In this document: positions 1 through 64,000 of the stretch, piece after piece
How positions within the stretch are numbered: the stretch's first letter is position 1
Layout: every line of letters begins with the position of its first letter
Assembly: GCA_053919585.1 (NCBI GenBank)
Contig: CM132803.1
Length of the DNA: 64,000 bases
Reading direction: 5' to 3' (one strand)
Origin: Euprymna scolopes
Taxonomy: Eukaryota
Program-made: the position numbers and the translations under genes
Notes under the pieces: model-generated
What the model was told of the DNA's origin: nothing
The model's database searches: none
The model's input: the letters and a program-made list of their open reading frames with translations, nothing else

Positions 1-1145
1 TCATCAGCTGTCAAGATAAAGGATCTCCTCCACTGCAAAGTAAGAGTAAGTTCTCCATCAAAGTCACCGATGTGAATGATGTAAGGCCACAGTTCTCTAT
101 GGAGACATTTAAGTTCTTGATTGAAGAGAATGAGAAGTCGAGATTTTCTGTTGGCTTCATCAATGCAACAGACCCAGACCTGGGAGTTGGAGGGAAACTC
201 ACCTATTCTCTGCTCACAAATAACAAACAGTTTTTACCTTTCAAAATCAAAGATGATGGCATGATTTCAGCTATTATGTCACTGGATCATGAGTTTCAAA
301 ACATTTACAAGTTTCAAGTATTTGTGAAAGATAATGGAATCCCATCTCTCAATAATACAGTCAACGTCATTGTTGAAGTGACTGATAAAAATGATAATGC
401 TCCGTATTTTACATTTCCCAGTGTCAATCCTTATAACATGGATGTTGTATATTACCGGCATCATTCAAAGAACATCACTTGTGTAAAGGCAGCTGATGGA
501 GATAGTCAAGAGAATGCATTTCTAAAATATGAAATAATCAGAGGCAATGACAAGCAGATGTTCACCATCAACCAGTACACTGGTTTGTTAACTTTCAATC
601 GGGCACTTGCGCAACAAGACGCTGGTTCCTATGAGCTAGTGTTTGTTGTCAAGGATAGTGGTAGTCCAGTTCTATCAGCAACAACTAGTATGTTTTTCAC
701 TGTGACTGTAAGCAACAAGACATCAGAAATGCTAAGTGCCGTTCATACAATCACTGAAGATAAAGTTGATCTTACATCAGTCATTATTATTACAGTTGTA
801 GCAGTGACAGTAGCAGTCATCATTACTGCTTCAATCTCGGTATGTATCATTCGCTGTAATGATCAGAGAAATGTCACATATGCCCATGCAATGGCACCAG
901 CTAATGTGGGTGTTGTTGGTCCAAGTGGCAGATATATGAGTGATCAGAGACATTTGATGTGTCCTTCAAAGCAAGGAATATCTTGGCCAACTGCTGTCAA
1001 TATAAATAAAAGTCAAGCAGATAAAATAAGAAATGCACATATAAACCAAACCAGCAGAGAATCTCATCCTGCAGAAAAGCTTCCCAGTCAGCAACAAAGA
1101 TCAGCTTCTCTTCCGCAGACACATTTGATTTCTGATTCACATCAG
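1..1145 (+). CDS. Protocadherin P1, 3' part of large exon (end of EC4, EC5, EC6, TM, juxtamembrane tail); 5' truncated by window
   Basis: Cadherin motifs DVNDVRPQF, ATDPD, LDHE, DKNDNAPYF; TM VIIITVVAVTVAVIITASISVCII; phase-0 donor CAG|GTTTG at 1145/1146. Confidence 0.93.
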
Positions 1146-1451
1146 GTTTGTGTTTTTGTTTGCATTTTTAAACAATTCTTCTGCCATTTATTATATATTT
1201 AAAATTGTGAACATTTTAATATTTTTAATTCTTTGGTAGTATTTATAATTGATAATGTTTTCATTTGTGGTTTTATGTCTAATTTCATGATTATAATGAT
1301 AATTTTACATTTTCACATAAAAATTCACTTTGATTAAAAATTTTCTTCAAATAACCTTTTCCCATTTTTTAAATTTAATTTTAAAATTTATCTCTTTTGT
1401 CATTGGAAATATAGGAAATATTATTTTTTAACTTTCTATTCATAACAACAG

Positions 1452-1608
1452 AATGATAATGAAACAATATCTATAAATAGTTCAAAGCCTACACAGCATC
1501 AAGTTGGTTCTTCTGAATATCTTAATCACCCTTCACCAAAATTGTCAAGAACTGGTAGTGGATGTAGTAGAAAAGAAACTACTACCAAACAAGTGGAAGA
1601 CATTTCAG
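1452..1608 (+). CDS. P1 cytoplasmic exon 3 (NDNETISINSSKPTQHQVGSSEYLNHPSPKLSRTG...EDIS)
   Basis: caacAG acceptor, g|GTATGA donor, open frame, 157 nt (phase 0 to 1), EYLNHPSPKL homologous to exon 3 of paralogs. Confidence 0.85.
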
Positions 1609-2652
1609 GTATGATAAAGTTTGTAGATTTTAATTAAATTTTTTTTATTCTTCAATGATAATTTAATGATTAAAATAATAATCATTTTCTATTGTACATT
1701 TTTATGGCACATATCTTTAAATTCTTCAGGATGCTTTAAGAGTCATCTTTATTTTCAAGAATTTCTGACTGTTGAATGCCAAAAATGATTTCAATACTTT
1801 ATATTGTTTTCATGTTACAAAGCACTTTTAATTAAATAAGTATATGATGGTAAAATTCCTTTAATAAAACATTATGGATCATATTGAAGTAGGTGATTAT
1901 TTTTTCATTATTAATGAAAAGGAATGTAATAAACAAAAGTGTTGAATAAAATATTGAAATTAACAAAGTCAGGTTCTTATAAAACAAACGTTTTTTTTAA
2001 CCCTAAGCAATGCATATTGGCATTGAGAAATAAGATATTACATTCTCACTTTAGTATTTTTTCTGATAACTCTTAATTATACTGAAAGAAATATAGGATT
2101 CTATATGACAAACAAAAACTTATTCATTTGAGCCACAATATTTCTGCATAGGTGAGCAGAGGTCAGAAATGAGTTTTCTGACATGCATTACTGTTTTACC
2201 ATTTTAACGAATTTTCTATTTCAAGACATTATTCTGAGTTTTGTTTTAAACTATTTTCTAATTTCACAGTGATCCAGAATGTTACATCAAATTGGTTTAA
2301 TCCAATTCTTTTTACATTTTTAGAACTTTTGAATTATATATGACTAAAATATGTGTTGACAACAAAGCTTATATTTGTATATTAATAGATTTTCATATTG
2401 AAAACATTTATTTACATTTTCATTAAAGATTTGTTCTGGTTTAATATATTTTTATAAAAATTTAATTCTGATTCAGTAATTGTTTCTTACATTTATTTTT
2501 TTAATATTTAAGTAACTTTTCAGATTTTCATATTTGAAATAAAAGTATCCCATAAAATTTATGAAATACAGTTTTCATATATTAAAAATAGCATAATATT
2601 TTTATTATGTAAATGTATTTTATTAACCATTATTGCTGTTTATGTCAATCAG

Positions 2653-2924
2653 GATTATATGCTTCCCAGTACTGCAATTCTCCATCAAAACGAAGAGGGC
2701 AACGATCACAAGAAACAGAGATGAGGCCATTGGGACAGACTGTCAACTACCCAAGTGATACAACCATTGTGGCCAGGGGATTCTACACACCAAGCCTTTC
2801 ACAAAACAATGATAACAAAGACTCTGTGGCAGAAGATAGTAATTCTTCTGATATAAGTCAGCAATCAGTTGGAAATATTTATAGAAATCCAAGACCCTTA
2901 CCACCTGTACCACATCAAAGCTAG
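2653..2924 (+). CDS. P1 terminal cytoplasmic exon 4 (..LYASQYCNSPSK...RNPRPLPPVPHQS*)
   Basis: tcAG acceptor in phase 1, in frame with exon 3; near-identical to exon 4 of the other genes. Confidence 0.88.
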
Positions 2925-3906
2925 CTTTTCCTAATATATGATACATAAAGCATGATAAAGATTGTTTACATTTCATATTTATAAAATATAAACTTGTCAA
3001 GTAATACCTATCAAATAAATCTTGTTCATTATTTAAATATAGTTAAATGAAAACATACTAAATTTAGTAAAAGATATTCCTGCTATAAAATATAATAGTT
3101 TTGAGTATTAGACTTTCAAATAAGCCTTGAGTTGAAAAATTAAAAAAATAAATAAAAAACTCATACAATTTGATTGTTTGCAGTAATGCCAAAGAATCCT
3201 AATGGATTCTTATCTTGCTTCTATTTACACTTCAATAAAATCTAAATAATCTATGTATTATTTATAATATCAGAAAACATCTCATGTGTATGTGGTTTTT
3301 TTTTTGTTGATACATAAGATTACATGATTATGTATTATTTATTATGTTATTTTTTATTTATTATTAATCAAATATTACAATTAAAAATAAAATAAGGAAA
3401 ACTGAAACAAATTTAATAAAATTCTGTTAAAAACAAGATTGTAGTGAATAAATAGTTTTTGCTAAATCTTCAGCCTGACAATGTATTACCATCTGGAGAA
3501 TATCAAGTAAATAGAGCTAGTAAATTTATTTAAAAAAAATCACATTATTATAAAAAATAAAACTGATAAAAGAAAATACTAATACATATATAATAGGGCA
3601 GTCCATAAAGATATTCTTCAATGGATAAATAAAATAATGAACACAACTTTAAAATAAGAGATCATACTTAGCTTGAAATTAAGTGTTGTATTCAAATAAC
3701 ATTTTCTCCAAGTAATAATTTATGCCTAAAGGTAAATTTAATTTTCATGATATGATAAAATTATTTTAATTTCCTGTCATTTTTATCATATAATACTTAA
3801 AACTAGAAGCGAGCAGCAATTTTAAAACAAATATTTGACACTTTAGTATTTAAAAAGATAAAGGAATGAAAAAAGCAAATGTGGATAAGTAGCTAGGAGT
3901 TTAAAT

Positions 3907-4255
3907 GCATCATGAGAGTCAAAATAGTATTTTTCTACTTTTAATATTTTCAAGAAGGATATGAATAACTGTGTGTTAATCTTTAAACCATTTATAATAG
4001 TAGTCATATATAAATAAAAAATTGATTTAGATATACTAAAACATATTCTCTGTATGAAACAAAACAATCATCAAATACTGTAACAGCCATTGCATACGCA
4101 ACATATTAATTAGGACTACTGCTTCATTTCTCTCACCAACATCCATTTGTAATAAATAGCTTCCAAACAATAAAAAAACACAAAAAACAGTTGCAATACA
4201 ATATACCAGATATAGTTTGCATCTTCATAAATCTGCAGTGAATTGTACAATAAAG
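3907..4255 (+). promoter_or_regulatory. Degenerate promoter module and non-coding exon 1 of pseudogene psiA
   Basis: GCATCATGAGA (3907-3917; others GCATTTTGGGA), TGTAACAGCCATT-N20-AGGA at 4079, donor AAG|GTAAG at 4255/4256. Confidence 0.65.
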
Positions 4256-4484
4256 GTAAGATTATTTGATAATTTTCTTTTCATTTATGACACATGTAGA
4301 AATTAAATGATGGAGATTCATGTAAAAAAATAGAAGACATTATTAATCAATTCATTTTTATTTTTGTATGAAAACGAATTGTACATTCTTTTATTACTAT
4401 TTATTTTCAAGTATAAAACTATAGTTTTAAATTATCAATAGCATAATTAAGTACAGATTTCTTAAATACTACAGCTTTAATTTG

Positions 4485-4847
4485 TGAGGGTCATTCCAAA
4501 AGTAAAGCCTCCTATTTTTTAATTCAAAAAGTTGAAAAGCTACAAAACTGGAAGTGGTGTCATTAAAACGAGTAATCTTTTGTACTCTATAATTTATTTT
4601 TCTACATCACCACCACTATTCTCAATGCATGTCTGCCAGGAATTCAATAGCACATTTCTACTTCTGATGCACGCACACACAGGGGTTGCTTTCTTAGAGC
4701 CTCACACTGTCAATATCTGCAACAGAGATGAAGTTTTAAGTCATGAATACATAAGTTCAATCATCATAACAATGCAATTTGCAATCCTCTCTGATTCATT
4801 CAGGCAGAATAAAAAAATAGGATGCATTACTTTTGGAACACCCCTCA
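4485..4847 (-). mobile_element. Internally deleted Tc1/mariner-type element
   Basis: Imperfect TIRs TGAGGGTCATTCCAAAAGTAAAGCCTCCTATTTTT / AAAAATAGGATGCATTACTTTTGGAACACCCCTCA followed by TA; minus strand reads WQTCIENSGD-VEK*, resembling a mariner transposase C-terminus. Confidence 0.75.
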
Positions 4848-7652
4848 TAATTTCTGTTATGGAATGTGATTGTAGGTTTAATTTTTTATTTTTTAGAATG
4901 CAGTAAAACATACATTTGCTAAATTCAAAATACATGGTATTTGTATTAAAAAAGCAACAACCTGGAAATTAATAATCTCCAATTAAATTTTTAGTTTTTA
5001 GCTTTTACTTAAACATAATGCGAACATTTTAAACAAAATGGCTGCCTCACAAGAACTATTCGCATAACGCTTAAGATATTAACATAACCGAGAACAGTAA
5101 AATGTTTTTAAGAATTTCTTGCACAGTTACTGACAGCATTGAAATCTTTAAAGTTATTTTAAATATCAGCTCTCTTTAAAAAGTAAAAATAATATTAAAA
5201 GTCTAAATGTAAAAGAAAACTATCATTTTAGAATAACTATCTTAAGAACTGATTGTTTGTTATGTTTCTTTGAGTGCTTGCCTTTTGAACAATCTTCTCA
5301 ATTCAATTATTAAAAAAAATTATGTACAGAAATTTACACAATACAACATCAGATAAAATTCTATTAAGTATTTTATCTAGTTGTTAAAAGAAAAAATTCC
5401 CTGTAATAACTTTTCAAGTTATTTCTGAATTAATCTTAAAATGTTTTATGCTATTTTAATTTGATCAGGCAACTTGTTCCAAATATATATTACTCTGTTA
5501 GTAAAAAAAGATTAATTGTTTAATAAATTTAGTTTTTGAAATTTGTTTGAACAGTAATCTTCCAGATAAATAAGAAAAAAAAGTTACCACTATAGTTAAA
5601 AATGTCATCAGAGTTTGAAATGTTATGTATTTGAAAGTTGAAATTAAATTAATTTTCAATCTTCTGCACTTTTTGTCGGAATCCTTTGAACTGGTGAGAT
5701 AACAGTATTCAAAGCAGTGCTAACACTTATTTATATATATTAAATTGCTTTTCTATCCTCTCTGGAATAACTGTCTGTTCATGCCTACATGTCTATAGCT
5801 TAATCTAGTTGCTTATTTTTTAACAATCTTTCAGGCATATAGTTTGATTCTAATTAATTTATAAAAGTATGCCTGATTTGCTGTTGGAAGTCTGAATCAG
5901 TATTTTAGATTTCTAATCCCTCATTTGGTGATGGGCAGGTGGCAGCTAATGCAGGACGAGCAAAAATTGTTTTTTCTTTACATAAAAATTCAGTCCAGAA
6001 TGTCCATGGTACTTTCATAAGTTCCATAATGAAAAATTTTATAAATTGATATTGTAATGTGATGTACTAACAAGTTTATTCGTTTTAGTATTAGATGAAT
6101 TGTTCTACAATATTTCCAGACATTAGTAGAATTTGAGTCTGTAGAGTTCAAGTGCAGTCATTTGATTTCAAACATTTATCCATAATTATATATATTTAAT
6201 AAATTGTAATTAGAAATGTGTTTAGCTTAATAAGGCTTAATTGAACACAATAATGTTTGTGACCATAATTCTAAACATTATAATGTATTTATTTTATATT
6301 TAAGAAAGATGAGAGGGGAGGTAATTGGTTGTTTTAATATCTTTCTGACTTCAATATTATATTCCAATTTACATGTCTAGATGTTGATGACCATGCCAGA
6401 GTACAATACTTTATTTTAGTACCTTAGTGTTTTACATATTTTTAAAACAACATTTGGTTCACTTAAAATATTTCAAACCATCCATCTAATCATTCCATTT
6501 TTCTGTAATATAACTGTATAAATGCAGTTTTTATTAAAAGTAAATAATGTTTAATTTTTTTTTTTTATTGATATACTAGCATGACCTGTGTCTCTGCATT
6601 GCCTGGGAAAAAGTGTAAGCCCCCAAAATAAAATTGCAAATTAGTTGACCTTATGACAAAAGTCACATCATACACCTAAGAAATAAGATCCCAAAAAACT
6701 GTTAATGTCTTTTTTACCACGAGCAATGTCACAACTTTACTTTATGTGTACACATTAATATAATTTTTCTAAATATGATCCAAAAAATTTTGGTGAAGAA
6801 GGGAGGGATAGCTTAAATAAAAGAAATAATACCAAAGGTTCTGTGTTGCGGTGGGAGTAGAGATACAGTTTTAATTAATTTAGTAATTAGATAATTTTTT
6901 AAATAGTTTTTTAAAAGCTTTTGTGGGAATAGGGAGAGGCCTGATAAAAAAATGCTGGTACTAAATAGCTCCTAAAACTTTCCATATTTTAATATATGCA
7001 TGTTTTGCTAAAAATTTTAAAGCCAGTAAGAAAGTTTTCTATTACATAATTTAAATGTTTTCAATTTCCTTTAAAGTTTCTTTTAAAATTATTAACAAAA
7101 GAAGAATATTTAAATGACTAATATTTTGAGCCTGAGTGATGATGTGTGTTAGTAGGGAGTGGAGGGGATGCCTTTGTTTATAATTTTCATTTTATAAGGA
7201 TATCAGACCAGCAACCACAAGGTTGCTAAAATTATTTGTAGAGCACAAATTCTAGAAAATAAACCAGTATCTGTAAATAGAAGTATTTGTTATATTATAA
7301 TCAAAACAAATGCTGAATAGAAATATAATAAAAACAATAGTTAATTAGTGAAATTTTCTTTTACAAATAAGTTAATATTACAATATGGATGGCATATGCT
7401 TTAGCAGTATGTCAGAAAGGTTCGTTTCTGCAATGTAAAAATTAAAATAATGTTTCAAGTTCACTGTTAGCAAGAGCTATCACAACTTTATATGTACAGA
7501 TTAGAGTAAATCTTTAAAAAAAAATTTTTTTTATTTTTTTATTATTTCATACTTGAAATCTATTTTTTGACTTACTGTTTTTTTGTTTGATATTTAAAAA
7601 AATGCATTGTGGAGATATGAAAATTTGATAAACCATATCTTGAATAGCAAAC

Positions 7653-10010
7653 ATGTTTTTACAAACAAATATCACTATCTCTATTTAATACATATGTGAA
7701 GCTACAGATTTGACGTTTAAAATACATGAATGGATAAGTCCTGGCACTTACCTTGAAGACATTGCTGCCGATTCTAATGTGATGGATGATGTGGCCATAT
7801 AGGATCAAAATCTCATTGCAATCAGTCTTATGGAACAGGATGAAACAAGCAGCTTTCAATTATTCTGCGTTTCTAAAAATACAGGAAACTTTTATAGAGC
7901 AAAAACATTGGATGCTGAATCTTTATGCATATTTGAAAAAAGAATGTTTTCTGATGGTAAATATTGCTGTTCAAAGAGTACATACAATAAGCAGAATATT
8001 AAAAATCAAAGTAATAATTGAAAATGTAAATCAACCAGAATTTCCAAATAAGCAAGTTAATATTGAATTTTCAGAAGACGATGGCAAAGGGATAAAACGT
8101 ATGATCTCAAATGCAGTAGATAAGAATATTGAATACATTAATTTTCAGATTATCTAGAAATTAAAAAAATATAAAGATGAAACATTTGGTTTAACTAAAA
8201 TGTAGATCGAACAGCTGATCTGTATATTATCTTAAAAAAAGATTGAACAGAGAAGTGAAAGAAAGCTACATGGTAAAAGTCATTGCTAAAGATGGTGGAC
8301 CCCCTTCCCTATTTTCACGTGTGACTGAAAACCCAAATATCTATGCATTATATTGCCAATCTTATCAAAACCCTTGATTCCAGAAAAGCAACTGATCCTG
8401 ATGGCATTCCAGTCACAGTACTCAAAAACCAAACTAACTCTCATACTTACAAATCTTTTTAAATGTTGTCTTACGGAGAAATGCTTACCAACACCTTGGA
8501 AAACTTCATCAGTAAGATGTATTGAAAAATTCTCGAGATCGATCATCTGCCCCTCACCCCAGTACAGACCAATCAGTATCCTGTACGTCATGAGTAAGTT
8601 GCTGGACTCTGTGATAAATAGAGAAGTGGTCAACCTCCTCAGCAAAAATAACCTATTCGGTGACATGCAATATGGTTCATGTTTTGCTAGATGTATAGCT
8701 GATGTGCCAGCTGTAATATCACACAAGATTAGTGAATCTCTTGACAGGGGCTTTGTTTCTAGAGCAATTGCTCTTGACATATCAAAGCCTTTTGATAATA
8801 TATAGCATAATAGTCTACTTCACAAGATTTTCAGCTGTGGAATAGCTGAAAAGTCCTCCCAATTATTAAATCCTTTCTCTCTCATAGGTTTATCATCCTG
8901 GGTCCAACTCTTTGTGATCTTCATCAATGAACTTCCAAATCACATTCTTAGACAACACTACCATCTATGGCAACACTTCAAAGGTCAACAATATCATCCA
9001 GAATAACCAAGATCTCTTTGATTCTCTCTGTACTGATCTTGAGCATGTGATGCAATAGAGAAAAGGTGGTTGATTAATTTTAATGTATCTAAAACCAAGC
9101 TTCTCTCTTTCCATCATAAATGTTCTGACCCCCCATCTAACCAACTGAAATGAATGGCTCCCATCTTGGGGAAGCACCATATTTTGACAAGCTTGTTGAA
9201 CTTATGTTCACTTCTGATCTGAAATGGAACACATGCATCAAATCTGTTGCCAAGATTGTCGGAAAAATGGTTGGATTATTCTACTGCTCTAGTAGATATC
9301 TCACTGCTGATGCAATCCTCTAACTGTATAAGAGCAAGGTATATTCTAGGATGCGAGCCTGTCTTTGTTCTATCATTATTTTCATGACAAGTACTTATCT
9401 GAGCTTCAAATTTTCACAAAAAACACTTGTCTAGCTACAACCACTATCAACAATTTCCACCACTTTATTTGTGCCTAAATCTAAACACAAATTCTATGAA
9501 CAAAGCTTCTTACCTAGAACTATCCATCTGTTCTGCTGGACTGCTTTGCGGCTGACTACAATATGATCACCTTCATATCCAATATAAAAAAGTTCTTGTT
9601 GAGCCATCCACTTAAATAATCAAATTATACCCAATTTCCAACACTATCTATTACTATGCTGTCCTGGTTATTACTGTATACTCATTAACCCTGATTAGTG
9701 ACCTTCGGACATTGACCAAACCTTGTTAAAAAAAAAATAAAAAATAAAAAAAAAATAAATAAATAAAAATAAACAAGTATTTTAGATGTTCACATTTCAG
9801 TTGCAGATGTGAATGATAATCCTCCTGTCTTCTCACAAAATTTTTATAATGTCACAATCAAAAATGAACCAAGTGAAACTTCTTCTATTGCAACTTTATC
9901 TGCCACAGATTTAGTTTATATACTGAAGCTAGAGATGAGGGTAGTTCTCCTTTGAATTCTCTTGCTATGATTTTGGTAAACTTCAGAAGTGCTCATATAA
10001 ACTAAACCAG
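7653..10010 (+). pseudogene. Protocadherin pseudogene psiA (EC1-EC2, LINE insertion, EC3 remnants, fragment of tail)
   Basis: Frameshifted and stop-containing homology to paralogs; EC2 (NIEFSEDDGKGIKRMISNAVDK) closest to P3; interrupted at 8308-9769; large deletions after ~9915 and ~9981. Confidence 0.9.
8308..9769 (+). mobile_element. 5'-truncated, decayed non-LTR retrotransposon (CR1/Jockey-group LINE, RT region to A-rich tail)
   Basis: YRPISIL, QYG, ALDISKPFD and GP-LF-IFINELP RT motifs; A-rich tail 9728-9769; Pcdh sequence resumes exactly (CCTTC|TAAACAA). Confidence 0.88.
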
Positions 10011-10114
10011 GTAAATTTTAAAATAAAAATGAGGAGATAAAATATAAGTTTTCAATACTTTAATGAAAGCTAAAAATTCAAATTTACTTAAATTTATTTA
10101 TTTTTTTATTTCAG

Positions 10115-13100
10115 TTACGATAAAATTGAATTCATCAGATTCTTTCCAGAAGCAATCATACATAAAAATGATAGTATTAACATTTTTGATATTTCTACAC
10201 ATTTGTCATGGTGTGGATTTATCATTTGAATTGAAGAAGGTAAAAGTTCTGGCACTTACCTTGGAGACATTGCTGCTGGTTCTAATGTGATGGATGATGT
10301 GGCCATACAAGATCAAAATCTCATTGCATTCAGTCTTATGGAACAGGATGGAACAAGCAGCTCTCCATTATTCCGGATTTCTAAAAATACAGGAAAACTT
10401 TATACAGCACAAACATTGGATGCGGAATCATTGTGTACATTTAACAAGGAATGTTTTGTGATGGTTGATGTTTAAAATAAAATGAACACTGGACAGATTT
10501 TTTTAGAAAAGAAATTTACATTGAGTAATGCATTAACACATAACTTGTAGGTGTTCGATGTGGAAACAAAAGATATGTATGAAGGTGCAACAAGATGTTG
10601 GTTCCTATGAGGTAGTGTTGGTTATCAAGGATAGTGGTAGCCCAGTTCTATCAGCAACAACTAGTATGTTTTTCATTATGACTGTAAGCAACAGAACATC
10701 AGAAATGCTAAGTGCCGTTCATACAATCACTGAAGATAAAGTTGATCTTACATCAATCATTATTATTACGGTTGTAGCAGTGACTGTAGCAGTGACTATT
10801 ATTGCTTCAATTTTGGTATCTATTATTCGATGTAATGATCAGAACAATGTCACATATGCCCATGCAATGGAACCAACCAATGTGGGTGTTGTTGGTCCAA
10901 GTGGAAGGCATATGAGTGCTCAGAGCTATTTGATGTGTCCTTCAAAGCCAACTACTATCAATGTAAACAAAAACCAAGCATATAAAATCAGGTGCTCATA
11001 TAAACCAAATCAGCAAGCAATCCCACATGGCAGAAAACCTTCCCAATCAACAACACAGATCGGCTTCCTTGATACAAACACAAATGTCTACTGAAGCAGA
11101 TCTACAGGTTTGTTTCTATTTATATTTCTTGCTGTAAAATTTTAATAATTTTTTTGTAAATCCCTTTTTAGCTAGGATCAAAACTAATCGACAAACTCAC
11201 CCACCTCGATATGGCTAGAGAAACTGGTTGTGAAAGTATATAGTGCAAAGCTTTGACCATTGTTTTAAACCATACTTTTGTAAATGCATTTCCTTTCTGT
11301 ATTGTTTAGTGATGGCAGTGTTACAAGTAAATATGATAAAAATACCTAAAAAAAAAGGTGGATAAAAGTAGCAAGTTTGTGTGTATGAAAAGGAACAAGT
11401 ACTAGAATGTGCTCCTACCTGAGCACGGTGCACATAGTTTCTGGTCCTCTCAAACCCTAGTCCTTCGGGTAAGTTTAACTTCTTAGCTAGATGGATAAAT
11501 GAATCCCCCATCCTTCCTGGTATTAGAGGTCGAGATCCTCCAAGGCGCCCATTCACAAATTCATCTTGGAAGGACACCATCCACTCTCCCAAACCACATT
11601 CCTATTTCTTTTTTTCTCACTTAGAGATTGTGCTTTCAGTTCTGAACAAATCAGAAAACCATGGGGAGTCTATTATTTAGAAAGGGTTGGAAGATGGGGG
11701 TTGCGAATTATTTGTTTTTGTTTTCCTATTTCCCATTTTATCCCAATAAGTTTGTGTTTATAAATATCTTTATGAAAAATGAAATTTAAAAAAATTTGAA
11801 GATGCCTAAAGTAAGATGGTCCCTAGAATAAATATAATATTGGGGTGATTGAGATCATTCCAGTTCAGAGTTGGATAGACAATTTTATCACTTTTAGCCC
11901 AAGAATGACCAACGACTAATTTCCCCTATACTTTTTATGACGCTGTGCCTAATTTGTTACATTGTATATTTTTTACTTGATAACAAATAAATAATCCAAA
12001 GTATTTGTCCTGATACAACACTCCATCTTTTCTTCTAAACGACTACAATTTTTTTACTATTTTCCCAATCCAGAGTCTTTTTAAGGAGCTAGATTTTCTC
12101 TACATTAAAAATCAACCTTATATATAACTCTGACCTCATGAAAAGGCAAGCAAATAGGAACCCCAAAGAAACATTTCATATTATTTAATAATTTTCAATA
12201 ATGTTTTGTATAATTACTAGTTAATTTGATCTAATTTTATTTGATTAATCTATATTTTTACTGTATATAATAATTATTTTATATTATTTTTTGAATTTAA
12301 AATACTCAAATTCCTCAATATCATTTGTTATTTTATCGTGACTAGCATGAAGTTAAATCATTAACTGAAAGCATCCAAAGTAAATCAGCAATTTACAACA
12401 AACCATCCCCAAAGATGACAAGAAAGGAAACTTCACAAAATAGAAGTCGGACTAATATACAATGTGATTAAGGAACAGGTAAGAAGAAGTTTTTGTTTTT
12501 AATTTTTTACAAATACAAATTTTAATTCATAACAAATGTATATATCAAACTTTTGTCACATTTTCATTATAAAAATAACATAATTTTTATGACTTCAAAA
12601 ATGTTTTTATCATTAGCTAAATCATTTTATCTATATTATTAATTCAATTTCATTTCCTATCAAGCAAAAAGCATTTAACATTGTATTTCCATCATAAAGT
12701 TTCTGTTTTTTTTCTGAATGAAACAAATTATATTTAATTCATTTTTGTTTCAATATGATTTAATATTTATTTTATTGCATTTTCTAACTAAAATTTAATT
12801 ATATAAAGCAATAAAATGAAATCAAAATGCAAATGAATTTTTTAATGATTTCTAAGTTTATCTCTAAATATTTTTAACGTTTTTTAAATTTATTTCTAAA
12901 TATTTTTAATGTTTTCTAAGTATATTTCCAAATATTCATAATATATATTTTTTTTATTATTAGTATGCTCTTTTGCTTTTGTATTTCAAGAGATGTTTAC
13001 TTCCCAGTACTGCAATTTTCCAAAACAAAGACGGCTGCCAGCACAAAAGACAGAGATGAAGCCAATGGGACAGACTGTCAACTTCCCAAGTGATACAACC

Positions 13101-13253
13101 ATTATGGCCAGGGGATTCTATACACCAAATATTTCACAAAACAATAACAACAAAGAGTCTGTGACAGAAGATAATAACGTTTGTTATACAAGTCTCTTGT
13201 CAACAGGAAATATTTATAGAAATCCAAGACCTTTACCCCCAGTACCTCACTAA
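10115..13253 (+). pseudogene. Protocadherin pseudogene psiB: deleted large exon 10115-11107, exon-3 remnant ~12346-12478, exon 4 ~12991-13253
   Basis: Acceptor and leader nearly identical to P2, first ATG changed to ACG, frameshift in EC1, EC2, EC4 and EC5 deleted, donor CAG|GTTTG at 11107; exon-3 remnant has a stop; exon 4 still open. Confidence 0.88.
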
Positions 13254-14169
13254 AAAAATTTTTTTATCACTATTTGGACAAAATGCATTATTACTACTAC
13301 ATATAATTTCATAAAAAAAGAAATAGAGTCCCATAACAACAAAACATTTCACACATATAATTGAATCATATAAATTAAAATGTTGAATAATGAAATTATA
13401 CTTTAGTATTTTATAACAATAACAATTAAAATTATTAGACAATAACTTGTACACTTTTATAAAATATTGAGTACACTTATTGCTTTATTGATTCTGGTCT
13501 ATACTAAAATGGATGACTATTTGAGAATGTCAGGTGCTGTATGTGCTTTCCACTTATGTCAGCACTGTTTCCAGTCATCCTGGATTTCTCCTTGCCACTG
13601 GAGTTAAGCAGTGCTGATTCAGGAGAGTATGGTTAGAGATTACACAACCCTTGCTTCACAATTACATGTGCAGGCACCTTTACAGACGGTATCCATCACC
13701 TCTCAAGACTGAACCCTTATTATTATGATGATCATCATCATTATTATAGTATCTATTTCAAAATATACATTCAAATAAAAGATTTTAATTCAATTTTCAA
13801 CAATTTCTAAAAATTTACATTTTTAGACTGAAAATTATTTGTAAATTTGAAATCCATTTTCATTGAAAAACAAATCTAATAAAACACTGTCAATGAAATT
13901 CTCCAATGAATTTAAACTAAGACAATTGCACTGTAATATATATAAGCTGATAATTATTTAAAACAAGAACAAAACATACTCACATATTTACAAGTTTATT
14001 TTATCCACAGATTTTCAAGCTGTAATTGGTATAAATTGTTGTACATTTTTTTATATGCATCTTGACACAAAGACCTATTCCTACACAGTCGTTGAGATAA
14101 AGGCTTTTCAAATATAGATAGAGAGAAAGTAGCAAATGATTTAGTATGAATAACCAAACATACTGAAAT

Positions 14170-14534
14170 GCATTTTGGGAAATCAATTAATTTTTTTTTT
14201 CTTTTTCATGGTTATTCTAAAAACATCCTTATATATATTAAGATATCACAAAAATGTTGATTTCATAAAAAAAAAAAAAAAAAAAATCATATATCTTGTA
14301 ACCTCAGTCCAGGTTTTGCATAAAGCATAGCAGTCATCACATAGTGTAGCAGCCATTACACACTCAACATATTCACTAGGATTGCTGGTCCCTTTTTTTT
14401 CATCAATTAAAGAAAGCAAGCCACCAACCGACTCTTAAATAATAAAAACAAAATAGAAAACAGCAGCTGCAGAAATTACAATAAGGATGTAGTTTTCAGT
14501 TGGGTTGAAACTACAGGATATTTAAAAGAAGAAG
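14170..14534 (+). promoter_or_regulatory. P2 promoter module and non-coding exon 1
   Basis: GCATTTTGGGA 14170-14180; TGTAGCAGCCATT 14345-14357 then N20-AGGA; donor AAG|GTGAGT 14534/14535. Confidence 0.78.
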
Positions 14535-16331
14535 GTGAGTACATTGAACAATGTTCTTTGTTTTCTCTTTATTTATGATAGTGATGTGATGGATATATAA
14601 AGAAAAATAAAACATTTATAAAGTACATTTTTTTCATGAATTATATAAAGATTTTATGAAATAAGATATTTTTAATTAATGTACAGAGAATATACTTTTA
14701 AATAATGAACCAATTTAAAAGTAAGAAAACTCAACAGCACTTGATACAACTCCAGGAAATTTAAGATAGAATTATTATACATATTTCAAGCATATTTATT
14801 TTCATCAACTAATATTATGTATATACTTTTCACTTTGGAGACTTCATGTGGATAACAACTATTTAATCTGTTTGTATTAAACAAATGAATTCATACCAAT
14901 ATTCATGAATAATTACAAAATCATGAAAATTTAAAGATTATCGTTGCAAATTCTGTTTTTGTTGCATATAATTTCACACATTTTCACAATTTATATTGAT
15001 TACTTAGATATAACTATTCAGACTTAAAAACATTTTGATCAGATTATTTTGCAATTTGAAAATGGGTTGAGAATTGGCAAGCTAACAAATATGGCTACTA
15101 TTTAATAATACAAATAAGTATATTTTATTGAAAAAAATTAACATGATTTTAAGAATGTCAGTGTATTCAATTTCTTGATTCTCAAGCCTTAATGAAATCA
15201 TTTTAATTAAAAAAAATGATAAAAGATTTATTTAAATCCAAAAATTTTCAGATCTTATTTTAATTTACTTTCCAATTCATATAATGTAAATATTTACTGT
15301 ATGATTTTGGTTAATATATAAAAAATATATGAAATTAGCATTGATAAATAAAATCCATTTAAATTTTAAAAAAGTTAATGAAATTGGCAACATAAATAAC
15401 ACTGATATATCTTTTTTTATCATAAATATAAGCATTTTTGTTAAAAATACTTTATATTCATAATCTACTATTTCATATTTTAAAGTCTTTTCATAAATGT
15501 TCATAAGGATACTAACATAATATTATATTGAAGATAAACTCAATTTTAATTGTATTTTAATTAGATTCATATGCAACTAGCTGTATTTATTAGGAGTTAT
15601 CTGGGAGTCTTTTTCATTTCATTTTTTTTAAGTATGCTGTTTGTTTTTATCAAATTCTTCTTATTTTTTTTTAAATAGGATTTTGAAAGTTAAATTTAAT
15701 TATTATGATATTATTTTTTCATTAAATTATTTATTAAACTAAATTAACATTATTTTAATCCATATTTACAAGTGTATTAGATGGAAATATCTTTCAAAAT
15801 GTTCAAGCTATCAATACATGTAGGTTTATCAAGAATATTAAAGCCAGAACTGACTTCCTATTTAACAGTTGAATTACTTTCGAATCCCTTTTAAATTTGA
15901 ATTGATCATAAAGAAATGATATTTTTACTGTTAATAGGAATACTAAAATGGCTAATAAATTCATGATAAGACAAAATGGATTATAGTGAATTTAATTTTA
16001 TATTTAAATTTTTTCATGTGATTAAAATTTTTATTTTATGTCAATGCATTTTCATCTTAAATATTTATTAATCTAAATAAACAATTCAGTGTGTAATTCA
16101 AAATCACAGATTTGCAACTAAGCATACACTGATATATACAAAGTTGTTTTATAATTTTATTAATGTAGAGATTTCTATTTTAAAATATATGTAAACTTTT
16201 CACAAAGTTTAGATATGTTTTAAAATAGAAATTAGAAGATAAAAATATTATAAGTTTTTAATCAATTATTTCATAAAAACTGAAAATTCAAATATACTTA
16301 ACTTTATTTACTTTTTTTTTCTATTTCAGTT

Positions 16332-18818
16332 ATGATAAAATTGAATTCATCAGATTCTTTCCAGAAGCAATCATACATAAAAATGATAGTATTAACATTT
16401 ATTTTGATATTTCTACACATTTGTCATGGTGTGGATTTATCATTTAAAGTTGAAGAAGGCAAAAGTCCTGGCACTTACCTCGGAGACATTGCTGCCGATT
16501 CTAATGTGATGGATGATGTGGCCATACAAGATCAAAATCTCATTGCATTCAGTCTTATGGAACAGGATGGAACAAGCAGCTCTCCATTATTCCGAATTTC
16601 TAAAAATACAGGAAAACTTTATACAGCACAAACATTGGATGCAGAATCATTGTGTACTTCCAACAAAGAATGTTTTGTGATGGTTGATGTTGCTGTACAA
16701 AAATCAAAAAGAATCATGAAGATTTTAGAAATTAAAGTAATAATTCAGGATGTAAATGACCATCAGCCTGAATTTCCTGATAAACAAGTAAACATTGAAT
16801 ATTCAGAGGATGTAGTTCCAGGAACAAAGGTATCAATTCCAAACGCCATTGATAAAGACGTAAGTCAGAAGAATTCTCTTATTACATATTCTTTAAAAAA
16901 ACTGAAGGAAGAACCATTTCAATTGTCAATATCTAAAAAGGTTGATGGAACATCAGACCTTAGTATAACATTAGAAAAAAGACTTGACCGAGAAGTTAAA
17001 GGTTCTTTTATGATTCGAATAATTGCAAAAGATGGAGGATCTCCTCCAAAAGAAAGTATTCTCTTGGTACATATTACTGTAACTGATGTCAATGATAATC
17101 CTCCTGTTTTTTCTCAAAGCGTCTACAATGTAACAATAAAAAACAAACCAAGTGAAACTTCTTCTATTGCGACTTTATCTGCCACAGATTTAGATTCTGG
17201 TAAAAATGGAAGAGTCACTTATCATTTCAGTACAAAAACATCTGATGTTGCTAAAAGTCATTTTAAATTAAATCAACAAACTGGACAAATTTTCTTAGAA
17301 AAGAAATTTACTTTGAGTAATGTATTAACACATAATTTGTATGTTGAAGCTAAAGATGGGGGCATACCACCATTAAATTCACTTGCAATGGTTTTGGTTA
17401 ATGTAATCAATCAACAAAACAATCCACCAACAATTCATCTAAAATTCCTGTCAGCATCAGGAAAAGATTCAACATCAGTTTCTGAAGACATTGAGGTGGG
17501 AAGTTCCATTGCATATGTAAAAGTGACTGATCATGATGTTGGACAAAATGGAGAAGTGAGTTGCAATCTGCATTATGATAAATTTAAACTACAAAGTCTC
17601 GACACTAAGAAATACCAAGTAATTGTGAAAAAAGCATTGGATAGAGAAAGAGAGGCAAAGCATGAAATTATCATCAGCTGTCAAGATAAAGGATCTCCTC
17701 CACTGCAAAGTAAGAGTAAGTTCTCCATCAAAGTCACCGATGTGAATGATGTAAGGCCACAGTTCTCTATGGAGACATTTAAGTTCTTGATTGAAGAGAA
17801 TGAGAAGTCGAGATTTTCTGTTGGCTTCATCAATGCAACAGACCCAGACCTGGGAGTTGGAGGGAAACTCACCTATTCTCTGCTCACAAATAACAAACAG
17901 TTTTTACCTTTCAAAATCAAAGATGATGGCATGATTTCAGCCATTATGTCACTGGATCATGAGTTTCAAAACATTTACAAGTTTCAAGTATTTGTGAAAG
18001 ATAATGGAATCCCATCTCTCAATAATACAGTCAACGTCATTGTTGAAGTGACTGATAAAAATGATAATGCTCCGTATTTTACATTTCCCAGTGTCAATCC
18101 TTATAACATGGATGTTGTATATTACCGGCATCATTCAAAGAACATCACTTGTGTAAAGGCAGCTGATGGAGATAGTCAAGAGAATGCATTTCTAAAATAT
18201 GAAATAATCAGAGGCAATGACAAGCAGATGTTCACCATCAACCAGTACACTGGTTTGTTAACTTTCAATCGGGTGCTTGCGCAACAAGATGCTGGTTCCT
18301 ATGAGCTAGTGTTTGTTGTCAAGGATAGTGGTAGTCCAGTTCTATCAGCAACAACTAGTATGTTTTTCACTGTGACTGTAAGCAACAAGACATCAGAAAT
18401 GCTAAGTGCCGTTCATACAATCACTGAAGATAAAGTTGATCTTACATCAGTCATTATTATTACGGTTGTAGCAGTGACCGTAGCAGTCATCATTACTGCT
18501 TCAATCTCGGTATGTATCATTCGCTGTAATGATCAGAGAAATGTCACATATGCCCATGCAATGGCACCAACCAATGTGGGTGTTGTTGGTCCAAGTGGCA
18601 GATATATGAGTGATCAGAGACATTTGATGTGTCCTTCAAAGCAGGGAATATCTTGGCCAACTGCTGTCAATGTAAACCAAAGTCAAACTGATAAAATAAG
18701 AAATGCACACATAAACCAAACCAGCAGAGAAGCCAATCCTCTAGAAAAGCTTCCCAGTCAACAACAAAGATCAGCCTCTTTACCACAAACTCAAACCAGG
18801 ATACATAACGAACAACAG
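16332..18818 (+). CDS. Protocadherin P2 large exon (signal peptide, EC1-EC6, TM); start may be ATG 16383
   Basis: Acceptor ttcAG at 16329; 6 cadherin repeats, EC1 Cys-X5-Cys; donor CAG|GTATTT at 18818. Confidence 0.95.
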
Positions 18819-19843
18819 GTATTTACAAACTAATTTTTATGTTATTTTTTAAATCTTTTTAGTGGTGCACTTTGTATATTTTTATTTATTACACATAATA
18901 TTAACTTCAAAGAATTCAATATTCCTTTTTATGTTTTTTACTATATACTTTTCAAATGCTGAAAATGATTACTAATTTTATTCAACTTTTTACAACCTGC
19001 TTTTTAACATTAGTCTACCTTCACTCTAAAATTGCACTGCATTAGCAACTATATTGTATTCTATATATTGTAATAATATGTGGTATATATGTTTATAGAT
19101 TTACACAAATTAATTCAAATTATAAATTCATCAAAACATATTTTTCATAGCCAATATAGTGATCTTTTAAAGAATAAAAACACCAACAATTATTAATAAA
19201 ATTTTATTTTATTGTCAGACATTTTTATAATTAGTTAAAAAGAAAAATTGAATAAAGAAATTTAAACAAAAGGCACAACAATTTTATATTATGATATTGT
19301 TAATTTTCAATTTATTGTGTTGTTCAGAAAGTTGATTGATTGTAGCAGTTGGGTCTTTAAACTATACATATAACTGTTATAATTTTGGTATGACTGATAT
19401 ATTGTCATAACTTGCAATGCAGTTACCTTTGGTAGATACATCTTTTATTTTGTCAAACATATTGCCAAATGTGGACAACCAAAAACTGCAGTTTTTTTTA
19501 AAAATCACAAATGAAGTTTAAAATTAAATAAAGTAACTGACAAATTTATCAGACTATACTAAGATATGATTAATATAAAGAAAAGGGGTTAAAGGGTATT
19601 ATATATTTGTTTTATTCACTTCATATTAGGCCGAATTTAAAAAAAAAAAAGTCTATATATGAAAATATGAATCATCTGCCTGGATCATATGTTAAATATA
19701 TTATTCAGCATGTAACAGACAGATGAGAAGTTTTGTTTTATTGTTAAATATTTGTTGCTTCTACGTTTCTGTGCAAATGATGGCCTGTTTACATAAATAT
19801 GTAAGAGATAATTTCTACAATATATAAATAGGAATGTATAGAT

Positions 19844-20570
19844 GTATTACAATAGAAAAATTCAAGCATGAAAAGTAATACGGTTAAGCTTAAACATGAA
19901 AAAGTAAAAGAATAGTTGTTAAAACTGGAAAAGAAAAGGACAAGATATTCTAGTAAAACACATAATAAATTTATAACTTAAAATATTGCAGCATTAAGAA
20001 TTGATTATATAATGTTGAATTAAATTTTTTTTTCATGTTTAAGCTTAACCATATTACATTTCATGTTTTTTCCAGGCTTCCAGTAAATTCACTTGTTCTT
20101 TGTTTAATTTCAGTCTTATTTTTTGTACTCATAAACATAACATACACATATGTAATAACAATGTACGGCACTCGTCTGCTTTCAATAAAATTCCCCCCAA
20201 TTATCTCCTTTTCATTCTTTCATTCTCTCTGTTTCACTTGTTGCTTTTCTTTTTGCGAGAGCAGTGAATTGGTAGCAACACTAATCGCTGAAGCGGCGTG
20301 GTTACTAAGAAAACCAGTCATACAAAACGGTGCTCACCTCCATACGTTTTTTTAAGATTTTGAACACCAGTAAATTCATCATAACTTTTGTTTTACTGAA
20401 CGAAAATTAAATTTTTTTTCATAATATAGATGAAAAAGTGATTTATAAACTTTAATAATTGTTTGAAATTTGGTCAAAAAATGAGTGAGTGGTGAAGCTT
20501 TAAAGCAGTTCTAAATGACTAAAACTGCCACTTAACCATATATTCAAACATTACCATGTTTGAATGATGA
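19844..20570 (+). mobile_element. Non-autonomous interspersed element with internal inverted repeat and terminal hairpin (copy 1)
   Basis: Reverse-complement match to 39370-40154 over several hundred bp; hairpin ATTCAAACA-N6-TGTTTGAAT at the end. Confidence 0.75.
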
Positions 20571-21576
20571 ATGTATTAAATAAATGATGAATAATAAATT
20601 AGGGATAAATGTTAAAGATATAAAACTATATTACTACCAGAGTGAAAAGATTTTATTTCTGGAGGTTGACTACATAAAACAAACAGACTAATATATAAAG
20701 AAAAGTTGGATTCTCGCACATAAAAATATACATTGTGCATGTCTTTGTATTATAACCCACTAGAAATTTTAAAGTAATGTCAAGCCAATCTTCTTAGGAT
20801 AGGAAATTCTCCATAGAGTGTCAAAATTATGTCTTTAGATCAATAACCTCCACTGAACAGACATATTTTATGATAGAATAGACCAACCGTGACTTGATGA
20901 GTCAGTATTTGCTATAAATTCAACTTGGAATGAGTCAAATGTTGACAAGAAAAAATAAATAAGACTCTAATACTGAAAATGTTTTCAATTTATTCTAAAT
21001 TCGTTTTGTCAGATATTTATATCATAAAAAATATGAACATTTTTTTATAATTTTCATACTCTCTAAAAAAACATTAAAAATGTAATTAATTCATTTTTTT
21101 TTAATTTAGAATGTTGGTACATAGATTTAAGTTATTACTCTGATTAGATAACTTTTCATATTAAATGTTAATATCCCTTTTAAAGACTTGCAATCTTTAT
21201 CTGAGATTTGAGTAACAAAGATAATATTTTCACATAAAATATTATCTTACTGCATTTCTTGATCATTTTTGGATAGATCTGTCTCAAACGTACATACATA
21301 TATGATCCTTCATTTAAAAATTATCATCATTTTAATCATTCATTGATCTTTTATACATTTAATTTGAAAGATCTGAATTTTTATCTTTTTAATTCTTCAG
21401 TCGTATAAACGTAAAAACAGAAGAAAATATGCCTATCATAAAACTTTATGATCAATATTATGAAGATTAAAAAATATCTTTATTTAGCTTCACTTAGTAA
21501 TCACATGTTTACTTATTTGATGCATATTTGTAATAAAGAAACATTTTTATAAACTTAAAAATTCTCTACTCAGCAG

Positions 21577-21739
21577 AATGTTATTCATGATGAAGTGGCT
21601 CTTCCGACAAGTCTCAAAAATAAGTCCCGTCAACTCAGTTCCTCTGAATATCTCAATCATTCTTCACCCAAATTGTCTCGTAGTAATAGTAGATGTAGCA
21701 GAAAGGAAACAAACCCAAATCAAAATGAACAAATTACAG
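21577..21739 (+). CDS. P2 cytoplasmic exon 3 (NVIHDEVALPTSLKNKSRQLSSSEYLNHSSPKL...EQIT)
   Basis: CAGCAG acceptor, g|GTAAGT donor, 163 nt open frame. Confidence 0.88.
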
Positions 21740-22228
21740 GTAAGTAAATTATTATGATTCTCATATCTTTTGTTAATTGATAATGAATTTGTTATTGTTC
21801 TTTTGTGTCAGTTCAACTGAATTTCATTTTTTTTAAATAGAAATTAAATTTTGTCATTGTAAAATTTCCTAAAAAATCATGATGTGGAAAGGAGCATATT
21901 AAGAATTATGAATGTTATTCATTTTTAGAAATCAATTTCAATTTTCTTAAAATTGTAGTTTCCACAATATATTCAATTTTTTTTTTAATGTTTCAATAAC
22001 TACCTTTAAAAAATAACTGATTTCCTTATAATTACAGTTATTTTTTATAACATTTGATGAAGCACCTAATATTTATTTTAACAATATTTTTTTAAAATCT
22101 ATAAATAATTATGTCTAACTTAACTTTTAAAATATAATTAATGAGCTGAAACATTCGTCAATGCAGGGTTTCACAAATGTTTCTCTTCTGCACACCAGTT
22201 CAAATAAAAAAGTGCATTATTCAGGTTT

Positions 22229-22249
22229 ATGATGATGATGATGATGATG

Positions 22250-22284
<35 letters not shown>
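22229..22284. repeat. Compound (GAT)n(GATA)n microsatellite
   Basis: Directly visible. Confidence 0.9.
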
Positions 22285-22285
<1 letters not shown>

Positions 22286-23147
22286 TTGGCTAATAAATAA
22301 CCAGAATGCTATAGCAAAAAAACAAAACAAAAATCAATTGTTTAATATGATATTCAAATCTTGAAAGATGGCATAAAATATTGGAACAGAAGATGACAAA
22401 ATTAGAAACAAGGTAGTTTTTTTAATGTGGGAAATATGCTTCTCCTTCCAAAAACCACTCTGGACTAGAACAAAAATGCCTTACTCTAGAAGAATTTCTC
22501 TTCCTTTGACCGAGAAAAGAACTGAACACTATACTAAAAATTCAATAAATAATGTTTTGAAAAGTAGTTTACATAATTATAACCTAAAATTCAATAATTA
22601 AAACAAAATCAAAACATTTTTATATTTAATAACAAGAATTTTATGTGTTGTATAGGTCCATAAACAGTTGATTTTACATAATGAATGCATCAGAATCAAA
22701 ATAATGAAATTGATCAGTATGGAAGAATTATCTAGAAAAAATTAATATAAACACTTGCTTAATAATGTCAACTTTACAGATAATTGAATAAAAATAATAG
22801 AAACTTAATTTGAAAAAAAAAAAAAAATGAAAAGTATCTTTGCAAAAATTTCTTTTATAACCAATCCATTGTAACATGCATGTTTTGCTACAATTTGTTT
22901 TTCTGTTCAGCAACTTTTTCAAAGAAAACATATGCTATATATTTAGTTGGGGTGTACAATGCAGATCTCCACACAATAATTGCAGCAATTTAGAAAGATT
23001 TCATTAATTACCAAATAGGTGTTATTTAACTTAAAAACTATATAACTTAATATTTACCATACTACAAAGTTATTAAAAAAACATTTCTATCTCCTTCCAT
23101 TTACAAACCATAATATGAAAATGGTTAAAGTGTATGCTATTTATGTT

Positions 23148-23616
23148 AAACTAGTGGTGCATCTGGCTTTGCCCGAGCATAAAATACACTTAAATATGAT
23201 ATTTTAATTTGTCCAGATTTCGTAAATCTTATTATAGAGTCAGAATTTCTAAAGTAAAAAAAAAAAAAAAAATTGGGTGCCAACAGTTAGAATCAAAACC
23301 TAAACTGTAGCATTCAAAGCTGATGACGTTACCACTGTACCAACGTGACACGCATATTATGAACTGATTAAAAATTAAAAATAAACTTAGATGGATGTAC
23401 AAAATGTATAACGATTTTTTCAATTTTTAACCATTTTTGACTCCTTAAATACTATTTTAACTGGCTAAAGACCCATAAAAGAACAGTCTGTAACAATCCA
23501 ATCATCTGAGGACTCTAGCACCGCTCTGCAATTTTTAGTTTTAGAGGAGATAAGAGTTTGAAAATAGGGAGGCAGACAAACAAACAGATAGACATATAGC
23601 CTTTTATATATTAGAT
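23148..23616 (+). mobile_element. Helentron/DINE-like non-autonomous element carrying a decayed tRNA-derived segment (minus strand, ~23277-23350)
   Basis: ACTAG..CTGGCTTTGCCCG start, GACA/AACA-type repeats and TTTTATATATTAGAT end; related inverted copy ~31890-32130. Confidence 0.5.
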
Positions 23617-24652
23617 TTACATGGAAAAGTATAAACATTAAATAAGATTTTCAAAATAAATTTTATAATCTTAAATATTGTTACAATGGAATGATAAAAT
23701 GTATCTCTTTCTCAGCTTCACCAGTTTTATAGCATAGGAAAATCAAAGATTGGTTAAGACTCAAAAACAAAATAATAGAAGGTTTACAGTTGTCAAGTGG
23801 TTTCATTGTTTGATTTAACATAGATAAAACCATCTTAAGATATGGTATAAGCCAGTTTGCTGCTTCTTTGATGTAGTTCAGAATACAGACAGACATAATC
23901 TGCATTATAATATACTAGTAAACATATGCTCCTGATTGCATATTTTTGATAGTATACATAATCTAAGTGTTGAATTTGGAATTATTGGAATAAATACCAT
24001 ATTGTCAACAGAACAAATGGTTAATATTATAGCTTGAAGCAGTTACATTCGCTATGTAAACATTATTTTCTTTCAATACATTATAAACAAAATATACAAT
24101 TTTAGAATTTTTTTAGACATGAATGTGTCTGAAAAAGTATTATTTTTTTTATAAAACATCATTGAGATGTAAAATAAAAATCAGATTTAGGTAAGAAAGT
24201 TAAGTAAAGCAATTTCTAAATTAAATACCCTGACTTTTAATTTAATCATTTTAAATAAGACTTAGAGAATTATTAATAACCAATACGTTCTGTATAGCTA
24301 AAATGCAGCTGAAATATCATTTTTTAAAGTGCTTAATCAGTAGTCATTACATTTATTCATTTTCAAGGCATTATAAATAAATTACTGTCTTGTGTTATTT
24401 TACTTTTTGTGGTTTGTAAATGAAAGGGAAAGCGGCGAGTCATATTTAAAAAAAAAATTTAAAATGACCCCGCCCCCTTTCTTCTATTTACAAACAGAGA
24501 AATAGAAATGAAAATTGTAAAAGGGACTTGCTGCTATTTAGGATAAAAATAAGCAAAGTACATGTTTCTAAAATTATATCAAGCTGATGTGTATGTTTTT
24601 TACTATAAATTAAGCAGTTAAATAGTATTTTATAATTTTTATTTGTTTACAG

Positions 24653-24918
24653 ATGTTTACACTTCCCAATACTGCAATTCTCCATCAAAACATAGAGGAC
24701 AGTCATCACAAGAAACAGAGATGAGACCATTGGGACAGACTGTCAACTATCCAAGTGATACAACTATTGTAGCCAGGGGATTCTATACACCAAGTCTTTC
24801 ACAAAACAATGACAACAAAGACTCTGTGGCAGAGGATAGTAATTCTTCTGATACAAGTCTGCCATCAACAGGAAATATTTATAGAAACCCAAGACCCTTA
24901 CCACCAGTTCCTCATTAA
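24653..24918 (+). CDS. P2 terminal exon 4
   Basis: tacAG acceptor in phase 1; VYTSQYCNSPSK...RNPRPLPPVPH*. Confidence 0.9.
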
Positions 24919-25359
24919 ATTTATATTTTTTCTACCTAAAATCAGCATAAATTTAATATAGTTGGATATTCAATATTTATTAGATGAAATATGACTCTAA
25001 ATACAATACATACTAAAAGGAACAAAATTATATGATTAAAAATATAGATTGTTGAATTTTAACGTAAGTTTACAAATTATATATATACTTAGCAGTCATC
25101 AGTAAGGAAAAATATAGTTTGGAAATGTTATAGTGAAACAAAGAATAATAAGAACATAAACAATTTATGACATATTAAGAAATTTCTAAAATAATTTCAC
25201 TCCTATTTACAGTTTTAAAACAAGTTAATATTATATTTAATATAGTGCTACAAATAAATATTCATACATACATTAGAGAGACATTGATGTTAAAGCAATG
25301 AAAGCCATTGTCCTGATTGTGTGTGTGTGTGAGAGAGAGAGAGAGAAGTAGAATCAGGA

Positions 25360-25712
25360 GAACAAAGAACTGTGTGAAAAAAAGAGCATCTTGGGAGTTT
25401 GAAATTAATTTTTTAAAAACAAAATTTTATTCAAATCTTCATATATATTTTATACTGGATACATGAAAATTTCGAATTATTTCATTAAAAACAAAATAAA
25501 AACAAATAAAACCGAATGCAATTATATTCCTGCTGAACAGTAGTCACCACTTATTGTAGCAGCCATTGCACACAAAACACACACAACAGGATAATTGTCT
25601 TTTGTGTTCATATGGAGGACTCAACCCTGTATGGAATTTCCAAAGAGCAGCTGTGAAAATTATAATGAAAATTTAATTTTTATTTCTGAAGACAAATTTT
25701 CATAAAATAAAG
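25360..25712 (+). promoter_or_regulatory. P3 promoter module and non-coding exon 1
   Basis: GAACAAAG 25360, GCATCTTGGGA 25386, TGTAGCAGCCATT 25555-25567, donor AAG|GTAAGT 25712/25713. Confidence 0.78.
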
Positions 25713-26165
25713 GTAAGTAAAGTTTTTATTTTTCTGTTATTATTTTTCTCTCTCTGTTGGATTTATAAACCACTGAAAATGCAAATAGATATACAATCTA
25801 ATTTAGAGTTTTTAATATTGTTAATTTTTTTTAGTGTTATTTTGAATACTTTTAATTCAATTGTAAGCTTCAAGTATTTTTAAAATCATATCTTATTTTG
25901 ATTATTTAAAAAATTTTAAAAACTCTACACAAAGTGGTTTATGTAATTATATATTTATCTATAATGTTAGCAGTTGTAATATTAACCAAGACGATTGTTC
26001 ATTTGCCTTTAAATATATTTTTATATGAAAAATATATTTTTTAAATTTCGTTTCACATGTTATATTTTAATTTATTTTTGTTTAAAAATATTTCAATCTT
26101 ATTCTCAGACAAAGGATAAACATGCTAGACATTTTTCTATATATAAACATGCCTGCTATAAAGAT

Positions 26166-26167
<2 letters not shown>

Positions 26168-26213
<46 letters not shown>
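26168..26213. repeat. (AT)n microsatellite
   Basis: Directly visible. Confidence 0.9.
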
Positions 26214-26217
<4 letters not shown>

Positions 26218-26607
26218 TCTTTCTTTCTCACAGATACCAGCACATGCAAAACAAAATAATTTAATCTGAAGAGATTTTTATTACAGAAATTTTGGGCAGT
26301 CATAAAAATAAATTGAATTAACAGCTATTATTTTATATTTAACTTAATTATTTTATAGGTAATCAATTTAACATTTTAAATGTGAAGCAATATTAAAAGG
26401 AGAGTTTCCTTATATAGGCTTTAACCAGTACAATATGATCTAACAAAATACTAGTTGGAATTTTGATTTTAACATTAATAAATTAAAAAAAATTAATTCA
26501 AGTGTAGAAAAATGATGTTTAATATCTTCATTAATATATTTTTAAAGGTATCCTAGACTCATTTTGCAAATACTGTTCTGTCTTATATTTCAGGAAATCA
26601 CAGAAAA

Positions 26608-29079
26608 ATGATGACACAGGAATTCCTATTGATAATCAAAAGTATGTTGCTACAAATGTGTCTCTTAATTTATTGTGTAGACTTTTCTTACTGTGTTGAC
26701 CTGACTTTCAAAGTAGAAGAAGGTAAAAGTCCTGGCACTTACCTTGGAGACATTGCTGCCGATTCTAATGTGATGGATGATGTGGCCATACAAGATCAAA
26801 ATCTCATTGCATTCAGTCTTATGGAACAGGATGGAACAAGCAGTTCTCCATTATTCCGGATTTCTAAAAATACAGGAAAACTCTATACAGCACAAACATT
26901 GGATGCTGAATCTCTGTGTACTTATGGAAAAGAATGTTTCTTAATGGTTGATGTTGCGGTTCAAAAATCTAAAAGAATTATGAAGATTTTAGAAATCAAA
27001 GTAATAATTGAAGATGTAAATGATCATCAACCAGAATTTCCGGATAAACAAGTTAATATTGAGTTTGATGAAGATGATGGCAAAGGAGTGAAACGTATGA
27101 TCTCAAATGCAATAGATAAAGATATTGGACGCATTAATTCTCAGATTACATACGAGTTAAAAAAATATAAAAATGAACCATTTGATTTATCAGTCTCTAA
27201 AAATGTGGACGGAACAGCTGATCTTTACATTATTCTGAAAGAAAGATTAGATAGAGAAGTGAAAGAAAGCTACATGGTAAAAGTTATTGCTAAAGATGGC
27301 GGATCTCCTTCTAAACAAAGTATTTTAGATGTTCACATTTCAGTTACAGATATGAATGATAATCCTCCTGTCTTTTCACAAAATCTTTATAATGTCACAA
27401 TCAAAAATGAACCAAGTGAAACTTCTTCAATTGCAACTTTATCTGCCACAGATTTAGATTCTGGTAAAAATGGAAGAGTCACTTATCATTTCAGTACAAA
27501 AACATCGGATGTTGCTAAAAGTCATTTTAAATTAAATCAACAAACTGGACAGATTTTCTTAGAAAAGAAATTTACATTGAATAATATATTAATACATAAT
27601 TTGTATGTTGAAGCACAAGATCAAGGAAATCCTCCATTAACAGCAAAGTCAATGGTATTAGTCAATGTGAACAACCAACAGAATAACCCTCCAATGATTC
27701 ATCTCAAGTTCCTGTCAGCATCTGGAAAAGATTCAACATCAGTTTCTGAAAACATTGAGGTGGGAAGTTCTATTGCATATGTAAAAGTGACTGATCATGA
27801 TGTTGGACAAAATGGAGAAGTGAGTTGCAATCTGCATTATGATAAATTTAAACTACAAAGTCTCGACACTAAGAAATACCAAGTAATTGTGAAAAAAGCA
27901 TTGGATAGAGAAAGAGAGGCAAAGCATGAAATTATCATCAGCTGTCAAGATAAAGGATCTCCTCCACTGCAAAGTAAGAGTAAGTTCTCCATCAAAGTCA
28001 CCGATGTGAATGATGTAAGGCCACAGTTCTCTATGGAGACATTTAAGTTCTTGATTGAAGAGAATGAGAAGTCGAGATTTTCTGTTGGCTTCATCAATGC
28101 AACAGACCCAGACCTGGGAGTTGGAGGGAAACTCACCTATTCTCTGCTCACAAATAACAAACAGTTTTTACCTTTCAAAATCAAAGATGATGGCATGATT
28201 TCAGCCATTATGTCACTGGATCATGAGTTTCAAAACATTTACAAGTTTCAAGTATTTGTGAAAGATAATGGAATCCCATCTCTCAATAATACAGTCAACG
28301 TCATTGTTGAAGTGACTGATAAAAATGATAATGCTCCGTATTTTACATTTCCCAGTGTCAATCCTTATAACATGGATGTTGTATATTACCAGCATCATTC
28401 AAAGAACATCACTTGTGTAAAGGCAGCTGATGGAGATAGTCAAGAGAATGCATTTCTAAAATATGAAATAATCAGAGGCAATGACAAGCAGATGTTCACC
28501 ATCAACCAGTACACTGGTTTGTTAACTTTCAATCGGGTGCTTGCGCAACAAGATGCTGGTTCCTATGAGCTAGTATTTGTTGTCAAGGATAGTGGTAGCC
28601 CAGTTCTATCAGCAACAACTAGTATGTTTTTCACTGTCACTGTAAGCAACAAGACATCAGAAATGCTAAGTGCCGTTCATACAATCACTGAAGATAAAGT
28701 TGATCTTACATCAGTCATTATTATTACAGTTGTAGCAGTGACCGTAGCAGTCATCATTACTGCTTCAATCTCGGTATGTATCATTCGCTGTAATGATCAG
28801 AGAAATGTCACATATGCCCATGCAATGGCACCAGCCAATGTGGGTGTTGTTGGTCCAAGTGGCAGATATATGAGTGATCAGAGACATTTGATGTGTCCTT
28901 CAAAGCAGGGAATATCTTGGCCAACTGCTGTCAATGTAAACAAAAGCCAAGCAGATAAAATAAGAAGTGCACATATTAACCAAACCAACAGAGAATCTAA
29001 TCCTCTTGAAAAGCTTCCCAGTCAGCAACAAAGATCAGCTTCCTTACCTCATACTGAAACAAATTACAATGAACAACAG
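26608..29079 (+). CDS. Protocadherin P3 large exon
   Basis: Acceptor at 26593; 6 EC plus TM; donor CAG|GTAAGT at 29079. Confidence 0.95.
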
Positions 29080-30586
29080 GTAAGTCTTAACCTCTGTTTA
29101 CATTATTTTTTATGATAATTCTTTATAAAGAATGTCAAAGTTTTAGTTTCATGTTTACAAGAAACTTATGAATGAAATGTTTCTTATTTTAAATTTCGAT
29201 ATCAAGTGAAACAATAATGAGCTGGCAAATCCATTTAATATTACACAAAAAATATGCCCATATTATGCTCGTGGTAATGTTGGAAAAGAATATATCAGCT
29301 TTGGAATGTGTGTTGTGTGGTTTCTGCCTTAGCTGTACACACACACACACAGATAACTACTCTTTTATATAATCGACTAATACGGTTATCTGGGAACATA
29401 AACAACAAAATAGAAAAGTTAAAAAGCATGTGCAACATCCTTCTATTAAATCCTCTGTTTTTCTGCTCTTCTCCTTTCAATATCCTCCTTTTCTCTCTCA
29501 CCCCGTATCACGTTTTCTCTGACAAATTGATGAATTATTACATAATATTAAAATTTGTCCTAACCGTACATGACCTCCACTGGCTTATTCTAATAACCCT
29601 CAGAAGAATGAATATTAAAAGAAATGTGCCTATACTTTACCCAAGGCAATAATGAAAAACAAAAATACAATATACTTTTAAAATTGTTTTTAATTTTCTT
29701 TTTATTTATCAGATAGTTACATAATACAAAACAGTGGGAGTTTTCCCTTTTTTCTTAGCATATTTTATAGTTTAGATTTTTTTTTCACCCTAAATTAAAA
29801 TATAACAATTTTTTTATAGGTCTAGAGTGTGGATTTGTAGATTCAAGTAATTAACAACTAGCTTACTTGAAAAATGTTTGCTACTTCAAATATTTGAAAT
29901 AAAAATTTTTCATAATTAAATTTTGCCATAGCTTTTTTCACATTTATTCATATAGACATAAACATTTTGTTGAATTTTTATATAAATTCATTTTTTTAAT
30001 ATGGCTGTAAAGAAAGAAATAATAAACAATATTCGTAAACAGAAATATTTATTAAATCAAAATTAAAGCAATCATTGAATAAAAATATAATAAAGAATAG
30101 TTAATGAATAAAATGCTCAGCATGAAACCGTTACTTACTTAATGAATGTGTTTCACATAAACAAATACGTTTTTATAAACTTAAAAATATTTCTATTTCA
30201 TCAATGATAACAGATTTTAGTAACAAAGGTAATATTTTCACATAAAATATGATCTTACTGCATTTGTTGATCATCTTTGGACAGATTTGTCTGTATTTGT
30301 CTTAAACATAAATACATATATAATCACCATTTAAAAATTGTCTTTTTATCATTCATTAATATTTTATAGATTTGATTTCAAAGATTCGAATTTTTATCAT
30401 TTTAATTCATCAGCTGTATAAATGTAAAAAAACAAAAATATGCTTAGAATAAAACCTTTCGATTAATATTATGAATGTTTTTTTTTTAAATTTTTTAAAT
30501 CAGCTTCACTTAACTTAATAATCATACATTTGTTTGATGTATGTTCGTAAACATTTTTATAAACTTAAAAATTCTCTACTCAGCAG

Positions 30587-30749
30587 AATGTTATTCATGA
30601 TGAAGTGGCTCTTCCAACAAGTCTCAAAAATAAGTCCCGTCAACTCAGTTCCTCTGAATATCTCAATCATTCTTCACCCAAATTATCTCGTAGTAATAGT
30701 AGATGTGGCAGAAATCAAACAAACCCAAATCAAAATGAACAAATTACAG
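30587..30749 (+). CDS. P3 cytoplasmic exon 3
   Basis: CAGCAG acceptor, g|GTAAGT donor; almost identical to P2 exon 3. Confidence 0.88.
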
Positions 30750-32950
30750 GTAAGTAAATTATTATGATCCTCATATCTTTTGTTAATTGATAATGAATTT
30801 GTTATTGTTCTTTTGGTTTTTTAATACAATTGAATTGCCATTTTTTTTTTAAATAACAATGCAATTTTCATTTTTGCAAAATTTTCTAAAAAGAAATCAT
30901 AATACTGAAATATGTATGTAGAAAATTATGAACATTATTAGTCTTTAGAAATCTATTTTAATTTCTCATCTTTTGTGTTTTGTTATCCTTTTTTGTAAAT
31001 TGAGTTTATGAAGAAAGATTTTCATTTAATTAAAACTAATTCTTTTACATTTAAATGATTTTTAGAAAAATATTTTTTTGTAGTATTCAAATCTTAAGAA
31101 ATGTAAATTTTAAATTCATTAAGTTTTCATTTAATAAAGAAATAAAAATAAATAATTTAGAATAATAAATAAACTTTTTTTGCAATATTTAATAAGATTT
31201 TTCTTTTTATTAGAAAATCATAATAAATTGTTTCAATTTAATAAATATAAGAACAAAGAAAAGTCGTATTTTCTGTCCATGGGTGTTCCAAAAGTAACCT
31301 TGAAAACTATACAGGATACACTTATAAAACTTACATATTCCAATCACATTTGGGTAAACAATTATAACCATCAGCTATGAATGAAAAATTTTACAAATTA
31401 AAAATCACATAAAAATAACATCTTAATATAAAGAGACAGTCTTAAAAATAATGGTAGACCAAAACAAAAACATTTAAGAAGCTTTATCATGAATTTGTAT
31501 GGTATTGATACCTATTTTAATACATTGTATGAACTAATATTTTTTTAAAAAAAACCAGTAATAAGAAAATGAAAGAACTAAAAATGTATAAATTATTTGA
31601 GAGAGAAACTGTTTAAAACAATATTTTGCTAAGATATCTAAATGTAACAATTAAATATTTTTAATTCATATATTTTGTTGTTATAATATTTATTAAATAA
31701 AAATATTCAAAATATTAGTAAAATTCATTTAATTTTTTAATCAATATTAAATTCATCAGGATCATCTAAAAATTAATTATTTCATGTTTAGTTTATCATA
31801 GATGGCATAACAAAGCTAATATATATTTCATTTAAGTTCCATGATTTTTTTATATAAAGTATTTTAATAAATTTGGTCAGATAGATGAGAAAAATAAACT
31901 TATAGTAGCGAATACTGCTAAAGAGTTAAATATTTTGGTTTCAATTCTAGCTAATGACATCCAAGTAATATTTTTTGTTTTACTTTTGTAATCACTACGA
32001 TATATTGGGTAAAATATAATAATCAATATAAAATTGGCTCTATAATAATAAATACAAAATTTGTATGAATTAAAATATCATACTTAGGCATATTTTATGA
32101 CCGGGTAATGCTGGGCGGTTTGTTGGTTTATTATCATAATATACATTGTGTGTATAATTATATAATTAAGGACCAGGCATTGCCCAGATGTAAACTACTT
32201 AGACGGAATTTGTTTAAATTTATAAAGCTATCAAGTTTAGTATTATGCTAGATATAACCTTGACACATTGGATCACAACAGCTATGACTATCTGTTCATT
32301 CTATATTATCCTTATGAATAATTTAAAAGTAACAAAACCTATTATTTTGATATCTAATTTACAGGTGTTCAATGAGTATGAATATGGTATGTAAATTAAA
32401 TTAAAAAACGGAGTAAGTCCTTTTCTAAATGCTCCGGAATATTGAAATATTAAAGAATGGTTGAATGAACTTGAAGTGAGATGAGGTCAAGAAATATAGA
32501 TAACTAAGTAAGAAAAAGATAGGTAACTTATTTAGTTTATTAGAAATTATGACTAATTAGAACAATTAAAACATATTTTTTCAAACATAATTCACGGTAC
32601 ATTTTAACATGTATTTTATACTATTCAAGTATATAGGAAAAAATCCACAAAAATGAACTCACATTTAGTATAATAATAATAGATTGCAGTAACTACACAC
32701 TAAATTAAATACTTTAAAGTTCTCTATAATTTTGTAATTCATAAAAGTAATTTGAATTATTTATTGCAATTTTGGTAGGTTTTCAAATTATATCTTAAAA
32801 ATGTCTAAAAAAAAACAACAAAAAAACCCCCCAAAAAACGCCAAGTTAAAGAATTTGGAAAACTGTTATTGTGATATCATAGGAATATTAGTTTAATACA
32901 TTTTTTTGTAAATATTATTTTAATAATGTTTATATTATTGCCATTTTCAG

Positions 32951-33216
32951 ATGTATACTCATCACAGTACTGCAACTCTCCATCAAAACAAAGAGGGTTG
33001 CGAGTACAAGAGACAGAGATGAGACCATTGGGACAGACTGTCAACTACCCAAGTGATACAACCATTGTGGCCAGAGGATTCTACACACCAAGCCTTTCAC
33101 AAAACAATGACAATAAAGACTCTGTGACAGAAGACAGTAACTCTTCTGATACAAGTCTCCCGTCAACAGGAAATATTTATAGAAATCCAAGACCTTTACC
33201 CCCTGTACCCCAATAA
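32951..33216 (+). CDS. P3 terminal exon 4
   Basis: ttcAG acceptor in phase 1; VYSSQYCN...RNPRPLPPVPQ*. Confidence 0.9.
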
Positions 33217-33650
33217 CATTATCTGCCTACAAAGACTTGATAGTTTTTCTTCCATTAAAATTCAAAATTAAATATTTATTTTCAATTTTTTAACAAAACT
33301 CTTGTCACAGTTTAAATTATTGATATAGTTAATTAGGCATGATTTAATATTTTGATGATGGAAAACATATTGGATATAATCAGCTTTGAACAAAAGTTTT
33401 TGTTCTATATAGAAACAAAGGAAAATTAATGACATTAAATAGAAAAAGTAATTCATCTTAAAAATAATAAGCTAGAAGTTATTCTTAAAAAAAAACTAAT
33501 TATACTAAAAATTATTTCAAGTATTAATTGTGAATAAAAAAAGAAAAACCACCATGTAGGTTTTACTTACACTGAACTTTTTTTCATCACAATAAAGGAT
33601 GCAACCTTCTGGTCCTGTTCATGGAGTGAAAGAAGAAAGCAGTCTGTAAA

Positions 33651-34008
33651 GAACAAAGGGCTAAATTCAGACATTGCATTTTGGGAGTTAAACATTTTTG
33701 TTTTGTTTTAAGATTATTTTTATGTTTTATATATACATATTTATATATTTCAAAATACAATGATATTTATTCATATTCCTTTAAAAAAATAAAACAAAAT
33801 CAATCTAATTTTTTCATGATGAATAATAGCCATTATGGAATGTAGCAGCCATTAGAAACACAACACACTCATTAGGACTGCTGTATTACATCTTACAACA
33901 GAAACATTTTTATGAATATGATTTTGGCAAATGTACACTTGCAGAATTGTTAATAAGGATGTAATTTTCCATCTTTCTTCATAATCCTCAAATTTTTCTG
34001 AAAAGAAG
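33651..34008 (+). promoter_or_regulatory. P4 promoter module and non-coding exon 1
   Basis: GAACAAAGG 33651, GCATTTTGGGAG 33676, TGTAGCAGCCATT 33841-33853, donor AAG|GTAAGA 34008/34009. Confidence 0.8.
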
Positions 34009-35875
34009 GTAAGACAATAAACCATATTTGCGTTCTTTTTGTCTAAATGATTGACGACATAAAAGATGAGATTTCATGTTTTGTTGTGCATTTCAATTGA
34101 CAAGCAACTTATTTTATTTTTTTGCATTTTGCATTGATTCTCATGAGTGTAAACTAAGCTAGTATAAGTTTTTGTTGATTAAAAAAGTATGTATAAAAAT
34201 AAAAAACATGTAAATACAAATATTTAATTAAAATAATTGTATTAATTGGTAAGTATATGAAGAGAGAATGGTAGCACACACATATATACAATATATTTAA
34301 ATGTTTACATTGTTGTTTTGCTGCGAAAAGATATTTATTTAAATCATGATTTTCTATCAAAATAATTAAGTTAATGGCTTAATGAGATTTATGATGAAAT
34401 ATGATTGCATTTGTACAACGATCAACAATATTTTGTTATTATAAATATAAATATCTGAAAAGATATTATAACATACAATTTAGTTATAGTACTAAATTAA
34501 GAGCAATTTTTCTTTCTATTAAAATGTTGGTTTCTCCTATGCCATTTACTTTTGTTGATAAATTATATGCATGAATTAGATGAAACATCTGATTTTTTTC
34601 TACATTTATTTTCTTAAAAATCATGAATTAAGAAAAAAATTATCTATTTCCATTAATAAGCATGTTTGGATGATCTAGAAACTGAAGTTCTTTGGAAATT
34701 ATGATAAAATATTATGATTAACTATTTTAAATGAACTACTGGTTGTATATGTTTGTGGTAAGAATCAGTGTTTTTCAGTGTCTGATTTGATGAACAGATT
34801 TAGTTGGTTGGAAATTTTATTGAAAACTATATTTCATTGTCACATGAAGAAAGCATAATCATACACTTCTTTTTTTATAATACTGATACAAATTATTTGA
34901 AACTGTTAAATATAAGAACATTGTTCTCTTAATGATTACTTTAAAAAAGACATTCCTGACTATTTTTTTATATATAATATTGGATGAATAAACCATTGTT
35001 ATATACAATTGAAATTGTAATTAATTTTTTCCATATTTTTTTAGTAATTTAATTATAACACTAAGATCTACTGTTATCAATGTCTTCATTCTGACAATGA
35101 AATATGAATATATCTAAATCGAAATTTTATCTTTTTAAGAAATTTTTACTGACTAAATCATTATCAAAATAATTTACTTCTGTTCAATTTACTGTTAACA
35201 TTTACAATGTTCATTTACTCAAAAATATTCCATAACATGATTCATTTTAAACAACAATAGGATTTCATAGAATTAATTCATTATAGTGGTAAATGATTTT
35301 CATAGAAGTTGTCAGTAGATTTAGTTTTTTCTTAATTGATAATTATTATTTTGAACATCTGTTAAGTTTTACAGTAATTTTCATGAATAATATTGTTGTT
35401 TTTTTTTTTTCAATCTATTTGCTTCCTAAATCAGTAACAATATTTTTCATGAATAATCATATATATGAAAATATTTTATGGCAATGAAGATTCTTTTTAA
35501 TGTTTCAGTATTATTTGCATTTAAAATATTAAAAAAGTTACTATTTTAAGAATTAAACATTAAAAAAATACTTTTCATTGTACATCAACTTTAAAACGAT
35601 TTTTCAGTTAACAGTGTAAGTTTTGTTCAAATGGTAGCAGCCTTTTAGATTCATCAATAATTAAATAATATAGAGCTAAGTTTACCAAAATGTTTTTCTA
35701 GTTTTTATTTTAGATTTAAAAGGTAGTGTCTCACAAAATAAAAGTAAATATTTTAAAGGTTTTCCTAATAAATTTGTTGCCACATTTAAAATGTTAGTTA
35801 ATGAATAATCTCAATGTCTTTATATTTCAGGACAGTAAAATCATCTTGGATATTCAAAAACAATAAAAGTAAAAA

Positions 35876-38329
35876 ATGTTTATCACAGAGATGTCATTAT
35901 CCATTTATGTATTATTCCTTATTCTGGCCATATCTAAAGGTGCAGATCTGACATTTAAAGTAGAAGAAGGCAAAAGTCCTGGCACTTACCTTGGAGACAT
36001 TGCTGCCGATTCTAATGTGATGGATGATGTGGCCATACAAGATCAAAATCTCATTGCATTCAGTCTTATGGAACAGGATGGAACAAGCAGCTCTCCATTA
36101 TTCCGGATTTCTAAAAATACAGGAAAACTTTATACAGCACAAACATTGGATGCCGAGTCACTATGTACTTCCAACAAAGAATGTTTTGTGATGGTTGATG
36201 TTGCTGTACAGAAATCTAAAAGAATAATGAAGATATTAGAAGTAAAAGTTAATGTACAAGATGTGAATGATCATCAACCAGAATTTCCTGACAAACAAGT
36301 TAACATTGAATTTTCTGAAAGGGATGCAAAAGGGACAAAATTATCGATTCCAAACGCCATTGATAAAGATGTAAGTCAGAAGAATTCCCTTATTACATAT
36401 TCTTTAAAAAAACTGAAGGAAGAACCATTTCAATTGTCAATATCTAAAAAGGTTGATGGAACATCAGACCTTAGTATAACATTAGAAAAAAGACTTGACC
36501 GAGAAGTGAAAGATTCTTTTATGATTCGAATAATTGCAAAAGATGGAGGATCTCCTCCAAAAGAAAGTATTCTCTTGGTACATATTACTGTTACTGATGT
36601 CAATGATAATCCTCCTGTTTTTTCTCAAAGCGTCTACAATGTAACAATAAAAAACAAACCAAGTGAAACTTCTTCTATTGCAACTTTATCTGCCACAGAT
36701 TTAGATTCTGGTAAAAATGGAAGAGTCACTTATCATTTCAGTACAAAAACGTCTGATGTTGCTAAAAGTCATTTTAAATTAAATCAACAAACTGGACAGA
36801 TTTTCTTAGAAAAGAAATTTACACTAAGTAATGTATTAACACATAATTTGTATGTTGAAGCTAAAGATGGAGGAATCCCACCATTAAATTCACTTGCAAT
36901 GGTTTTGGTTAATGTAATTAATCAACAAAATAACCCACCAACAATTCATCTAAAATTCCTGTCAGCATCCGGAAAAGATTCAACATCAGTTTCTGAAAAC
37001 ATTGAGGTGGGAAGTTCCATTGCATATGTAAAAGTGACTGATCATGATGTTGGACAAAATGGAGAAGTGAGTTGCAATCTGCATTATGATAAATTTAAAC
37101 TACAAAGTCTCGACACTAAGAAATACCAAGTAATTGTGAAAAAAGCATTGGATAGAGAAAGAGAGGCAAAGCATGAAATTATCATCAGCTGTCAAGATAA
37201 AGGATCTCCTCCACTGCAAAGTAAGAGTAAGTTCTCCATCAAAGTCACCGATGTGAATGATGTAAGGCCACAGTTCTCTATGGAGACATTTAAGTTCTTG
37301 ATTGAAGAGAATGAGAAGTCGAGATTTTCTGTTGGCTTCATCAATGCAACAGACCCAGACTTGGGAGTTGGAGGGAAACTCACCTATTCTCTGCTCACAA
37401 ATAACAAACAGTTTTTACCTTTCAAAATCAAAGATGATGGCATGATTTCAGCCATTATGTCACTAGATCATGAGTTTCAAAACATTTACAAGTTTCAAGT
37501 ATTTGTGAAAGATAATGGAATCCCATCTCTCAATAATACAGTCAACGTCATTGTTGAAGTGACTGATAAAAATGATAATGCTCCGTATTTTACATTTCCC
37601 AGTGTCAATCCTTATAACATGGATGTTGTATATTACCGGCATCATTCAAAGAACATCACTTGTGTAAAGGCAGCTGATGGAGATAGTCAAGAGAATGCAT
37701 TTCTAAAATATGAAATAATCAGAGGCAATGACAAGCAGATGTTCGCCATCAACCAGTACACTGGTTTGTTAACTTTCAATCGGGTGCTTGCGCAACAAGA
37801 TGCTGGTTCCTATGAGCTAGTGTTTGTTGTCAAGGATAGTGGTAGTCCAGTTCTATCAGCAACAACTAGTATGTTTTTCACTGTGACTGTAAGCAACAAG
37901 ACGTCAGAAATGCTAAGTGCCGTTCATACAATCACTGAAGATAAAGTTGATCTTACATCAGTCATTATTATTACGGTTGTAGCAGTGACCGTAGCTGTTA
38001 TCATTACTGCTTCAATCTCGGTATGTATCATTCGCTGTAATGACCAGAGAAATGTCACATATGCTCATGCAATGGCACCAGCCAATGTGGGTGTTGTTGG
38101 TCCAAGTGGCAGATATATGAGTGATCAAAGACATTTGATGTGTCCTTCAAAGCAGGGAATATCTTGGCCAACTGCTGTCAATGTAAACCAAAATCAATCA
38201 GATAAAGTAAGAAATGCACACATAAACCAAACTAACAGAGAATCTCATCCTACAGAAAAGCTTCCCAGTCAACAACAGAGATCAACCTCCCTTCCTCATA
38301 ACCAGACTTCAGCAAGTATTGAATCACGG
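35876..38329 (+). CDS. Protocadherin P4 large exon
   Basis: Acceptor at 35830; 6 EC plus TM; donor CGG|GTAAGT at 38329. Confidence 0.95.
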
Positions 38330-38821
38330 GTAAGTACTTTTTTTAAACAAATATTTTATTCATGCAATAGTTTTTTTAAAAACAAAATGTTTTAAATGGA
38401 AAGGCTCCTGGCTGAAGTAATGATGCAAAACAATTACTCTGCATCACCACTAGTGAGCTAACCCAGTTTACAAGTCTCATACTTTAACCAAAATGAAATC
38501 CTGCTAATCTACACAAGAAAAAACTCCAGAAGTTTCTACTGCTACTATAGTAATAATAAATCTGTATAATAAAAGATTTATTTATTTTTTTTTTATGTTT
38601 ATATTTAGTTTGAATTAAAGTCATTATTATCCTTATTTTATTACATTCATCAAGAATCACGAGGAAAGATATTATTGAAAATTCTTAATATTATTCAACT
38701 AATATTCATTTATTCAGTTTTTCAGTTTTAGATAAAATTCTTCAAGAACTTTTTAATGTTTTTATCTTGCATGTAATTTTTTTGGTAAATAATCATTTGA
38801 TGTTTATTTTTCTTATTATAG

Positions 38822-38984
38822 ACCCACATACAGTCTGATGCAATACCTCCAAATAGTCCTCATAATAATTCTCACCAAATGAATTCACATGAATATAGAA
38901 ACCATTCGTCATCCAAACTATCTTTAACAGACAGTGGACAAAGCAGAAGAAATCCCAATTTGAGTCAGAATCAAGAAAATTCTG
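38822..38984 (+). CDS. P4 cytoplasmic exon 3 (THIQSDAIPP...HEYRNHSSSKL...QENS)
   Basis: tatAG acceptor, g|GTATTT donor, 163 nt open frame, homologous to paralogs. Confidence 0.82.
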
Positions 38985-39369
38985 GTATTTAACACAATAT
39001 TCTCTTTATTTTTTGCTTGTTCACAAATTCATATTAATTTTTATAAAGAAAAAAGAATAAATAATTTTCTTTTTACTTTTCTAAAAAGATTCTCAATTTA
39101 TCATTAACTGAACACATAATTATCAGCCAAGATCAAGAGTTTTATTTCTAGAAAATGTGAATTAGTAAACAAAAAAGAGAAATATTTTTATCATTTTTCT
39201 AAGCAATTTTTCTGCATAAAATAAAGTAAGAGGGAATACTTTTATTAAATATTCTTTCTTTGAATAAGATATTTCATACATTATGGAATGTATTTATGTC
39301 CCTAAATAAGTAAACTGTTGGATTTATTTTATTTATTTAAATACAGAATGATTGCTTTTTAGAAAACTA

Positions 39370-40154
39370 ATCATTCAAACACAGTAGTGTTTGAATATAT
39401 GGTTAAGTGGCAGTTTTAGTCATTTAGAACTGCTTTAAAGCTTCACCACTCACTCATTTATTTTACCAAATTTCAAACAATTATTACAGCTTATAGATCA
39501 CTTTCTCAGCTATATTATGAAAAAAACAAAATTTTTTCGTTCAGTAAAACAAAAGTTATGATGAATTTTCTGGTATTCAAAATCGTAAAAATATGTAAGG
39601 AGGTGAGCGACGCTTTTTATGACTGGTTTCCACAGCAACTATGTTGCTTTAGAGACTACTATTGCTACAAATTCACTGCTGTCACAGAAAGAGAAGCAAC
39701 AAGTGAAACAGAGAATGAAAGCATGAAAGGGAGATAATTGGGGGGATTTTATTGAAAGCAGACAAGTGCCATACATTGTTATTACATATGTGTTTATGGG
39801 GGCAAGAAAAATAAGATTGAAATTAAACAAAGAACAAGTGAATTTATTGGAAGCCTGGAAAAATCATGGATTACAATAGAAAAATGCGAGCATGAAAAGT
39901 AATATGGTTAAGCTTAAACATGGAAAAGTAAAGGACTAGTTGTTAAAACTGGAAAAGCAAAGGACAAGATATTCTGGTAAAAAATATAATAAATTCATGA
40001 CTTAAAATATTGCACTATTAAGAATTTTTAAAAAAATTCGATTTATAACATTATATAATTAATTCTGAATGCTGCAATATTTTAAGTTATAAATTTATCA
40101 TATTTTTTACTAGAATATATTGTTTTTTCATGCTCGAATTTTCTATTGTAATAC
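39370..40154 (-). mobile_element. Copy 2 of the palindrome-containing element (inverted relative to 19844-20570)
   Basis: Reverse-complement similarity; internal inverted arms 39870-40027 and 40060-40154. Confidence 0.75.
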
Positions 40155-40325
40155 AATATTCTTAAATAAAAAAAAATTATAAATTAGTTATCTTTTCTGC
40201 TACACAAATTCTCAAAATATGTCCAGTTTCATATTATTTTTTTCCCCGATTCTTTTATTAAAATACTATCCTTACATAAAAGGGTGTTCACTATTTTATT
40301 ACTGTGGTTATTAAGAAAAAAATTG

Positions 40326-40913
40326 GGCTGACATACATGAGTGAGGCCCCCATAGCGAAATACGCATCAGCTCCGATGTTGTACGTAGCTCGTTAGTTTT
40401 AGGTAATTATTATCAGGAAAATTGGTGCAAGTCCAGATTAGCACTTGTTAGATATATTTTTGGGCAATATCTGTTTTTATTAAATTGTTAGGTGAAAGTA
40501 CAGAATAGGTATAAAACACTTCCCATCCCCATGTTAAGAATGGCTTTCTAAATAATAACACTATAATTTCAGTACGGATCAATAAGTGTATGAGTACCTT
40601 TTATTTTCTTGAATTAAAAAAAACAAAACTACTCGACAAGAACATGACTGTTTTTGTTTTAATAATTATTTTTATTCAAAAATGAAAAATAAAAATAACT
40701 ATAATCTCCAGCCCCCCCCCCCCCGAAAAAAACCTAAGAACAAAATAATCTGAAAAGCGCAAAGTTCAAGCCAAAATAAAAAAAAACAATGCCACATATG
40801 CCAAAATTCTTTCCTTTCTTTTCAGATTAATGATCACTCCCTGAAACGTGCTGCATACAACATCAGAGCCGATGCGTATTTCGCTATGGGGTCCTCACTT
40901 GTGTACGTCAGCC
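40326..40913. mobile_element. MITE with ~70-bp TIRs and 8-bp target-site duplication
   Basis: TIR GGCTGACATACATGAGTGAGGCCCCATAGCGAAATACGCATC... mirrored at 40845-40913; AAAAATTG on both flanks. Confidence 0.88.
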
Positions 40914-41308
40914 AAAAATTGTAATGAAAATACTGCATTCATTATTAAGATAATATGGAAAGCAAAACTTATTTTAAAACTGTTTTAGAAGATAGAATTT
41001 TCCATTACGTAAAAAGCATTTTCTTTGGAAGAATTCATATAGGAGTTCTCCAGACTAAACTGTGAGAGAATAAATTAGAAAATAAAATAGAGATCAATAA
41101 AAAAATATAATATTGAAATAATTCAAGTTACTGAAAAAACTTGCTAAAATTAAGTTTTTTTTTTATTGACATTGAAATATGGCTAAAGTCCTATTTCATT
41201 TTCTCTCATATTTTGAGTAATAAGAATAGTTTATGAATTTATGATTATATTTAACATAAGATATAATACATTAGAATTAGTTGTTTACTTTTCATTTATA
41301 TATTTCAG

Positions 41309-41574
41309 AACTTTACACTTCCCAGTACTGCAATTCTCCATCAAAACGAAGAGGACAATCATCACAAGAGACAGAGATGAGACCATTGGGACAGACTGTC
41401 AACTACCCAAGTGATACAACCATTGTGGCTAGAGGATTCTACACACCAAGTTTTACACAAAACAATGACAACAAAGAGTCTGTGACAGAGGATAGTAACT
41501 CTTCTGACACAAGTCTCCCATCAACAGGAAATATTTATAGAAATCCAAGACCCTTACCACCAGTACCGCAGTAA
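41309..41574 (+). CDS. P4 terminal exon 4
   Basis: ttcAG acceptor in phase 1; LYTSQYCN...RNPRPLPPVPQ*. Confidence 0.9.
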
Positions 41575-41610
41575 AGTTTTAAATGTCTGATATGTATTAA
41601 TACTAACTTG

Positions 41611-41742
41611 NNNNNNNNNNNNNNNNNNNNNNNNNNNNNNNNNNNNNNNNNNNNNNNNNNNNNNNNNNNNNNNNNNNNNNNNNNNNNNNNNNNNNNNNNN
41701 NNNNNNNNNNNNNNNNNNNNNNNNNNNNNNNNNNNNNNNNNN
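41611..41742. other. Assembly gap (N run)
   Basis: N characters. Confidence 1.
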
Positions 41743-42036
41743 CTTTTTATAATGTCACTATTAGCTTATTAAATAAGATATAGTAGAAATAAATTAAAAA
41801 TGAAAAGACTGCTTCATACTGTAAATTTAAATGAAATCATTTTAATAAATTATTCTGATTCAATAGTTATCCAAAAGCAGAAAAATCCAATATTTCATTC
41901 ATTTTTTAAACAATTCAGTCATGCTTATTGAAACAAAGGATAATCTAAAATACATTAGTAACTGCATTGTTTAAGAAGCATGTTCATTCTATTTAAACCA
42001 TTAAAAATAAATTATAGCATTTGGAATTTTAATTTC

Positions 42037-42078
<42 letters not shown>

Positions 42079-42191
42079 GTATTTAAAAATGCTAAATATT
42101 TATATACTTACATGGGAGAAACATTAATTTGATTAACCAAAGAAGCTCCTCATTGTGTTGCTGGGAATGAGAGAAGAAAGAAAACTGAAAA

Positions 42192-42555
42192 GAACAAAGG
42201 AGTGAATAATCCGAATTGCATTTTGGGAGTTACATATGATTTTTTTTTAAATATAGTTTTTATTTAAGAAATGATTTTTATCTCTCATTTAAAAGTATTA
42301 TATTAACTTTTGAATCAATTTTCTAAAAAAAAATATAAAATAATGAGATATAGATTTAATTTCTCTATGATGAGTAGTAGACATTATCAATTGTAGCAGC
42401 CATTAAGCACTCACCACATTCAATAGGACTTCTATCATCTTTCTTAGCTTAATCAAAAAAACTGGACACTTTTACTTTGAATAATATTCTCAGAAAACAG
42501 CTGCAGAAACCAAAATGAAAATGTAACTGAAAATGATACAATTTTACTAACAAAG
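42192..42555 (+). promoter_or_regulatory. P5 promoter module and non-coding exon 1
   Basis: GAACAAAGG 42192, GCATTTTGGGAG 42218, TGTAGCAGCCATT 42392-42404, donor AAG|GTAAGT 42555/42556. Confidence 0.8.
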
Positions 42556-43756
42556 GTAAGTAAACTGTAATTTTCACTTTTTCTAATTAAAATGTTGCGA
42601 AATATTTCAATATAGACACAAAGCAACATGACAGAAGGATTCAGATCTCAGGTTTAGAAACGTTTTCTTTAGGCTTATTATGTCAAAATGTGTTGGTTTT
42701 CTTGTTTATAAAAAAAACAAAAACATTAAAAACCCTAGAAGATTCCAAATAATTTATCAAATATTTAAATGTAAATCTACTGGCTGTTTTCATAGGAATG
42801 TATTGTCCATTGTTTATTTCTGTTTTTATTTTCTGGTGATACCCTATTTTATTTTTATATAACACCAAAATTAAATTGCTTTTTTTGTTTGTATTTTCAA
42901 GCAAGTATAACAGCAAGATTATGAGATGAATATGATTGAGTTTTTAAAAATAATCTATTTTTTAATTAGGAAATACTCTCTAGTATTTAGTTATATAGAT
43001 AACAAGCTCTTTTATAGAAATCAAATTTAGCATGCTATAATAAAATAGTGACATTACTATTATAATAATTTTCAATCATTGATATTAAAATAATTTTAAA
43101 ATATATAACATTTTTAAATATTATGACATAATTTTAGTTAAAGATTGATATGAACTTTCTTTTACAGTTAAATGGTTGATGTATAATAAATAAAGTTTCC
43201 AATGTATTTATTTATCTTTATATAAACTTGTTTTTAAAATTCATTTTTTAATGTAAGTTACATTTCATTATATTTGAAATCAATATTTTCCTTCAGTTGA
43301 AAACCAAACCTATAAAAAAATTATTGCAAAAATTAGAAAAAAAAAGAAAAAAAGAACTATGTGATAAATGTTACACACACAAAAATTAAATTTGTAAAAT
43401 CAAAAGCTTGTAAAAATATCACAAATGAAATTTTTAGAAATAAATTTTCCAATTATAATATTATTAAAATCATGTTTAAATCAATAAATATGTTGTTTAT
43501 GTCAAGGACAATATTAAAAAATATTCATATTTTTAAATGTTTTATGATTTCTATGCATTTAACACTTCTCCATTAATTACAAATAAATATTACAGAGTGA
43601 AAAGTTTGTATACAAATATAGTTCATAAAGATAGATTGTAAGCTTATTTACATATTGTCTGAAATAAAATAATAGTAATAACATTTAAATGAATATCTTA
43701 TGTAAAATAATTCCATGAATATATTTGTTTTAATTTAAATAAATCTAAAAAAAAAT

Positions 43757-44125
43757 GTTTTTGTTTTTTTTTAAATTGCATTTTCACCACAAACAGTATC
43801 AATTTGATGTAGGGTTACTATCTTGGACAGAAATTGTAGGGATACTATGTAGGGAGATGAGCAGCAAGATGTCCGTTTACATTACACACAAACTTCTGCA
43901 TGTCAGTACAGTTGGAGAAGCAGAAACCCAGAAAGAAATTCTAGGGAAGAAACTATTAGAGTAGAAGGCTTTCTGACATCTGGGGATCTGTACTATATAG
44001 AGGTGGTGCTTTGCTGCTTGTCAGATTTGTTGAGTGTATTTAAGTCGAGGGGGTACAAGGGTTTGTAGTTTTTCGGAGTATCTACCATTTAAATACTTCT
44101 AAAACAGGCAGAGGGATGCAACATT
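43757..44125 (-). mobile_element. 3' fragment of a CR1/Jockey-group LINE in P5 intron 1
   Basis: Minus strand reads NVASLCLF*KYLNGRYSEKLQTLVPP...FYSNSFFPR (ORF2 C-terminus-like); T-rich tract at left corresponds to the A tail. Confidence 0.65.
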
Positions 44126-44217
44126 TAATCAATGAGAAGGAGTATTTATTAGTTTAATAATATAAGTTATTTTCTTATATTTCAGATAAACGCACTGAAT
44201 GACCTGAAATCAAAAAC

Positions 44218-46653
44218 ATGATACACATAGGAATTCTATTCTCTATTTTGCATATTGTATTTACTGCGGATCTGACAGTGAAAGTTGAAGAAGGGAAAAG
44301 TCCTGGCACTTACCTTGGAGACATTGCTGCCGATTCTAATGTGATGGATGATGTGGCCATACAAGATCAAAATCTCATTGCATTCAGTCTTATGGAACAG
44401 GATGGAACAAGCAGCTCTCCATTATTCCGGATTTCTAAAAATACAGGAAAACTTTATACAGCACAAACATTGGATGCAGAGTCATTGTGCACATTCTACA
44501 AAGAATGTTTTCTAATGGTTGATGTTGCTGTTCAAAAATCTAAAAGGATTATGAAAATACTTGAAGTAAAAGTAATAATACAAGACATTAATGATCATCA
44601 ACCAGAATTTCCTGATAAACAAGTGAACATAAAATTTTCTGAGGGAGATATCACAGGAACAAAAATATCAATTCCTAATGCTGTTGACAAAGATATTGGA
44701 ATTATCAATTCTCAGATTACTTATGAACTAAAGAAATATAAAGATGAACCATTTGATTTGTCCGTTTCCAAAAATATTGATCAAACTGCTGATCTCTATA
44801 TTATTCTGAAAGAAAGATTGGACAGAGAAGTGAAAGAAAGCTACATGGTAAAAGTCATTGCTAAAGATGGTGGATCTCCTTCTAAACAAAGTATTTTAGA
44901 TGTTCACATTTCAGTTGCAGATGTGAATGATAATCCTCCTGTTTTCTCACAAAATCTTTATAATGTCACAATCAAAAATGAACCAAGTGAAACTTCTTCT
45001 ATTGCAACTTTATCTGCCACAGATTTAGATTCTGGAAAAAATGGAAGAGTCACTTATCATTTCAGTACAAAAACATCTGATGTTGCGAAAAGTCATTTTA
45101 AATTAAATCAACAAACTGGACAGATTTTCTTAGAAAAGAAATTTACATTGAGTAACATGCTGACTTATAACTTATTTGTGGAGGCTACTGATGGTGGCAA
45201 TCCTCCCTTAACAGCTAAATCAATGATCATTGTAAATGTTGTTAATAATCAAAATAATCCACCAACAATTCACTTAAAATTTTTGGCAGCATCTGGAAAA
45301 GATTCAACATCTGTTTCTGAAAATATTGAGGTGGGAAGTTCCATTGCATATGTAAAAGTGACTGATCATGATGTTGGACAAAATGGAGAAGTGAGTTGCA
45401 ATCTGCATTATGATAAATTTAAACTACAAAGTCTCGACACTAAAAAATACCAAGTAATTGTGAAAAAAGCATTGGATAGAGAAAGAGAGGCAAAGCATGA
45501 AATTATCATCAGCTGTCAAGATAAAGGATCTCCTCCACTGCAAAGTAAGAGTAAGTTCTCCATCAAAGTCACCGATGTGAATGATGTAAGGCCACAGTTC
45601 TCTATGGAGACATTTAAGTTCTTGATTGAAGAGAATGAGAAGTCGAGATTTTCTGTTGGCTTCATCAATGCAACAGACCCAGACCTGGGAGTTGGAGGGA
45701 AACTCACCTATTCTCTGCTCACAAATAACAAACAGTTTTTACCTTTCAAAATCAAAGATGATGGCATGATTTCAGCTATTATGTCACTGGATCATGAGTT
45801 TCAAAACATTTACAAGTTTCAAGTATTTGTGAAAGATAATGGAATCCCATCTCTCAATAATACAGTCAACGTCATTGTTGAAGTGACTGATAAAAATGAT
45901 AATGCTCCGTATTTTACATTTCCCAGTGTCAATCCTTATAACATGGATGTTGTATATTACCGGCATCATTCAAAGAACATCACTTGTGTAAAGGCAGCTG
46001 ATGGAGATAGTCAAGAGAATGCATTTCTAAAATATGAAATAATCAGAGGCAATGACAAGCAGATGTTCACCATCAACCAGTACACTGGTTTGTTAACTTT
46101 CAATCGGGCACTTGCGCAACAAGACGCTGGTTCCTATGAGCTAGTGTTTGTTGTCAAGGATAGTGGTAGTCCAGTTCTATCAGCAACAACTAGTATGTTT
46201 TTCACTGTGACTGTAAGCAACAAGACATCAGAAATGCTAAGTGCCGTTCATACAATCACTGAAGATAAAGTTGATCTTACATCAGTTATTATTATTACGG
46301 TTGTAGCAGTGACTGTAGCAGTCATCATTACTGCTTCAATCTCGGTGTGTATCATTCGCTGTAATGATCAGAGAAATGTCACATATGCCCATGCAATGGC
46401 ACCAGCTAATGTAGGTGTTGTTGGTCCAAGTGGCAGATATATGAGTGATCAGAGACATTTGATGTGTCCTTCAAAGCAGGGAATATCTTGGCCAACTGCT
46501 GTCAATGTAAACAAAGGCCAAACAGACAAAACAAGAAATGCACACATAAACCAAACCAGCAGAGAATCCCATCCTCTAGAAAAGCTTCCCAGTCAGCAAC
46601 AGAGATCAGCTTCTTTACCTCAGAATCAAACACAGCTTCAAGATTCTCACCAG
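44218..46653 (+). CDS. Protocadherin P5 large exon
   Basis: Acceptor at 44185; 6 EC plus TM; donor CAG|GTAGTA at 46653. Confidence 0.95.
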
Positions 46654-47825
46654 GTAGTACCTTCTATTTGTACAATTATATTTCATATTAACAATTGTAA
46701 ATTTATCTATTCATATAAATAAATGCTAGAATTTTAATAATATTTATAGTACTTTTATCGTACATATTCTAATTAAATATTTTATTATAAAATTAAATCT
46801 GTATTCTTAAGTTTATAAATTTTTGTTCTTCCTTTTTCATTAATACATTTTTAAATTTCTTCAGTTCATTTTTGTACTATCTGTATTTAACTTTTACTTG
46901 ATGCATTATAATTTAAAAAAAATTGATCTCGTTTTTGTATTTATTTATAAATTGAAAGTATTTTAGAATCAGTACAATATTAAAATCCTCAGTGTCTTCA
47001 CTTTTAATTGGTTACTGTATTAGAATTTTAATTGTCCTTTAAATCCTTCTCCTACTACTCATATATGTATTGTTTCCTCTTGCTTAACCAGAATTTACAT
47101 AATAAAATTGTACTTACTGTCTTTATGTTGGAAAAATTAATCAGAATTAAGAATCAGGTTATTTTAGGTATCAGAATTTTTTTTAGCCTAATTTCAAATT
47201 CCAAAAATGCTTCTTTCAATCTTTTTTTTGTTTAAAACTTACTTTTCTATTGCTTATACTAATGATAAAATGATAAATATTTATGGTTTTTAAACTACTA
47301 GTAAAACTAAAATCTCTATACCTAAATAAAAAATATATAAATCTATATAAAAAGGAATTTATGTAAAAATGGTATTGAAGAAATGGTTCCCACAAAAATG
47401 ATATATAAAATATTTATGTCAGTAAAGGTTCTTTTCAAATCTGAAAAATTATAGAACTGGAAATTATCTTCAGTTTTTTTGTAGTACTAAACACAACAGA
47501 TGGCCTAAATATTTGTGCGACAAAACACTAGTCTGTCACAAAGCTGCAATTCTCAATGCCTTCGTAGCATGTTTAGCAAAATAATGTTTGAGCTACACAT
47601 GACATTATTTAGAAGGTTAGCATCTATAACGGATATTAAACTAGGTCATATACGGTAAAACAGCTGAAACATTGTGATTATAACTATGATAAGAACACTT
47701 CTAGTATGAATACATATAATGTAAAATAGAATTTCTCATCTACAAAATTCACAAGAAGACATTTGAAAGTTTTAATATTCATATAATTACAAAAGTGAAT
47801 TTAAAGTTATATCATTTCTTTTTAG

Positions 47826-47976
47826 CCAATTCACTCTTTGGAACTGAACTCAAGAAGTAAAACTTACCAAACAAGTTCTCAAGAATATCTCAATCATCCT
47901 TCCCCAAAATTGACAAGTGCTGATTGTAAAAATAGCAGAAAAGGGGCCAACCTTAAACAGGACTATGAAGTTGGAG
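47826..47976 (+). CDS. P5 cytoplasmic exon 3 (PIHSLELNSRSKTYQTSSQEYLNHPSPKL...YEVG)
   Basis: tttAG acceptor, g|GTAAGT donor, 151 nt open frame. Confidence 0.86.
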
Positions 47977-49144
47977 GTAAGTAATAAAATGATGCTTTTC
48001 TCTCTGTTTTTTAATTGATTTTTATTTTTCCTGTTTCATAAACTTTCAGCATTTAATTTTTTGATTTTATTATTAATTGAATTAAGAAATGCAATAGTGT
48101 AAACTGAAACACACCTTTTAAAAATCTTATTTGAAATAATAATTTAATTTCCAAAAAACGTTTGCTTCTCATCTATATATCGATATTTTTTCATACCTGA
48201 TATTTAAAAAAAAAACATTTTGATTTTTGTTTTGACAGTTCACACTATACAAATTAGAACTTTCTTGAAATTTTACAAGACTTTATTTTCACACCACATT
48301 AATAAAACATATGTACCATCCGTATAATTTTTTTTTTTTTTTAAATTAAATGAAGGCGGAGAAGATTCTTGTCAACCAATTTGTAAATTTTCTTTTCTCT
48401 TTTTAGACATATCATAAAATGATTTTACAATGTTCAGGGCTGAACTATGAATATGTTTTTAAACTTTTACATTCACATTAATCTGGTACTATTAAATCCC
48501 ATTTGATGAAGAAGCTGGTATTTTTAAATGTTAGTCTTTGTGTTCAAGAAAACATTCTTGAAATAAGGACATGTTTCTATATGGGAATGTTATTAAGTTC
48601 TGAGCAAAGTATTGCATAATGAATGAAGTATTTTTGAAAAATAAAAAGATTTTAAATGATTACAGTTTGAATACTTAGAAAATTGTTTAAAAATAAAATA
48701 TATTACGGTGTGATATATCGGATGATATTAAAAATATTACTCAAATTTGATCATGGTCTATGAATATTTTGTTCACAAAAATCAGTTTTTAATGAAATAT
48801 CCTGAAAAATCAATACTTACTTGTGAAAATAAAGATACACATCACTAAATTTGTACAAATTATTTATATTCCTTAAGTACTTCATAAGTTCCAACATGGG
48901 AACATTGGTAGTTTTTTAAATGTGAAATCTTTTTATTTGTCACTCTTTAAATTTAAACATAATTTCTTTTAAAAGTTAATACATGGTAGCATAATTCAGA
49001 TATAAAAAGATTAATTCATAGGATTTTTAATTTGTTATATCAATTTTTGCAATAAAAAAGTTTTAATACGTATATTTAACTTCTAAAATAATTTTTATTT
49101 TATAATTTGTGATGATATTACTGTTGATTGCATCTATTTTTCAG

Positions 49145-49410
49145 AAGTTTATACTTCCCAGTATTGTAATTCTCCATCAAAAGAAAGAAGGTTGCCAGCA
49201 CAAGACACAGAGATGAGGCCATTGGGACAGACTGTCAACTATCCAAGTGATACAACCATTGTGGCCAGGGGATTTTATACACCAACTCTTTCACAAAACA
49301 ATGACATTAAAGATTCTGTGACAGAGGACAGTAATTCTTCTGATATAAGTCAGCAGTCAGTGGGAAATCTTTATAGAAACCCAAGACCTTTACCCCCAGT
49401 ACCACAGTAA
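49145..49410 (+). CDS. P5 terminal exon 4
   Basis: ttcAG acceptor in phase 1; VYTSQYCN...LYRNPRPLPPVPQ*. Confidence 0.9.
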
Positions 49411-49909
49411 TTGCTGCAGTTTATACATTATACTTCAATAATTATTTAATTCTTTTAAAGTGTTATTTAACATGAAGAAAAATTAATTTATTTGCAATTT
49501 TTTTTTCAAATATTAAAAATATACTTTTCTCAAAAATTAAATCAAAAGAATAGGATTAAATAAAATATCATTTTTAGAAAAAAATGTCATATTTTATACA
49601 TCAAATGATTATCTTAAATACAACAACTTACATTTTTTTCATAAAACGATTTTCGTTTCTTAAAAACAAAGAATAGTTATAAAAGTGACAGGCATTTAAA
49701 ATGAATAGCTGCATTAATCTTATGGTATTGACAAAAATTCCCAAAACAGACCCAAGTATGATTTTTCTGTCAGCTGAAGATGTATTTTGTATACTGTTGA
49801 TAATTGCACAGACTATTTTATACTTACATTAATTACAGATGAAGATGCTTTTATGCTATAGAGAGCCACCATGTTTTAGAGAAGGAGAAAGAAGAAAGCA
49901 GGCAGCAAG

Positions 49910-50282
49910 GAACAAAGGATTGAATTGACACAATGCATTTTGGGAATTAAAAATGAATTTCATTTATTTTTAAAATTTATAATTAAATACACATTTATTT
50001 CCAAATATTTATGCATTTAGGAGAATTTTATGAAAAAAAAAAAGAATAATTAAAATTAATTATGTTGGCTTTGTTTTCTTTATGATGAATAGTAGTTGTC
50101 GTTTATAGTAGCAGCCATTGTACATACATCACATTCACTAGGATTCCTACTTACTGTCTCAACTAAACATAAAGGATGGATCCCTGACTGAATGATTTTC
50201 TTTTAAACAATTGCTGCATAAGATATAGTAACAGCATCAATTCCATTGTATTTTAATTAGACAATCATTCTTTGCTACAAAG
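49910..50282 (+). promoter_or_regulatory. P6 promoter module and non-coding exon 1
   Basis: GAACAAAGG 49910, GCATTTTGGGA 49935, GTAGCAGCCATT 50108-50119, donor AAG|GTAAGT 50282/50283. Confidence 0.8.
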
Positions 50283-50504
50283 GTAAGTACATTTAATCAT
50301 TCTGTTTTTTGTTTGGATGTCAACGACATATAGGAAAATGCATTCTAGTCTATACTTCCCAGTACTGTAATTTTCCATCTTGCTAAACATTTGATATAAG
50401 AAAATTTTGATTTAAAGAGTGTGAATTTATAAATTTATAAACTGCATATTTTAATATTATTTTCTTTATACTTCTAAATATTTGTAGACAGTTTGTTATT
50501 AATA

Positions 50505-50677
50505 GTGAAGTTCAACATAAACAAATTCCTGATGAACCACCACACTTTATCAAATCTCCAATACTAACAATTACTACAATACTATCCCATTGATTACTGT
50601 ACACACATTAACCCTTATTCCGAGTGGCTTCTGGGCCTTGATAAGTGGTGATCACCATGTAAAAAAAAAAAAAAAAA
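50505..50677 (+). mobile_element. Short 3'-end LINE fragment with poly(A), related to the 3' end of the 8308-9769 element
   Basis: TTACTGTACACACATTAACCCT resembles TTACTGTATACTCATTAACCCT at ~9671; ends in a long A run. Confidence 0.6.
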
Positions 50678-51096
50678 GAACTGTTAGATAAACAAACATG
50701 ATGGAAAATACATTTCTAATATATCGATTTTTTTAATATGGTTTATGCTTTGAAGCAATATTAAATATAATTTAATTCTAGATATAATGTAAAATTCACA
50801 TAAAATTTCATTTATAATTGTAAGAAAAATGTTTAGCCTTCTAATAGAAGTCAGAAATTGTATTTTATAAATAATATTTTAAACATTGCTTTAAGATGTA
50901 AATTGATAAAAAACATTTTAAAATATATATATGAAAAATATTGTTTAAAAAAGATTGAATTCTGATCAAATTTGAATAAGAATTTAATAAGAATTCAAAT
51001 TTTATGGAAATTTACAGCTTATAACAAAATTTGTTTTAAATTTCAGGGTCGAACTGCCACATATCTTAAAAAGGAATCTGATTTCACTACAAAAAT

Positions 51097-53535
51097 ATGT
51101 TGATTCAAATATGGATTCTGCTCTCATTCCTACACATTTGTAATAGTGTAGATTTGACATTCAAAGTTGAAGAAGGTAAAAGTCCTGGCACTTACCTTGG
51201 AGACATTGCTGCCGATTCTAATGTGATGGATGATGTGGCCATACAAGATCAAAATCTCATTTCATTCAGTCTTATGGAACAAGATGGAACAAGCAGCTCT
51301 CCATTATTCCGGATTTCTAAAAATACAGGAAAACTTTATACAGCACAAACATTGGATGCTGAATCTCTGTGTACTTATGGAAAAGAATGTTTCTTAATGG
51401 TTGATGTTGCAGTTCAGAAATCTAAAAGGATTATGAAAATTTTAGAAATCAAAATAATAATTGAGGATGTAAATGATCATCAACCAGAATTTCCTGATAA
51501 ACAAGTGACCGTTCTGTTTGAAGAAAATTATAAAAAAGGAACACAAGTTTTAATTCCAAATGCTATTGACAAAGATATTGGAGATATCAATTCACAAATA
51601 ACTTATGATCTTAAAAAATATAAAGATGAACCATTCGGGTTATCTGTTTCAAAAAATGTTGATGGCACATCAGACTTATATATGATACAAAAGGAGAGCT
51701 TAGACAGAGAAGTGAAAGAAAGCTACATGGTAAAAGTCATTGCTAAAGATGGTGGATCTCCTTCTAAACAAAGTATTTTAGATGTTCACATTTCAGTTGC
51801 AGATGTGAATGATAATCCTCCTGTCTTCTCACAAAATCTTTATAATGTCACAATCAAAAATGAACCAAGTGAAACTTCTTCTATTGCAACTTTATCTGCC
51901 ACAGATTTAGATTCTGGTAAAAATGGAAGAGTCACTTATCATTTCAGTACAAAAACATCTGATGTTGCTAAAAGTCATTTTAAATTAAATCAACAAACTG
52001 GACAGATTTTCTTAGAAAAGAAATTTACATTGAGTAACATGCTGACTTATAACTTATTTGTGGAGGCTACTGATGGTGGCAATCCTCCCTTAACAGCTAA
52101 ATCAATGATCATTGTAAATGTTGTTAATAATCAAAATAATCCACCAACAATTCATCTAAAATTTTTGGCAGCATCTGGAAAAGATTCAACATCTGTTTCT
52201 GAAAACATTGAGGTGGGAAGTTCCATTGCATATGTAAAAGTGACTGATCATGATGTTGGACAAAATGGAGAAGTGAGTTGCAATCTGCATTATGATAAAT
52301 TTAAACTACAAAGTCTCGACACTAAGAAATACCAAGTAATTGTGAAAAAAGCATTGGATAGAGAAAGAGAGGCAAAGCATGAAATTATTATCAGCTGTCA
52401 AGATAAAGGATCTCCTCCACTGCAAAGTAAGAGTAAGTTCTCCATCAAAGTCACCGATGTGAATGATGTAAGGCCACAGTTCTCTATGGAGACATTTAAG
52501 TTCTTGATTGAAGAGAATGAGAAGTCAAGATTTTCTGTTGGCTTCATCAATGCAACAGACCCAGACCTGGGAGTTGGAGGGAAACTCACCTATTCTCTGC
52601 TCACAAATAACAAACAGTTTTTACCTTTCAAAATCAAAGATGATGGCATGATTTCAGCCATTATGTCACTGGATCATGAGTTTCAAAACATTTACAAGTT
52701 TCAAGTATTTGTGAAAGATAATGGAATCCCATCTCTCAATAATACAGTCAACGTCATTGTTGAAGTGACTGATAAAAATGATAATGCTCCGTATTTTACA
52801 TTTCCCAGTGTCAATCCTTATAACATGGATGTTGTATATTACCGGCATCATTCAAAGAACATCACTTGTGTAAAGGCAGCTGATGGAGATAGTCAAGAGA
52901 ATGCATTTCTAAAATATGAAATAATCAGAGGCAATGACAAGCAGATGTTCGCCATCAACCAGTACACTGGTTTGTTAACTTTCAATCGCGTGCTTGCGCA
53001 ACAAGATGCTGGTTCCTATGAGCTAGTGTTTGTTGTCAAGGATAGTGGTAGCCCAGTTCTATCAGCAACAACTAGTATGTTTTTCACTGTCACTGTAAGC
53101 AACAAGACATCAGAAATGCTAAGTGCCGTTCATACAATCACTGAAGATAAAGTTGATCTTACATCAGTCATTATTATTACGGTTGTAGCAGTGACTGTAG
53201 CAGTCATCATTACTGCTTCAATCTCGGTATGTATCATTCGCTGTAATGACCAGAGAAATGTCACATATGCTCATGCAATGGCACCAGCCAATGTGGGTGT
53301 TGTTGGTCCAAGTGGCAGATATATGAGTGATCAGAGACATTTGATGTGTCCTTCAAAGCAAGGAATATCTTGGCCAACTGCTGTCAATGTAAACCAAAGT
53401 CAAACAGATAAAATAAGAAATGCACATATCAACCAAACCAGCAGAGAATCCAATCCCACAGAAAAGCTTCCCAGTCAGCAACAAAGATCAGCTTCTCTGC
53501 CACAGGCTAAAACCCAATTACAAGCTGAATCTAAA
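51097..53535 (+). CDS. Protocadherin P6 large exon
   Basis: Acceptor at 51046; 6 EC plus TM; donor AAA|GTAAGT at 53535. Confidence 0.95.
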
Positions 53536-53870
53536 GTAAGTAATATATTTTTCCTATATATACATCTTTTATGTGTGATATCTTGATTGATAGAATAGTT
53601 TAAAAACTTATTTTATTATTTTGTTGTATAAATTCAAATATTTTAGAACTCTCTTTTTATAGAGATATACATTTTACTTGGGTAATGTTTTATTGAAGTA
53701 TTACAGATATAATTTTATTTTAATGTTTGTATTTCTTTATTATATTATCAATAGACTTCTTTATTAAATTATCCTTCCTGAATTTTTCCTCAATAAGTAT
53801 TTAATTTTGGTTATTTCATAGTTGCAATCCATAACAAATTTTCAATATAATTTTTTTTTCTATTCAACAG

Positions 53871-54027
53871 CCTCATGTCCATGATGAGTCAATGATCCCT
53901 AAAAATCTTCAAAATGAACAAGCTAGTTCAATTGAATATCTCAATTATCCCTCTCCAAAATTATCACGTACCAATAATAAACAGAGGAGAAATGATACAA
54001 ACATAAGACAAAATGAAACTATTTCTG
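53871..54027 (+). CDS. P6 cytoplasmic exon 3 (PHVHDESMIPKNLQNEQASSIEYLNYPSPKL...ETIS)
   Basis: caacAG acceptor, g|GTAAGA donor, 157 nt open frame. Confidence 0.87.
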
Positions 54028-55148
54028 GTAAGAAAAGCCATTTTTATTTTTCGATTATTTTTTTTAATGGTTTTGTACCATTTTACAAAGAATTACCAAA
54101 ATATTTTTTTCTCAAATTGAAAATTTGGTAAAATCAAATGACAAATTTTCTTTTTGAAAAAAATATTCTGCACATTTTCAGATTTTAATTTTTATTTGTA
54201 AAAAGTACTTCAATTGTTAAAATGTCAAGTCCAGTTTTATCCCTACTTTAATTTTTTAATAAGCTAAAATAATCACATTTGAAAGCAGATAGGGATCATT
54301 TTATGTTAAATTTAGATTGTAAACTGAATTCCCTCTAAGAATTGAACAGTAAATCTTTCAAATTTCCATTTTATAGTCTGAAAATTCATTTTATCAATTC
54401 AAAAGATTTTTTCACATAAATAACTAAAAATTTTAAGAAAGTGGATAATAAGTACTAGGAGAATCATTTCATCATAAATTTAGATAGTAAGCTGACCCCA
54501 TCCATCCTTTACTAGAACATTGATTATCAATGAAACAAACATGTTGCCCTTTCTATTAAAAATATTTAAATAATTTGAATACTCATTATAATTATAATTT
54601 TAACATATTCTATTGATTCTTCCTAAATATTGGACTAAAAAGGTAATCTCTTCTATCCTGTTTTTGATTGTTTGCTACTTAAAATAAAATGAGTTCAAAA
54701 ATTTTAAATAATAATGTTTTATTTTTCCAGTATATAATAATGTAAAATTCTATTTCTAGTATATCCATACAAAATTGCATGTTTATCATTGAATAAAATG
54801 AAGTTGTCTTTATCAAATCTAACCTTTTTTATTTGTTATTCAACTATGTACACATGATATATAACACTATATACAAAATTACCTAAAAATGTAAAAAAAA
54901 TATAATTGAATGAGATAGAACAATAAAATAGCAAGTATAAGTCAGACAAACTTTTGTCTGAGTGAACCTGGCCACTGGCTGATGAAAACATTAACCTACA
55001 AACAGTAATAACAATGAAGCTAATTTCTTAGCTAGTTAAATTAAAAACCATATAAACATTGGGTAATACAAATTCCATGCATTTTGGCCTGCCGATTTCC
55101 TATAGGATAAAATGAAGAAGCTTCTAAGTAGCCTAATGTATATAAATA

Positions 55149-55149
<1 letters not shown>

Positions 55150-55215
<66 letters not shown>
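55150..55215. repeat. (AT)n microsatellite
   Basis: Directly visible. Confidence 0.9.
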
Positions 55216-55218
<3 letters not shown>

Positions 55219-55639
55219 TTTTATATTATATATTCTGCTTACAGTATATTAGAAATCAATCTTCAGTGTTAACATCCATTGATTTAAGCATTTTTTTAAA
55301 CAAAGATAAAAGAATTATTTAATGGTTTCTTCATGTTCAATTACATTTAAATTTTTGTAATTAAAAAAATACTTACTAAAAGATGTAAAAGAAATTAATT
55401 CATACATGATTTGAAATACTTTATCCTAAAACATCTTATAAGATGTCATTAATGCTTCAATAGGGATCATTTTATGTTAAATATAGATGGTAAACTGAAT
55501 TACCTCTAAGAATTGAACAGTAAGATGAAAATGACTTGAAGCATTAATTTTTGTAAAATATTGAAAAAAGAAACAAAAAAAAAAAACACTTTACCCTTAA
55601 AAGTAGCTTCATATTAATTAATATTTTTTTCATATTTAG

Positions 55640-55905
55640 ATGATTATGCTTCCCAATACTACAATTCACCATCAAAAGAAAGGAGACCACCAGGACAAGA
55701 AACAGAGATGAGGCCATTGGGACAGACTGTCAACTATCCAAGTGATACAACCATTGTGGCCAGGGGATTCTATACACCAAGCCTTTCACAAAACAATGAT
55801 AACAAAGACTCTGTGGCAGAGGATAGTAATTCTTCTGATATAAGTCAGCAGTCAGTGGGAAATATTTATAGAAACCCAAGACCCTTACCACCAGTACCTC
55901 AATAA
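55640..55905 (+). CDS. P6 terminal exon 4
   Basis: tttAG acceptor in phase 1; DYASQYYNSPSK...RNPRPLPPVPQ*. Confidence 0.88.
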
Positions 55906-56552
55906 TATTTATAAAAATCAAATTATGTAAATATAGATTTATTAAATTTTCATATTTGAGGAACTACTACTTATTTTTTAACTAGGTACGATTTAAAATG
56001 AGCTTCATTCAAAGTTGAAAATATCCAGTCTTCAAAAGCTTCATATTCAATAATTTTTTTGTGTAAATTATTCCATTATTCATATTGAAATTTCTTTATG
56101 GATATTATAATCTACTATTTATAATTACTAGTTCTCATATTGTATTCAATTCTATATTAAGTTTACTGAGTCCCAACAAATGCCAGCATGTACAGATTAA
56201 ACCAAATATAATGAAGATAATAAATATAAATAATCTTTTAATTAAAATTGTTTTATTTTATATATATATATAATTTCAGTGATTAAACATAATTAAAAAT
56301 ATATTAATTTTTAAACTTTTGATTCTGAAAAGAAAAACTTATCTCAATTAGTGTAGAAATTATTAATTAAAAACACTATACTTCTGAAATATGTTTACAA
56401 TATAAATTTTATTTCTCTCTAAACAATAAGACTGTATATTTAAATTTTAAAAAGAATACAATTTTAATATACTTACGTTACCAGGTTGATGTAATATTTA
56501 AGGTGAACCGTTATAATGTCAGCAGACAAAAGGGGAGATAATAGATTTTAAA

Positions 56553-56932
56553 GGACAAAGAACTGAACTAACAGAATGCATTTTGGGAATAAAAAAATTA
56601 TTTTAATATTTTTAATTTTAAATATTACCATAGGTTTTATTTTTTAGTTTGCAAATATTCGAAAGAGTCTTTTTAAAAAAATTAGATAATTCTAATCTAA
56701 TCCAATGAAATTTCATACCTCATTGATGAATAGTAGTCATCTCCCACTGTAGCAGCCATTGTTCACACAACACACTCATTAGGATTACTTCTTTCGACAT
56801 CACATCAACATGAGGAGGAACATGAGAATCTTTACCTGGATGTAATTCATAAGAAATAAATTTCTGCAAATGTATCAGAGAATAAAATGTGGATTTAATT
56901 CATTTGAAATACAGAAATACCAATAAAAAAAG
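56553..56932 (+). promoter_or_regulatory. P7 promoter module and non-coding exon 1
   Basis: GGACAAAG 56553, GCATTTTGGGA 56578, TGTAGCAGCCATT 56748-56760, donor AAG|GTAAGA 56932/56933. Confidence 0.8.
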
Positions 56933-59190
56933 GTAAGATATTTCATATTTTGTGTATTTTTAGTACAAATATTGTGACAGTTGAATATGTGCCTATAAGC
57001 GAATATCATTGTTTTTTGCTTAGTGCTTTTGTTAAATATTGTCTAATAATTATTTTTTACAGCAATCACTGATTCTAAATATTCACAGTATTAGTAAAAC
57101 AAAAGTGATTTTATTGGTTTTAATAAAACAATCTAAGTTGCCTAGTAATAACAAATTAGATACCAGAAAATGCATACAGATAGTGAATCATCTGTAATAA
57201 CAGTCAAGATGAGAACAGTAGTCCAAATAATATGGATTTGTAATTCATAGCCATTTTTAAAAAAAATAATTTTTAATGAAATTCAGTAGATAATCTTTAC
57301 AATATAATGAAGCTCAATATATATATATATATTTTACGCTGAAAAAATATTTTTATTTATAAAAAATATATTGATAAATTGATATTGATATATTGATAAC
57401 TCAAATATCCTTCTATTTTAAAATATTTACATTTTTAATTTAACCAATATTTTTATATCAGTTATATTATAAAAAGAAGTATTTGGGAATATGTTGAACG
57501 TACACATCTGTTAAACCTAAATGTAAAAATTGAGTTATGAATTCTTATAAATATATTTTTGTGAGTGGGTGTTATTTTGCAACTGTTTTTAAATTTAATT
57601 GAATCAGTTATAGTTGATATGTATATAATTTTGTCTATATAAATATTCAAATTCTCAGTTAGTCTATTTTGAGGTTAATTTCTGTTTTAAATGAAATGAA
57701 AAGAACTGATTTTTTTTATTATTATGAATTCAAAATATTTAAATATTTTTCAGTTTGCTTAACATAAAATTCTGAATCAGTTTTATTTTTGTAGTCATGT
57801 AATACCTTGATTAGAGATTTTAAAAAGCAATATAAACATCCCTTCTCCAATAGAAACCTTATATTTACTACTACCAGTTTTGAAACTGAAGCTGTTACTA
57901 GCTTTAAATTTATATTGTTAAACATTGTTTTCAGATTTTACTCTTTAATAATAGATATGTGTGTGCATGTAAAATTAAAAATATAATTTAACAATATAGA
58001 TTTAAAGCTTATAGTAATTACTACTACTAATTTTTATAGCAACGTGTAGGTAGTACAGAAAAAAATTACTTAAATAAAAAAGTGTGCGTCCATATATAAA
58101 TAACAAAGAAAAGGGAGATAACTCTAGCAAGTAAGCATTACTGCAACAAAGAAATTTCTATAAGATATAAATTTAGTTTTAAATTTTATTTTTCTTACAT
58201 TTTTACATTTCAGTTTTCTCTGTTTAAATGGATGTAAAAGATTTTATATTATCAAAGATAAGTTTTAAAATTATCAAAAAATGATTAAAAAGTATTACTT
58301 TACTTGTTTAAGGATGTAATATAAGAACAACTGAATACAATGACTACTTTTCTCTCTAATTTAAAGATAATTTTTGATCAACATTAATTTTAAAGCATTT
58401 TGCTTTCTTCATATTTCATCACATTTTTTAATGATTTGTACTAACCAGATGATTCAGATCTGATTCATTTAATCTTTAATTAGCTAATTAAATCCAATCT
58501 AATAAATTGTACAAAAGATAATTGAATTTTGAGCATAAATGAAATACTGTCACATTTTCTTAAAAATAAATTTATATACTCAATTTATTTCGTAATATTA
58601 AATTAAATATTTTGCATTCAAAACAAACAATGATCAAGAATTTTTCTCTAATTAAGAATTATAACTAAACTTTTTTTAATTCTTGAGTAGTCACTGATGT
58701 ATGTATTTTTAATTCTTCTTTATTATCTACATATATACTAATGCATGTGTACTTTAATTAATTTAGACTGCAGAAAGAGTTGTATATGAAATTAGTTTGG
58801 AAACATTAAATTTATTTTAAATAATCTATGAAAAGGCCTAATTAAGTAAATAGCGTATACTGTAAAGCTTTATTGATTAGAAAAAGATTACTGAAAAACA
58901 TATCAATGTGTAAAAAATTTGAAATGATATTTTTCACAATTTGTACAATTAGCAATTACATATATTATTTACCTAATAACTAATAAAAAATAAAAATCTT
59001 ATTTCTTTTTACTTCTTAAAAACTACTAAATCCTTAGAAAGTGTACTAATTTGAAAATTATTGTTTGAGTATATTTTTTTATGCATTCATACCAGTTTTA
59101 AATTATTTATGAATTAATATCAATGTCACTATTCTATTTTACAGATCTATAACAAATTTGTAGGACATCTAATTTGGTGACATCAACCTT

Positions 59191-61647
59191 ATGATATTCG
59201 TCACAAAAATGTTAACACAAACATTCTTCCTGCTTTTGATACTACATTCTGTTTACTGTATAGATCTGACATTCAAAGTCGAAGAAGGCAAAAGTCCTGG
59301 CACTTACCTTGGAGACATTGCCGCCGATTCTAATGTGATGGATGATGTGGCCATACAAGATCAAAATCTCATTGCATTCAGTCTAATGGAACAGGATGGA
59401 ACAAGCAGCTCTCCATTATTCCGGATTTCTAAAAATACAGGAAAACTTTATACAGCACAAACATTGGATGCTGAATCGCTGTGTACATTTAATAAGGAAT
59501 GTTCTCTCATGATAGATATTGCAGTACAAAAATCCAAAAGAATCATGAAGATTTTAGAAATTAAAATCATCATACTTGATGTAAATGACCATCAACCAGA
59601 ATTTCCTGATAAAAAAATAACTATTGAATTTTCTGAAGATATTGTCATGGGAACCAAAATATCAATCCCTAATGCCATTGATAAAGACATTGGTGTTATC
59701 AACTCTCAGATAACTTATGAATTGAAAAAATACAAAAATGAACCATTTGGTCTGTCTGTTTCTAAAAATGTAGACAGAACAGCTGATCTCTATATTATTC
59801 TGAAAGAAAGATTGGACAGAGAAGTTAAAGGAAGTTATATAGTAAAAGTCATTGCTAAAGATGGTGGATCTCCTTCTAAAAAAAGTATTTTAGATGTACA
59901 TATTTTAGTTGCAGACGTAAATGATAATCCTCCTGTCTTCTCACAAAATCTTTATAATGTCACAATCAAAAATGAACCAAGTGAAACTTCTTCTATTGCA
60001 ACTTTATCTGCCACAGATTTAGATTCTGGTAAAAATGGAAGAGTCACTTATCATTTCAGTACAAAAACATCTGATGTTGCTAAAAGTCATTTTAAATTAA
60101 ATCAACAGACTGGACAGATTTTCTTAGAAAAGAAATTTACTTTAAGTAATATGCGGACATGTAATTTATATGTTGAAGCTAAAGATGGTGGAAATCCACT
60201 TTTAACTGCTAAATCAATAGTTCTTGTCAATGTAATCAATCAACAAAATAATCCTCCAATCATTCATCTCAAGTTCCTGTCAGCATCCGGAAAAGATTCA
60301 ACATCAGTTTCGGAAGACATTGAGGTGGGAAGTTCTATTGCATATGTAAAAGTGACTGATCATGATGTTGGACAAAATGGAGAAGTGAGTTGCAATCTGC
60401 ATTATGATAAATTTAAACTACAAAGTCTCGACACTAAGAAATACCAAGTAATTGTGAAAAAAGCATTGGATAGAGAAAGAGAGGCAAAGCATGAAATTAT
60501 CATCAGCTGTCAAGATAAAGGATCTCCTCCACTGCAAAGTAAGAGTAAGTTCTCCATCAAAGTCACCGATGTGAATGATGTAAGGCCACAGTTCTCTATG
60601 GAGACATTTAAGTTCTTGATTGAAGAGAATGAGAAGTCGAGATTTTCTGTTGGCTTCATCAATGCAACAGACCCAGACCTGGGAGTTGGAGGGAAACTCA
60701 CCTATTCTCTGCTCACAAATAACAAACAGTTTTTACCTTTCAAAATCAAAGATGATGGCATGATTTCAGCCATTATGTCACTGGATCATGAGTTTCAAAA
60801 CATTTACAAGTTTCAAGTATTTGTGAAAGATAATGGAATCCCATCTCTCAATAATACAGTCAACGTCATTGTTGAAGTGACTGATAAAAATGATAATGCT
60901 CCGTATTTTACATTTCCCAGTGTCAATCCTTATAACATGGATGTTGTATATTACCGGCATCATTCAAAGAACATCACTTGTGTAAAGGCAGCTGATGGAG
61001 ATAGTCAAGAGAATGCATTTCTAAAATATGAAATAATCAGAGGCAATGACAAGCAGATGTTCGCCATCAACCAGTACACTGGTTTGTTAACTTTCAATCG
61101 CGTGCTTGCGCAACAAGATGCTGGTTCCTATGAGCTAGTGTTTGTTGTCAAGGATAGTGGTAGCCCAGTTCTATCAGCAACAACTAGTATGTTTTTCACT
61201 GTCACTGTAAGCAACAAGACATCAGAAATGCTAAGTGCCGTTCATACAATCACTGAAGATAAAGTTGATCTTACATCAGTCATTATTATTACAGTTGTAG
61301 CAGTGACCGTAGCTGTTATCATTACTGCTTCAATCTCGGTATGTATCATTCGCTGTAATGATCAAAGAAATGTCACATATGCCCATGCAATGGCACCAGC
61401 CAATGTGGGTGTTGTTGGTCCAAGTGGCAGATATATGAGTGATCAGAGACATTTGATGTGTCCTTCAAAGCAGGGAATATCTTGGCCAACTGCTGTCAAT
61501 GTAAACCAAAGTCAAACAGATAAAATAAGAAATGCACTTGTCAACCAAACCAACAGAGAGTCCCATCCTCTAGAAAAGCTTCCAAGTCAGCAACAAAGAT
61601 CTGCTTCCTTGCCGCAGACACAGCGAGTTACACAGATAGCATCTCAG
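59191..61647 (+). CDS. Protocadherin P7 large exon; exons 3-4 not found in window
   Basis: Acceptor at 59144; 6 EC plus TM; donor CAG|GTAAAA at 61647. Confidence 0.94.
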
Positions 61648-62562
61648 GTAAAAGTTTTATATTTATTATTTATTTGTTTTTTTTTAAACAAAATTTTATT
61701 ATTATAAAAATAAATGATATTTTGGTAGTTCCATAATTCAGTAAAAATTTAAATTATTATATTCATATTTTATTGTTGTAAATAAATTTCTTCAAAGAAA
61801 TTAATTGCTATATAGAAATTTTGCTTTTTCATTTAGCTTAATAAAAACATACTAATCAGCAATTTACATTATAATACCATTCAATTTTGCAGCTAATTTT
61901 GACCTGTATACATTATGTGCATATAATTGTGTAGCAATTATATGCACATAATGTAATAAGATTTTTTAATAATTAGTAATAAGATTTTTTGTATTTTTTT
62001 TGTATTTAACATAACATATTACTGTTAATACATTAATTCTGAAAGCTATTCATGTATGGTGTTTAAAATTTTGAGTAAACTAAATCATATTCAGAGTACT
62101 GCAGTTTTTCTTTTTTTGGTTAATACATCTAAAAATTAATTTATATTGTTTTCTTATATCTTAGCAAAGATGAAACAATTCAAAGTAAAACCCTCTTCTG
62201 ATATATCTAAACTTACCTGCATAATATTAGCAATTTATAATTTTGTACACTTCAAATGTCAGATTATTTTAAACTGATCTTCATTACTTTATATCCATAT
62301 TTGTCCTTCTTGCATCATGTTGACAATGCACGGAATTTGTAGCAAAATCAAGGGAAGGTGGAATAAGAGTAAAAACTACTTGCCAAAATTCAACCCACAA
62401 CTATCTCTCAACCATTGTTAAGATAAATACTCTAGCAAAATTTCTTCACCCATTTTTTAGATAAAAGGATACAAATATGTTTTCTGAGAACTAGTGAGAT
62501 GCTTCAAGGATTTTCTTAATTAAAGCTCTATTAAAGCACACAATGAAACCACATACCGTACA

Positions 62563-62840
62563 TCATGCAATTGAACTACCTTCCAATGATTTTTGTCCAT
62601 CAACCACTACTCTTATGAGCCTATCAGAGACAAATGATTTAAAGATAGAGAGAATATTTCCAGTTATACTGTAGCTGGAGATCTTGTGAAGTAGGCCTTT
62701 ATGCCATACCTTGTTGAAGGCCTTTGATATGTCAAGAGCAATTGCCCCGGAAAGGAAGCCTTTGTCAAGAGATTCACTAATCCTATGAGATATAACCGTT
62801 AACACATCTGTGGTAGATCTTGCAGAATGGAAATCATAGT
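62563..62840 (-). mobile_element. LINE reverse-transcriptase fragment, same family as 8308-9769
   Basis: VISHRISESLDKGFLSGAIALDISKAFNKVWHKGLLHKI matches VISHKISESLDRGFVSRAIALDISKPFD. Confidence 0.85.
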
Positions 62841-63475
62841 CTTTAAAACATCTTGCAAATATGTAAGCTTCTGATGTTGGACTTTTGCAAAGCCACTAAT
62901 TTTGCTTTTGATAAAGTCATGTTTAGCCTAAGAATCTGAAGAGTTTAAGTAGTTCTGATCACCATTTCTCATCTTTACTTGTTTTGTCTTTCTTGCCATA
63001 AGATTCTGAACATTCAAATCTTGGACACAAGACAGTTTTATTAAAACTGCCTTCCTCATCTTCAAAGGTGAACAGATGTTCAAGTCCTGCAAACAAAACA
63101 GTATCTCTCTTTTGAACTTGAACATCTTCAACATTAATAAGGTAACATGTTCAAATTTTCCTTTACATTTTATGTCACTTTTACACAAGAGTGTGGAATT
63201 AGCTTAAAGAACAAACCTAAAAATGAATATACAAACTAGAATAATAACTTTCTAATAAATCTGATTATGTTTAAATGAAAAGAAAATGAGTTATCAATTT
63301 GTCTGTATTTCATTGTTTTCCTTAACATTTTTTTTTAACTGGCACTGTATGCCTGGAAACTTTGTGAAATAGTGAAGAAAAAAGTATTTTAAATGTTATC
63401 AAAACCCAAAAAGTGGAGGAAAAAGAAAAATTATAAATAATCAGGTGGCAAAAATTTACAAGAATATAAATTGTT

Positions 63476-64000
63476 NNNNNNNNNNNNNNNNNNNNNNNNN
63501 NNNNNNNNNNNNNNNNNNNNNNNNNNNNNNNNNNNNNNNNNNNNNNNNNNNNNNNNNNNNNNNNNNNNNNNNNNNNNNNNNNNNNNNNNNNNNNNNNNNN
63601 NNNNNNNNNNTATATATATATGTATGCATATAAACATGTATATATATATGTATGCATATAAACATGTATATATATATNNNNNNNNNNNNNNNNNNNNNNN
63701 NNNNNNNNNNNNNNNNNNNNNNNNNNNNNNNNNNNNNNNNNNNNNNNNNNNNNNNNNNNNNNNNNNNNNNNNNNNNNNNNNNNNNNNNNNNNNNNNNNNN
63801 NNNNNNNNNNNNNNNNNNNNNNNNNNNNNNNNNNNNNNNNNNNNNNNNNNNNNNNNNNNNNNNNNNNNNNNNNNNNNNNNNNNNNNNNNNNNNNNNNNNN
63901 NNNNNNNNNNNNNNNNNNNNNNNNNGTATGCATATAAACATATATATATATATGTATGCATATAAACATATATATATGTATGCATATAAACACATATATA
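63476..64000. repeat. AT-rich minisatellite (TATGTATGCATATAAACA(T/G)..TATA units) interleaved with assembly gaps
   Basis: Repeated units between N runs. Confidence 0.8.

What the first reader, a model, noticed from the sequence alone, without database searches (positions are those of the whole stretch)
1..61647. Candidate invertebrate neuronal-barcode system: full-gene protocadherin array with one stereotyped promoter per isoform and conversion-shaped ectodomains
Seen: nine Pcdh units in 64 kb on the same strand. Each intact unit has its own promoter module, non-coding exon 1, single ectodomain exon and private cytoplasmic exons. Established: vertebrate clustered Pcdhs use per-isoform promoters with a conserved element, variable exons and shared constant exons; cephalopods expanded Pcdhs independently as tandem complete genes. 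Inference: this array reaches the same logic convergently. A shared promoter grammar could allow promoter choice, and a de facto constant region is maintained by sequence homogenisation rather than by shared exons. The cephalopod expansion itself is known; I am not aware of this combined architecture being described, but I cannot check the literature.
Basis: partly seen in the sequence, partly recalled or inferred. Interest (0 to 1): 0.85.

Follow-up and report, generated by a model that had tools for sequence, protein, structure and literature searches.

The report
Squid-type protocadherin gene array
This is a head-to-tail row of complete protocadherin (neuronal adhesion) genes of a squid- or cuttlefish-like animal, each with its own conserved promoter, whose membrane-near halves are kept almost letter-identical by copying between genes; the layout is real but largely published, and the "neuronal barcode" reading is untested.

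Summary
The + strand carries nine protocadherin units. Five are complete four-exon genes (P2-P6). P7 has exons 1-2, P1 is cut by the window start, and two units are broken.

The gene models rest on sequence: canonical splice sites give open frames of 951-972 aa. No RNA junction was seen.

Each of the six genes whose 5' end lies in the window has one ~400-bp upstream module. Leave-one-out profile E-values are 2e-32 to 6e-50. A decayed seventh module precedes a broken unit.

Homogenisation is strongly supported. Synonymous divergence is about 1.0 in EC2 but 0.02-0.04 in EC5-EC6. A recombination test is significant (0 of 2000 permutations). The block is more alike within arrays than between them.

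- The constant block is EC4-EC6 plus the membrane span, not the tail.
- Exon 3 is private and saturated; exon 4 is kept mainly by selection.
- The module has no CGCT box, no CTCF-like site and almost no CpG.
- Promoter choice is untested.

Albertin et al. 2022 already describe such arrays with gene conversion. This scan noted the same block elsewhere in this genome. The promoter module and the band map appear new.

The assembly gap lies 36 nt after P4's stop codon, so no reading frame crosses it.

The parts
1..1145 (+). P1 exon 2, 3' part only (cut by the window start); EC4-EC6, TM, juxtamembrane
1452..1608 (+). P1 exon 3 (private cytoplasmic exon)
2653..2924 (+). P1 exon 4 (terminal cytoplasmic exon, ends at the stop codon)
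3881..4264 (+). Decayed promoter-like module U1 ahead of the broken unit. The proximal 12-mer has 1 mismatch at 4080, the distal box is degenerate at 3907, and the donor is at 4255.
   Evidence: held-out nhmmer hit at E 1.5e-16
7644..8305 (+). Broken unit psi-a: EC1-EC2 remnant in three frames (two frameshifts)
9770..11110 (+). Broken unit psi-b: scrambled and deleted exon-2 pieces. Some pieces are 95-98% identical to intact copies.
12346..12468 (+). Exon-3-like remnant of the broken unit
13008..13253 (+). Exon-4-like copy of the broken unit
14117..14542 (+). P2 promoter module and exon 1. Distal box 14170, proximal 12-mer 14346-14357, putative exon 1 14355-14534.
16330..18818 (+). P2 exon 2 (ATG at 16332; signal peptide, EC1-EC6, TM, proximal tail)
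21577..21739 (+). P2 exon 3
24653..24918 (+). P2 exon 4
25333..25720 (+). P3 promoter module and exon 1. Distal box 25386, proximal 25556-25567, exon 1 25565-25712.
26594..29079 (+). P3 exon 2 (ATG at 26608)
30587..30749 (+). P3 exon 3. It is 97% identical to P2 exon 3, inside an 82%-identical 750-bp block.
32951..33216 (+). P3 exon 4
33623..34016 (+). P4 promoter module and exon 1. Distal box 33676, proximal 33842-33853, exon 1 33851-34008.
35831..38329 (+). P4 exon 2 (ATG at 35876)
38822..38984 (+). P4 exon 3
41309..41574 (+). P4 exon 4
41611..41742 (.). Assembly gap in the spacer between the P4 stop codon and the P5 promoter. No coding frame crosses it.
42164..42563 (+). P5 promoter module and exon 1. 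Distal box 42218, proximal 42393-42404, exon 1 42402-42555.
44186..46653 (+). P5 exon 2 (ATG at 44218)
47826..47976 (+). P5 exon 3
49145..49410 (+). P5 exon 4
49884..50290 (+). P6 promoter module and exon 1. Distal box 49935, proximal 50108-50119, exon 1 50117-50282.
   Evidence: one RNA-run contig starts at 50117
51047..53535 (+). P6 exon 2 (ATG at 51097)
   Evidence: RNA-run depth falls to 0 after 53530
53871..54027 (+). P6 exon 3
55640..55905 (+). P6 exon 4
56529..56938 (+). P7 promoter module and exon 1. Distal box 56578, proximal 56749-56760, exon 1 56758-56932.
59145..61647 (+). P7 exon 2 (ATG at 59191). Exons 3-4 were not found in the rest of the window.

Best explanation
The window is part of a tandem sub-array of complete protocadherin genes of a decapodiform (squid- or cuttlefish-like) cephalopod.

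Each gene has four exons:
- exon 1, non-coding, about 150-180 nt;
- exon 2, about 2.45 kb, encoding the signal peptide, six cadherin repeats, the membrane span and the proximal tail;
- exon 3, a fast-evolving private exon of about 50-54 codons;
- exon 4, a conserved 88-90-codon terminal exon.

Each gene has its own promoter, built on one pattern. A distal box (ACAAAG ... ATGCATTTTGGGA) lies about 170 nt before a proximal block centred on GTAGCAGCCATT, where transcription probably starts.

The paralogs are old. Synonymous sites are near saturation in EC2, in exon 3 and in the signal peptide, and the introns are unalignable. Short-tract gene conversion confined to parts of exon 2 keeps EC4-EC6, the TM and the juxtamembrane stretch, and short bands of EC1 and EC3, nearly identical within the array. 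The end of EC1, EC2, and the EC3/EC4 boundary stay as old, mosaic cassettes under purifying selection.

Inferred and not shown: the result is a set of adhesion isoforms with different recognition surfaces on one common membrane-proximal chassis. Each isoform would be transcribed independently by a shared set of factors. Which cells use which gene, and whether that use is probabilistic, is unknown.
For: Protocadherin identity: Pfam Cadherin_2 plus 5 Cadherin domains. The best solved relatives are full ectodomains of delta-2 and gamma-B protocadherins, E 1e-85 to 1e-92. The nearest named proteins are Acanthosepion pharaonis PCDHs.

Gene models: canonical GT-AG sites, compatible phases, and ORFs of 951-972 aa with no internal stop. 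A cuttlefish annotated protein (P0123, CAE1165416.1) joins homologues of the exon-2 end, exon 3 and exon 4 in that order. RNA-assembly contigs of a more distant relative carry an exon-4-like tail after the ectodomain.

Promoter module: one per gene whose 5' end is in the window, on the + strand only, leave-one-out E 2e-32 to 6e-50. Identity is 0.70 (proximal) and 0.63 (distal) against 0.41-0.49 in the flanks. The copy ahead of the broken unit is decayed, as expected if the motif is under selection in live genes.

Conversion:
- dS by domain: EC1 0.44, EC2 1.01, EC3 0.47, EC4 0.095, EC5 0.021, EC6 0.042.
- dS by band: about 1.2 in variable bands against 0.05-0.09 in constant bands.
- PHI 0.281 against 0.382 +/- 0.006, with 0 of 2000 permutations as low.
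- The nearest paralog changes along the exon: P2=P4 in columns 176-280, P5=P6 in 326-370, P3=P6 in 101-115, and P2=P3 in exon 3.
- Protein identity in EC5/EC6/TM is 0.99-1.00 within this array and 0.95-0.99 within two other arrays. Between arrays it is 0.92-0.96 and 0.66-0.79. EC2 is as diverse within arrays as between them.
- Outside the exons and promoter modules the units do not align, apart from one 750-bp P2/P3 block and repeats.
Against: No transcript evidence for the splice junctions or the start site in this window. The only read-laying run used assembled contigs and showed no joints. Contigs over exon 1 run on into the intron, and in one run coverage upstream, in exon 1 and in intron 1 is similar. 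Most RNA contigs on exon 2 come from paralogs outside the window.

The factor assignments are consensus resemblances only. These are ZNF143/Staf or RBPJ for the distal box, and an initiator for the proximal one. The initiator consensus is from my own knowledge.

The module was not seen in the 5' UTRs of three transcripts of more distant relatives. Genomic DNA of relatives could not be fetched, so its conservation outside this window is unshown.

Polishing of a repetitive assembly could exaggerate the 100% identity of the constant block.
Confidence: 0.85

Rival explanations
1. One reading: the shared promoter grammar serves stochastic, combinatorial promoter choice. Each neuron would switch on a few of these genes and so acquire a surface barcode, as with vertebrate clustered protocadherins.
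For: One conserved promoter per isoform. Recognition-domain diversity sits on a homogenised chassis, the pattern of vertebrate clusters (zebrafish values in PMC4978886 Table 2). Protocadherins are neural in cephalopods (PMC9068888, PMC9712504).
Against: Nothing in the sequence speaks for choice rather than co-regulation. There is no CGCT box and only 2-4 CpG per 531-nt module. The window has no CTCF-like consensus. No distal enhancer or antisense promoter was identified. Octopus single-cell data give about 19 PCDH genes per cell, some ubiquitous and some cell-type markers (PMC9712504). That looks at least partly deterministic, and it concerns octopus, not this lineage.
Confidence: 0.12
2. There is no conversion. 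The array arose by very recent tandem duplication, and the variable bands diverged quickly under diversifying selection.
For: Nucleotide identity of exon 2 is high overall, 90-96%.
Against: The variable bands have saturated synonymous sites (dS about 1.0-1.2) and dN/dS about 0.1, which means purifying rather than diversifying selection. Introns and spacers between units are unalignable. Relationships change along the exon.
Confidence: 0.03
3. The constant block is kept by selection on the nucleotide sequence itself, without copying between genes. One possible cause is RNA structure needed for the heavy A-to-I editing of coleoid transcripts.
For: From my own knowledge, not checked here: coleoid editing is reported to constrain sequence around edited sites, and protocadherin transcripts are reported to be heavily edited. 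dN is also about 0 in the block.
Against: The same block differs between arrays. Protein identity between arrays is 0.92-0.96 and 0.66-0.79, against 0.95-1.00 within each array. The residues are therefore free to change but change together, which is concerted evolution. No known constraint gives 100% identity over 675 nt in six old paralogs.
Confidence: 0.05
4. The conserved ~400-bp module is not a promoter. It could be a 3'-end or terminator element of the upstream gene, or a fragment of a mobile element carried along with each unit.
For: It lies only 626-844 nt after the upstream stop codon. RNA-run contigs cross it from upstream in two runs. There are no TSS data.
Against: An AAG|GTRAG donor follows at 148-180 nt in 7 of 7 copies, and a matching acceptor lies just before each ATG. 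There is exactly one copy per gene, and none elsewhere or on the other strand. It is decayed ahead of the dead unit. One contig begins exactly at the A of CCATT.
Confidence: 0.08

Closest known systems
Cephalopod tandem protocadherin sub-arrays (Albertin et al. 2015; Albertin et al. 2022, PMC9068888; Styfhals et al. 2019, PMC6339937)
   Same: Closely related, multi-exonic, complete genes in one transcriptional direction. Pseudogene fragments lie between them. Homogenisation by gene conversion has been proposed. There are no shared final exons.
   Different: Those papers, as far as the passages I read show, give no per-gene promoter motif and no domain-resolved conversion map. Here both are given for one 64-kb stretch of an unidentified decapodiform genome.
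Vertebrate clustered protocadherins (alpha, beta, gamma), especially the zebrafish Pcdh2ab group
   Same: There is one large ectodomain exon per isoform, each with its own promoter carrying a shared element. EC2-EC3 are old and diverse, and EC5-EC6 are homogenised by gene conversion. Zebrafish dS is EC3 2.91, EC5 0.12 and EC6 0.01 (PMC4978886 Table 2); here it is EC2 1.01, EC5 0.021 and EC6 0.042.
   Different: No constant exons are shared; each gene has private exons 3 and 4. The promoter element lies 1-2.4 kb before the ATG, behind an intron, rather than about 200 bp before it. It has no CGCT box or CpG. No CTCF-like site was found. The tail has no Pfam Cadherin_tail or Cadherin_C_2 match. 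The expansion arose independently (PMC9068888).
ZNF143/Staf binding site SBS1 and the RBPJ site (Ngondo-Mbongo et al. 2013, PMC3627581)
   Same: The reverse complement of the distal box reads YTCCCAAAATGCATT. It shares TTCCCA..ATGCA with the SBS1 probe TTCCCATTATGCACCGCG and contains the RBPJ heptamer TTCCCAA in three of the six genes.
   Different: The 3' CCGCG part of SBS1 is absent. No binding was tested, so this is a resemblance only.

Membership tests
Protocadherin (non-classical cadherin) | N-terminal Cadherin_2 repeat followed by further cadherin repeats, six EC in all | tested here: met
   Pfam Cadherin_2 plus 5 Cadherin stretches in all six full ORFs. Four DxNDxxP linkers were matched at fixed columns; the EC3/EC4 linker reads NQQNNPP. 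Full-length match to six-EC ectodomain structures 6vg1, 6e6b and 6vg4.
Protocadherin (non-classical cadherin) | Single membrane span after EC6, and most of the protein encoded by one large exon | tested here: met
   One hydrophobic 21-mer peak at alignment columns about 707-732. Exon 2 is an uninterrupted 2.44-2.49 kb ORF.
Protocadherin (non-classical cadherin) | No classical-cadherin catenin-binding cytoplasmic domain | tested here: met
   No cytoplasmic Pfam family at E up to 1 in exon 3, exon 4 or the exon-2 tail.
Vertebrate-type clustered protocadherin system | Variable exons spliced to shared constant exons | tested here: not met
   Every unit has its own exons 3 and 4, with compatible phases. 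Exon 3 differs at dS about 1.3 between units.
Vertebrate-type clustered protocadherin system | Each isoform exon has its own promoter with a conserved element | tested here: inconclusive
   One conserved module per gene is shown. Promoter activity and the TSS are not shown.
Vertebrate-type clustered protocadherin system | CSE with a CGCT box about 200 bp upstream of the ATG, bound by CTCF | tested here: not met
   No CGCT in any module and only 2-4 CpG per 531 nt. The module lies 1.0-2.4 kb before the ATG. There are 0 CTCF-like consensus matches in 64 kb. The CTCF consensus is from memory, so that test is weak.
Vertebrate-type clustered protocadherin system | Gene conversion homogenising EC5-EC6 while EC2-EC3 stay diverse | tested here: met
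   The dS gradient runs from 1.01 to 0.021, a ratio of about 48. PHI test. Identity within arrays exceeds identity between arrays.
Vertebrate-type clustered protocadherin system | Stochastic, combinatorial promoter choice in single neurons, and isoform-specific homophilic binding | not testable with these tools
   Needs single-cell long-read RNA and cell-aggregation assays.
Cephalopod tandem PCDH sub-array (Albertin et al. 2022) | Closely related, multi-exonic, complete genes in the same direction, with pseudogene fragments | tested here: met
   description in PMC9068888.
Cephalopod tandem PCDH sub-array (Albertin et al. 2022) | Nearest relatives are coleoid, here decapodiform, protocadherins | tested here: met
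   The best named hits are Acanthosepion pharaonis PCDHs, 60-63% identical over the ectodomain. The exon-4 tail is 77% identical to A. pharaonis CAE1165416.1.

The most novel reading that the evidence does not exclude
The conserved two-box module would be the handle of a promoter-choice mechanism that evolved independently of the vertebrate one. That mechanism would work without CTCF or the CSE, and without CpG methylation. One candidate factor is a ZNF143/Staf- or RBPJ-like protein at the distal box. Neurons would then express sparse, variable subsets of these genes, giving a second, mechanistically different origin of a protocadherin neuronal barcode.
Probability: 0.12. Interest if true: 0.85.

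Novelty: new member of a known kind. Interest (0 to 1): 0.45.

Why it matters
Cephalopods and vertebrates expanded protocadherins independently, and both have large brains. This window shows at base resolution that the parallel goes beyond copy number.

The same split appears in both lineages: old, diverse EC2-centred recognition cassettes, and a conversion-homogenised EC4-EC6/TM chassis. The contrast in synonymous divergence is about 48-fold, close to the zebrafish extreme.

The window also supplies a concrete, testable regulatory element. The ~400-bp two-box module is present once per gene and lacks CpG and CTCF-like sites. It could be used to ask how cephalopods decide which protocadherins a neuron expresses, through reporter assays, ATAC or CUT&RUN, and searches of other arrays and species.

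The general architecture and the idea of conversion are already published. The added value is therefore detail and a handle for experiments, not a new kind of system.

Tried and rejected
- RNA support for the splice sites. It gave depth on exon 2 and a sharp drop at the predicted donor, but no joints. Most loose ends do not match this window, so those contigs belong to paralogs elsewhere.
- Genomic DNA of the closest relatives, to test the promoter module in other arrays or species. Nothing was returned because the samples' files are too large.
- Transcripts of more distant relatives (L001, L003-L006). Their 5' UTRs do not contain the module's transcribed part.
- Search with the exon-4 peptide against 1.84 billion representatives. 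It found mostly short ORF fragments. One cuttlefish model joins the three coding exons. The one 950-aa hit is an unrelated repeat protein.
- Rfam and tRNA scans for the extreme RNA depth at 50330-50729: nothing found. The sequence looks like a retroposon with an A-tail.
- The bacterial-type promoter and terminator scan is not applicable to this organism and was disregarded.
- Noonan et al. 2004 could not be read. Its content was taken only as cited in PMC4978886 and PMC6339937.
- Orthology of variable cassettes with the 12 closest database proteins gave no clear one-to-one pairs.

Full report
WHAT IS THERE

The window is AT-rich (GC 0.21-0.35). On the + strand it carries six long ORFs of 829-839 aa, plus one ORF that runs in from the window start. 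Every long ORF has a Cadherin_2 domain followed by five Cadherin domains.

A tblastn search with one paralog finds nine units in all:
- the truncated copy, P1 (3-1181);
- two broken copies: 7644-8305 in three frames, and 9776-11110 with pieces out of order and large deletions;
- six intact copies, P2-P7.

The ectodomain matches solved six-EC protocadherin ectodomains of both delta-2 and clustered gamma type at E 1e-85 to 1e-92. The nearest named database proteins are PCDHs of the cuttlefish Acanthosepion pharaonis at 60-63% identity. The organism is therefore a decapodiform cephalopod. I could not identify the species.

GENE STRUCTURE (FROM SEQUENCE)

A self-comparison shows that similarity between units is confined to three coding blocks and one upstream block. 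Introns and spacers do not align, apart from repeats and one P2/P3 block.

- Exon 2 starts at a polypyrimidine-AG acceptor 2-50 nt before the ATG. It ends at an aligned GT in phase 0.
- Exon 3 is 151-163 nt and runs from phase 0 to phase 1. It lies 0.3-2.8 kb downstream of exon 2.
- Exon 4 is 266-272 nt and begins with the two bases that complete the split codon. It ends at the stop codon.

Joining the three coding exons gives open frames of 951-972 aa for P2-P6, and an open 523-aa C-terminal part for P1. P7 reaches its exon-2 donor at 61647. Its exons 3-4 are not in the readable remainder.

There is indirect support for this exon order. An annotated cuttlefish protein (P0123, CAE1165416.1) runs continuously through homologues of the exon-2 end, exon 3 and exon 4. 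RNA-assembly contigs of a more distant relative have an exon-4-like tail after the ectodomain.

Direct support in this window is lacking. In four RNA runs, depth covers exon 2 and falls to zero at 53530, five bases before the predicted donor. No splice joints were reported, and much of that depth belongs to paralogs elsewhere.

THE PROMOTER MODULE

The exact 12-mer GTAGCAGCCATT occurs six times, each 1.0-2.4 kb before one intact ATG. A one-mismatch copy lies at 4080.

About 170 nt upstream of each 12-mer lies GCATYTTGGGA, preceded in five genes by ACAAAG. An AAG|GTRAG donor follows 148-180 nt downstream of the proximal block in all seven copies.

In all six genes the inferred 5' UTR has an in-frame stop before the main ATG, so exon 1 is non-coding.

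Leave-one-out profiles recover each module at E 2e-32 to 6e-50. The held-out seventh copy scores E 1.5e-16. Nothing else in the window, on either strand, scores better than E 0.28.

Identity is 0.70 in the proximal block and 0.63 in the distal block, against 0.41-0.49 in the flanks. The seventh copy, ahead of the broken unit, has a degenerate distal box. That fits relaxed constraint once the gene is dead.

One RNA-run contig starts exactly at the A of CCATT (50117). It then runs on into the intron, and other runs cover the upstream spacer too, so the start site remains inferred.

The reverse complement of the distal box (YTCCCAAAATGCATT) shares TTCCCA..ATGCA with the ZNF143 SBS1 probe. In three genes it contains the RBPJ heptamer TTCCCAA (PMC3627581). 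This is a resemblance, not a test.

The module has no CGCT box and only 2-4 CpG per 531 nt. The window has no CTCF-like consensus.

HOMOGENISATION

In a codon alignment of exon 2 of P2-P7, alignment columns 401-625 are 99.1-100% identical at all positions. Columns 151-225 and 326-375 are 69-79% identical, with third-position identity of 0.52-0.61.

Synonymous divergence by band:
- variable bands 101-275 and 326-385: about 1.2 and 1.1, with dN/dS about 0.1;
- constant bands 46-100, 276-325 and 386-775: 0.07, 0.09 and 0.05.

Synonymous divergence by domain: EC1 0.44, EC2 1.01, EC3 0.47, EC4 0.095, EC5 0.021, EC6 0.042, TM 0.11, proximal tail 0.34.

The nearest paralog changes along the exon:
- P3=P6 in columns 101-115;
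- P2=P4 in columns 176-280;
- P3, P5 and P6 group together in columns 221-280;
- P5=P6 in columns 326-370.

A PHI test on 264 informative sites gives 0.281 against 0.382 +/- 0.006. None of 2000 permutations was as low.

The decisive control against pure selection compares arrays. Protein identity in EC5, EC6 and the TM is 0.99-1.00 within this window. It is 0.98-0.99 within the closest database group and 0.95-0.97 within a third group. Between groups it is only 0.92-0.96 and 0.66-0.79. EC2 is about 0.7 both within and between groups.

The block is therefore free to change, but it changes in concert within an array.

Exon 3 is saturated (dS about 1.3, dN 0.46), except between P2 and P3 (dS 0.06). 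Those two share an 82%-identical 750-bp block around it. Exon 4 is intermediate (dS 0.43, dN 0.07) and carries two alternative internal cassettes.

Conversion tracts therefore lie inside exon 2. The cytoplasmic tail is not the main homogenised part.

THE ASSEMBLY GAP

The Ns at 41611-41742 begin 36 nt after P4's stop codon and lie before P5's module. No frame crosses them and the order of parts is kept.

The stop-to-next-promoter distance, with the estimated gap length, is 819 nt. It is 626-844 nt for P2, P3, P5 and P6, and 1156 nt for P1.

Because the gap falls exactly between units, missing whole units cannot be excluded. I did not try to fill it.

COMPARISON WITH WHAT IS KNOWN

Albertin et al. 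2022 (PMC9068888) report for squid, bobtail squid and octopus:
- fragmentary pseudogene-like reading frames;
- homogenisation through gene conversion;
- diversity by full gene duplication instead of shared final exons.

Styfhals et al. 2019 (PMC6339937) also mention conversion.

The vertebrate precedent for domain-restricted conversion is explicit. Zebrafish Pcdh2ab has dS of 2.91 in EC3, 0.12 in EC5 and 0.01 in EC6 (PMC4978886 Table 2).

Earlier notes of this scan report the same constant block in other windows of this genome (s1-244837, s1-295510). They also report a fixed promoter element ahead of seven genes 371 kb away (s1-288450). I did not test those.

My literature searches found no description of a cephalopod PCDH promoter motif. 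That is an absence in a limited library, not proof.

FUNCTION

Shown:
- a family of six-EC adhesion receptors with old, selected variation centred on EC2 and on the EC1/EC2 and EC3/EC4 borders, on a common chassis;
- one conserved upstream module per gene.

Inferred: independent transcription of each gene from that module, and isoform-specific recognition through the variable bands.

Untested: stochastic choice. The only single-cell data I found are for octopus. They report about 19 PCDH genes per cell, with both ubiquitous and cell-type-specific members (PMC9712504).

VERDICT

The homogenisation inference is right in kind, but it concerns the ectodomain and TM block rather than a cytoplasmic constant region. 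The barcode and promoter-choice reading is a hypothesis without support in the sequence. The architecture is largely published.

Noticed in passing
window 50530-50680 (intron 1 of P6): A retroposon-like element ending in an A-run. RNA-run word depth over 50330-50729 reaches about 33,000, against tens to hundreds on the exons. There is no Rfam or tRNA match, so it is probably a high-copy SINE-like repeat.
   Followed up: partly
window 26157-26216, 42034-42106, 55133-55233, 63611-64000: The same simple repeat recurs in several spacers. It also flanks the two further assembly gaps at 63476-63610 and 63678-63925.
   Followed up: no
window 19842-20568 and 39370-40123: Copies of one element, 87-91% identical, in direct and inverted orientation. 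They sit in different introns of P2 and P4, and 39964-40123 is self-complementary. This is probably a transposon family.
   Followed up: no
window 9770-9917 (broken unit psi-b): This pseudogene piece is 95-98% identical to P3, P5, P6 and P7 in a band where intact genes differ by up to 40%. The dead copy was either converted recently or could serve as a conversion donor.
   Followed up: partly
window 21204-21944 vs 30212-30964: This is the only long non-coding similarity between units: 82% over about 750 bp around exon 3 of P2 and P3. Yet exon 2 of P2 is closest to P4, and exon 4 of P2 and P3 is among the most divergent pairs (dS 0.66). It is a local exchange tract.
   Followed up: partly
spacers after each exon 4, e.g. 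window 33217-33841 and 49411-50107: Only 626-844 nt separate the stop codons of P2-P6 from the next gene's proximal promoter block (1156 nt for P1). Read-through into the neighbour is therefore plausible. Octopus annotators reported read-through fusions of PCDH genes (PMC9712504).
   Followed up: no
exon 4 of all units, e.g. window 24653-24918: The tail ends in RPLPPVP and carries the conserved stretches YCNSPSK and GQTVNYPSDTTIVARGFYTPS. Related tails (PRPLPPVPQLLY) occur in more distant RNA-assembly proteins (P0130, P0133). No Pfam family matches.
   Followed up: partly
L001 (Acanthosepion pharaonis RNA contig) and its gene: A 1211-aa cuttlefish protocadherin of another subfamily is confirmed by an RNA contig. 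Its annotated gene spans 73.5 kb, and its long tail has repeated SDYLEP motifs. Other cephalopod PCDH subfamilies therefore have quite different tail architectures.
   Followed up: no
window 52037-52157: RNA contigs in three runs match on both sides but carry a diverged 119-nt stretch of the same length. This is a different variable cassette from a paralog, seen directly in RNA.
   Followed up: no

What the first reader, a model, noticed from the sequence alone, without database searches (positions are those of the whole stretch)
16440..17445. Alternating constant and hypervariable bands within EC1-EC3
Seen (P2 coordinates): constant EC1 N-terminus (~16448-16642); variable from the Cys-X5-Cys loop through EC2; constant EC3 N-terminal half (~17148-17311); variable EC3 C-terminal ~45 aa. 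Loop variants are CTSNKEC, CTYGKEC, CTFYKEC and CTFNKEC. The start of EC2 is unique to each gene (YSEDVVPGT, FDEDDGKGV, FSERDAKGT, FSEGDITGT, FEENYKKGT, FSEDIVMGT). Established: Pcdh trans-dimers are antiparallel EC1:EC4 and EC2:EC3, with EC2-EC3 central to specificity. Inference: the variable bands are the recognition code on a fixed scaffold.
Basis: partly seen in the sequence, partly recalled or inferred. Interest (0 to 1): 0.72.

Follow-up and report, generated by a model that had tools for sequence, protein, structure and literature searches.

The report
Gene-conversion banding in cephalopod protocadherin ectodomains
Six neighbouring cephalopod protocadherin (neuronal adhesion) genes alternate between stretches kept almost letter-identical by copying between the genes and old, divergent stretches that mostly match the surfaces vertebrate protocadherins use to recognise each other.

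Summary
In P2 coordinates, 16462-16640 (EC1) and 17146-17311 (EC3) are nearly invariant among six tandem paralogs (pi 0.015). 16641-17145 and 17312-17451 are about 15 times more divergent (pi 0.22-0.25). All quoted loop and EC2-start variants are correct.

The constant bands are also identical at synonymous sites (dS 0.05-0.2, against 0.7-1.4 in the variable bands). They carry fixed differences from a second array of the same subfamily. In two sister arrays the same positions are variable. So they are tracts homogenised by gene conversion, not a scaffold held by protein constraint.

The variable bands are old cassettes under purifying selection (dN/dS 0.04-0.39) and are shared across arrays. 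By homology they cover most of the vertebrate trans-dimer surfaces: the EC2 A-B-E-D face, the EC3 F-G hairpin, and the E-F loops of EC1 and EC3. The EC3 C strand, the EC3 Phe-X-Phe loop and all of EC4 are constant, so the match is incomplete.

This is the vertebrate pattern of region-restricted conversion, arisen independently and at sub-domain resolution. The scan had already noted the EC4-EC6 constant block on other DNA of this genome (s1-244837). No binding data exist.

The parts
16332..18833 (+). P2 large first exon as an ORF: signal peptide, EC1-EC6, transmembrane segment and proximal tail. The true exon probably ends at a CAG|GT donor at 18818/18819.
   Evidence: ORF list; six cadherin repeats in Pfam; donor-like sites in five of the six complete genes and in P1p (P7's was not located), after which the reading frames diverge (inferred).
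16462..16640 (+). Constant island C1: EC1 from the A-B loop to just after strand E (aa 44-103).
   Evidence: 8/179 polymorphic sites and pi 0.015; third-position pi 0.04; short-read word depth 280-810 against about 16-30 single-copy; strand map from the AF2 model.
16641..17145 (+). Variable band V1: EC1 E-F (Cys-X5-Cys) loop, strands F and G, EC1-2 linker, all of EC2, EC2-3 linker and EC3 strand A (aa 104-272).
   Evidence: 214/505 polymorphic sites and pi 0.22; dS 0.7-1.4 and dN/dS 0.04-0.39; single-copy read depth.
16791..16841 (+). Diversity hot spot within V1: EC2 strand A, A-B loop and strand B (aa 154-170). It is unique in each of 20 paralogs.
   Evidence: Highest entropy, up to 8 residues per site; pN/pS 0.4-1.2 against 0.05-0.25 elsewhere; gammaB interface positions 111, 125 and 128 map here.
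17146..17311 (+). Constant island C2: EC3 from the A-B loop to just after strand E, including the C strand and the helical Phe-X11-Phe loop (aa 273-326).
   Evidence: 8/166 polymorphic sites, no amino-acid change, dS 0.087; read word depth 100-570; strand map.
17312..17451 (+). Variable band V2: EC3 E-F loop, strand F, FG loop, strand G, EC3-4 linker and EC4 strand A (aa 327-373).
   Evidence: 66/140 polymorphic sites, pi 0.245, dS 1.1; gammaB position 294 maps to I345 in the FG loop.
17452..18680 (+). Constant block C3: rest of EC4, EC5, EC6, transmembrane segment and juxtamembrane region.
   Evidence: pi 0.013 and dS 0.049; read word depth about 330-390.
26608..29115 (+). P3, a paralog with the same band layout.
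35876..38395 (+). P4. It is near-identical to P2 in EC2 after aa 170 but differs in the EC2 start.
44218..46722 (+). P5. It shares the V2 cassette with P6.
51097..53586 (+). P6. It shares its Cys-X5-Cys loop cassette with P3 and its V2 cassette with P5.
59191..61707 (+). P7, a paralog with the same band layout.

Best explanation
The banding is a mosaic of evolutionary ages made by region-restricted gene conversion (concerted evolution) among tandem full-gene protocadherin duplicates of a coleoid cephalopod.

Three tracts are repeatedly copied between paralogs and so stay about 98.5% identical, synonymous sites included. They are EC1 strands B-E, EC3 strands B-E, and EC4 through the juxtamembrane region.

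The segments between them are ancient cassettes that escape array-wide homogenisation. They are the EC1 E-F disulfide loop with strands F and G, all of EC2, EC3 strand A, and the EC3 E-F loop with strands F and G. These are exchanged only occasionally, between particular gene pairs.

Inferred: the cassettes persist because they carry the isoform-specific part of an antiparallel EC1-4 trans interface (EC2 A-B-E-D face against EC3 F-G/FG loop; EC1 E-F loop against EC3 E-F loop). Conversion that erased them would be selected against. Sequence divergence may itself also block heteroduplex extension.

The conversion part is shown. The recognition part is inferred from homology to vertebrate structures.
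For: 1. Synonymous divergence is 0.05-0.09 in C2 and C3 (0.22 in C1 including its edges), against 0.7-1.4 in the variable bands. Third-position pi is 0.03-0.05 against 0.39-0.44.
2. A second array of the same subfamily (14 proteins from ENA assembly ERZ21867824; tandem spacing about 7.2 kb) has the same islands. It is uniform within itself and carries fixed differences from the window set, such as N92K, Q316E and about 20 residues in C3.
3. On constant-band columns the window genes form one clade (100/100). On variable-band columns they interleave with the other array, and the AU test rejects their monophyly (p = 1e-4, lnL difference 104).
4. Pair-specific conversion tracts occur inside the variable bands: P2-P4, P5-P6, P5-P7, P3-P6 and P6-P7, permutation p <= 0.0015. 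Synonymous divergence per segment differs between pairs.
5. Between repeat units only exon 1, exon 2 (82-90% identity), a short promoter piece and scattered repeats align. Homogenisation is therefore internal to the coding exon.
6. Public short-read contigs of the same coded organism confirm multi-copy constant bands, single-copy variable bands and the junctions.
7. Both small islands run from the A-B loop to 4-5 residues after strand E of their domain. This leaves strand A, the E-F loop and strands F and G variable. In solved protocadherin dimers EC1 and EC3 bind through the C-F-G face and EC2 through A-B-E-D.
8. Closely related organisms B and C hold P2-like V1 sequence at 97-99% identity, with 13 synonymous and 3 non-synonymous differences. 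That is the 'conserved in orthologs, diverse in paralogs' pattern.
9. There is a vertebrate precedent for per-domain dS differences caused by conversion.
Against: - No DNA of the second array could be fetched. The between-array test is therefore at protein level only, and it is unknown whether that array belongs to another species or to another locus.
- The interface mapping rests on sequence alignment to gammaB4 and on published descriptions. No dimer was modelled.
- The EC3 C strand, the EC3 Phe-X-Phe loop and all of EC4 are interface elements in vertebrates but are constant here.
- EC2 varies on both sheets about equally, as expected for an old tract rather than interface-focused selection.
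- dN/dS never clearly exceeds 1.
- No functional evidence exists that cephalopod protocadherins bind homophilically.
Confidence: 0.75

Rival explanations
1. Neutral barrier model. Gene conversion made the bands, but no selection for diversity is involved. Once segments had diverged by more than about 15-20%, mismatch rejection confines conversion to the islands that are still similar, which then perpetuate themselves.
For: - Band limits follow the linear sequence rather than 3D faces: the EC3 C strand and C-D loop are constant, and EC2 varies on both sheets.
- Sister arrays place their constant and variable limits elsewhere.
- dN/dS is below 1 throughout.
Against: - Both small islands start and end at structurally equivalent positions of EC1 and EC3.
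- The same limits are kept in two independently homogenising arrays.
- Conversion does occur inside the variable bands between particular pairs, so divergence is not an absolute barrier.
- The EC2 start has five- to ten-fold higher pN/pS than its surroundings.
Confidence: 0.17
2. The constant bands are a structural scaffold kept unchanged by purifying selection on the protein, and the variable bands are free or driven to change.
For: The islands hold strands B, D and E of the non-interface sheet in EC1 and EC3. No amino-acid change occurs in C2.
Against: - Synonymous sites are also nearly identical.
- There are fixed differences between arrays but none within them.
- The same positions are 27-68% divergent in sister arrays.
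Confidence: 0.03
3. Recent tandem duplication followed by rapid, positively selected divergence of recognition loops ('hypervariable' regions in an otherwise young array).
For: The constant blocks are very similar, the genes are evenly spaced in tandem, and the EC2 start is extremely diverse.
Against: - Variable bands are saturated at synonymous sites (dS 0.7-1.4) with dN/dS of 0.04-0.39.
- Variable cassettes are shared with another array, for example P6 with P0013 and P3 with P0011.
Confidence: 0.02
4. Synonymous-site constraint at the RNA level keeps the islands identical. An example would be double-stranded structures needed for the heavy A-to-I editing of cephalopod transcripts. The link between editing and sequence constraint is from my own knowledge and was not checked here.
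For: The one RNA run laid gave a single read.
Against: Constraint cannot produce differences that are fixed between two arrays yet absent within each. It also cannot explain why sister arrays vary at these positions.
Confidence: 0.02
5. Assembly or polishing artefact that collapsed similar paralog segments into identical sequence.
For: Tandem near-repeats are prone to such errors.
Against: - Short-read contigs from several coded organisms reproduce the P2 sequence. Contigs from a run of the same coded organism bridge the band junctions (that run may be the window's own source sample).
- Depth is multi-copy only in the constant bands.
- The same layout appears in 14 proteins of a separately deposited assembly.
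Confidence: 0.01

Closest known systems
Region-restricted gene conversion in vertebrate clustered protocadherins (Noonan et al. 2004; Etlioglu et al. 2016, PMC4978886)
   Same: Tandem paralogs. Low synonymous divergence where conversion homogenises (mostly EC5-6 and C-terminal parts) and high divergence in EC2-EC3, which carry trans specificity. dS is used as the read-out.
   Different: - It arose independently in cephalopods, in full-gene duplicates that each have their own downstream exon rather than variable exons spliced to shared constant exons.
- Homogenisation reaches EC4 and forms two 170-180-bp islands inside EC1 and EC3, so the resolution is sub-domain.
- The dS contrast is about 28-fold.
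- The island layout differs between arrays of the same genome or assembly.
Antiparallel EC1-4 trans dimers of clustered and delta-protocadherins (Nicoludis 2016 PMC5001838; Goodman 2016 PMC5106212; Cooper 2016 PMC5115871; Harrison 2020 PMC7082078)
   Same: - Six-EC architecture, with a Cys-X5-Cys loop in the EC1 E-F loop and a helical Phe-X-Phe loop in EC3.
- The predicted EC1-4 rod superposes on these structures (TM 0.7-0.8).
- EC2 and EC3 are the diversified part, while the EC1:EC4 part is largely invariant, as in the 'affinity versus specificity' division.
   Different: - No dimer is shown for the cephalopod proteins.
- EC4 is completely constant, and so is the EC3 Phe-X-Phe loop, which is a specificity element in alpha and gamma isoforms.
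- The EC3-EC4 linker reads NQQNN instead of DxNDN.
Cephalopod protocadherin expansions (Albertin et al. 2015; Styfhals 2019 PMC6339937; Albertin 2022 PMC9068888)
   Same: [quoted passage not shown] 'Homogenization through gene conversion' has been suggested from species-specific clades.
   Different: In the text read here, those papers treat conversion only at whole-gene tree level. No map of converted against unconverted segments within the ectodomain was found.
Segmental gene-conversion diversity systems with conserved anchors and variable cassettes (for example pilin pilE/pilS, chicken immunoglobulin pseudo-V genes); from my own knowledge
   Same: Alternating conserved blocks and variable cassettes. 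Cassettes are shared in a patchwork between copies.
   Different: Here the exchange is germline and evolutionary rather than somatic or programmed. Several tract ends lie inside V1 rather than at the islands.

Membership tests
Protocadherin (cadherin superfamily) | Six or seven tandem extracellular cadherin repeats encoded in one large exon | tested here: met
   Pfam PF00028 matches six stretches, E = 5.6e-79. The ORFs are uninterrupted at 829-839 aa.
Protocadherin (cadherin superfamily) | Disulfide Cys-X5-Cys loop in the E-F loop of EC1 | tested here: met
   C108-X5-C114. Both cysteines are invariant in 70 homologs. The loop lies between strands E and F of the model. The feature is described.
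Protocadherin (cadherin superfamily) | Extended EC1-4 rod like solved protocadherin ectodomains | tested here: met
   AF2 pLDDT 87. Foldseek top hits are delta2 and clustered protocadherin EC1-4 structures, E about 1e-40, TM 0.7-0.8. phmmer against PDB gives E = 3.7e-92 to 6vg1.
Vertebrate-type clustered protocadherin locus (alpha/beta/gamma) | Variable first exons spliced to shared constant exons | tested here: not met
   Each unit has its own copy of the next exon, 82-90% alike, for example 12970-13254, 24619-24925 and 32909-33222. Albertin 2022 states that cephalopods use full-gene duplicates.
Vertebrate-type clustered protocadherin locus (alpha/beta/gamma) | Orthology to the alpha, beta or gamma subfamilies | tested here: not met
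   Similarity to delta2 and to clustered structures is equal (27-34% identity).
Concerted evolution by gene conversion | Synonymous divergence much lower in the homogenised tracts than in the flanking parts of the same gene | tested here: met
   dS 0.049-0.22 against 0.72-1.38. Third-position pi 0.03-0.05 against 0.39-0.44.
Concerted evolution by gene conversion | Paralogs of one array group together in homogenised segments but interleave with another array in the other segments | tested here: met
   Clade support is 100/100 on constant columns. The AU test rejects the same clade on variable columns, p = 1e-4. This is protein level only.
Concerted evolution by gene conversion | Statistically supported pairwise conversion tracts | tested here: met
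   A Sawyer-type permutation test gives five pairs with p <= 0.0015.
Isoform-specific homophilic recognition code (as in vertebrate clustered protocadherins) | An antiparallel EC1-4 trans homodimer forms | not testable with these tools
   Only a monomer could be predicted. No experimental data on cephalopod protocadherin binding were found.
Isoform-specific homophilic recognition code (as in vertebrate clustered protocadherins) | Paralog-variable residues lie on the trans interface | tested here: inconclusive
   By homology:
- Variable here: the EC2 A/AB/B segment (gammaB 111, 125, 128), the EC3 FG loop (294), and the E-F loops of EC1 and EC3.
- Constant here: EC3 positions 253 and 257, the EC1 C strand (41), gammaB F86 (maps to I131) and all of EC4.
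- EC2 varies on both sheets.
Isoform-specific homophilic recognition code (as in vertebrate clustered protocadherins) | Interface residues conserved in orthologs but diversified in paralogs | tested here: inconclusive
   P2-like V1 contigs of two closely related organisms are 97-99% identical, with 13 synonymous and 3 non-synonymous differences. They are short contigs of uncertain orthology.

The most novel reading that the evidence does not exclude
The two roughly 170-bp islands are not passive leftovers. They would act as homology anchors, kept by selection, that frame the recognition segments (EC1 E-F/F/G plus EC2, and EC3 E-F/F/G) as exchangeable modules. Germline gene conversion could then reshuffle old cassettes among dozens of paralogs and create new binding specificities combinatorially. 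This would be an evolutionary analogue of segmental-conversion diversity systems, evolved independently of vertebrates. It would also define a minimal recognition code: P2 and P4 differ at only 13 residues in EC1-4, six of them in the EC2 A/A-B/B segment.
Probability: 0.18. Interest if true: 0.72.

Novelty: new variant of a known kind. Interest (0 to 1): 0.48.

Why it matters
Whether cephalopod protocadherins act as a neuronal recognition code like the vertebrate clustered genes is still an open question. No binding data were found in the papers searched here.

This array is a natural experiment. Conversion has erased almost all differences between paralogs except in a few defined segments, so the candidate specificity determinants are narrowed to about 215 residues. 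The sharpest hot spot is 15 residues at the start of EC2.

Near-isogenic natural pairs exist. P2 and P4 differ at 13 residues in EC1-4. P5 and P6 share the EC3 cassette. This makes homophilic specificity directly testable with a handful of constructs.

The finding also shows that the vertebrate association between conversion-free segments and the trans interface has arisen a second time, which argues that it is a consequence of how this adhesion system evolves.

Tried and rejected
- DNA of the closest related array (ENA ERZ21867824) and of a Logan transcript contig could not be fetched ('file too large'). The between-array concerted-evolution test therefore had to be done on proteins.
- Noonan et al. 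2004 (PMC353213) is not held. The vertebrate precedent is cited through Etlioglu 2016 and Styfhals 2019.
- Per-residue interface lists of the vertebrate structures exist only in figures. The supplements of Goodman 2016 hold none, and one paper search call failed on syntax. Mapping therefore used the residue pairs named in the text, the face description of Harrison 2020, the gammaB4 alignment and the DSSP strands of the model.
- The RNA run X21 gave one read on P2, so nothing can be said about expression or RNA editing.
- Organisms B and C are too close to A (2-3% divergence) for a between-species concerted-evolution test.
- Explanations rejected were protein-constraint scaffold, recent duplication with positive selection, RNA-level synonymous constraint and assembly artefact. 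See the rivals.
- Site-model dN/dS was not attempted. Six recombining sequences with saturated dS would give unreliable results.
Full report
**What is in the window**

The 64-kb window is AT-rich (GC about 23-35%). It carries six complete and one partial head-to-tail ORF of 829-839 residues on the + strand: P1p 72-1202, P2 16332-18833, P3 26608-29115, P4 35876-38395, P5 44218-46722, P6 51097-53586 and P7 59191-61707.

P2 has six cadherin repeats (Pfam PF00028, E = 5.6e-79). It matches solved protocadherin ectodomains by sequence, with E = 3.7e-92 to Xenopus Pcdh8.1 EC1-6 and 8e-90 to gammaB4.

An AlphaFold2 model of EC1-4, built on 70 homologs, has mean pLDDT 87. It superposes on delta2 and clustered protocadherin EC1-4 structures at TM 0.7-0.8.

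The named hits are cephalopod: Acanthosepion pharaonis at 59-64% and Octopus at 53%. Earlier notes of this scan call the genome squid/cuttlefish-like.

Each unit has its own copy of the next exon, for example 24619-24925 for P2, at 82-90% identity between units. This agrees with the published view that cephalopods use full-gene duplicates rather than shared constant exons.

**Check of the observation**

| Band | P2 coordinates | Polymorphic sites | Mean pairwise divergence |
|---|---|---|---|
| C1 | 16462-16640 | 8/179 | 0.015 |
| V1 | 16641-17145 | 214/505 | 0.22 |
| C2 | 17146-17311 | 8/166 (no amino-acid change) | 0.016 |
| V2 | 17312-17451 | 66/140 | 0.245 |
| C3 | 17452 to about 18680 | 37/1229 | 0.013 |

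Fisher's test of C1+C2 against V1+V2 gives p = 7e-44. The four Cys-X5-Cys variants and the six EC2 starts are as quoted.

Short-read contigs from a public run of the same coded organism (it may be the window's own source sample) bridge the signal-peptide|C1, C1|V1 and C2|V2 junctions of P2. Their summed word depth is about 16-30 over the upstream, signal-peptide and variable parts. It is 280-810 over C1, 100-570 over C2 and 330-390 over C3.

So the mosaic is real. The constant bands are shared by many more paralogs than the six in the window, roughly 15-40. The tool warns that this depth is not a copy number.

**What makes the bands**

The contrast is first of all one of synonymous divergence.

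- Nei-Gojobori dS is 0.049 in C3 and 0.087 in C2. It is 0.22 in C1 as first delimited with its edges.
- In the variable sub-bands dS is 0.72-1.38, which is saturated.
- Third-position diversity is 0.03-0.05 in the constant bands against 0.39-0.44 in the variable bands.
- dN/dS inside the variable bands is 0.04-0.39, so they are under purifying selection overall.

Protein-level constraint cannot remove synonymous differences. Positive selection cannot create them. The constant bands are therefore young and the variable bands old, within the same genes.

**Test against a second array**

A word-based search of 5.8 billion proteins found 14 members of the same subfamily in one ENA assembly. They lie in tandem about 7.2 kb apart. 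They have the same C1, C2 and C3 bands and are uniform among themselves.

They carry fixed differences from all six window genes, including N92K in C1, Q316E in C2, and about 20 substitutions plus a one-residue insertion in C3.

In the variable bands the cassette types cross the two sets:
- P6 resembles P0013 (FEENYKKG).
- P3 resembles P0011 (DDGKGVKR).
- P2 resembles P0001.
- P4 resembles P0014.
- A second EC2/EC3 haplotype is shared by P3, P5, P6, P7 and P0013-15.

Maximum-likelihood trees make this formal. On constant-band columns the window genes are one clade (100/100) with branch lengths of about 0.003. On variable-band columns they interleave with the other set, and the AU test rejects their monophyly (p = 1e-4, lnL difference 104).

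This is the classical signature of concerted evolution.

**Conversion inside the variable bands**

A Sawyer-type permutation test finds pair-specific tracts inside the variable bands:
- P2-P4, 16879-16989 and beyond
- P5-P6, 17279-17432
- P5-P7
- P3-P6, 16643-16689
- P6-P7

All have p <= 0.0015. Synonymous divergence per segment differs sharply between pairs. P2 and P4, for example, have pS 0.06 in EC2 after aa 170, but 0.57-0.63 before it and 0.28 in V2.

Between repeat units, only exon 1, exon 2, a short promoter piece and scattered repeats align at all. The homogenised tracts end inside the coding exon on both sides.

**Are the constant bands a scaffold?**

Two other arrays in the same ENA assembly were examined, with members on contigs of 250,921 and 237,501 bp. 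They have no C1 or C2 island.

- The EC1 B-C region is 67-68% divergent among their members.
- The EC3 B-E region is 27-43% divergent.
- Their constant block begins only at about aa 442 or about aa 600.

The fold therefore tolerates variation there, and the islands are specific to this subfamily.

**Structural position of the bands**

DSSP on the model shows that both small islands run from the A-B loop to 4-5 residues after strand E of their domain. These are EC1 aa 44-103 and EC3 aa 273-326. Strand A, the E-F loop, strand F, the FG loop and strand G are left variable. EC2 is variable throughout. EC4 is constant except for its A strand.

Harrison et al. 2020 describe the contacts in solved trans dimers:
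- The C-F-G face of EC1 binds the A-B-E-D face of EC4.
- The A-B-E-D face of EC2 binds the C-F-G face of EC3.
- The EC3 FG loops pair at the dimer centre.
- The disulfide E-F loop of EC1 can touch the E-F loop of the partner's EC3.

These are the Cys-X5-Cys loop, the EC2 start and the C-terminal third of EC3.

Residue pairs named by Goodman 2016 and Nicoludis 2016 were mapped through the gammaB4 alignment:
- 111 maps to E156, 125 to P170 and 128 to I173. All lie in the EC2 hot spot.
- 294 maps to I345 in the variable FG loop.
- 253 and 257 map to T301 and V306, in the helical Phe-X11-Phe loop of the constant island C2.
- 41 maps to S83 and F86 maps to I131. Both are constant.

Entropy over 20 paralogs peaks in EC2 strand A, the A-B loop and strand B (aa 154-168, up to eight residues per site). 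There are further peaks at aa 179, 191 and 197 of EC2 and at 349 in EC3. Within EC2 the two sheets are about equally variable.

pN/pS at the EC2 start is 0.4-1.2, against 0.05-0.25 elsewhere. It is raised, but not demonstrably above 1.

Contigs of two closely related organisms carry P2-like V1 sequence at 97-99% identity, with 13 synonymous and 3 non-synonymous differences. This hints that each cassette is conserved between species.

**Explanation**

Shown: the alternation is produced by region-restricted gene conversion among tandem paralogs.

Inferred: conversion is excluded from the segments that carry isoform-specific trans contacts. These are mainly EC2 against the EC3 F-G hairpin, plus the two E-F loops. 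Array-wide homogenisation there would merge recognition identities.

Because EC4 is constant, the EC1:EC4 contact can supply affinity only. This matches the 'affinity versus specificity' division proposed for vertebrate clustered protocadherins.

A neutral alternative is that divergence itself blocks heteroduplex extension. It explains the linear shape of the bands and the different layouts in sister arrays, and it cannot be excluded. Three points count against it as the sole cause:
- The island limits are structurally equivalent in EC1 and EC3.
- The limits persist in two independently homogenising arrays.
- Conversion between particular pairs does occur inside the variable bands.

**Comparison with what is known**

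The closest precedent is region-restricted conversion in vertebrate protocadherin clusters. There dS is lowest in EC5-6 and highest in EC2-3, and this has been linked to trans specificity.

For cephalopods, the papers found mention conversion only as a possible cause of species-specific clades. No sub-domain map was found.

The scan itself had already recorded the EC4-EC6 constant block, both in this window and in another protocadherin array 48 Mb away in the same genome. The two small islands inside EC1 and EC3 are the new detail.

The locus is not a member of the vertebrate clustered family. It has no shared constant exons and no orthology to alpha, beta or gamma. It appears to work like one at the level of sequence evolution.

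**Verdict**

- Observation: confirmed.
- Interpretation: partly supported. The 'recognition code' reading is plausible by homology. The 'fixed scaffold' reading is wrong as to cause.
- Novelty: a new variant of a known kind.
- Interest: moderate. The main value is that it reduces the candidate specificity determinants of an untested invertebrate adhesion code to a few short cassettes, and it supplies natural near-isogenic pairs for experiments.

Noticed in passing
window 10191-11082: Degenerate protocadherin remnant between P1p and P2. One piece matches the EC1 constant island at 91-95%, a short piece matches the EC2/EC3 border, and about 490 bp match the 3' part of exon 1 at 83-85%, with large internal deletions. 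It is likely a pseudogene of the kind Albertin 2022 calls 'fragmentary reading frames'.
   Followed up: partly
window 12970-13254, 24619-24925, 32909-33222, 41288-41581, 49128-49410, 55611-55913: Each unit has its own small downstream exon-like block, about 5.8-6.3 kb after exon 1. It is only 82-90% identical between units, so it is not homogenised like EC4-EC6.
   Followed up: partly
window 17409-17429 (P2 aa 360-366) and 17298-17327 (aa 323-332): The EC3-EC4 linker reads NQQNNPP instead of the calcium-binding DxNDNxP. The EC3 E-F loop lacks the LDRE-type acidic motif (it reads FTLSN). This is conserved across 70 homologs, so the EC3-EC4 junction may bind little or no calcium.
   Followed up: no
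window 18819 (P2), 29080 (P3), 38330 (P4), 46654 (P5), 53536 (P6), 1146 (P1p): Donor-like sites (CAG|GTAAGT type) lie just where the paralog reading frames stop being alignable. The real first exon therefore ends about 15-70 bp before the ORF stop. P7's site was not located.
   Followed up: partly
window 17487-17507 (P2 aa 386-392): Read contigs of organisms A and C carry an alternative 'SEGIKIG' version of this EC4 segment. It is the same variant seen in half of the ENA-array proteins. So the start of the EC4-EC6 constant block has at least two alleles circulating among paralogs.
   Followed up: no
window 17310-17450, P2 versus P4: P2 and P4 encode identical V2 peptides but differ at 9 synonymous sites (pS 0.28). 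This points to purifying selection on this EC3 cassette rather than recent conversion.
   Followed up: partly

What the first reader, a model, noticed from the sequence alone, without database searches (positions are those of the whole stretch)
17446..18680. ~1.2-kb EC4-EC6-TM-juxtamembrane block is almost identical at the nucleotide level across paralogs
Seen: only scattered SNPs, including at synonymous sites, among P1-P7 (P1 only partly in window), whereas introns, signal peptides and exon 3 are strongly diverged. Established: ectopic gene conversion homogenises specific ectodomains in vertebrate Pcdh clusters, and EC5-EC6 mediate promiscuous cis-dimerisation there. Inference: ongoing conversion maintains a constant region, possibly so that any isoform can cis-pair with any other. 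By eye, third positions look more GC-rich here, as expected under GC-biased conversion; this was not computed.
Basis: partly seen in the sequence, partly recalled or inferred. Interest (0 to 1): 0.75.

Follow-up and report, generated by a model that had tools for sequence, protein, structure and literature searches.

The report
Gene-converted constant block in cephalopod protocadherins
Seven neighbouring nerve-cell adhesion (protocadherin) genes of a squid- or cuttlefish-like animal keep about 1.2 kb, coding for their membrane-near half, almost letter-identical by copying it between genes, while their outer recognition domains stay old and different; fish protocadherin clusters do the same, so this is an independent example of a known process.

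Summary
Among six complete protocadherin exons and one partial one, the stretch 17446-18680 (EC4-EC6, transmembrane helix, about 50 juxtamembrane residues) is 98.6% identical pairwise. A core at 17508-18233 is 99.7% identical. Synonymous divergence (dS) is 0.04-0.085 in the block, against 1.1-1.3 in EC2 and the end of EC3. Introns and intergenic DNA cannot be aligned.

Recurrent non-allelic gene conversion is strongly supported. Against 12-13 paralogs from a second cephalopod assembly, the block groups by genome (100/100 support, 18 fixed differences). The variable parts interleave instead (window P6 is sister to P0010, and a window-only clade is rejected at p about 1e-45). Short-read contigs from four independent runs reproduce the core with no differences, so assembly collapse is very unlikely.

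GC3 is higher in the big block (0.34 against 0.19). It is not higher in two smaller homogenised blocks in EC1 and EC3, so the case for GC-biased conversion is only partial. The cis-pairing rationale remains untested.

Regional conversion of EC4-EC6 is well documented in teleost protocadherin clusters. For cephalopods, the papers I could read mention conversion only at whole-gene level. This scan has already reported the same pattern in two other arrays of this genome (s1-244837, s1-295510). It is a new member of a known kind.

The parts
17446..18680 (+). Homogenised block in P2 (EC4-EC6, TM, about 50 juxtamembrane residues), as given in the finding
   Evidence: Mean pairwise identity 98.6%. 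dS 0.04-0.085 against 1.1-1.3 in the variable parts.
17508..18233 (+). Ultra-core of the block in P2 (most of EC4, EC5, first half of EC6)
   Evidence: 99.68% pairwise identity. Only 7 polymorphic sites, each with a minority A or T against a majority G or C; six are singletons. Contigs covering 17508-18203 have no differences in 4 independent runs.
18234..18680 (+). Second tier of the block in P2 (second half of EC6, TM, juxtamembrane)
   Evidence: 97.7% identity. 26 polymorphic sites with conflicting sharing patterns; 45 of 120 informative site pairs show four gametes.
1..1010 (+). Block copy in P1 (partial; the window starts inside it)
   Evidence: 98.0-99.2% identical to the other copies.
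27710..28944 (+). Block copy in P3
   Evidence: Coordinate mapping; alignment.
36957..38191 (+). Block copy in P4
45281..46515 (+). Block copy in P5
52163..53397 (+). Block copy in P6
60275..61509 (+). Block copy in P7
16440..16610 (+). Smaller homogenised block in EC1 (P2 coordinates)
   Evidence: Third-position diversity 0.02-0.06. dS 0.22. One difference from the second genome is fixed in all paralogs.
17110..17270 (+). Smaller homogenised block in EC3 (P2 coordinates)
   Evidence: Third-position diversity 0.04-0.09. dS 0.21. GC3 only 0.145. One fixed difference.
16640..17090 (+). Old variable segment 1 (end of EC1 plus EC2; P2 coordinates)
   Evidence: dS 1.28, dN/dS 0.12. It groups with paralogs of the other genome.
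17300..17440 (+). Old variable segment 2 (end of EC3 and the EC3-EC4 linker; P2 coordinates)
   Evidence: dS 1.10. P5 and P6 are identical here, as are P2 and P4.
16332..18818 (+). Large coding exon of P2 (ATG to CAG|GT donor)
   Evidence: ORF. Donor. Six cadherin repeats by Pfam.
24650..24918 (+). Last coding (tail) exon of P2. Each gene has its own copy (also 2649-2911, 32949-33216, 41317-41575, 49141-49406, 55645-55898).
   Evidence: 87.8% identity, dS 0.41. It is not part of the homogenised block.
10016..11084 (+). Internally deleted pseudogene copy that has drifted away from the homogenised sequence
   Evidence: 26 of 360 sites carry private changes where all functional copies agree, spread evenly over codon positions.

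Best explanation
The block is a constant region kept uniform by concerted evolution. Recurrent short-tract non-allelic gene conversion between the tandem protocadherin exons overwrites the roughly 1.2 kb coding for EC4-EC6, the transmembrane helix and the proximal tail. EC2 and the end of EC3 stay outside most tracts and keep their ancient divergence.

Shown here:
- The repeat units are old. Introns and intergenic DNA cannot be aligned, and variable-part dS exceeds 1.
- The block is young and genome-specific.
- The same banding exists in a second genome.
- The homogeneity is present in raw-data-derived contigs, not only in this assembly.

Inferred:
- Conversion limits itself, because it needs high identity and so stops where divergence begins.
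- Selection against loss of recognition diversity holds the boundaries in place, which would explain why they are the same in two genomes.
- The uniform membrane-proximal module gives every isoform of an array the same non-recognition functions (cis association, membrane anchoring, proximal signalling). That would be the functional counterpart of the shared constant exons of vertebrate clusters, which this array lacks.
For: 1. dS varies 15- to 30-fold along one exon. Of 356 polymorphic sites in the mature exon, only 33 lie in the 1173 bp from 17508 to 18680.
2. There is no blastn similarity between units outside exons, apart from a few patches. Whole-unit duplication or unequal crossing-over therefore cannot account for the identity.
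3. Comparison with 12-13 paralogs of a second cephalopod assembly (P0001-P0013). In the block, identity is about 1.00 within the window, about 0.99 within the second genome, and 0.82-0.96 between them. There are 18 fixed differences, including 2 indels, and none are fixed in the variable parts.
4. The maximum-likelihood tree of the block gives both genomes as clades with 100/100 support. The tree of the variable columns gives P6+P0010 at 100/98 and {P3,P5,P6,P7,P0010,P0012} at 100/99, and rejects a window-only clade (delta lnL 106, p-AU about 1e-45). Forcing P6+P0010 on the block costs 84 lnL.
5. The identity profiles of the two genomes run in parallel (r = 0.92).
6. Within the block, 45 of 120 informative site pairs show all four gametes. 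Sawyer-type runs are significant for P5-P6 and P2-P4 (p <= 0.0005).
7. Contigs from four runs in four studies carry 17508-18203 with 0 differences. Their k-mer depth is roughly 12-24 times that of the gene-specific pieces. The four variants listed between 18234 and 18680 are exactly SNPs that distinguish the assembled paralogs.
8. A pseudogene copy carries 7% private changes where all intact copies agree.
9. Block GC3 is 0.34 against 0.19. Pseudogene decay implies an equilibrium GC of about 0.26.
10. Precedent: fugu protocadherin subclusters have a 3' exon region more than 99% identical, with a boundary in EC4/EC5 and raised GC3 (PMC1852091).
Against: - DNA of the second genome could not be fetched. 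The between-genome test is therefore at protein level only, and between-species dS in the block is unknown.
- The species identities of the second assembly and of the four runs are hidden or coded.
- The reads evidence is short-read contigs, not long reads spanning each gene. Contigs drop rare variants, and 63 of the 'other letter' rows were not shown.
- The core is identical under four organism labels, while one of those runs (X13) is 5-10% diverged on P2-specific parts. If that run is from another species, conversion alone does not explain the identity between species, and added nucleotide-level constraint is needed.
- GC3 is not raised in the EC1 and EC3 blocks, and is lowest in the EC3 block.
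- No conversion event was observed directly.
- The functional rationale (cis association) is by analogy only.
Confidence: 0.88

Rival explanations
1. Assembly or polishing artefact. The copies really differ in the block, but repeat collapse or consensus polishing made them look alike.
For: Near-identical repeats of 1.2 kb are a classic site of such artefacts. No long reads were available to me.
Against: - Each copy sits between unique flanks and keeps its own SNPs, with consistent patterns.
- Contigs built independently from four public runs show one core sequence with 0 differences, at 12-24 times the depth of gene-specific pieces. The four variants listed between 18234 and 18680 are ones also present in the assembly.
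- A second, independent assembly shows the same banding.
Confidence: 0.03
2. Recent expansion from one founder gene, followed by very fast (diversifying) divergence of EC2 and the end of EC3. No conversion is involved.
For: Protocadherin recognition domains are reported to be under diversifying selection in mammals (cited in PMC1852091).
Against: - Synonymous divergence in the variable parts is saturated (dS 1.1-1.3), with dN/dS of 0.12-0.15. This is old divergence under purifying selection, not fast protein evolution.
- Introns and intergenic DNA cannot be aligned.
- Variable parts have closer relatives in another genome than in the same array.
Confidence: 0.02
3. Nucleotide-level purifying selection alone, without copying between genes. 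Candidates are an embedded RNA structure needed for A-to-I editing, which is widespread in coleoids, or a DNA element.
For: The core is identical in contigs under four organism labels, while gene-specific parts differ by up to 5-10% in one of them. Block GC3 stays above the mutational equilibrium, although all 7 polymorphic sites in the core carry a minority A or T against a majority G or C.
Against: Constraint cannot produce 18 differences that are fixed in all 6 paralogs of one genome and all 12 of the other, nor the conflicting trees. A-to-G changes are not enriched in the presumed RNA run (table 1). As an additional force acting on top of conversion it remains open (my estimate about 0.25).
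Confidence: 0.04
4. Unequal crossing-over with birth-and-death turnover. In this reading the block is simply the part retained from recently recombined chimeric units.
For: Tandem arrays undergo unequal exchange. Pseudogene fragments and an internally deleted copy lie between P1 and P2.
Against: Unequal exchange homogenises whole repeat units, including their introns and spacers, and those are unalignable here. The identity has two internal boundaries inside one exon, and these are the same in all copies and in a second genome.
Confidence: 0.03

Closest known systems
Regional gene conversion in teleost clustered protocadherins (fugu: Yu et al. 2007, PMC1852091; zebrafish: Noonan et al. 2004, as cited there)
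   Same: - The 3' part of a roughly 2.4-kb exon is more than 99% identical among paralogs of a subcluster, synonymous sites included.
- There is a discrete boundary at EC4/EC5.
- EC2-EC3 are spared and carry the diversity.
- GC3 is higher in the homogenised part.
- The homogenised part is specific to each subcluster.
   Different: - This is a cephalopod family that expanded independently of the vertebrate clusters, as stated in PMC9068888.
- Each gene is complete, with its own downstream exons and no shared constant exons.
- The boundary lies one domain earlier, at EC3/EC4.
- Extra homogenised islands sit in EC1 and EC3.
- GC3 rises only to 0.34 in a very AT-rich genome.
Mammalian and Xenopus clustered protocadherins (alpha, beta, gamma)
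   Same: Tandem same-orientation arrays of large exons encoding six EC domains plus the TM. dS is lowest in EC5/EC6 and highest in EC2/EC3 (PMC4978886). The window protein aligns end to end with gamma-B4 EC1-6 (6e6b) and with delta-2 protocadherin structures.
   Different: In vertebrates the common cytoplasmic part comes from three shared constant exons joined by splicing. Here there is no shared exon, and uniformity is achieved at the DNA level inside each gene's own exon. Homogenisation is much stronger than in mouse or Xenopus.
Published statements on cephalopod protocadherin arrays (Albertin et al. 2022, PMC9068888; Styfhals et al. 2019, PMC6339937, citing Albertin et al. 2015)
   Same: Sub-arrays of closely related, same-orientation, multi-exon genes with interspersed pseudogene fragments. 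[quoted passage not shown]
   Different: Those statements rest on whole-gene trees. None of the papers I could read gives a domain-resolved analysis, a synonymous-site analysis or a between-genome test.

Membership tests
Protocadherin (six-EC, single-pass, large-exon cadherin) | Six tandem extracellular cadherin repeats | tested here: met
   Pfam Cadherin PF00028 matches in 6 stretches, E 5.6e-79, plus Cadherin_2 at the N-terminus. Residues 39-682 align with EC1-6 structures 6vg1, 6e6b and 6vg4.
Protocadherin (six-EC, single-pass, large-exon cadherin) | Ectodomain and transmembrane helix encoded in one large exon | tested here: met
   Uninterrupted ORFs of 829-839 codons. A hydrophobic stretch of about 26 residues follows EC6. 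A GT donor lies about 35 codons after the block.
Vertebrate-type clustered protocadherin locus | Variable exons spliced to constant exons shared by the whole cluster | tested here: not met
   Each gene has its own tail exon, 87.8% identical between genes, with its own acceptor site and stop codon. This agrees with PMC9068888.
Vertebrate-type clustered protocadherin locus | Tandem array of paralogous large exons in one orientation | tested here: met
   Seven + strand exons spaced 7-10 kb apart.
Region-restricted concerted evolution by gene conversion | Synonymous divergence sharply lower in one part of the gene than in the rest and than in flanking non-coding DNA | tested here: met
   dS 0.04-0.085 against 1.1-1.3. 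The flanks cannot be aligned.
Region-restricted concerted evolution by gene conversion | Paralogs group by genome in the homogenised part and by orthology elsewhere | tested here: met
   18 fixed differences, conflicting trees, AU tests with p from 1e-5 to 1e-45. This is at protein level only, because DNA of the second genome was unavailable.
Region-restricted concerted evolution by gene conversion | Mosaic variant sharing or tracts between paralogs | tested here: met
   Four-gamete conflicts in 45 of 120 site pairs within 450 bp. Significant concordant runs by permutation test.
Region-restricted concerted evolution by gene conversion | Not an assembly artefact | tested here: inconclusive
   Four independent short-read contig sets and a second assembly agree. 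Long reads spanning single genes were not available.
GC-biased gene conversion | Raised GC3 in converted tracts, relative to unconverted parts and to the mutational equilibrium | tested here: inconclusive
   GC3 is 0.34 in the big block against 0.19 in the variable parts (p 3e-5 to 2e-3). Equilibrium GC from pseudogene decay is about 0.26. The EC3 block is at 0.145 and the EC1 block at 0.28. Substitutions could not be polarised without outgroup DNA.
Promiscuous EC5-EC6 cis-dimerisation module (vertebrate cPcdh) | EC6-dependent cis dimers between different isoforms | not testable with these tools
   This needs biophysics or cell assays. I found no cephalopod data.

The most novel reading that the evidence does not exclude
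Each cephalopod protocadherin array carries its own DNA-level 'constant region without a constant exon'. In other arrays of the second genome, identity in the membrane-proximal half is 0.92-1.0 within three of the four arrays (one is looser, 0.55-0.93), but 0.48-0.86 between arrays. This region may define array-specific compatibility groups for cis assembly and signalling.

In addition, the core may be held by nucleotide-level constraint beyond conversion. It is identical under four organism labels, while gene-specific parts differ by up to 10% in one of them. That would point to a function of the DNA or RNA sequence itself, for instance as an RNA-editing substrate or a homology platform.
Probability: 0.15. 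Interest if true: 0.75.

Novelty: new member of a known kind. Interest (0 to 1): 0.5.

Why it matters
Cephalopods and vertebrates enlarged their protocadherin families independently, and both have large brains. This array has arrived at the same protein logic as vertebrate clusters: old, diverse outer domains on a uniform membrane-proximal module. It gets there by a different genetic route, copying between complete genes instead of splicing to shared exons.

That strengthens the case that cephalopod protocadherins act as a combinatorial recognition code. It also makes the idea testable. The exact boundaries tell experimenters which segments to swap in adhesion assays, and which fragment to test for isoform-independent cis association.

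It carries a practical warning as well. Whole-gene trees of these families are misleading, and orthology should be inferred from EC2 and the end of EC3 only.

Tried and rejected
- Fetching DNA of the closest relatives failed. The contigs of ENA sample ERZ21867824, and the NCBI Acanthosepion pharaonis contig, were reported as too large. Between-genome dS and a polarised test of GC-biased conversion could therefore not be done.
- L001, an A. pharaonis transcript contig from a different subfamily, was fetched but not used further.
- Albertin et al. 2015 (PMC4795812) is not held in the library.
- A search for functional binding data on cephalopod protocadherins returned nothing relevant.
- Diversifying selection as the cause of the variable bands is rejected: dN/dS is 0.12-0.15 with saturated dS.
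- Unequal crossing-over is rejected because the spacers are unalignable.
- Pure nucleotide constraint is rejected as the sole cause because of the fixed differences.
- I did not predict a structure or model a cis dimer. A monomer model would not test the cis-pairing idea.
- The depth ratios are used only as a rough sign that the core exists in many copies. The tool itself warns that contig depth is not a copy number.
Full report
**What is in the window.** The window is very AT-rich: GC is 0.21-0.35 in 2-kb windows. It carries seven large open reading frames on the + strand at intervals of 7-10 kb.
- P1 is cut by the window start (72-1202).
- P2 to P7 are complete, at 829-839 codons each.
- P2 has six Pfam cadherin repeats (E 5.6e-79). 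It aligns from residue 39 to 682 with solved EC1-6 ectodomains of delta-2 and gamma protocadherins (6vg1, 6e6b, 6vg4).
- The nearest named proteins are protocadherins of the cuttlefish Acanthosepion pharaonis, at 57-62% identity. Thirteen unnamed proteins from one ENA assembly are 83-87% identical. The animal is therefore a decapodiform cephalopod, and its own proteins are not in the database.
- Each large exon ends at a GT donor about 35 codons after the block. For P2 this is CAG|GT at 18818/18819.
- Each gene has its own last coding exon of about 85 codons, 1.4-5.8 kb downstream.

**Check of the observation.** All parts of the observation hold, with some refinements.
- On a codon alignment of P2-P7, third-position diversity is 0.00-0.09 from about 17450 to 18680 in P2 coordinates. 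It is 0.35-0.51 in EC2 and at the end of EC3.
- Nei-Gojobori dS is 0.039 for 17442-18213 and 0.085 for 18216-18680. It is 1.28 for the end of EC1 plus EC2, 1.10 for the end of EC3, 1.37 for the signal peptide and 0.71 for the distal tail.
- Pairwise nucleotide identity is 98.6% over the stated interval, 99.68% over a core at 17508-18233, and 97.7% over 18234-18680. P1 is 98.0-99.2% identical to the others.
- The SNP list shows only 7 polymorphic sites in the 726-bp core, six of them singletons. There are 26 in the next 447 bp.
- Both edges are gradients of about 50-150 bp.
- By the linker motifs and the structural alignment, the block begins at the EC3/EC4 linker and ends about 50 residues after the transmembrane helix.
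- Outside exons, blastn finds nothing between the units except the tail exon, a short middle exon and a few patches.
- The tail exon is 87.8% identical with dS 0.41. It is clearly less homogenised than the block, so 'strongly diverged' is relative.
- Two further homogenised islands lie in EC1 (about 16440-16610) and EC3 (about 17110-17270), each with dS about 0.2.

**Is it conversion?** The decisive test is a comparison with a second genome. I aligned the six window proteins with P0001-P0013.
- In the block, identity is about 1.00 within the window, about 0.99 within the other genome, and only 0.82-0.96 between them.
- There are 18 positions fixed for one state in all six window paralogs and for another in all twelve full-length paralogs of the other genome. 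Two of these are indels.
- In the variable parts, the within-genome and between-genome identities are equal (0.6-0.8) and nothing is fixed.
- Each small island also carries one fixed difference.
- A maximum-likelihood tree of the block separates the two genomes with 100/100 support.
- A tree of the variable columns places P6 with P0010 (100/98). It places P3, P5, P6 and P7 with P0010 and P0012 (100/99), and P2 and P4 with P0001. It rejects a window-only clade (delta lnL 106, p-AU about 1e-45).
- Forcing the variable-part groupings onto the block costs 84-116 lnL.

One exon therefore has two histories. Its recognition part predates the split of the two genomes, and its membrane-proximal part was homogenised after the split, separately in each genome. 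Parallel substitution in 6 and 12 genes at 18 sites is not credible, so constraint alone cannot explain this. The within-genome identity profiles of the two genomes run in parallel (r = 0.92), so the boundaries are stable.

**Further support inside the window.**
- Of 120 pairs of informative sites in the block, 45 show all four gametes within 450 bp. This is what patchy exchange would produce.
- A Sawyer-type permutation test finds significant runs of concordance between P5 and P6 (61 polymorphic sites, 17279-17432) and between P2 and P4 (58 sites, 16879-16989). Both have p <= 0.0005. Exchange therefore also happens pairwise in the variable zone.
- An internally deleted pseudogene at 10016-11084 carries 26 private changes in 360 sites where all intact copies agree. 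These are spread evenly over codon positions. A copy that has dropped out of the functional set drifts away, and the assembly resolves diverged copies without difficulty.

**Assembly collapse.** Only Logan contigs were available, and no long reads. The evidence still points against collapse.
- In four runs from four studies, the core is present as contigs without a single difference from P2. One example is a 696-bp contig covering 17508-18203 in X7.
- These contigs have k-mer depths roughly 12-24 times those of contigs on gene-specific parts (X1: 384-389 against 16-21; X7: 47.5 against 3.4-4.3; X13: 643-652 against 28-30).
- The tool warns that such depths are not copy numbers. I use them only to say that many identical copies exist.
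- All four runs have a contig starting at 17508, just past the paralog SNP at 17507.
- The four variants reported between 18234 and 18680 (18335, 18479, 18570, 18678) are the same ones that distinguish the assembled paralogs.
- If the copies really differed, many low-depth variant contigs would be expected instead.
- No variants of the second-genome type were listed in the core. The second assembly is therefore a different taxon from these four runs.

**GC3.**
- The big block has GC3 of 0.34, with fourfold-site GC of 0.365 in the core. The variable parts have 0.19 (Fisher p 3e-5 to 2e-3 for each copy taken alone).
- Pseudogene decay gives 16 GC-to-AT changes against 8 AT-to-GC changes. That implies an equilibrium GC of about 0.26, close to the non-coding GC.
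- All 7 polymorphic sites in the core carry a minority A or T where the majority has G or C.
- The block is thus held above mutational equilibrium, as GC-biased conversion predicts.
- However, the EC3 island has the lowest GC3 of the exon (0.145) and the EC1 island has 0.28. Substitutions could not be polarised. Selection or history remain possible explanations.

**Generality.**
- Four other arrays of the second genome also have membrane-proximal halves that are much more alike within an array than between arrays: 0.92-1.0 in three of them, with one array looser at 0.55-0.93, against 0.48-0.86 between arrays. The start points differ between arrays, falling in EC4, EC5 or EC6.
- This scan has already reported the same pattern in two other arrays of this genome: s1-295510, about 375 kb upstream, and s1-244837, about 48 Mb downstream. 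I did not re-test those.

**Comparison with what is known.**
- The closest precedent is the teleost clusters. In fugu, paralogs of a subcluster share a 3' exon region more than 99% identical, with a discrete boundary in EC4 or EC5 and raised GC3, and EC1-EC3 carry the diversity (PMC1852091).
- In mouse and Xenopus the same gradient is present but weaker (PMC4978886).
- For cephalopods, the literature I could read only suggests conversion, and only from whole-gene trees (PMC9068888, PMC6339937).
- It also states that cephalopods lack shared constant exons. The per-gene tail exons here confirm that.
- The finding is therefore an independent, domain-resolved case of a known process. It is not a new mechanism.

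**Mechanism and function.**
- Shown: old repeat units; a young, genome-specific block; stable boundaries; mosaic variants.
- Inferred: short conversion tracts start within the identical region and end where mismatches accumulate. Events that erase recognition diversity are removed by selection.
A more general statement fits the data equally well, namely that the array needs one common module for cis assembly, anchoring and proximal signalling.

**Unexplained.** The core is identical under four organism labels, while the only X13 contigs on P2-specific parts are 5-10% diverged. If X13 is another species, conversion cannot be the whole story, and nucleotide-level constraint must be added. The labels are coded and no further read calls were available.

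Noticed in passing
window 1515-1549, 21646-21680, 30656-30690, 47883-47917, 53934-53968: The large exon ends in phase 0 but the tail exon is read in phase 1, so a middle coding exon must exist. A short conserved coding element ('..EYLNHPSPKL..') lies in each intron at these places and is the likely candidate. Its exact splice sites were not determined.
   Followed up: partly
window 21539-21805 vs 30549-30815: P2 and P3 share 267 bp at 97.8% identity around that middle exon, inside introns that otherwise cannot be aligned. This looks like a local conversion or duplication patch between neighbouring genes.
   Followed up: no
window 7691-8307, 9770-9914, 10016-11084, 12991-13253: Protocadherin pseudogene pieces lie between P1 and P2. 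There is an EC1-EC2 fragment (77-83% identical to the genes). There is a 145-bp piece of the EC3 island still 96-98.6% identical to P3, P5 and P6. There is also an internally deleted copy with its own tail-exon copy.
   Followed up: partly
window 17279-17432 (P5/P6 equivalents) and 16879-16989 (P2/P4 equivalents): Particular gene pairs share long runs of identical polymorphic sites inside the 'variable' zone (61 and 58 sites, p <= 0.0005). Variable cassettes are therefore also exchanged pairwise.
   Followed up: partly
window about 17487-17507: Contigs of runs X1, X7 and X13 branch at 17487 into a version coding 'SEGIKIGSS' instead of 'SEDIEVGSS'. Half of the second genome's paralogs carry that same variant. 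This is a paralog polymorphism shared across genomes, sitting exactly at the left edge of the core.
   Followed up: no
window 16595, 16997, 17171, 17420, 18689: At these P2 positions all four runs show a different base at full depth. P2 in this assembly therefore carries private alleles or small errors there, or P2-specific words are swamped by the other paralogs.
   Followed up: no
window 41611-41742, 63476-63610, 63678-63925: Runs of N. The tail exon of P7 probably lies in or near the last two.
   Followed up: no

What the first reader, a model, noticed from the sequence alone, without database searches (positions are those of the whole stretch)
33817..33880. Proximal promoter element TGTAGCAGCCATT-N20-AGGA repeated with exact spacing ahead of seven units
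Seen at 4079, 14345, 25555, 33841, 42392, 50108 and 56748, in otherwise unalignable AT-rich DNA. Consensus is TGATGAATAGTAGTCAT-N~7-TGTAGCAGCCATT-(CA-rich, usually ending TCAYT)-AGGAYT. The gap from AGCCATT to AGGA is exactly 20 nt in all seven copies, and an AAG|GTRAG donor follows 157-189 bp after the motif start. Established: GCCAT is the YY1/Pho core and TCAYT resembles the Initiator. Inference: this is the core promoter/TSS and a functional analogue of the vertebrate Pcdh conserved sequence element, but without a CTCF site.
Basis: partly seen in the sequence, partly recalled or inferred. Interest (0 to 1): 0.85.

Follow-up and report, generated by a model that had tools for sequence, protein, structure and literature searches.

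The report
Shared promoter block of cephalopod protocadherins
Every protocadherin (neuronal adhesion) gene in this squid/cuttlefish-type tandem array is preceded by the same rigidly spaced ~70-bp DNA block, which most likely is its core promoter and gives a concrete handle on the still-unknown way cephalopods switch these genes on.

Summary
The 13-mer TGTAGCAGCCATT (at most 1 mismatch) occurs seven times, all on the + strand. AGCCATT-N20-AGGA occurs exactly seven times and nowhere else in the 64 kb. An AAG|GTRAG donor follows 158-190 bp after each copy.

The 13-mer is the centre of an ungapped ~71-bp block. Pairwise identity is 0.96 in the 13-mer and 0.61-0.66 in the flanking boxes, against 0.31 background.

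Each block heads one unit: a short non-coding exon 1, a 0.9-2.2 kb intron, a ~2.5 kb protocadherin coding exon and the gene's own tail exon. The least conserved copy belongs to the one decayed gene.

A ZNF143/Staf-like box lies 168-178 bp upstream in five units. No CTCF consensus is present.

RNA evidence is indirect. One RNA contig begins exactly at the TCATT. Thirteen RNA runs hold only the fraction of 33751-34008 expected if RNA begins near 33855-33870.

Best reading (0.7): a TATA-less core/proximal promoter, with the 13-mer at about -30 to -18. The YY1 assignment rests on a 5-7 bp core and is unproven. The likeness to the vertebrate CSE is positional only.

Scan notes s1-288450 and s1-295566 report a fixed-spacing element before seven protocadherin genes 371 kb upstream in this genome. 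I did not verify them.

The parts
4054..4124 (+). Conserved promoter block of unit 1, the decayed gene. The 13-mer at 4079-4091 has 1 mismatch.
   Evidence: Most diverged copy: 20 differences from consensus against 10-16 in the others.
14320..14390 (+). Conserved promoter block of unit 2. 13-mer at 14345-14357, AGGA at 14378.
25530..25600 (+). Conserved promoter block of unit 3. 13-mer at 25555-25567.
33816..33886 (+). Conserved promoter block of unit 4, the reported site. 13-mer at 33841-33853, TCATT at 33869-33873, AGGA at 33874-33877.
   Evidence: The RNA contig of run X1 starts at 33870.
42367..42437 (+). Conserved promoter block of unit 5. 13-mer at 42392-42404.
50082..50152 (+). Conserved promoter block of unit 6. 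13-mer at 50107-50119 with 1 mismatch.
56723..56793 (+). Conserved promoter block of unit 7. 13-mer at 56748-56760.
4109..4255 (+). Putative non-coding exon 1 of unit 1. Start inferred; donor GT at 4256.
14375..14534 (+). Putative non-coding exon 1 of unit 2. Donor GT at 14535; predicted acceptor ends at 16329.
25585..25712 (+). Putative non-coding exon 1 of unit 3. Donor GT at 25713; predicted acceptor ends at 26593.
33871..34008 (+). Putative non-coding exon 1 of unit 4. Donor GT at 34009; predicted acceptor ends at 35830.
   Evidence: RNA runs hold this part. The splice itself was not observed.
42422..42555 (+). Putative non-coding exon 1 of unit 5. Donor GT at 42556; predicted acceptor ends at 44185.
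50137..50282 (+). Putative non-coding exon 1 of unit 6. Donor GT at 50283.
56778..56932 (+). Putative non-coding exon 1 of unit 7. Donor GT at 56933; predicted acceptor ends at 59144.
14167..14181 (+). Distal ZNF143/Staf-like box, 178 bp before the 13-mer.
33673..33687 (+). Distal ZNF143/Staf-like box, 168 bp before the 13-mer.
42215..42229 (+). Distal ZNF143/Staf-like box, 177 bp before the 13-mer.
49932..49946 (+). Distal ZNF143/Staf-like box, 175 bp before the 13-mer.
56575..56589 (+). Distal ZNF143/Staf-like box, 173 bp before the 13-mer.
16332..18833 (+). Large protocadherin coding exon of unit 2 (ORF, 833 aa).
26608..29115 (+). Large protocadherin coding exon of unit 3 (ORF, 835 aa).
35876..38395 (+). 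Large protocadherin coding exon of unit 4 (ORF, 839 aa). An RNA-supported donor lies at 38328.
44218..46722 (+). Large protocadherin coding exon of unit 5 (ORF, 834 aa).
51097..53586 (+). Large protocadherin coding exon of unit 6 (ORF, 829 aa).
59191..61707 (+). Large protocadherin coding exon of unit 7 (ORF, 838 aa).

Best explanation
The ~71-bp block is the TATA-less core/proximal promoter of each protocadherin gene in a head-to-tail array. It comprises the upstream box ATGATGAATAGTAGTCATCA, 7 nt, the invariant 13-mer TGTAGCAGCCATT, a 20-nt CA-rich spacer that usually ends in TCAYT, and AGGAYT.

Inferred mechanism: a sequence-specific factor binds the 13-mer and probably the related upstream half-site TAGYAGYCAT, 19 bp upstream of its counterpart in the 13-mer. 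If transcription starts at the invariant A of TCAYT, the 13-mer occupies -30 to -18, the place a TATA box would hold. The exact 20-nt gap to AGGA then reflects the fixed geometry between that factor, the pre-initiation complex and the start site.

A ZNF143/Staf-like site ~200 bp upstream of the start serves as the activator element. Transcription yields a 125-160 nt non-coding exon 1, spliced at AAG|GTRAG to the large coding exon.

Shown: the block, its spacing, its specificity, its link to each gene and the absence of a CTCF consensus. Indirectly supported: the 5' edge of the RNA. Inferred: the binding factor, the exact +1 and the splice in these particular genes.
For: - Seven copies, one per gene unit, all in gene orientation with exact internal spacing, and none elsewhere.
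- Identity is 0.96 in the 13-mer against a 0.31 background in the surrounding non-coding DNA. This points to purifying selection rather than recent duplication.
- An invariant AAGGT.AG donor lies 158-190 bp downstream. Polypyrimidine-CAG acceptors lie 2-46 nt before the ATGs.
- The ZNF143-like box AATGCATTYTGGGAR lies 168-178 bp upstream in 5 units: 6 matches against 1.05 expected.
- The copy before the decayed gene is the most degenerate.
- In run X1 an RNA contig starts at 33870 (the C of TCATT), and 33724-33869 is not covered.
- Thirteen RNA runs from several studies hold 0.33-0.47 of the sampled words of 33751-34008. The ceiling of 0.47 equals the share expected if only 33870-34008 is RNA (0.478). 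X1, whose coverage is known, holds 0.43.
- Paralogue transcripts carry spliced 5' non-coding exons joined upstream of the ATG.
- No RNA structure and no Rfam family were found.
Against: - No read or contig in the four runs laid shows the exon 1 to exon 2 splice. The X1 contig runs unspliced through the donor (33870-34097) and another crosses the predicted acceptor.
- X1 also covers introns and 33400-33723 at similar depth. Its contig start could therefore be a coverage accident.
- Which words the other 12 runs hold is inferred from X1 alone. Three runs hold one word more than X1, so the RNA edge may lie up to ~15 nt upstream of 33870. Run X8 holds 0.90.
- In a distant paralogue (59% protein identity) the homologous but degenerate element lies inside two RNA contigs, with 21-60 nt more upstream. 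That element scores 26 bits against a next best of -0.1.
- TCAYT is present in only 4 of 7 copies.
Confidence: 0.7

Rival explanations
1. The block is transcribed. The start site lies upstream, and the element acts in the 5' UTR, for example through a short upstream reading frame of about nine codons (ATG ATG AAT AGT AGT CAT ..) that ends at the TAG inside TGTAGC, or as an RNA-binding-protein site.
For: - In all seven copies the frame from the ATGATGA box ends at the TAG of the 13-mer (TAA in the 4079 copy). Several differences are third-position transitions (AAT/AAC, AGT/AGC, CAT/CAC), read from the sequences.
- Contigs L002 and L003 of a paralogue contain the homologous element.
- Run X8 holds 0.90 of 33751-34008.
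Against: - Two of the six intact genes lack an ATG in that frame (ATA AAG at 14320, CTG CTG at 25530).
- The most conserved part (GCAGCCATT) lies after the stop, so a reading frame does not explain it.
- Thirteen RNA runs hold no more than the exon-1 share. X1 lacks 33724-33869.
- The consensus fold is only -1.7 kcal/mol with no real covariation.
Confidence: 0.13
2. It is a promoter, but the 13-mer itself is the initiator. A YY1-type factor bound to GCCATT would direct initiation at the A of CCA(+1)TT, as described for YY1-dependent initiators. TCAYT/AGGA would then be a downstream element at about +20.
For: - GCCATT is a described YY1 (and NF-Y/YY1) core, and YY1 is an initiator-binding protein (PMC3332055, PMC7481187).
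- Three RNA runs hold one sampled word more than X1, so some RNA reaches upstream of 33870.
Against: - A start at 33851 should add about 2-3 sampled words. The ceiling is one extra word.
- The X1 contig begins at 33870.
- The YY1 flank NTT is not conserved (the sequence after CCAT is T-R-N), and the first consensus C is an A.
Confidence: 0.1
3. The block has no function of its own. It would be a remnant kept by recent tandem duplication or by the gene conversion that homogenises part of the coding exons, or a 3'-end/termination element of the upstream gene.
For: - The genes are tandem duplicates with a homogenised coding segment (earlier scan notes). The coding exons are 87-93% identical in protein.
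- The upstream gene's tail exon ends only 620-1160 bp before each block.
Against: - Identity falls to background within 30-50 bp on both sides. It is highest in a 13-bp island shared by all copies, not by particular pairs.
- Distance to the upstream tail exon varies from 619 to 1159 bp, while distance to the downstream donor is held at 158-190 bp.
- A diverged but significant copy sits in the 5' exon of a 59%-identical paralogue.
Confidence: 0.05

Closest known systems
Conserved sequence element (CSE) of vertebrate clustered protocadherin promoters, a CTCF site (Wu et al. 2001, as reviewed in PMC7811963)
   Same: A short conserved element repeated in the same orientation in the promoter of nearly every member of a tandem protocadherin array. 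Each member has one large exon for the ectodomain and transmembrane helix.
   Different: - The sequence is different: no CGCT box and no CpG at all in the 13-mer.
- No CTCF consensus is present anywhere in the window.
- The element is tied to a separate non-coding exon 1. It lies 1-2.4 kb, at variable distance, from the ATG.
- Each gene has its own tail exon instead of shared constant exons.
- Looping and promoter choice are untested.
YY1/Pho binding sites and YY1-dependent initiators (consensus CGCCATNTT / GCCATCTTG, PMC7481187; GCCATT NF-Y/YY1 motif, PMC3332055)
   Same: An invariant GCCATT core close to the likely start site of a TATA-less promoter.
   Different: - Only 6 of 8 specified consensus positions match.
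- The equally invariant 5' half TGTAGCA is not part of the YY1 motif.
- GCCAT alone occurs 83 times in the window on both strands, so the core has little discriminating power.
- Binding is untested.
ZNF143/Staf-dependent promoters, including the distal-plus-proximal element layout of snRNA genes (own knowledge for the snRNA geometry; SBS elements at promoters, bioRxiv 10.1101/2023.09.27.559875)
   Same: A Staf-like box ~200 bp upstream of the putative start, plus rigidly spaced proximal boxes at about -55 and -30. This is the geometry of a distal element with a start-site-fixing proximal element.
   Different: - The genes are spliced protein-coding genes, not snRNA genes.
- The species' own snRNA proximal element is unknown, so it could not be compared.
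- ZNF143 also serves many ordinary mRNA promoters.
Chelicerate sDscam tandem arrays expressed by alternative promoters (Cao et al. 2018, as cited in PMC6339937)
   Same: An invertebrate tandem array of recognition-molecule units, each with its own promoter.
   Different: It is a different gene family. There, units splice to shared downstream exons. No shared promoter motif of this kind is known to me.

Membership tests
Vertebrate Pcdh CSE / CTCF-binding promoter element | ~22-bp element with an invariant CGCT box | tested here: not met
   The block consensus has no CGCT. The 13-mer has no CpG.
Vertebrate Pcdh CSE / CTCF-binding promoter element | Matches the CTCF consensus and binds CTCF | tested here: not met
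   CCASYAGRKGGCR with at most 1 mismatch gives 0 matches on either strand of the window. Binding itself is not testable here.
Vertebrate Pcdh CSE / CTCF-binding promoter element | [quoted passage not shown] | tested here: not met
   Distance to the ATG is 990-2443 bp. The constant distance is to the exon-1 donor, 158-190 bp.
Vertebrate Pcdh CSE / CTCF-binding promoter element | Variable exons spliced to shared constant exons | tested here: not met
   Each unit has its own ~270-bp tail exon, 84-90% identical between units.
YY1/Pho binding site | GCCAT core | tested here: met
   GCCATT is invariant in 7 of 7 copies.
YY1/Pho binding site | Extended consensus CGCCATNTT (PMC7481187) | tested here: inconclusive
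   The sequence AGCCATT-R-N matches 6 of 8 specified positions. The TT flank is not conserved.
YY1/Pho binding site | Bound by the YY1 orthologue | not testable with these tools
   Needs EMSA, CUT&Tag or a DNA pull-down.
Initiator-containing focused core promoter | Inr-like sequence (YYANWYY / TCAKTY) at the start site | tested here: inconclusive
   TCAYT is present in 4 of 7 copies and CA in 6 of 7. The A is invariant, and positions +4/+5 are A and G.
Initiator-containing focused core promoter | Transcripts begin at that position | tested here: inconclusive
   The X1 contig starts at 33870. Thirteen RNA runs hold at most the exon-1 share of words. No cap-selected data were available, and a paralogue's contigs extend further upstream.
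ZNF143/Staf-dependent promoter | Staf binding-site consensus upstream of the start | tested here: met
   AATGCATTYTGGGAR with 0-1 mismatch occurs in 5 units, 168-178 bp before the 13-mer. There are 6 matches against 1.05 expected. The consensus was written from my own knowledge.
snRNA-type (distal + proximal element) promoter | Drives an intron-less, non-polyadenylated small RNA with a 3' box | tested here: not met
   The downstream product is a spliced protocadherin gene. No snRNA or other Rfam family is in the window.

The most novel reading that the evidence does not exclude
The invariant 13-mer, with its half-site repeat, is the docking site of a dedicated factor that governs which of the many protocadherin promoters fires in a given neuron. 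That factor would be the YY1 orthologue or one of the hugely expanded cephalopod C2H2 zinc-finger proteins. This would be a CTCF-independent, CpG-free solution to one-of-many promoter choice, evolved convergently with the vertebrate CSE/CTCF system and shared across the cluster. Scan notes report a like element before seven more genes 371 kb away.
Probability: 0.15. Interest if true: 0.85.

Novelty: new variant of a known kind. Interest (0 to 1): 0.55.

Why it matters
Cephalopods expanded protocadherins independently of vertebrates. How the hundreds of genes are regulated is called enigmatic in the literature I could search (PMC10658181). I found no promoter element described for them.

A defined, rigidly spaced 71-bp block makes the question testable. 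It gives a PWM for genome-wide scans and a bait for identifying the bound factor. It also gives precise targets for reporter or CRISPR spacing mutants.

It already shows one clear difference from vertebrates: no CTCF-type element, no CpG, and no shared constant exons.

Tried and rejected
No 5' splice joint appeared. One odd CT..GC joint (33877 to 35944) with a 20-nt side was dismissed as a paralogue or chimera.
- **Exact look-up of the six window ORFs in the protein collection.** None is present, so no transcript contigs of these very genes could be fetched.
- **The look-up of encoding contigs on closer relatives (P0001, P0002, P0014, P0039, P0052, P0120).** No DNA was served because the files are too large. 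Cross-species conservation of the block could not be tested.
- **Transcript contigs of four 57-61%-identical paralogues.**
  - Only P0069 carries a recognisable, degenerate element.
  - P0091 contig starts are scattered from -323 to +7 around an AGGACT of uncertain homology.
  - P0104 contigs are unspliced.
- **C/D-box snoRNA idea (ATGATGA is a C box).** Rejected: no D box, the box is not conserved in 3 copies, and there is no Rfam hit.
- **RNA hairpin.** Rejected.
- **Antisense micro-ORF starting at the ATGG of the reverse complement.** It is 12 codons with a poorly conserved middle, so I treated it as coincidence.
- **The search of earlier findings by sequence.** It returned nothing.

Full report
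**What is in the window**

The 64-kb window is 72% A+T and has three N runs. It holds a head-to-tail array of protocadherin genes.
- There are six intact ORFs of 829-839 aa plus a partial one at the left edge.
- The ORFs carry Cadherin_2 and five or more Cadherin domains.
- They are 87-93% identical to one another in protein.
- The best named relatives are Acanthosepion pharaonis PCDH proteins at 60-63% identity. Unnamed ENA proteins reach 86%. The animal is therefore a squid/cuttlefish-type cephalopod.

**The observation**

The 13-mer TGTAGCAGCCATT occurs seven times with at most one mismatch, all on the + strand, at 4079, 14345, 25555, 33841, 42392, 50107 and 56748. At two mismatches there are 11 matches against 1.26 expected by shuffling.

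The composite AGCCATT-N20-AGGA occurs exactly seven times and nowhere else on either strand, although AGCCATT alone occurs 21 times.

Aligned without gaps, the copies share a block from -25 to +45 relative to the 13-mer. Its parts, in order:
- the box ATGATGAATAGTAGTCATCA;
- 7 nt;
- the 13-mer;
- a CA-rich 20-mer that ends in TCAYT in 4 of 7 copies, with the A invariant;
- AGGAYT.CT.

Pairwise identity is 0.96 in the 13-mer and 0.61-0.66 in the adjoining boxes. It falls to 0.31-0.43 beyond, against 0.31 for random pairs.

Leave-one-out PWM scores are 55-81 bits. The best non-member in the window scores below -5.

An invariant AAGGT.AG donor follows 158-190 bp after the 13-mer start.

**Anatomy of a unit**

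- After the donor comes 0.9-2.2 kb of unalignable DNA.
- Next is a polypyrimidine-CAG acceptor 2-46 nt before the ATG of the large ORF.
- A GT..AG intron from 38328 to 38821 is supported by an RNA contig.
- Each unit has its own ~270-bp conserved tail exon, 84-90% identical between units, at 2649-2920, 12970-13254, 24619-24925, 32909-33222, 41285-41583, 49118-49410 and 55618-55915.
- That tail exon ends 619-1159 bp before the next block. The block therefore keeps a constant distance to the downstream donor, not to the upstream gene.
- There are no shared constant exons.
- Unit 1 (block at 4079) is followed only by scrambled, frame-shifted protocadherin fragments at 7644-11046. Its block is the most degenerate, with 20 differences from consensus against 10-16. 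This fits a constraint tied to a working gene, but it is a single case.

**Upstream architecture**

- A second conserved island lies 168-178 bp before the 13-mer in five units. It reads AATGCATTYTGGGAR, usually preceded by ACAAAG.
- There are 6 matches against 1.05 expected.
- From my own knowledge, this is the reverse complement of the Staf/ZNF143 binding-site consensus.
- Published work places SBS elements preferentially at promoters (bioRxiv 10.1101/2023.09.27.559875).
- Between the two islands lie A-rich tracts.
- No CTCF consensus occurs anywhere in the window.

**Where does transcription start?**

Direct evidence is thin. In the only read-laying run, the polyA raw-read runs had almost no reads on exon 1.

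Run X1 (RNA contigs) gave a 228-nt contig spanning exactly 33870-34097.
- It begins at the C of TCATT and runs unspliced through the donor.
- From the depth table, X1 has no coverage over 33724-33869.
- X1 also covers introns and 33400-33723, probably the upstream gene's 3' UTR. On its own, this start is only suggestive.

I used the second run search on 33751-34008, with 30 sampled words.
- Thirteen RNA runs from several studies and two organism labels hold 0.33-0.47 of the words.
- The ceiling of 0.47 equals the share of 31-mers lying wholly in 33870-34008 (0.478).
- X1, whose coverage is known, scores 0.43.
- Only one run (X8) holds 0.90.
- Three runs hold one word more than X1, so the RNA edge may lie up to about 15 nt upstream of 33870.

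In most RNA libraries the upstream box is therefore absent and the 13-mer at most partly present, while exon 1 is present.

Caveats:
- I could not see which words the other runs hold.
- Contigs usually stop short of the true 5' end.
- Unitigs could in principle break at k-mers shared with paralogues. Within this window the blocks share no 31-mer.

**Relatives**

Transcript contigs of a 59%-identical paralogue (P0069; L001-L010) show alternative 5' non-coding exons joined ~129 nt before the ATG. This confirms the gene plan for the family.
- Their first exon carries a significant but degenerate copy of the element: 8 of 13 positions in the 13-mer, the same 20-nt CA-rich gap, then AGGACTGC.
- It scores 26 bits against a next best of -0.1 in 171,000 positions.
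- In L002 and L003 that copy lies 60 and 21 nt inside the contig. In that gene some RNA therefore starts upstream.

Other distant paralogues (P0091, P0023, P0104) show no clear copy, and their contig starts are scattered. The strict motif thus appears specific to this subfamily.

Two scan notes (s1-288450, s1-295566) report a fixed-spacing bipartite element before seven protocadherin genes 371 kb upstream in the same genome. I could not verify them.

**Mechanism**

If +1 is the invariant A of TCAYT, the 13-mer spans -30 to -18 and the upstream box spans -55 to -36. The Staf-like box then lies near -200.

A factor-bound element at the TATA position with an exactly fixed gap to the start region is what a start-site-positioning core promoter looks like.

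The upstream box contains TAGTAGTCAT. This 10-mer matches TAGCAGCCAT of the 13-mer at 8 of 10 positions, both differences being T/C transitions, and lies 19 bp upstream of it. That suggests two sites for one factor.

The YY1 idea rests on GCCATT.
- The published consensus CGCCATNTT (PMC7481187) is matched at 6 of 8 specified positions.
- GCCATT is also described as a dual NF-Y/YY1 motif (PMC3332055).
- The invariant TGTAGCA half is unexplained by YY1.
- GCCAT alone occurs 83 times in the window.

A long invariant site would equally fit a multi-finger C2H2 protein, a family greatly expanded in cephalopods (PMC13218726).

**Rivals**

- **Transcribed 5'-UTR element.** A short frame from ATGATGA ends at the TAG of the 13-mer in all seven copies. 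However, two intact genes lack the ATG, the best-conserved bases lie beyond the stop, and the RNA shares argue against it.
- **YY1-type initiation at CCA(+1)TT.** This should add two to three sampled words, and only one extra word is seen.
- **Passive retention, gene conversion or a 3'-end element of the upstream gene.** The island-like conservation and the distance pattern argue against these.
- **RNA structure or a known RNA family.** Neither is present.

**Comparison and novelty**

The block resembles the vertebrate CSE only in being a conserved promoter element repeated before each member of a protocadherin array (PMC7811963).

It fails the CSE's defining features:
- no CGCT box;
- no CTCF consensus;
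- no fixed distance to the ATG;
- no shared constant exons.

I found no description of a cephalopod protocadherin promoter element in the searchable literature. A 2023 review calls the regulation of these clusters enigmatic (PMC10658181).

That tandem paralogues share a promoter is expected. The rigid spacing, the invariant 13-mer and the CTCF-free, CpG-free design are the new and useful parts. I rate it a new variant of a known kind, of moderate interest. Interest would be high only if it proves to be the handle for promoter choice.

Noticed in passing
window 14167-14181, 33673-33687, 42215-42229, 49932-49946, 56575-56589: A ZNF143/Staf-like box (AATGCATTYTGGGAR), usually preceded by ACAAAG, lies 168-178 bp before the 13-mer. 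Degenerate versions occur in the units at 4079 and 25555. It is also the subject of scan note s1-292388.
   Followed up: partly
window 7644-11046: The unit headed by the 4079 block has only scrambled, frame-shifted protocadherin fragments: residues 3-227, then 231-276, 29-109, 306-331 and 640-799 of the query. It is a decayed and rearranged gene copy.
   Followed up: partly
window 37705 (same context at 524, 18194, 28458, 46029, 52911, 61023): All seven genomic paralogues have A here with identical +/-20-nt context. PolyA RNA reads show G in 13 of 17 (X23) and 5 of 8 (X24). This could be A-to-I editing at a synonymous CTA>CTG site, or reads from paralogues elsewhere in the genome.
   Followed up: partly
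window 38328-38821: An RNA contig (X15) supports a GT..AG intron that starts 67 nt before the ORF's stop. The last ~22 codons of the long ORF are therefore probably intronic, and the protein continues in small 3' exons towards the conserved tail exon (41285-41583 for this unit).
   Followed up: partly
window 33816-33846 and the equivalent positions of the other six blocks: A + strand frame from ATGATGA (M M N S S H ..) ends at the TAG inside TGTAGC in all seven copies (TAA in the 4079 copy). The ATG is missing in the copies at 14320 and 25530. It may be a uORF if some transcripts start upstream, but is probably coincidence.
   Followed up: partly
window 39370-40163 vs 19842-20568: An ~0.7-kb repeat at 87-91% identity, partly inverted and with internal inverted repeats, lies in the 3' intergenic or intronic DNA of two units. 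It looks like a transposon remnant.
   Followed up: no
window 46314-46326 and 53196-53208: TGTAGCAGTCATC (2 mismatches to the 13-mer) lies inside two coding exons at the same relative position (~2.1 kb into the ORF). It is probably a coding coincidence within the homogenised segment.
   Followed up: no
window 33400-33723: RNA run X1 covers this stretch downstream of the unit-3 tail exon. It includes the distal Staf-like box of unit 4 and stops at an A/T-rich tract. The upstream gene's 3' UTR may therefore overlap the next gene's distal promoter, leaving only ~100-150 bp between the poly(A) site and the next start.
   Followed up: no

What the first reader, a model, noticed from the sequence alone, without database searches (positions are those of the whole stretch)
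36347..36960. Patchwork sharing of variable cassettes between different gene pairs
Seen: P2 and P4 share most of EC2 through EC3 (16836-17445 vs 36347-36960) but differ at the EC2 start. P5 and P6 share late EC2 through EC3 (~44821-45310 vs ~51703-52200). P3 and P6 share the EC1 loop region (TYGKECFLM). In EC6, P1 and P5 share NRAL, while P4, P6 and P7 share MFAIN. No single tree fits all of these. Inference: segmental conversion or unequal crossover, anchored in the constant bands, shuffles modules and generates new specificity combinations.
Basis: partly seen in the sequence, partly recalled or inferred. Interest (0 to 1): 0.7.

Follow-up and report, generated by a model that had tools for sequence, protein, structure and literature searches.

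The report
Gene-conversion mosaics in cephalopod protocadherins
Neighbouring nerve-cell adhesion (protocadherin) genes of a squid- or cuttlefish-like animal have copied pieces of their recognition domains into one another, so each gene is a real patchwork; fish and other vertebrates are known to do the same, so this is a clean, independent example and not a new mechanism.

Summary
The window holds seven same-strand protocadherin genes, each a 2.5-kb exon (six cadherin repeats, membrane span) plus its own small tail exon. In DNA, P4 matches P2 from 36347 onward (dS 0.07). The 136 bases before that point are saturated. P5 matches P6 from 44821/51703 (dS 0.05), and P3 matches P6 over the EC1 loop (dS 0.25). 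Run-length, PHI, triplet and AU tests all reject a single tree. Contigs from two other studies span the P4 junction, so it is not an assembly artefact.

Fifteen genes of a related species show what happened. The EC4-to-tail block groups by species, which is concerted evolution. The variable cassettes group across species, which is old orthology. By that orthology P2 and P5 are native in their variable stretches, P6 is native only in early EC2 and carries a P3-like EC1 loop, and P4 matches P2 from mid-EC2 on. The orthologous neighbour pair in the other species shares the same EC3 piece independently. The flanks are unrelated, so unequal crossover is not supported.

Best reading: germline interlocus gene conversion with partial tracts, as in vertebrate protocadherin clusters. 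Nothing points to somatic shuffling. Whether the patchwork creates new binding specificities is untested. The scan had already noted the constant block and the banding on this same window.

The parts
36347..36979 (+). P4 tract shared with P2 (P2 16836-17468): mid EC2 to the end of EC3. It is two layers of different age: columns 508-983 with dS 0.07 and columns 984-1140 with dS 0.30.
   Evidence: junction spanned by contigs of runs X2 and X3
36211..36346 (+). P4 island of old divergence (EC1-EC2 linker and EC2 start; P2 counterpart 16700-16835). It has 38 differences in 136 bases and synonymous sites are saturated.
   Evidence: nearest relatives are species-B genes, not window genes
16836..17468 (+). 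P2 copy of the shared tract. It is native to the P2 lineage for EC2, because the positional orthologue B13 carries the same cassette.
44821..45323 (+). P5 tract shared with P6 (late EC2 through EC3), dS 0.047
51703..52205 (+). P6 tract shared with P5
51337..51508 (+). P6 tract shared with P3 (end of EC1, loop motif, linker), dS 0.245. P6's positional orthologue B09 is unlike it here.
26884..27055 (+). P3 copy of the tract shared with P6
51509..51702 (+). P6 native EC2 start and middle; its nearest sequence is the orthologue B09 of the related species
36980..38179 (+). P4 copy of the homogenised EC4-EC6, membrane-span and juxtamembrane block (dS 0.05 among window genes). It carries short incompatible shared variants, including MFAIN at 37736-37753.
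594..617 (+). P1 EC6 variant NRAL, shared with P5 (46099-46122). Three clustered derived bases (columns 1946, 1947, 1962).
35876..38329 (+). P4 large exon, from the start codon to the last base before the GT splice donor at 38330
41305..41576 (+). Small second exon of the P4 unit (cytoplasmic tail).

Best explanation
The patchwork is the footprint of repeated germline interlocus (non-crossover) gene conversion between members of a tandem protocadherin array.

Conversion is frequent enough in three stretches to keep them almost identical in DNA: the first two-thirds of EC1, the start of EC3, and the 1.2 kb from EC4 to the juxtamembrane region. From these identical stretches, some conversion tracts run on into the old, divergent recognition segments (end of EC1, EC2, second half of EC3) and stop there at different points in different gene pairs.

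The result is genes that share one segment with one paralogue and the next segment with another. Islands of ancient divergence are left between the tracts, above all at the start of EC2.

Shown here: the mosaic itself, its statistical significance, its age relative to a sister species, concerted evolution of the constant block, the absence of flank homology, and the presence of the P4 junction in other samples.

Inferred: initiation in the constant bands, selection protecting the islands, and any effect on binding specificity.
For: 1. Synonymous divergence is about 0.05 in EC4-to-tail and about 0.1 in the two short constant bands, but 1.0-1.3 in the variable bands. dN/dS is about 0.1 everywhere.
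2. Shared tracts have dS of 0.07 (P2-P4), 0.05 (P5-P6) and 0.25 (P3-P6). They directly abut stretches where dS is saturated.
3. Homology between units ends at the exon edges. The signal peptide, the intron and the intergenic DNA are unrelated.
4. With 15 genes of a related species, the constant block forms two species clades (within-window 0.5%, within-B 2-3%, between 8%). The variable segments interleave: P2+P4+B13 at 99-100, P6+B09 at 93, P5+B08 at 96.
5. Noncoding flanks give positional orthology for P5~B08, P6~B09 and P2~B13. The nearest-neighbour scan then shows which stretch of each gene is native and which is overwritten.
6. Formal tests reject one tree: run-length permutation, PHI, AU, Fisher and triplet tests.
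7. Within the constant block, 56 of 120 pairs of informative sites fail the four-gamete test at only 0.5% divergence.
8. B08 and B09 are identical in the same EC3 segment (dS 0) but have dS 1.15 upstream. The process therefore recurs in the sister lineage.
9. Contigs of runs X2 (36192-36675, 1 difference) and X3 (36181-36418, 0 differences) bridge the P4 junction.
Against: - Donor and recipient are polarised only indirectly, through one outgroup species. For the EC3 tract of P5/P6 they cannot be polarised at all.
- The array extends beyond the window. Depth in run X1 suggests some tens of copies of the constant block, so true donors may lie outside.
- P2+P4 as sisters is not rejected topologically in the EC1-loop segment (AU p 0.17). 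For that pair the evidence is a jump in divergence, not a conflict of trees.
- The signal for GC-biased conversion is mixed. GC3 is 0.34 and 0.28 in two constant bands but 0.12 in the third.
- Only the P4 junction was checked against independent data.
Confidence: 0.85

Rival explanations
1. Unequal crossover between misaligned paralogues created chimeric genes. For example, P6 would be a fusion of a P3-like 5' part and a P5-like 3' part, with copy-number change.
For: The genes are tandem, in the same orientation, and share 1.2-kb identical blocks that could mediate misalignment. In the related species B03-B05 are true tandem duplicates whose flanks are alike, so duplication by crossover does occur in this family.
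Against: A crossover as young as the shared tracts (dS 0.05-0.07) would leave the downstream intron and intergenic DNA equally similar. Between P5 and P6, and between P2 and P4, nothing outside the exon aligns except the 83-92% second exon and repeats. P6 has three changes of partner inside 900 bases. P5/P6 keep positional orthology with B08/B09.
Confidence: 0.06
2. The sharing partners are recent whole-gene duplicates, and the divergent islands arose afterwards by very fast adaptive change.
For: P2 and P4 are nearly identical over most of the exon and differ in one 136-base island at a likely recognition surface.
Against: In the islands synonymous sites are saturated (20 of 26 for P2-P4; dS 1.4 for P5-P6), which selection on protein cannot produce. 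The P2 and P5 islands have orthologues in the other species. The flanks of the partners are unrelated.
Confidence: 0.03
3. The chimeras are assembly artefacts caused by the near-identical blocks.
For: Seven copies of a 1.2-kb block at 99.5% identity are a classic trap for assemblers. Depth in the constant bands is 10-30 times that of the variable bands in short-read contigs.
Against: Contigs from two other studies cross the P4 junction and carry P4-specific bases on both sides. The breakpoints lie inside divergent sequence, not inside the long repeats. An independent assembly of another species shows the same kind of mosaic.
Confidence: 0.03
4. Programmed or somatic cassette shuffling diversifies the receptors in neurons.
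For: None directly. Only the modular look of the pattern and the presence of decayed exon relics (7691-8307, 10016-11084) that could in principle act as donors.
Against: The same junction occurs in samples of different studies. The tracts carry accumulated substitutions (dS 0.05-0.3), so they are old and inherited. The relics are 75-95% identical and match no tract. The sister species shows fixed mosaics too.
Confidence: 0.01

Closest known systems
Regionally restricted gene conversion in vertebrate clustered protocadherins (Noonan et al. 2004, Genome Res 14:354, cited from PMC4978886 and PMC6339937; the paper itself is not held in the library)
   Same: Tandem same-strand protocadherin units, each with six cadherin repeats in one large exon. 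Synonymous divergence is lowest in the membrane-proximal repeats and highest in EC2-EC3 (PMC4978886, Table 2 and discussion). Paralogues are homogenised within a lineage.
   Different: Here each unit has its own second exon instead of shared constant exons (PMC9068888 states this for cephalopods). The expansion is independent of the vertebrate one. Homogenisation also covers most of EC1, the start of EC3 and all of EC4. Partial tracts into EC2-EC3 can be dated and polarised against a sister species.
Cephalopod protocadherin arrays (Albertin et al. 2015; Albertin et al. 2022, PMC9068888; Styfhals et al. 2019, PMC6339937)
   Same: Multi-exon genes in head-to-tail sub-arrays of closely related members. 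[quoted passage not shown]
   Different: Those papers infer conversion from whole-gene trees only. In the passages I searched I found no segment-level analysis, tract mapping or test. That is what this window provides.
Mosaic alleles and paralogues made by interlocus conversion in other tandem recognition families (MHC class I/II, KIR, red/green opsins, plant NLR clusters). Named from general knowledge, not tested here.
   Same: Short tracts move between paralogues, giving segment-wise conflicting trees, and diversity is retained at recognition surfaces.
   Different: Different protein family and function. Here the strongest effect is homogenisation of a large non-recognition block.

Membership tests
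Region-restricted interlocus gene conversion in protocadherin arrays | Tandem, same-orientation paralogues encoding six cadherin repeats plus a membrane span in one large exon | tested here: met
   Seven ORFs of about 835 aa on the + strand. Pfam Cadherin in 5 stretches plus Cadherin_2. GT donor at each exon end.
Region-restricted interlocus gene conversion in protocadherin arrays | Synonymous divergence strongly depressed in some segments relative to others of the same genes | tested here: met
   dS is 0.049 (EC4 to tail) and 0.10-0.13 (two short bands), against 1.0-1.3 in the variable bands.
Region-restricted interlocus gene conversion in protocadherin arrays | Concerted evolution: paralogues group by species in the homogenised segment and by orthology in the spared segments | tested here: met
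   Segment F splits into two species clades. Segments B, C1, C2 and E interleave with support 93-100.
Region-restricted interlocus gene conversion in protocadherin arrays | Statistically significant tracts and conflicting segment trees | tested here: met
Vertebrate-type clustered protocadherin locus (alpha/beta/gamma) | Many variable first exons spliced to one shared set of constant exons | tested here: not met
   Each unit is followed by its own tail exon of about 270 bp, 83-92% alike between units. This agrees with PMC9068888. Splicing itself was not seen in the reads shown.
Chimeric genes by unequal crossover (Lepore-type fusions) | Similarity of the fused part continues into the flanking non-coding DNA of the parent | tested here: not met
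   No flank homology between P2/P4, P5/P6 or P3/P6 beyond the exon.
Programmed templated diversification (for example chicken immunoglobulin pseudogene conversion) | Somatic variation between cells or tissues, with silent donor cassettes | tested here: inconclusive
   The same P4 junction occurs in independent samples, and the tracts carry old substitutions. These argue against it, but no tissue-matched comparison was possible.
Homophilic specificity code of protocadherins | Different cassette combinations give different binding specificity | not testable with these tools
   Only sequence is available. P2 and P4 differ at 13 ectodomain residues, P5 and P6 at 31, and other pairs at 37-65.

The most novel reading that the evidence does not exclude
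Conversion in this array may be patterned and not haphazard. The same neighbouring gene pair (P5/P6 here, B08/B09 in the sister species) has independently been made identical over the same EC3 segment, while the start of EC2 stays old in every gene. That could mean that selection, or a conversion hotspot, maintains 'sister' receptors that share one interface half and differ in the other. This would be a germline-encoded combinatorial code built from about three cassette positions, comparable in logic to Dscam1 exon choice.
Probability: 0.12. Interest if true: 0.75.

Novelty: new member of a known kind. Interest (0 to 1): 0.45.

Why it matters
Vertebrates and cephalopods expanded protocadherins independently. 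This window shows, at base resolution and with a sister species as control, that the cephalopod array has reached the same evolutionary regime as fish and other vertebrate clusters. The membrane-near half is kept uniform by copying between genes. The recognition segments are spared, and occasional partial tracts make mosaic genes.

That turns a passing suggestion in the cephalopod genome papers into a tested statement. It also marks the start of EC2 and the second half of EC3 as the stretches most likely to carry specificity. Finally, it supplies natural near-isogenic pairs (P2/P4 with 13 residue differences, P5/P6 with 31) for binding tests.

Tried and rejected
- GC-biased conversion as extra support gave a mixed answer. 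GC3 is raised in two constant bands but lowest in the third, so I do not rely on it.
- The global run-length test did not single out P3-P6 (global p 0.30, pairwise 0.0016). Its significance rests on the AU, Fisher and triplet tests.
- I tried to find the positional orthologue of P4 from flanks. Only a weak 200-base match downstream of B03-B05 turned up, so it is unclear whether P4's island is its own remnant or an import.
- The key vertebrate paper (Noonan et al. 2004b, PMC353213) is not held. I cite it only through papers that summarise it.
- The reads call showed no splice joint from the large exon to the small exon among the rows listed, and only a handful of RNA reads on P4. Expression and splicing of this gene are therefore not shown.
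- A words search of earlier findings with four terms found nothing.
Exons were handled separately by reference.
- The N runs (41611-41742, 63476-63610, 63678-63925) were left untouched.

Full report
WHAT IS IN THE WINDOW

The window carries seven open reading frames of about 835 codons, all on the + strand and 7-15 kb apart:
- P1, cut by the window start, 1-1202
- P2 16332-18833
- P3 26608-29115
- P4 35876-38395
- P5 44218-46722
- P6 51097-53586
- P7 59191-61707

Pfam finds five strong cadherin repeats plus the protocadherin-type N-terminal Cadherin_2 domain. Each frame runs into a GT splice donor about 15 codons after a conserved SLP motif.

A self-comparison shows that similarity between units is confined to the large exon, from just after the signal peptide to just before the donor. 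The one exception is an element of about 270 bp found once per intergenic space. That element is an open frame ending in a proline-rich motif and a stop, so it is a private second exon for each unit.

Decayed exon relics lie at 7691-8307, 9770-9917, 10016-10472 and 10587-11084.

The closest proteins in the public collection are 83-86% identical and all come from one unnamed ENA assembly. The best named hits are cuttlefish (Acanthosepion pharaonis) protocadherins at about 60%. The animal is therefore a decapodiform cephalopod. The architecture (full genes, no shared constant exons) is the one described for cephalopods in PMC9068888.

CHECK OF THE OBSERVATION

The six complete exons align without a single gap over 2350 columns. 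Column c corresponds to P4 coordinate 35839+c.

- P2 and P4 differ at 38 of 136 bases in columns 372-507 (P4 36211-36346). They differ at only 7 of 476 in columns 508-983, starting exactly at 36347, and at 10 of 148 in columns 984-1131.
- P5 and P6 differ at 82 of 343 bases in columns 315-657 and at 5 of about 500 from column 658 (44821/51703).
- P3 and P6 differ at 8 of 172 bases in columns 292-463, where other pairs differ at 25-40.
This is immaterial.
- Domain labels are correct. The linkers lie at columns 421 (EC1/2), 757 (EC2/3), 1081 (EC3/4), 1411 (EC4/5) and 1726 (EC5/6), and the membrane span is at 2122. The NRAL and MFAIN variants therefore lie in EC6.

IS IT MORE THAN CHANCE, AND DOES NO SINGLE TREE FIT?

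- A GENECONV-style permutation of the 373 polymorphic sites gives longest identical runs of 58 sites (P2-P4) and 61 sites (P5-P6), global p <= 0.0002. P3-P6 gives 20 sites, pairwise p 0.0016.
- The pairwise homoplasy index is 11.6 standard deviations below its permutation mean.
- Fisher tests across the breakpoints, restricted to polymorphic sites, give 1.7e-12 (P2-P4), 1.3e-19 (P5-P6) and 6e-6 / 4e-9 (P3-P6).
- Treating P6 as the child of P3 and P5, it follows P3 in columns 315-483, neither in 484-657, and P5 in 660-1149. The maximum descent is 60 against at most 47 in 20,000 permutations.
- In maximum-likelihood trees that include 15 genes of the related species, P3+P6 has support 98-99 in the EC1-loop segment, and forcing P5+P6 there is rejected (AU p 0.0009).
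- In the EC3 segment P5+P6 has support 100, and forcing P3+P6 is rejected (p 8e-5).
- In mid EC2, P3+P6 is rejected (p 0.013).
- For P2/P4 the conflict is one of age and not of topology. P2+P4 is not rejected in the EC1-loop segment (p 0.17).
- Inside the constant block, 16 informative sites among seven genes give 56 of 120 four-gamete failures at 0.5% divergence. They form small clusters of shared derived bases: P1+P5 at columns 1946, 1947 and 1962; P4+P7 at 2157 and 2160; P4+P6 at 2205 and 2226.

WHAT PRODUCED IT

Synonymous divergence is the key measurement.
- It is 0.049 from EC4 to the juxtamembrane region, and 0.10-0.13 in two short constant bands (first two-thirds of EC1, start of EC3).
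- It is 1.0-1.3 in the variable bands. dN/dS is about 0.1 throughout.
- The shared tracts have dS 0.071 (P2-P4, columns 508-981), 0.30 (P2-P4, 985-1140), 0.047 (P5-P6) and 0.245 (P3-P6).
- The stretches next to them are saturated.
- Protein-level selection cannot make synonymous sites identical, and it cannot saturate them in an island. So the constant parts are recent copies and the islands are old.

I fetched eight loci of the related assembly and extracted 15 complete exons, B01-B15.
- In the constant block, divergence is 0.5% within the window, 2-3% within B and 8% between them. The tree splits cleanly by species. This is concerted evolution.
- In the variable bands, within-species and between-species distances are equal (25-35%). 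Particular cassettes pair across species: P2+P4+B13 (99-100), P6+B09 (93), P5+B08 (96).
- Non-coding flanks independently give positional orthology of P5 with B08, P6 with B09 (adjacent genes in both species) and P2 with B13.

A nearest-neighbour scan then reads each gene.
- P5 is native (closest to B08) up to about column 606 and equals P6 from 652.
- P6 equals P3 at 292-426, is native (closest to B09) at 427-696, and equals P5 from 652.
- P2 is native (closest to B13) through EC2.
- P4 has no close partner at 337-516 and equals P2 from 517.
- The likely directions are therefore P2 into P4 for EC2 and P3 into P6 for the EC1 loop. These are inferences from one outgroup.
- For the EC3 tract no direction can be given. 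B08 and B09 are themselves identical there (dS 0, against 1.15 upstream), and each species' pair is its own closest relative. Forcing P5+B08 or P6+B09 is rejected at p < 1e-40. The same neighbours have thus been converted over the same segment in both lineages.
- The related species shows significant tracts in 10 of 105 pairs.

RIVALS

- Unequal crossover predicts that the flank of a chimera is as similar to its parent as the shared tract. Nothing outside the exon aligns between the partners, apart from the 83-92% second exon and repeats. P6 changes partner three times within 900 bases.
- Recent duplication followed by rapid adaptive divergence is excluded by saturated synonymous sites in the islands and by their orthologues in species B.
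- Assembly artefact. In contigs of public runs, the P4 junction at 36347 is bridged by a 484-base contig of run X2 (36192-36675, one difference) and a 238-base contig of run X3 (36181-36418, no difference). They come from studies other than that of the best DNA holder X1, and both carry the P4 states at 36370 and 36388. A contig of X1 with the P2 states at those places loses its fit upstream, as expected for P2. Depth in X1 is about 20 in the variable bands and 250-640 in the constant bands, as expected if some tens of genomic copies share the block. Only this junction could be checked, because one reads call was allowed.
- Somatic shuffling has no support. The junction is the same in different samples, and the tracts carry old substitutions.

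HOW IT MOST LIKELY WORKS

Shown: the mosaic, its age structure, concerted evolution, and no crossover signature.

Inferred:
- Heteroduplex formation starts where paralogues are already identical, and extends into divergent sequence until mismatches stop it. This would explain why every tract has one end in a constant band and the other inside a variable band.
- Tracts that overwrite the start of EC2 or the second half of EC3 are mostly removed by selection, because these stretches distinguish the receptors. Here all six genes are distinct only in the linker and EC2-start segments, while the EC1 loop and late EC3 each exist in four protein types.
- Whether mosaics make new specificities is open. 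P6 is a new combination, but P2 and P4 now differ at only 13 ectodomain residues.

COMPARISON WITH WHAT IS KNOWN

Region-restricted conversion with EC2-EC3 spared is established for vertebrate clustered protocadherins (Noonan et al. 2004b, as summarised in PMC4978886).

[quoted passage not shown] Searches found no segment-level study.

The finding is thus a new, well-resolved member of a known kind, reached convergently in an array of full genes. The scan had already noted the constant block and the banding on this very window.

Noticed in passing
window 7691-8307, 9770-9917, 10016-10472, 10587-11084, 13000-13249: Decayed relics of one or two further protocadherin units lie between P1 and P2. 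They are exon pieces at 75-95% identity, with an internal deletion, plus a diverged tail exon. The piece at 10016-10472 also matches about 110 bases upstream of the P2 start codon.
   Followed up: partly
window 2649-2914, 24662-24919, 32954-33212, 41305-41576, 49141-49406, 55645-55901: The private second exons are patchy too. Units 1, 5 and 6 share one variant of an eight-residue stretch near the end, and units 2, 3 and 4 share another. Unit 5 and the relic share a further variant near the start. This grouping differs from the groupings seen in the large exon.
   Followed up: partly
window 39232-40624 (also 19842-20568 against 39370-40026): Very high-copy repeats lie in the P4-P5 intergenic space. 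Summed contig depth is 10^4-10^5 in run X1 against about 20 for unique DNA, and many reads and contigs run on into unrelated sequence. These are presumably transposable elements.
   Followed up: no
window 36980-38179 (run X1): Depth of the constant block in short-read contigs is 12-30 times that of the variable bands. This suggests that the genome holds some tens of genes sharing this block at 97% or more, far more than the seven in the window.
   Followed up: no
L006 2775-19782 (B03, B04, B05): In the related species, three consecutive genes are near-identical over all segments and their downstream flanks are alike. This is a genuine recent tandem triplication, and it contrasts with the conversion mosaics.
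   Followed up: partly
L001 7703-8932 and 19251-20477: The intergenic DNA after B08 and after B09 both match window 49112-50308 at about 70%. Part of the spacer is therefore duplicated within the related species.
   Followed up: no
L007 2979-3770: A reverse-transcriptase (RVT_1) reading frame lies between protocadherin genes of the related species.
   Followed up: no

What the first reader, a model, noticed from the sequence alone, without database searches (positions are those of the whole stretch)
49905..49950. Distal ZNF143/Staf-like box, usually with an ACAAAG site, ~170 bp upstream of the proximal element
Seen: GCAT(T/C)TTGGGA at 14170, 25386, 33676, 42218, 49935 and 56578, lying 165-175 bp before TGTAGCAGCC and separated from it by poly(dA:dT)-rich spacer with no sequence conservation. 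In five copies it is preceded ~25 bp by G(A/G)ACAAAG. Established: the reverse complement TCCCAAAATGCA(TTGTG in P6) fits the Staf/ZNF143 consensus YYWCCCRNMATSCMYYRCR, and ACAAAG is a Sox/TCF HMG-box core. Inference: a composite HMG plus ZNF143 activator sits at about one nucleosome's distance, defining a nucleosome-depleted promoter. Conserved spacing despite divergent spacer sequence implies selection.
Basis: partly seen in the sequence, partly recalled or inferred. Interest (0 to 1): 0.8.

Follow-up and report, generated by a model that had tools for sequence, protein, structure and literature searches.

The report
Conserved upstream box in cephalopod protocadherin promoters
Each gene in this squid/cuttlefish-type protocadherin array has a 12-letter box about 175 letters upstream of its likely start site, kept by selection while the DNA around it has scrambled; it matches the vertebrate ZNF143/Staf site, but no binding factor has been shown.

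Summary
GCAT(T/C)TTGGGA occurs exactly six times, all on the + strand (0.03 expected). Each copy lies 165-175 bp before (T/A)GTAGCAGCC, ahead of one of six intact ~835-aa protocadherin genes. A seventh, decayed copy precedes a pseudogene.

Between one gene's stop codon and the next gene's coding exon, only three blocks stay conserved: this box, a positional A-run and the proximal GTAGCAGCCATT box. Spacer and flanks are no more alike than shuffled sequence, so selection, not recent duplication, keeps the box.

On the minus strand the box reads (T/C)TCCCAAAATGCA. That fits the Staf/ZNF143 consensus core, which hits the window only at five boxes (0.15 expected). Four boxes are the four best 18-mer matches in the window and score like published human sites. 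The 3' half of the vertebrate motif is not conserved.

ACAAAG sits at a fixed -22/-23 in five units but is absent from one intact gene.

Not shown:
- any binding factor
- a ZNF143 orthologue in this genome
- nucleosome depletion
- the start site, which rests on one RNA contig beginning at the A of GCCATT

Verdict: a real, selected upstream promoter element, ZNF143-like by sequence only. First-stage notes report the same two-box grammar on other DNA of this genome (252 and 371 kb upstream). I found no published description.

The parts
49934..49945 (-). Distal box of unit U5 (the finding): TGCATTTTGGGA; on the minus strand TTCCCAAAATGCA followed by TTGTG
   Evidence: 16 of 17 consensus positions
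14169..14180 (-). Distal box of unit U1
   Evidence: 16 of 17
25385..25396 (-). Distal box of unit U2, variant AGCATCTTGGGA
   Evidence: 12 of 17; fails the core pattern at one position
33675..33686 (-). Distal box of unit U3
   Evidence: 14 of 17
42217..42228 (-). Distal box of unit U4
   Evidence: 15 of 17
56577..56588 (-). Distal box of unit U6
   Evidence: 15 of 17
3906..3917 (-). Decayed distal box of pseudogene unit U0 (TGCATCATGAGA; the CCC core is broken)
49912..49917 (+). ACAAAG (Sox/TCF-type HMG core) 22 bp before the U5 box. Equivalent sites at 25362, 33653, 42194 and 56555; none in U0 or U1
49946..50107 (.). A/T-rich spacer of U5 (162 bp, 84% A+T) with an 11-nt A-run at about -84. 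The sequence is not conserved between units
50108..50119 (+). Proximal box GTAGCAGCCATT of U5, with an Inr-like CCATT. Equivalent boxes at 4080 (1 mismatch), 14346, 25556, 33842, 42393 and 56749
50117..50282 (+). Inferred non-coding exon 1 of gene 5, from the A of GCCATT to the donor AAG|GTAAGT
   Evidence: run X2 contig starts at 50117; donor conserved 157-184 bp after the proximal box, found in six of seven units
51047..53586 (+). Large coding exon of protocadherin gene 5: acceptor at 51046/51047, ATG at 51097, signal peptide and cadherin repeats
49144..49409 (+). Terminal coding exon of the upstream gene 4 (ends ...RPLPPVPQ, then stop), 526 bp before the U5 box

Best explanation
The box is an upstream cis-regulatory element of the private promoter that each protocadherin gene in this tandem array carries. 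It lies 165-186 bp upstream of the inferred start site, the A of GCCATT in the proximal box. It sits in untranscribed DNA between the upstream gene's 3' end and this gene's non-coding first exon.

It most likely works as the binding site of a sequence-specific zinc-finger activator with Staf/ZNF143-type specificity, read on the minus strand as (T/C)TCCCAAAATGCA. In most units a Sox/TCF-type HMG site 22-23 bp further upstream would assist it. The bound factors would keep the A/T-rich interval accessible and stimulate initiation at the Inr-type core promoter.

Shown: the box exists, selection keeps it, its spacing is confined, and its sequence matches the Staf consensus.
Inferred: the start site, the binding factor and the activating role.

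My odds: about 0.85 that it is a selected cis-regulatory promoter element. About 0.4 that the factor is a ZNF143/Staf orthologue. The confidence given is for the whole statement.
For: - Six exact copies, one per intact gene, against 0.03 expected.
- It is one of only three conserved islands in the whole non-coding interval of the aligned units. Spacer and flanks are at the identity of shuffled sequence.
- The only decayed copy, with its CCC core broken, belongs to the only pseudogene, whose coding exon is shattered into three frames.
- The Staf consensus core hits only five boxes in the window against 0.15 expected.
- Four boxes are the four top-scoring 18-mers in the window. They score like published human sites.
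- The literature states that CCCR at positions 3-6 and C at position 12 are the most conserved SBS positions (PMC3082894). Mutating CCCA abolishes binding (PMC1904299). All six intact boxes keep these positions.
- Box-to-box distance is 167-177 bp, while stop-to-box (466-995 bp) and proximal-box-to-ATG distances (989-2442 bp, mostly intron 1) vary widely.
- In run X2 a contig starts exactly at 50117. Nothing covers 49686-50116, and the upstream gene's 3' UTR contig ends at 49685.
- Three runs from three studies, one a true oligo-dT RNA library, hold 0.22-0.24 of the words of 49790-50282. Exon 1 makes up about 0.29 of that stretch.
- First-stage notes report the same two-box grammar in two other windows of this genome (unchecked).
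Against: - No binding, expression or chromatin data exist for this box.
- I could not test whether this genome has a ZNF143/ZNF76 orthologue.
- The 3' third of the vertebrate motif (YYRCR, usually with GCG) is not conserved here.
- Unit U2 has an intact gene but deviates at two box positions.
- ZNF143 is a ubiquitous housekeeping activator, an odd choice for neuron-restricted genes.
- Vertebrate SBSs in mRNA promoters are usually nearer the start site.
- Start-site evidence is thin. Contigs from study P1 runs cross the whole promoter from 49724. No spliced exon1-exon2 joint was seen.
- A transcript from another cephalopod extends about 70 nt upstream of the homologous exon-1 motif.
Confidence: 0.45

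Rival explanations
1. It is a selected upstream promoter element bound by a different factor: a lineage-specific C2H2 zinc finger from the hugely expanded cephalopod family, or Su(H)/RBPJ, an Ikaros/EBF-type TGGGA reader or a POU factor on TGCAT. The likeness to ZNF143 is then coincidental or convergent.
For: - Only 12-13 positions are conserved, and the vertebrate 3' half is not.
- TTCCCAA is also cited as an RBPJ motif, and RBPJ binds SBS1 in vitro (PMC3627581).
- Cephalopod C2H2 genes are massively expanded on the same chromosome as the protocadherin arrays (PMC9068888).
- In this window the motif occurs only at protocadherin promoters.
Against: - RBPJ-type readers do not explain the invariant ATGCA half.
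- They also do not explain why TGGGAG is tolerated in three copies.
- No other consensus I could recall covers the whole conserved 12-mer. The Staf core covers it with the right internal spacing.
Confidence: 0.3
2. The box marks the far edge of a bidirectional, nucleosome-free promoter. It belongs to an upstream antisense core promoter about 175 bp from the sense start site, rather than being a classical activator site.
For: - The motif is oriented on the minus strand in all copies.
- A pyrimidine-rich run lies on the minus strand just beyond it.
- SBS elements alone can drive bidirectional transcription in human cells (PMC3082894).
- Direction-less contigs from study P1 runs cover 49724-50215.
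Against: - That coverage is continuous across both boxes instead of leaving a gap between divergent starts.
- Run X2 shows none of it.
- No strand-resolved reads cover the region.
Confidence: 0.1
3. The box belongs to the upstream gene. It would be a downstream 3'-end formation or termination element placed after the terminal exon and poly(A) site.
For: - Every box follows a terminal exon of the preceding gene by 466-995 bp.
- A first-stage note says the duplication unit runs from the tail of gene n to the head of gene n+1.
Against: - Distance to the upstream stop codon varies two-fold, while distance to the downstream proximal box stays within 10 bp.
- The decayed box pairs with the downstream pseudogene (coding exon shattered, proximal box with 1 mismatch), not with the upstream gene, whose surviving coding exon and terminal exon look intact.
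Confidence: 0.04
4. No function: the shared 12-mer is a leftover of recent duplication or patchy gene conversion.
For: - Coding exons are 88-94% identical at the protein level.
- First-stage notes describe homogenised blocks in the coding exons.
Against: - The immediate flanks and the spacer are at shuffled-sequence identity.
- A conversion tract would leave a contiguous similar stretch, not a 12-bp island.
- The box decays only in the pseudogene unit.
Confidence: 0.03

Closest known systems
Staf/ZNF143 binding site, SBS1 type (18 bp, TTCCCAGAATGCATTGCG-like) in vertebrate promoters
   Same: - The minus-strand reading keeps CCCA at positions 3-6 and ATGC at positions 9-12.
- It scores 12-16 of 17 consensus positions, like published human sites (13-17).
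- There is no ACTACA extension, so it is SBS1-like rather than SBS2 (PMC3627581, PMC3082894).
   Different: - The 3' YYRCR/GCG part is not conserved.
- There is no CpG and no CpG-island context.
- The host is an invertebrate in which no Staf orthologue or SBS has been shown.
- The target genes are neuronal adhesion genes, not housekeeping or small-RNA genes.
Distal/proximal sequence element architecture of vertebrate snRNA and type-3 Pol III genes (SBS plus octamer at -199 to -245, PSE at about -55, positioned nucleosome between)
   Same: A Staf-type site lies at roughly one nucleosome's distance from a conserved proximal element. The sequence between is unconstrained and the spacing is confined (PMC3627581).
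   Different: - No octamer, no PSE-like element at -55, no 3' box and no conserved small-RNA product.
- No Rfam family in the window.
- What follows is a spliced 5' UTR exon of a protein-coding gene.
Conserved sequence element (CSE) of vertebrate clustered protocadherin promoters, bound by CTCF
   Same: One stereotyped, conserved promoter element ahead of every member of a tandem protocadherin array. This suggests a common control mechanism acting on many alternative promoters.
   Different: - The sequence is unrelated, with no CGCT or CTCF-type consensus.
- Cephalopod units are whole genes with their own terminal exons, not variable exons spliced to shared constant exons (PMC9068888).
- The arrays arose independently.
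Sox/TCF HMG-box site (WWCAAWG)
   Same: AACAAAG or GACAAAG at a fixed 22-23 bp from the box in five units.
   Different: - Absent from unit U1, whose gene is intact.
- The hexamer is common in this A/T-rich DNA: 62 copies on the + strand. Only its fixed position is informative.

Membership tests
Staf/ZNF143 binding site (SBS) | CCCR at positions 3-6 of the 18-bp site; mutation of CCCA abolishes binding | tested here: met
   CCCA is present in all six intact boxes. It is broken to CTCA in the pseudogene copy (PMC3082894; PMC1904299).
Staf/ZNF143 binding site (SBS) | Conserved C at position 12 within the A-T-S-C block, at the correct distance from CCCR | tested here: met
   ATGC at positions 9-12 in 6 of 6 boxes. 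The core pattern YWCCCRNMATSCM hits five boxes and nothing else in the window, against 0.15 expected.
Staf/ZNF143 binding site (SBS) | 3' part, positions 14-18 (YYRCR) | tested here: not met
   This part is not conserved between copies. Individual copies match 2-4 of 5 positions. The literature calls this part degenerate.
Staf/ZNF143 binding site (SBS) | A ZNF143/ZNF76 orthologue with the seven-finger DNA-binding domain encoded in the same genome | not testable with these tools
   The rest of the genome is not readable here. No tool supplied a query sequence for ZNF143, and I did not type one from memory. Literature searches gave no cephalopod ZNF143 report.
Staf/ZNF143 binding site (SBS) | Occupancy or binding by the protein (EMSA, ChIP) | not testable with these tools
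   This needs experiments.
Staf/ZNF143 binding site (SBS) | Location within a few hundred bp upstream of a start site | tested here: inconclusive
   The box lies at -165 to -186 from the inferred start site. That start rests on one X2 contig beginning at 50117 and on word shares. Contigs from study P1 runs cross the region.
snRNA-type DSE/PSE promoter | Octamer next to the SBS, PSE near -55, small structured RNA product | tested here: not met
   No Rfam hit in the window. The sequence beyond +45 is not conserved. A conserved splice donor follows.
Vertebrate protocadherin CSE/CTCF promoter | CSE with a CGCT core and CTCF consensus before each variable exon; variable exons spliced to shared constant exons | tested here: not met
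   The conserved islands are TGCATTTTGGGA and GTAGCAGCCATT only. Each unit has its own terminal exon.
Sox/TCF HMG-box site | WWCAAWG core at a conserved position | tested here: inconclusive
   The core is present at -22/-23 in 5 of 7 units and absent in intact unit U1. Binding cannot be tested here.

The most novel reading that the evidence does not exclude
Cephalopods evolved, independently of vertebrates, a cluster-wide two-box promoter for their protocadherin 'barcode' genes. In it, a zinc-finger site sits at a fixed distance of about one nucleosome from an Inr-type core. The site would be read by a ZNF143 orthologue or by a lineage-specific C2H2 protein from the family that co-expanded on the same chromosome. 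This site would be the handle by which each neuron chooses which isoforms to express, a convergent counterpart of the vertebrate CSE/CTCF system.
Probability: 0.12. Interest if true: 0.85.

Novelty: new variant of a known kind. Interest (0 to 1): 0.55.

Why it matters
Coleoid cephalopods expanded protocadherins to hundreds of whole-gene copies, independently of vertebrates. The genome papers I could search describe the arrays but do not analyse their promoters (PMC9068888, PMC6339937).

A short, selected, array-wide promoter grammar gives a concrete handle on an open question: how cephalopod neurons regulate, and perhaps choose among, these genes. It names a testable candidate factor and defined mutations. 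If the ZNF143-type reading holds, Staf-type promoter control would extend to a lophotrochozoan and to a neuron-specific gene family.

Tried and rejected
- **Paralogous or orthologous genomic copies.** The ENA assembly contigs, the NCBI Acanthosepion pharaonis contig and one 8.9-kb Logan contig were listed but no DNA was served. Conservation outside the window could not be tested.
- **Metagenome scans.** The two-box pattern and the protein both found nothing.
- **Transcript contigs from other cephalopods** (L001-L010). One 5' UTR (L003) shares the exon-1 ACACA...TAGGA motif and extends about 70 nt further upstream. The others are not alignable. None comes from this sub-array.
- **N-terminal 200-aa search** for short 5'-UTR-bearing contigs of this sub-array: no near-identical Logan fragment.
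- **Read laying**. Raw-read runs of organism B gave almost no promoter coverage, and no exon1-exon2 joint was seen. The intronic repeat at 50413-50726 dominated the output.
- **snRNA-type gene** between the boxes: rejected (no Rfam family).
- **RBPJ/Su(H), Ikaros/EBF half-site, POU octamer, STAT, THAP11 (needs ACTACA)**: each covers only part of the conserved 12-mer or is contradicted by the TGGGAG copies. These consensus sequences come from memory and from PMC3627581.
- **Extra GTAGCAGCC-like hit at 35634**: no box upstream and no conserved context, so a chance match.
- **Bacterial promoter/terminator scan**: irrelevant here.
- **Supplementary SBS lists** for building a real weight matrix are not held, so I used an IUPAC consensus score instead.

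Full report
**What the window is.**
The window carries six intact ORFs of 829-839 aa on the + strand, about 7-10 kb apart. They carry a signal peptide, five or more cadherin repeats and the Cadherin_2 N-terminal domain. The best named relatives are protocadherins of the cuttlefish Acanthosepion pharaonis at about 60% identity. Unnamed ENA-assembly proteins reach 83-89%. The DNA is 72% A+T. [quoted passage not shown] 2022 (PMC9068888).

**Anatomy of one unit.**
Each unit is laid out in this order:
- distal box
- ~160-bp A/T-rich spacer
- proximal block ending in GTAGCAGCCATT
- a ~160-180-nt non-coding exon, ending at a conserved AAG|GTAAGT-type donor
- an intron of 0.8-2.3 kb
- the ~2.5-kb coding exon
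- a further intron
- the gene's own terminal exon, ending ...RPLPPVP plus one variable residue (Q or H in the units read) and a stop

There are seven such units (U0-U6) and seven terminal exons.

**The observation.**
- GCATYTTGGGA occurs six times, all on the + strand, at the stated coordinates; 0.03 are expected.
- TGTAGCAGCC occurs five times. The copy belonging to the finding reads AGTAGCAGCC. The core GTAGCAGCCATT is exact in all six.
- ACAAAG lies at -22 or -23 from the box in U2-U6 and is absent in U0 and U1.
- Allowing mismatches reveals a seventh pair: TGCATCATGAGA at 3906 and GTAACAGCCATT at 4080, 174 bp apart.

**Is it more than shared ancestry?**
I aligned all seven units from the previous terminal exon to 150 bp into the coding exon. 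I then asked which 10-column windows keep at least 5.5 of 6 identical letters among the six intact units. Outside coding sequence only three blocks pass:
- the distal box
- a low-complexity A-run in the spacer
- the proximal GTAGCAGCCATT block

Pairwise identity elsewhere is at the level of shuffled sequence:
- spacer: 0.66 against 0.63 +/- 0.03 shuffled
- the 150 bp upstream of the distal module: 0.64 against 0.63

Neutral DNA between these paralogues is therefore saturated. A 12-bp island that is invariant in five copies, and 10 of 12 in the sixth, needs purifying selection. A conversion tract would leave a contiguous similar stretch.

One natural control agrees. Unit U0's coding exon is shattered into fragments in three frames, so it is a pseudogene. 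It alone has a distal box with three changes from the consensus, one of which breaks the GGG/CCC core.

**Spacing.**
The distance between the boxes spans 10 bp (SD about 3.4). Other intervals vary far more:
- stop codon to box: 466-995 bp
- proximal box to ATG (which includes intron 1): 989-2442 bp

With substitutions saturated, ordinary indel rates would be expected to spread a 160-bp A/T-rich stretch by tens of bp. That is my order-of-magnitude inference, not a computation. So length is probably constrained. The distances are spread over all helical phases, which argues against a rigid face-of-the-helix contact. A first-stage note on another window reports 165-220 bp (unchecked), so the constraint is loose across more distant paralogues.

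The spacer is 78-85% A+T against 75 +/- 6.5% for non-coding DNA, about one SD richer. Six of the seven units have an A-run of 6-20 nt at about -68 to -88; U2 has none of 6 or more.

**What the box resembles.**
On the minus strand the boxes read (T/C)TCCCAAAATGCA. It also agrees with the published description: an 18-bp site, CCCR at positions 3-6 and C at position 12 most conserved, the rest degenerate (PMC3082894). CCCA-to-AAAC mutation abolishes binding (PMC1904299).
- The core pattern YWCCCRNMATSCM hits the window five times, all at distal boxes and all on the minus strand; 0.15 are expected.
- I scored every 18-mer of both strands against the 17 informative consensus positions. The four best in the window are four of the boxes (16, 16, 15, 15). 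U3 scores 14, U2 scores 12 and the pseudogene copy 13.
- Six published human sites score 13-17.
- There is no ACTACA extension, so the box is SBS1-like (PMC3627581).
- The weak point is the 3' part (positions 14-18). It is not conserved between copies and lacks the usual GCG.

Other factors I considered cover only part of the 12-mer or conflict with the three TGGGAG copies:
- RBPJ/Su(H) on TTCCCAA
- Ikaros- or EBF-type half-sites
- POU on TGCAT
- THAP11

**Where transcription starts.**
This matters for calling the box 'upstream', and the evidence is thin.

In favour of a start at the A of GCCATT (50117):
- In run X2 one contig begins exactly at 50117, an Inr-like CCA+1TT. Nothing covers 49686-50116, and a contig over the upstream gene's 3' UTR ends at 49685.
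- For the stretch 49790-50282, runs from three studies hold 0.22-0.24 of the sampled words. One of them is a true oligo-dT RNA library. Exon 1 makes up about 0.29 of that stretch.
- A conserved block sits at -35 to -22, and a conserved donor lies 157-184 nt downstream.

Against, or unresolved:
- Contigs of four runs of study P1, whose library kind is only guessed, cross the whole promoter from 49724.
- No exon1-exon2 joint was recovered.
- A transcript of another cephalopod extends about 70 nt upstream of the homologous exon-1 motif.

I therefore treat the position of -165 to -186 as inferred.

**Mechanism.**
The best-supported reading is an upstream activator site of each gene's private promoter. 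A Staf/ZNF143-type zinc-finger protein is the leading candidate reader. A positionally fixed but dispensable HMG-type site and a purine-rich stretch complete a ~60-bp distal module.

The closest known layout is the vertebrate snRNA/type-3 arrangement, with an SBS at -199 to -245 and a proximal element (PMC3627581). The membership test for an snRNA-type gene fails: no Rfam family, no conserved RNA product, and a splice donor follows.

Functionally it parallels the vertebrate protocadherin CSE, but with unrelated sequence and gene structure.

Whether the interval is nucleosome-free or wraps one nucleosome cannot be decided from sequence.

**Novelty.**
Full-text searches found no analysis of cephalopod protocadherin promoters. 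The word 'promoter' is absent from PMC9068888, and PMC6339937 mentions only vertebrate or DSCAM promoter choice. They also found no report of ZNF143 in cephalopods. First-stage notes of this scan flag the same grammar in two other windows of this genome. I could not read those windows, so they are leads, not support.

**Limits.**
- No genomic copy outside the window could be fetched.
- The orthologue question is open.
- The weight-matrix test used an IUPAC consensus, not JASPAR.

Noticed in passing
window 3906-13246: Unit U0 is a protocadherin pseudogene. Its coding exon survives only as fragments in three frames (7653-11046). Its distal box has three changes and its proximal box one, while its terminal exon (ending 13246) still looks intact.
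   Followed up: partly
window 50413-50726 (intron 1 of gene 5): A highly repeated element with summed contig word depth of 10^4-10^5 in RNA runs and hundreds of partly matching raw reads. It is probably an abundant SINE. Other notes on this genome describe U2-headed SINEs, but I did not compare them. Several A>G and T>C differences there could be variation between repeat copies or A-to-I editing.
   Followed up: no
window, about -68 to -88 from each proximal GCCATT (e.g. 50033-50043): An A-run of 6-20 nt on the + strand, positionally conserved inside an otherwise unconserved spacer in six of the seven units (none of 6 or more in U2). Three units (U1, U2, U4) also have a T-run just after the distal box. 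It could be a nucleosome-excluding tract.
   Followed up: partly
window 49724-50883: Contigs of four runs of one study (P1) cover the promoter, exon 1 and intron at a uniform low depth, with no enrichment of exon 1. They start about 210 bp upstream of the distal box. This could be unspliced or upstream-initiated RNA, or DNA carried in the library.
   Followed up: partly
window, whole: ACAAAG is strongly strand-biased: 62 copies on the + strand against 12 on the - strand. This probably reflects the purine-rich coding and 5' regions of the co-oriented genes.
   Followed up: no
window 50082-50095 and equivalents: A conserved TGATGAATAGTAG-like block at -35 to -22 and a conserved ACACAACACATTCA.TAGGA at +6 to +27 flank the GCCATT initiator. 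A transcript of another cephalopod (L003:70-105) carries a similar ACACAC...TAGGA stretch in its 5' UTR.
   Followed up: partly
window 41611-41742, 63476-63610, 63678-63925: Three runs of N (515 letters in all). The first lies 44 bp after the terminal exon of the gene that precedes unit U4. I left them as they are.
   Followed up: no
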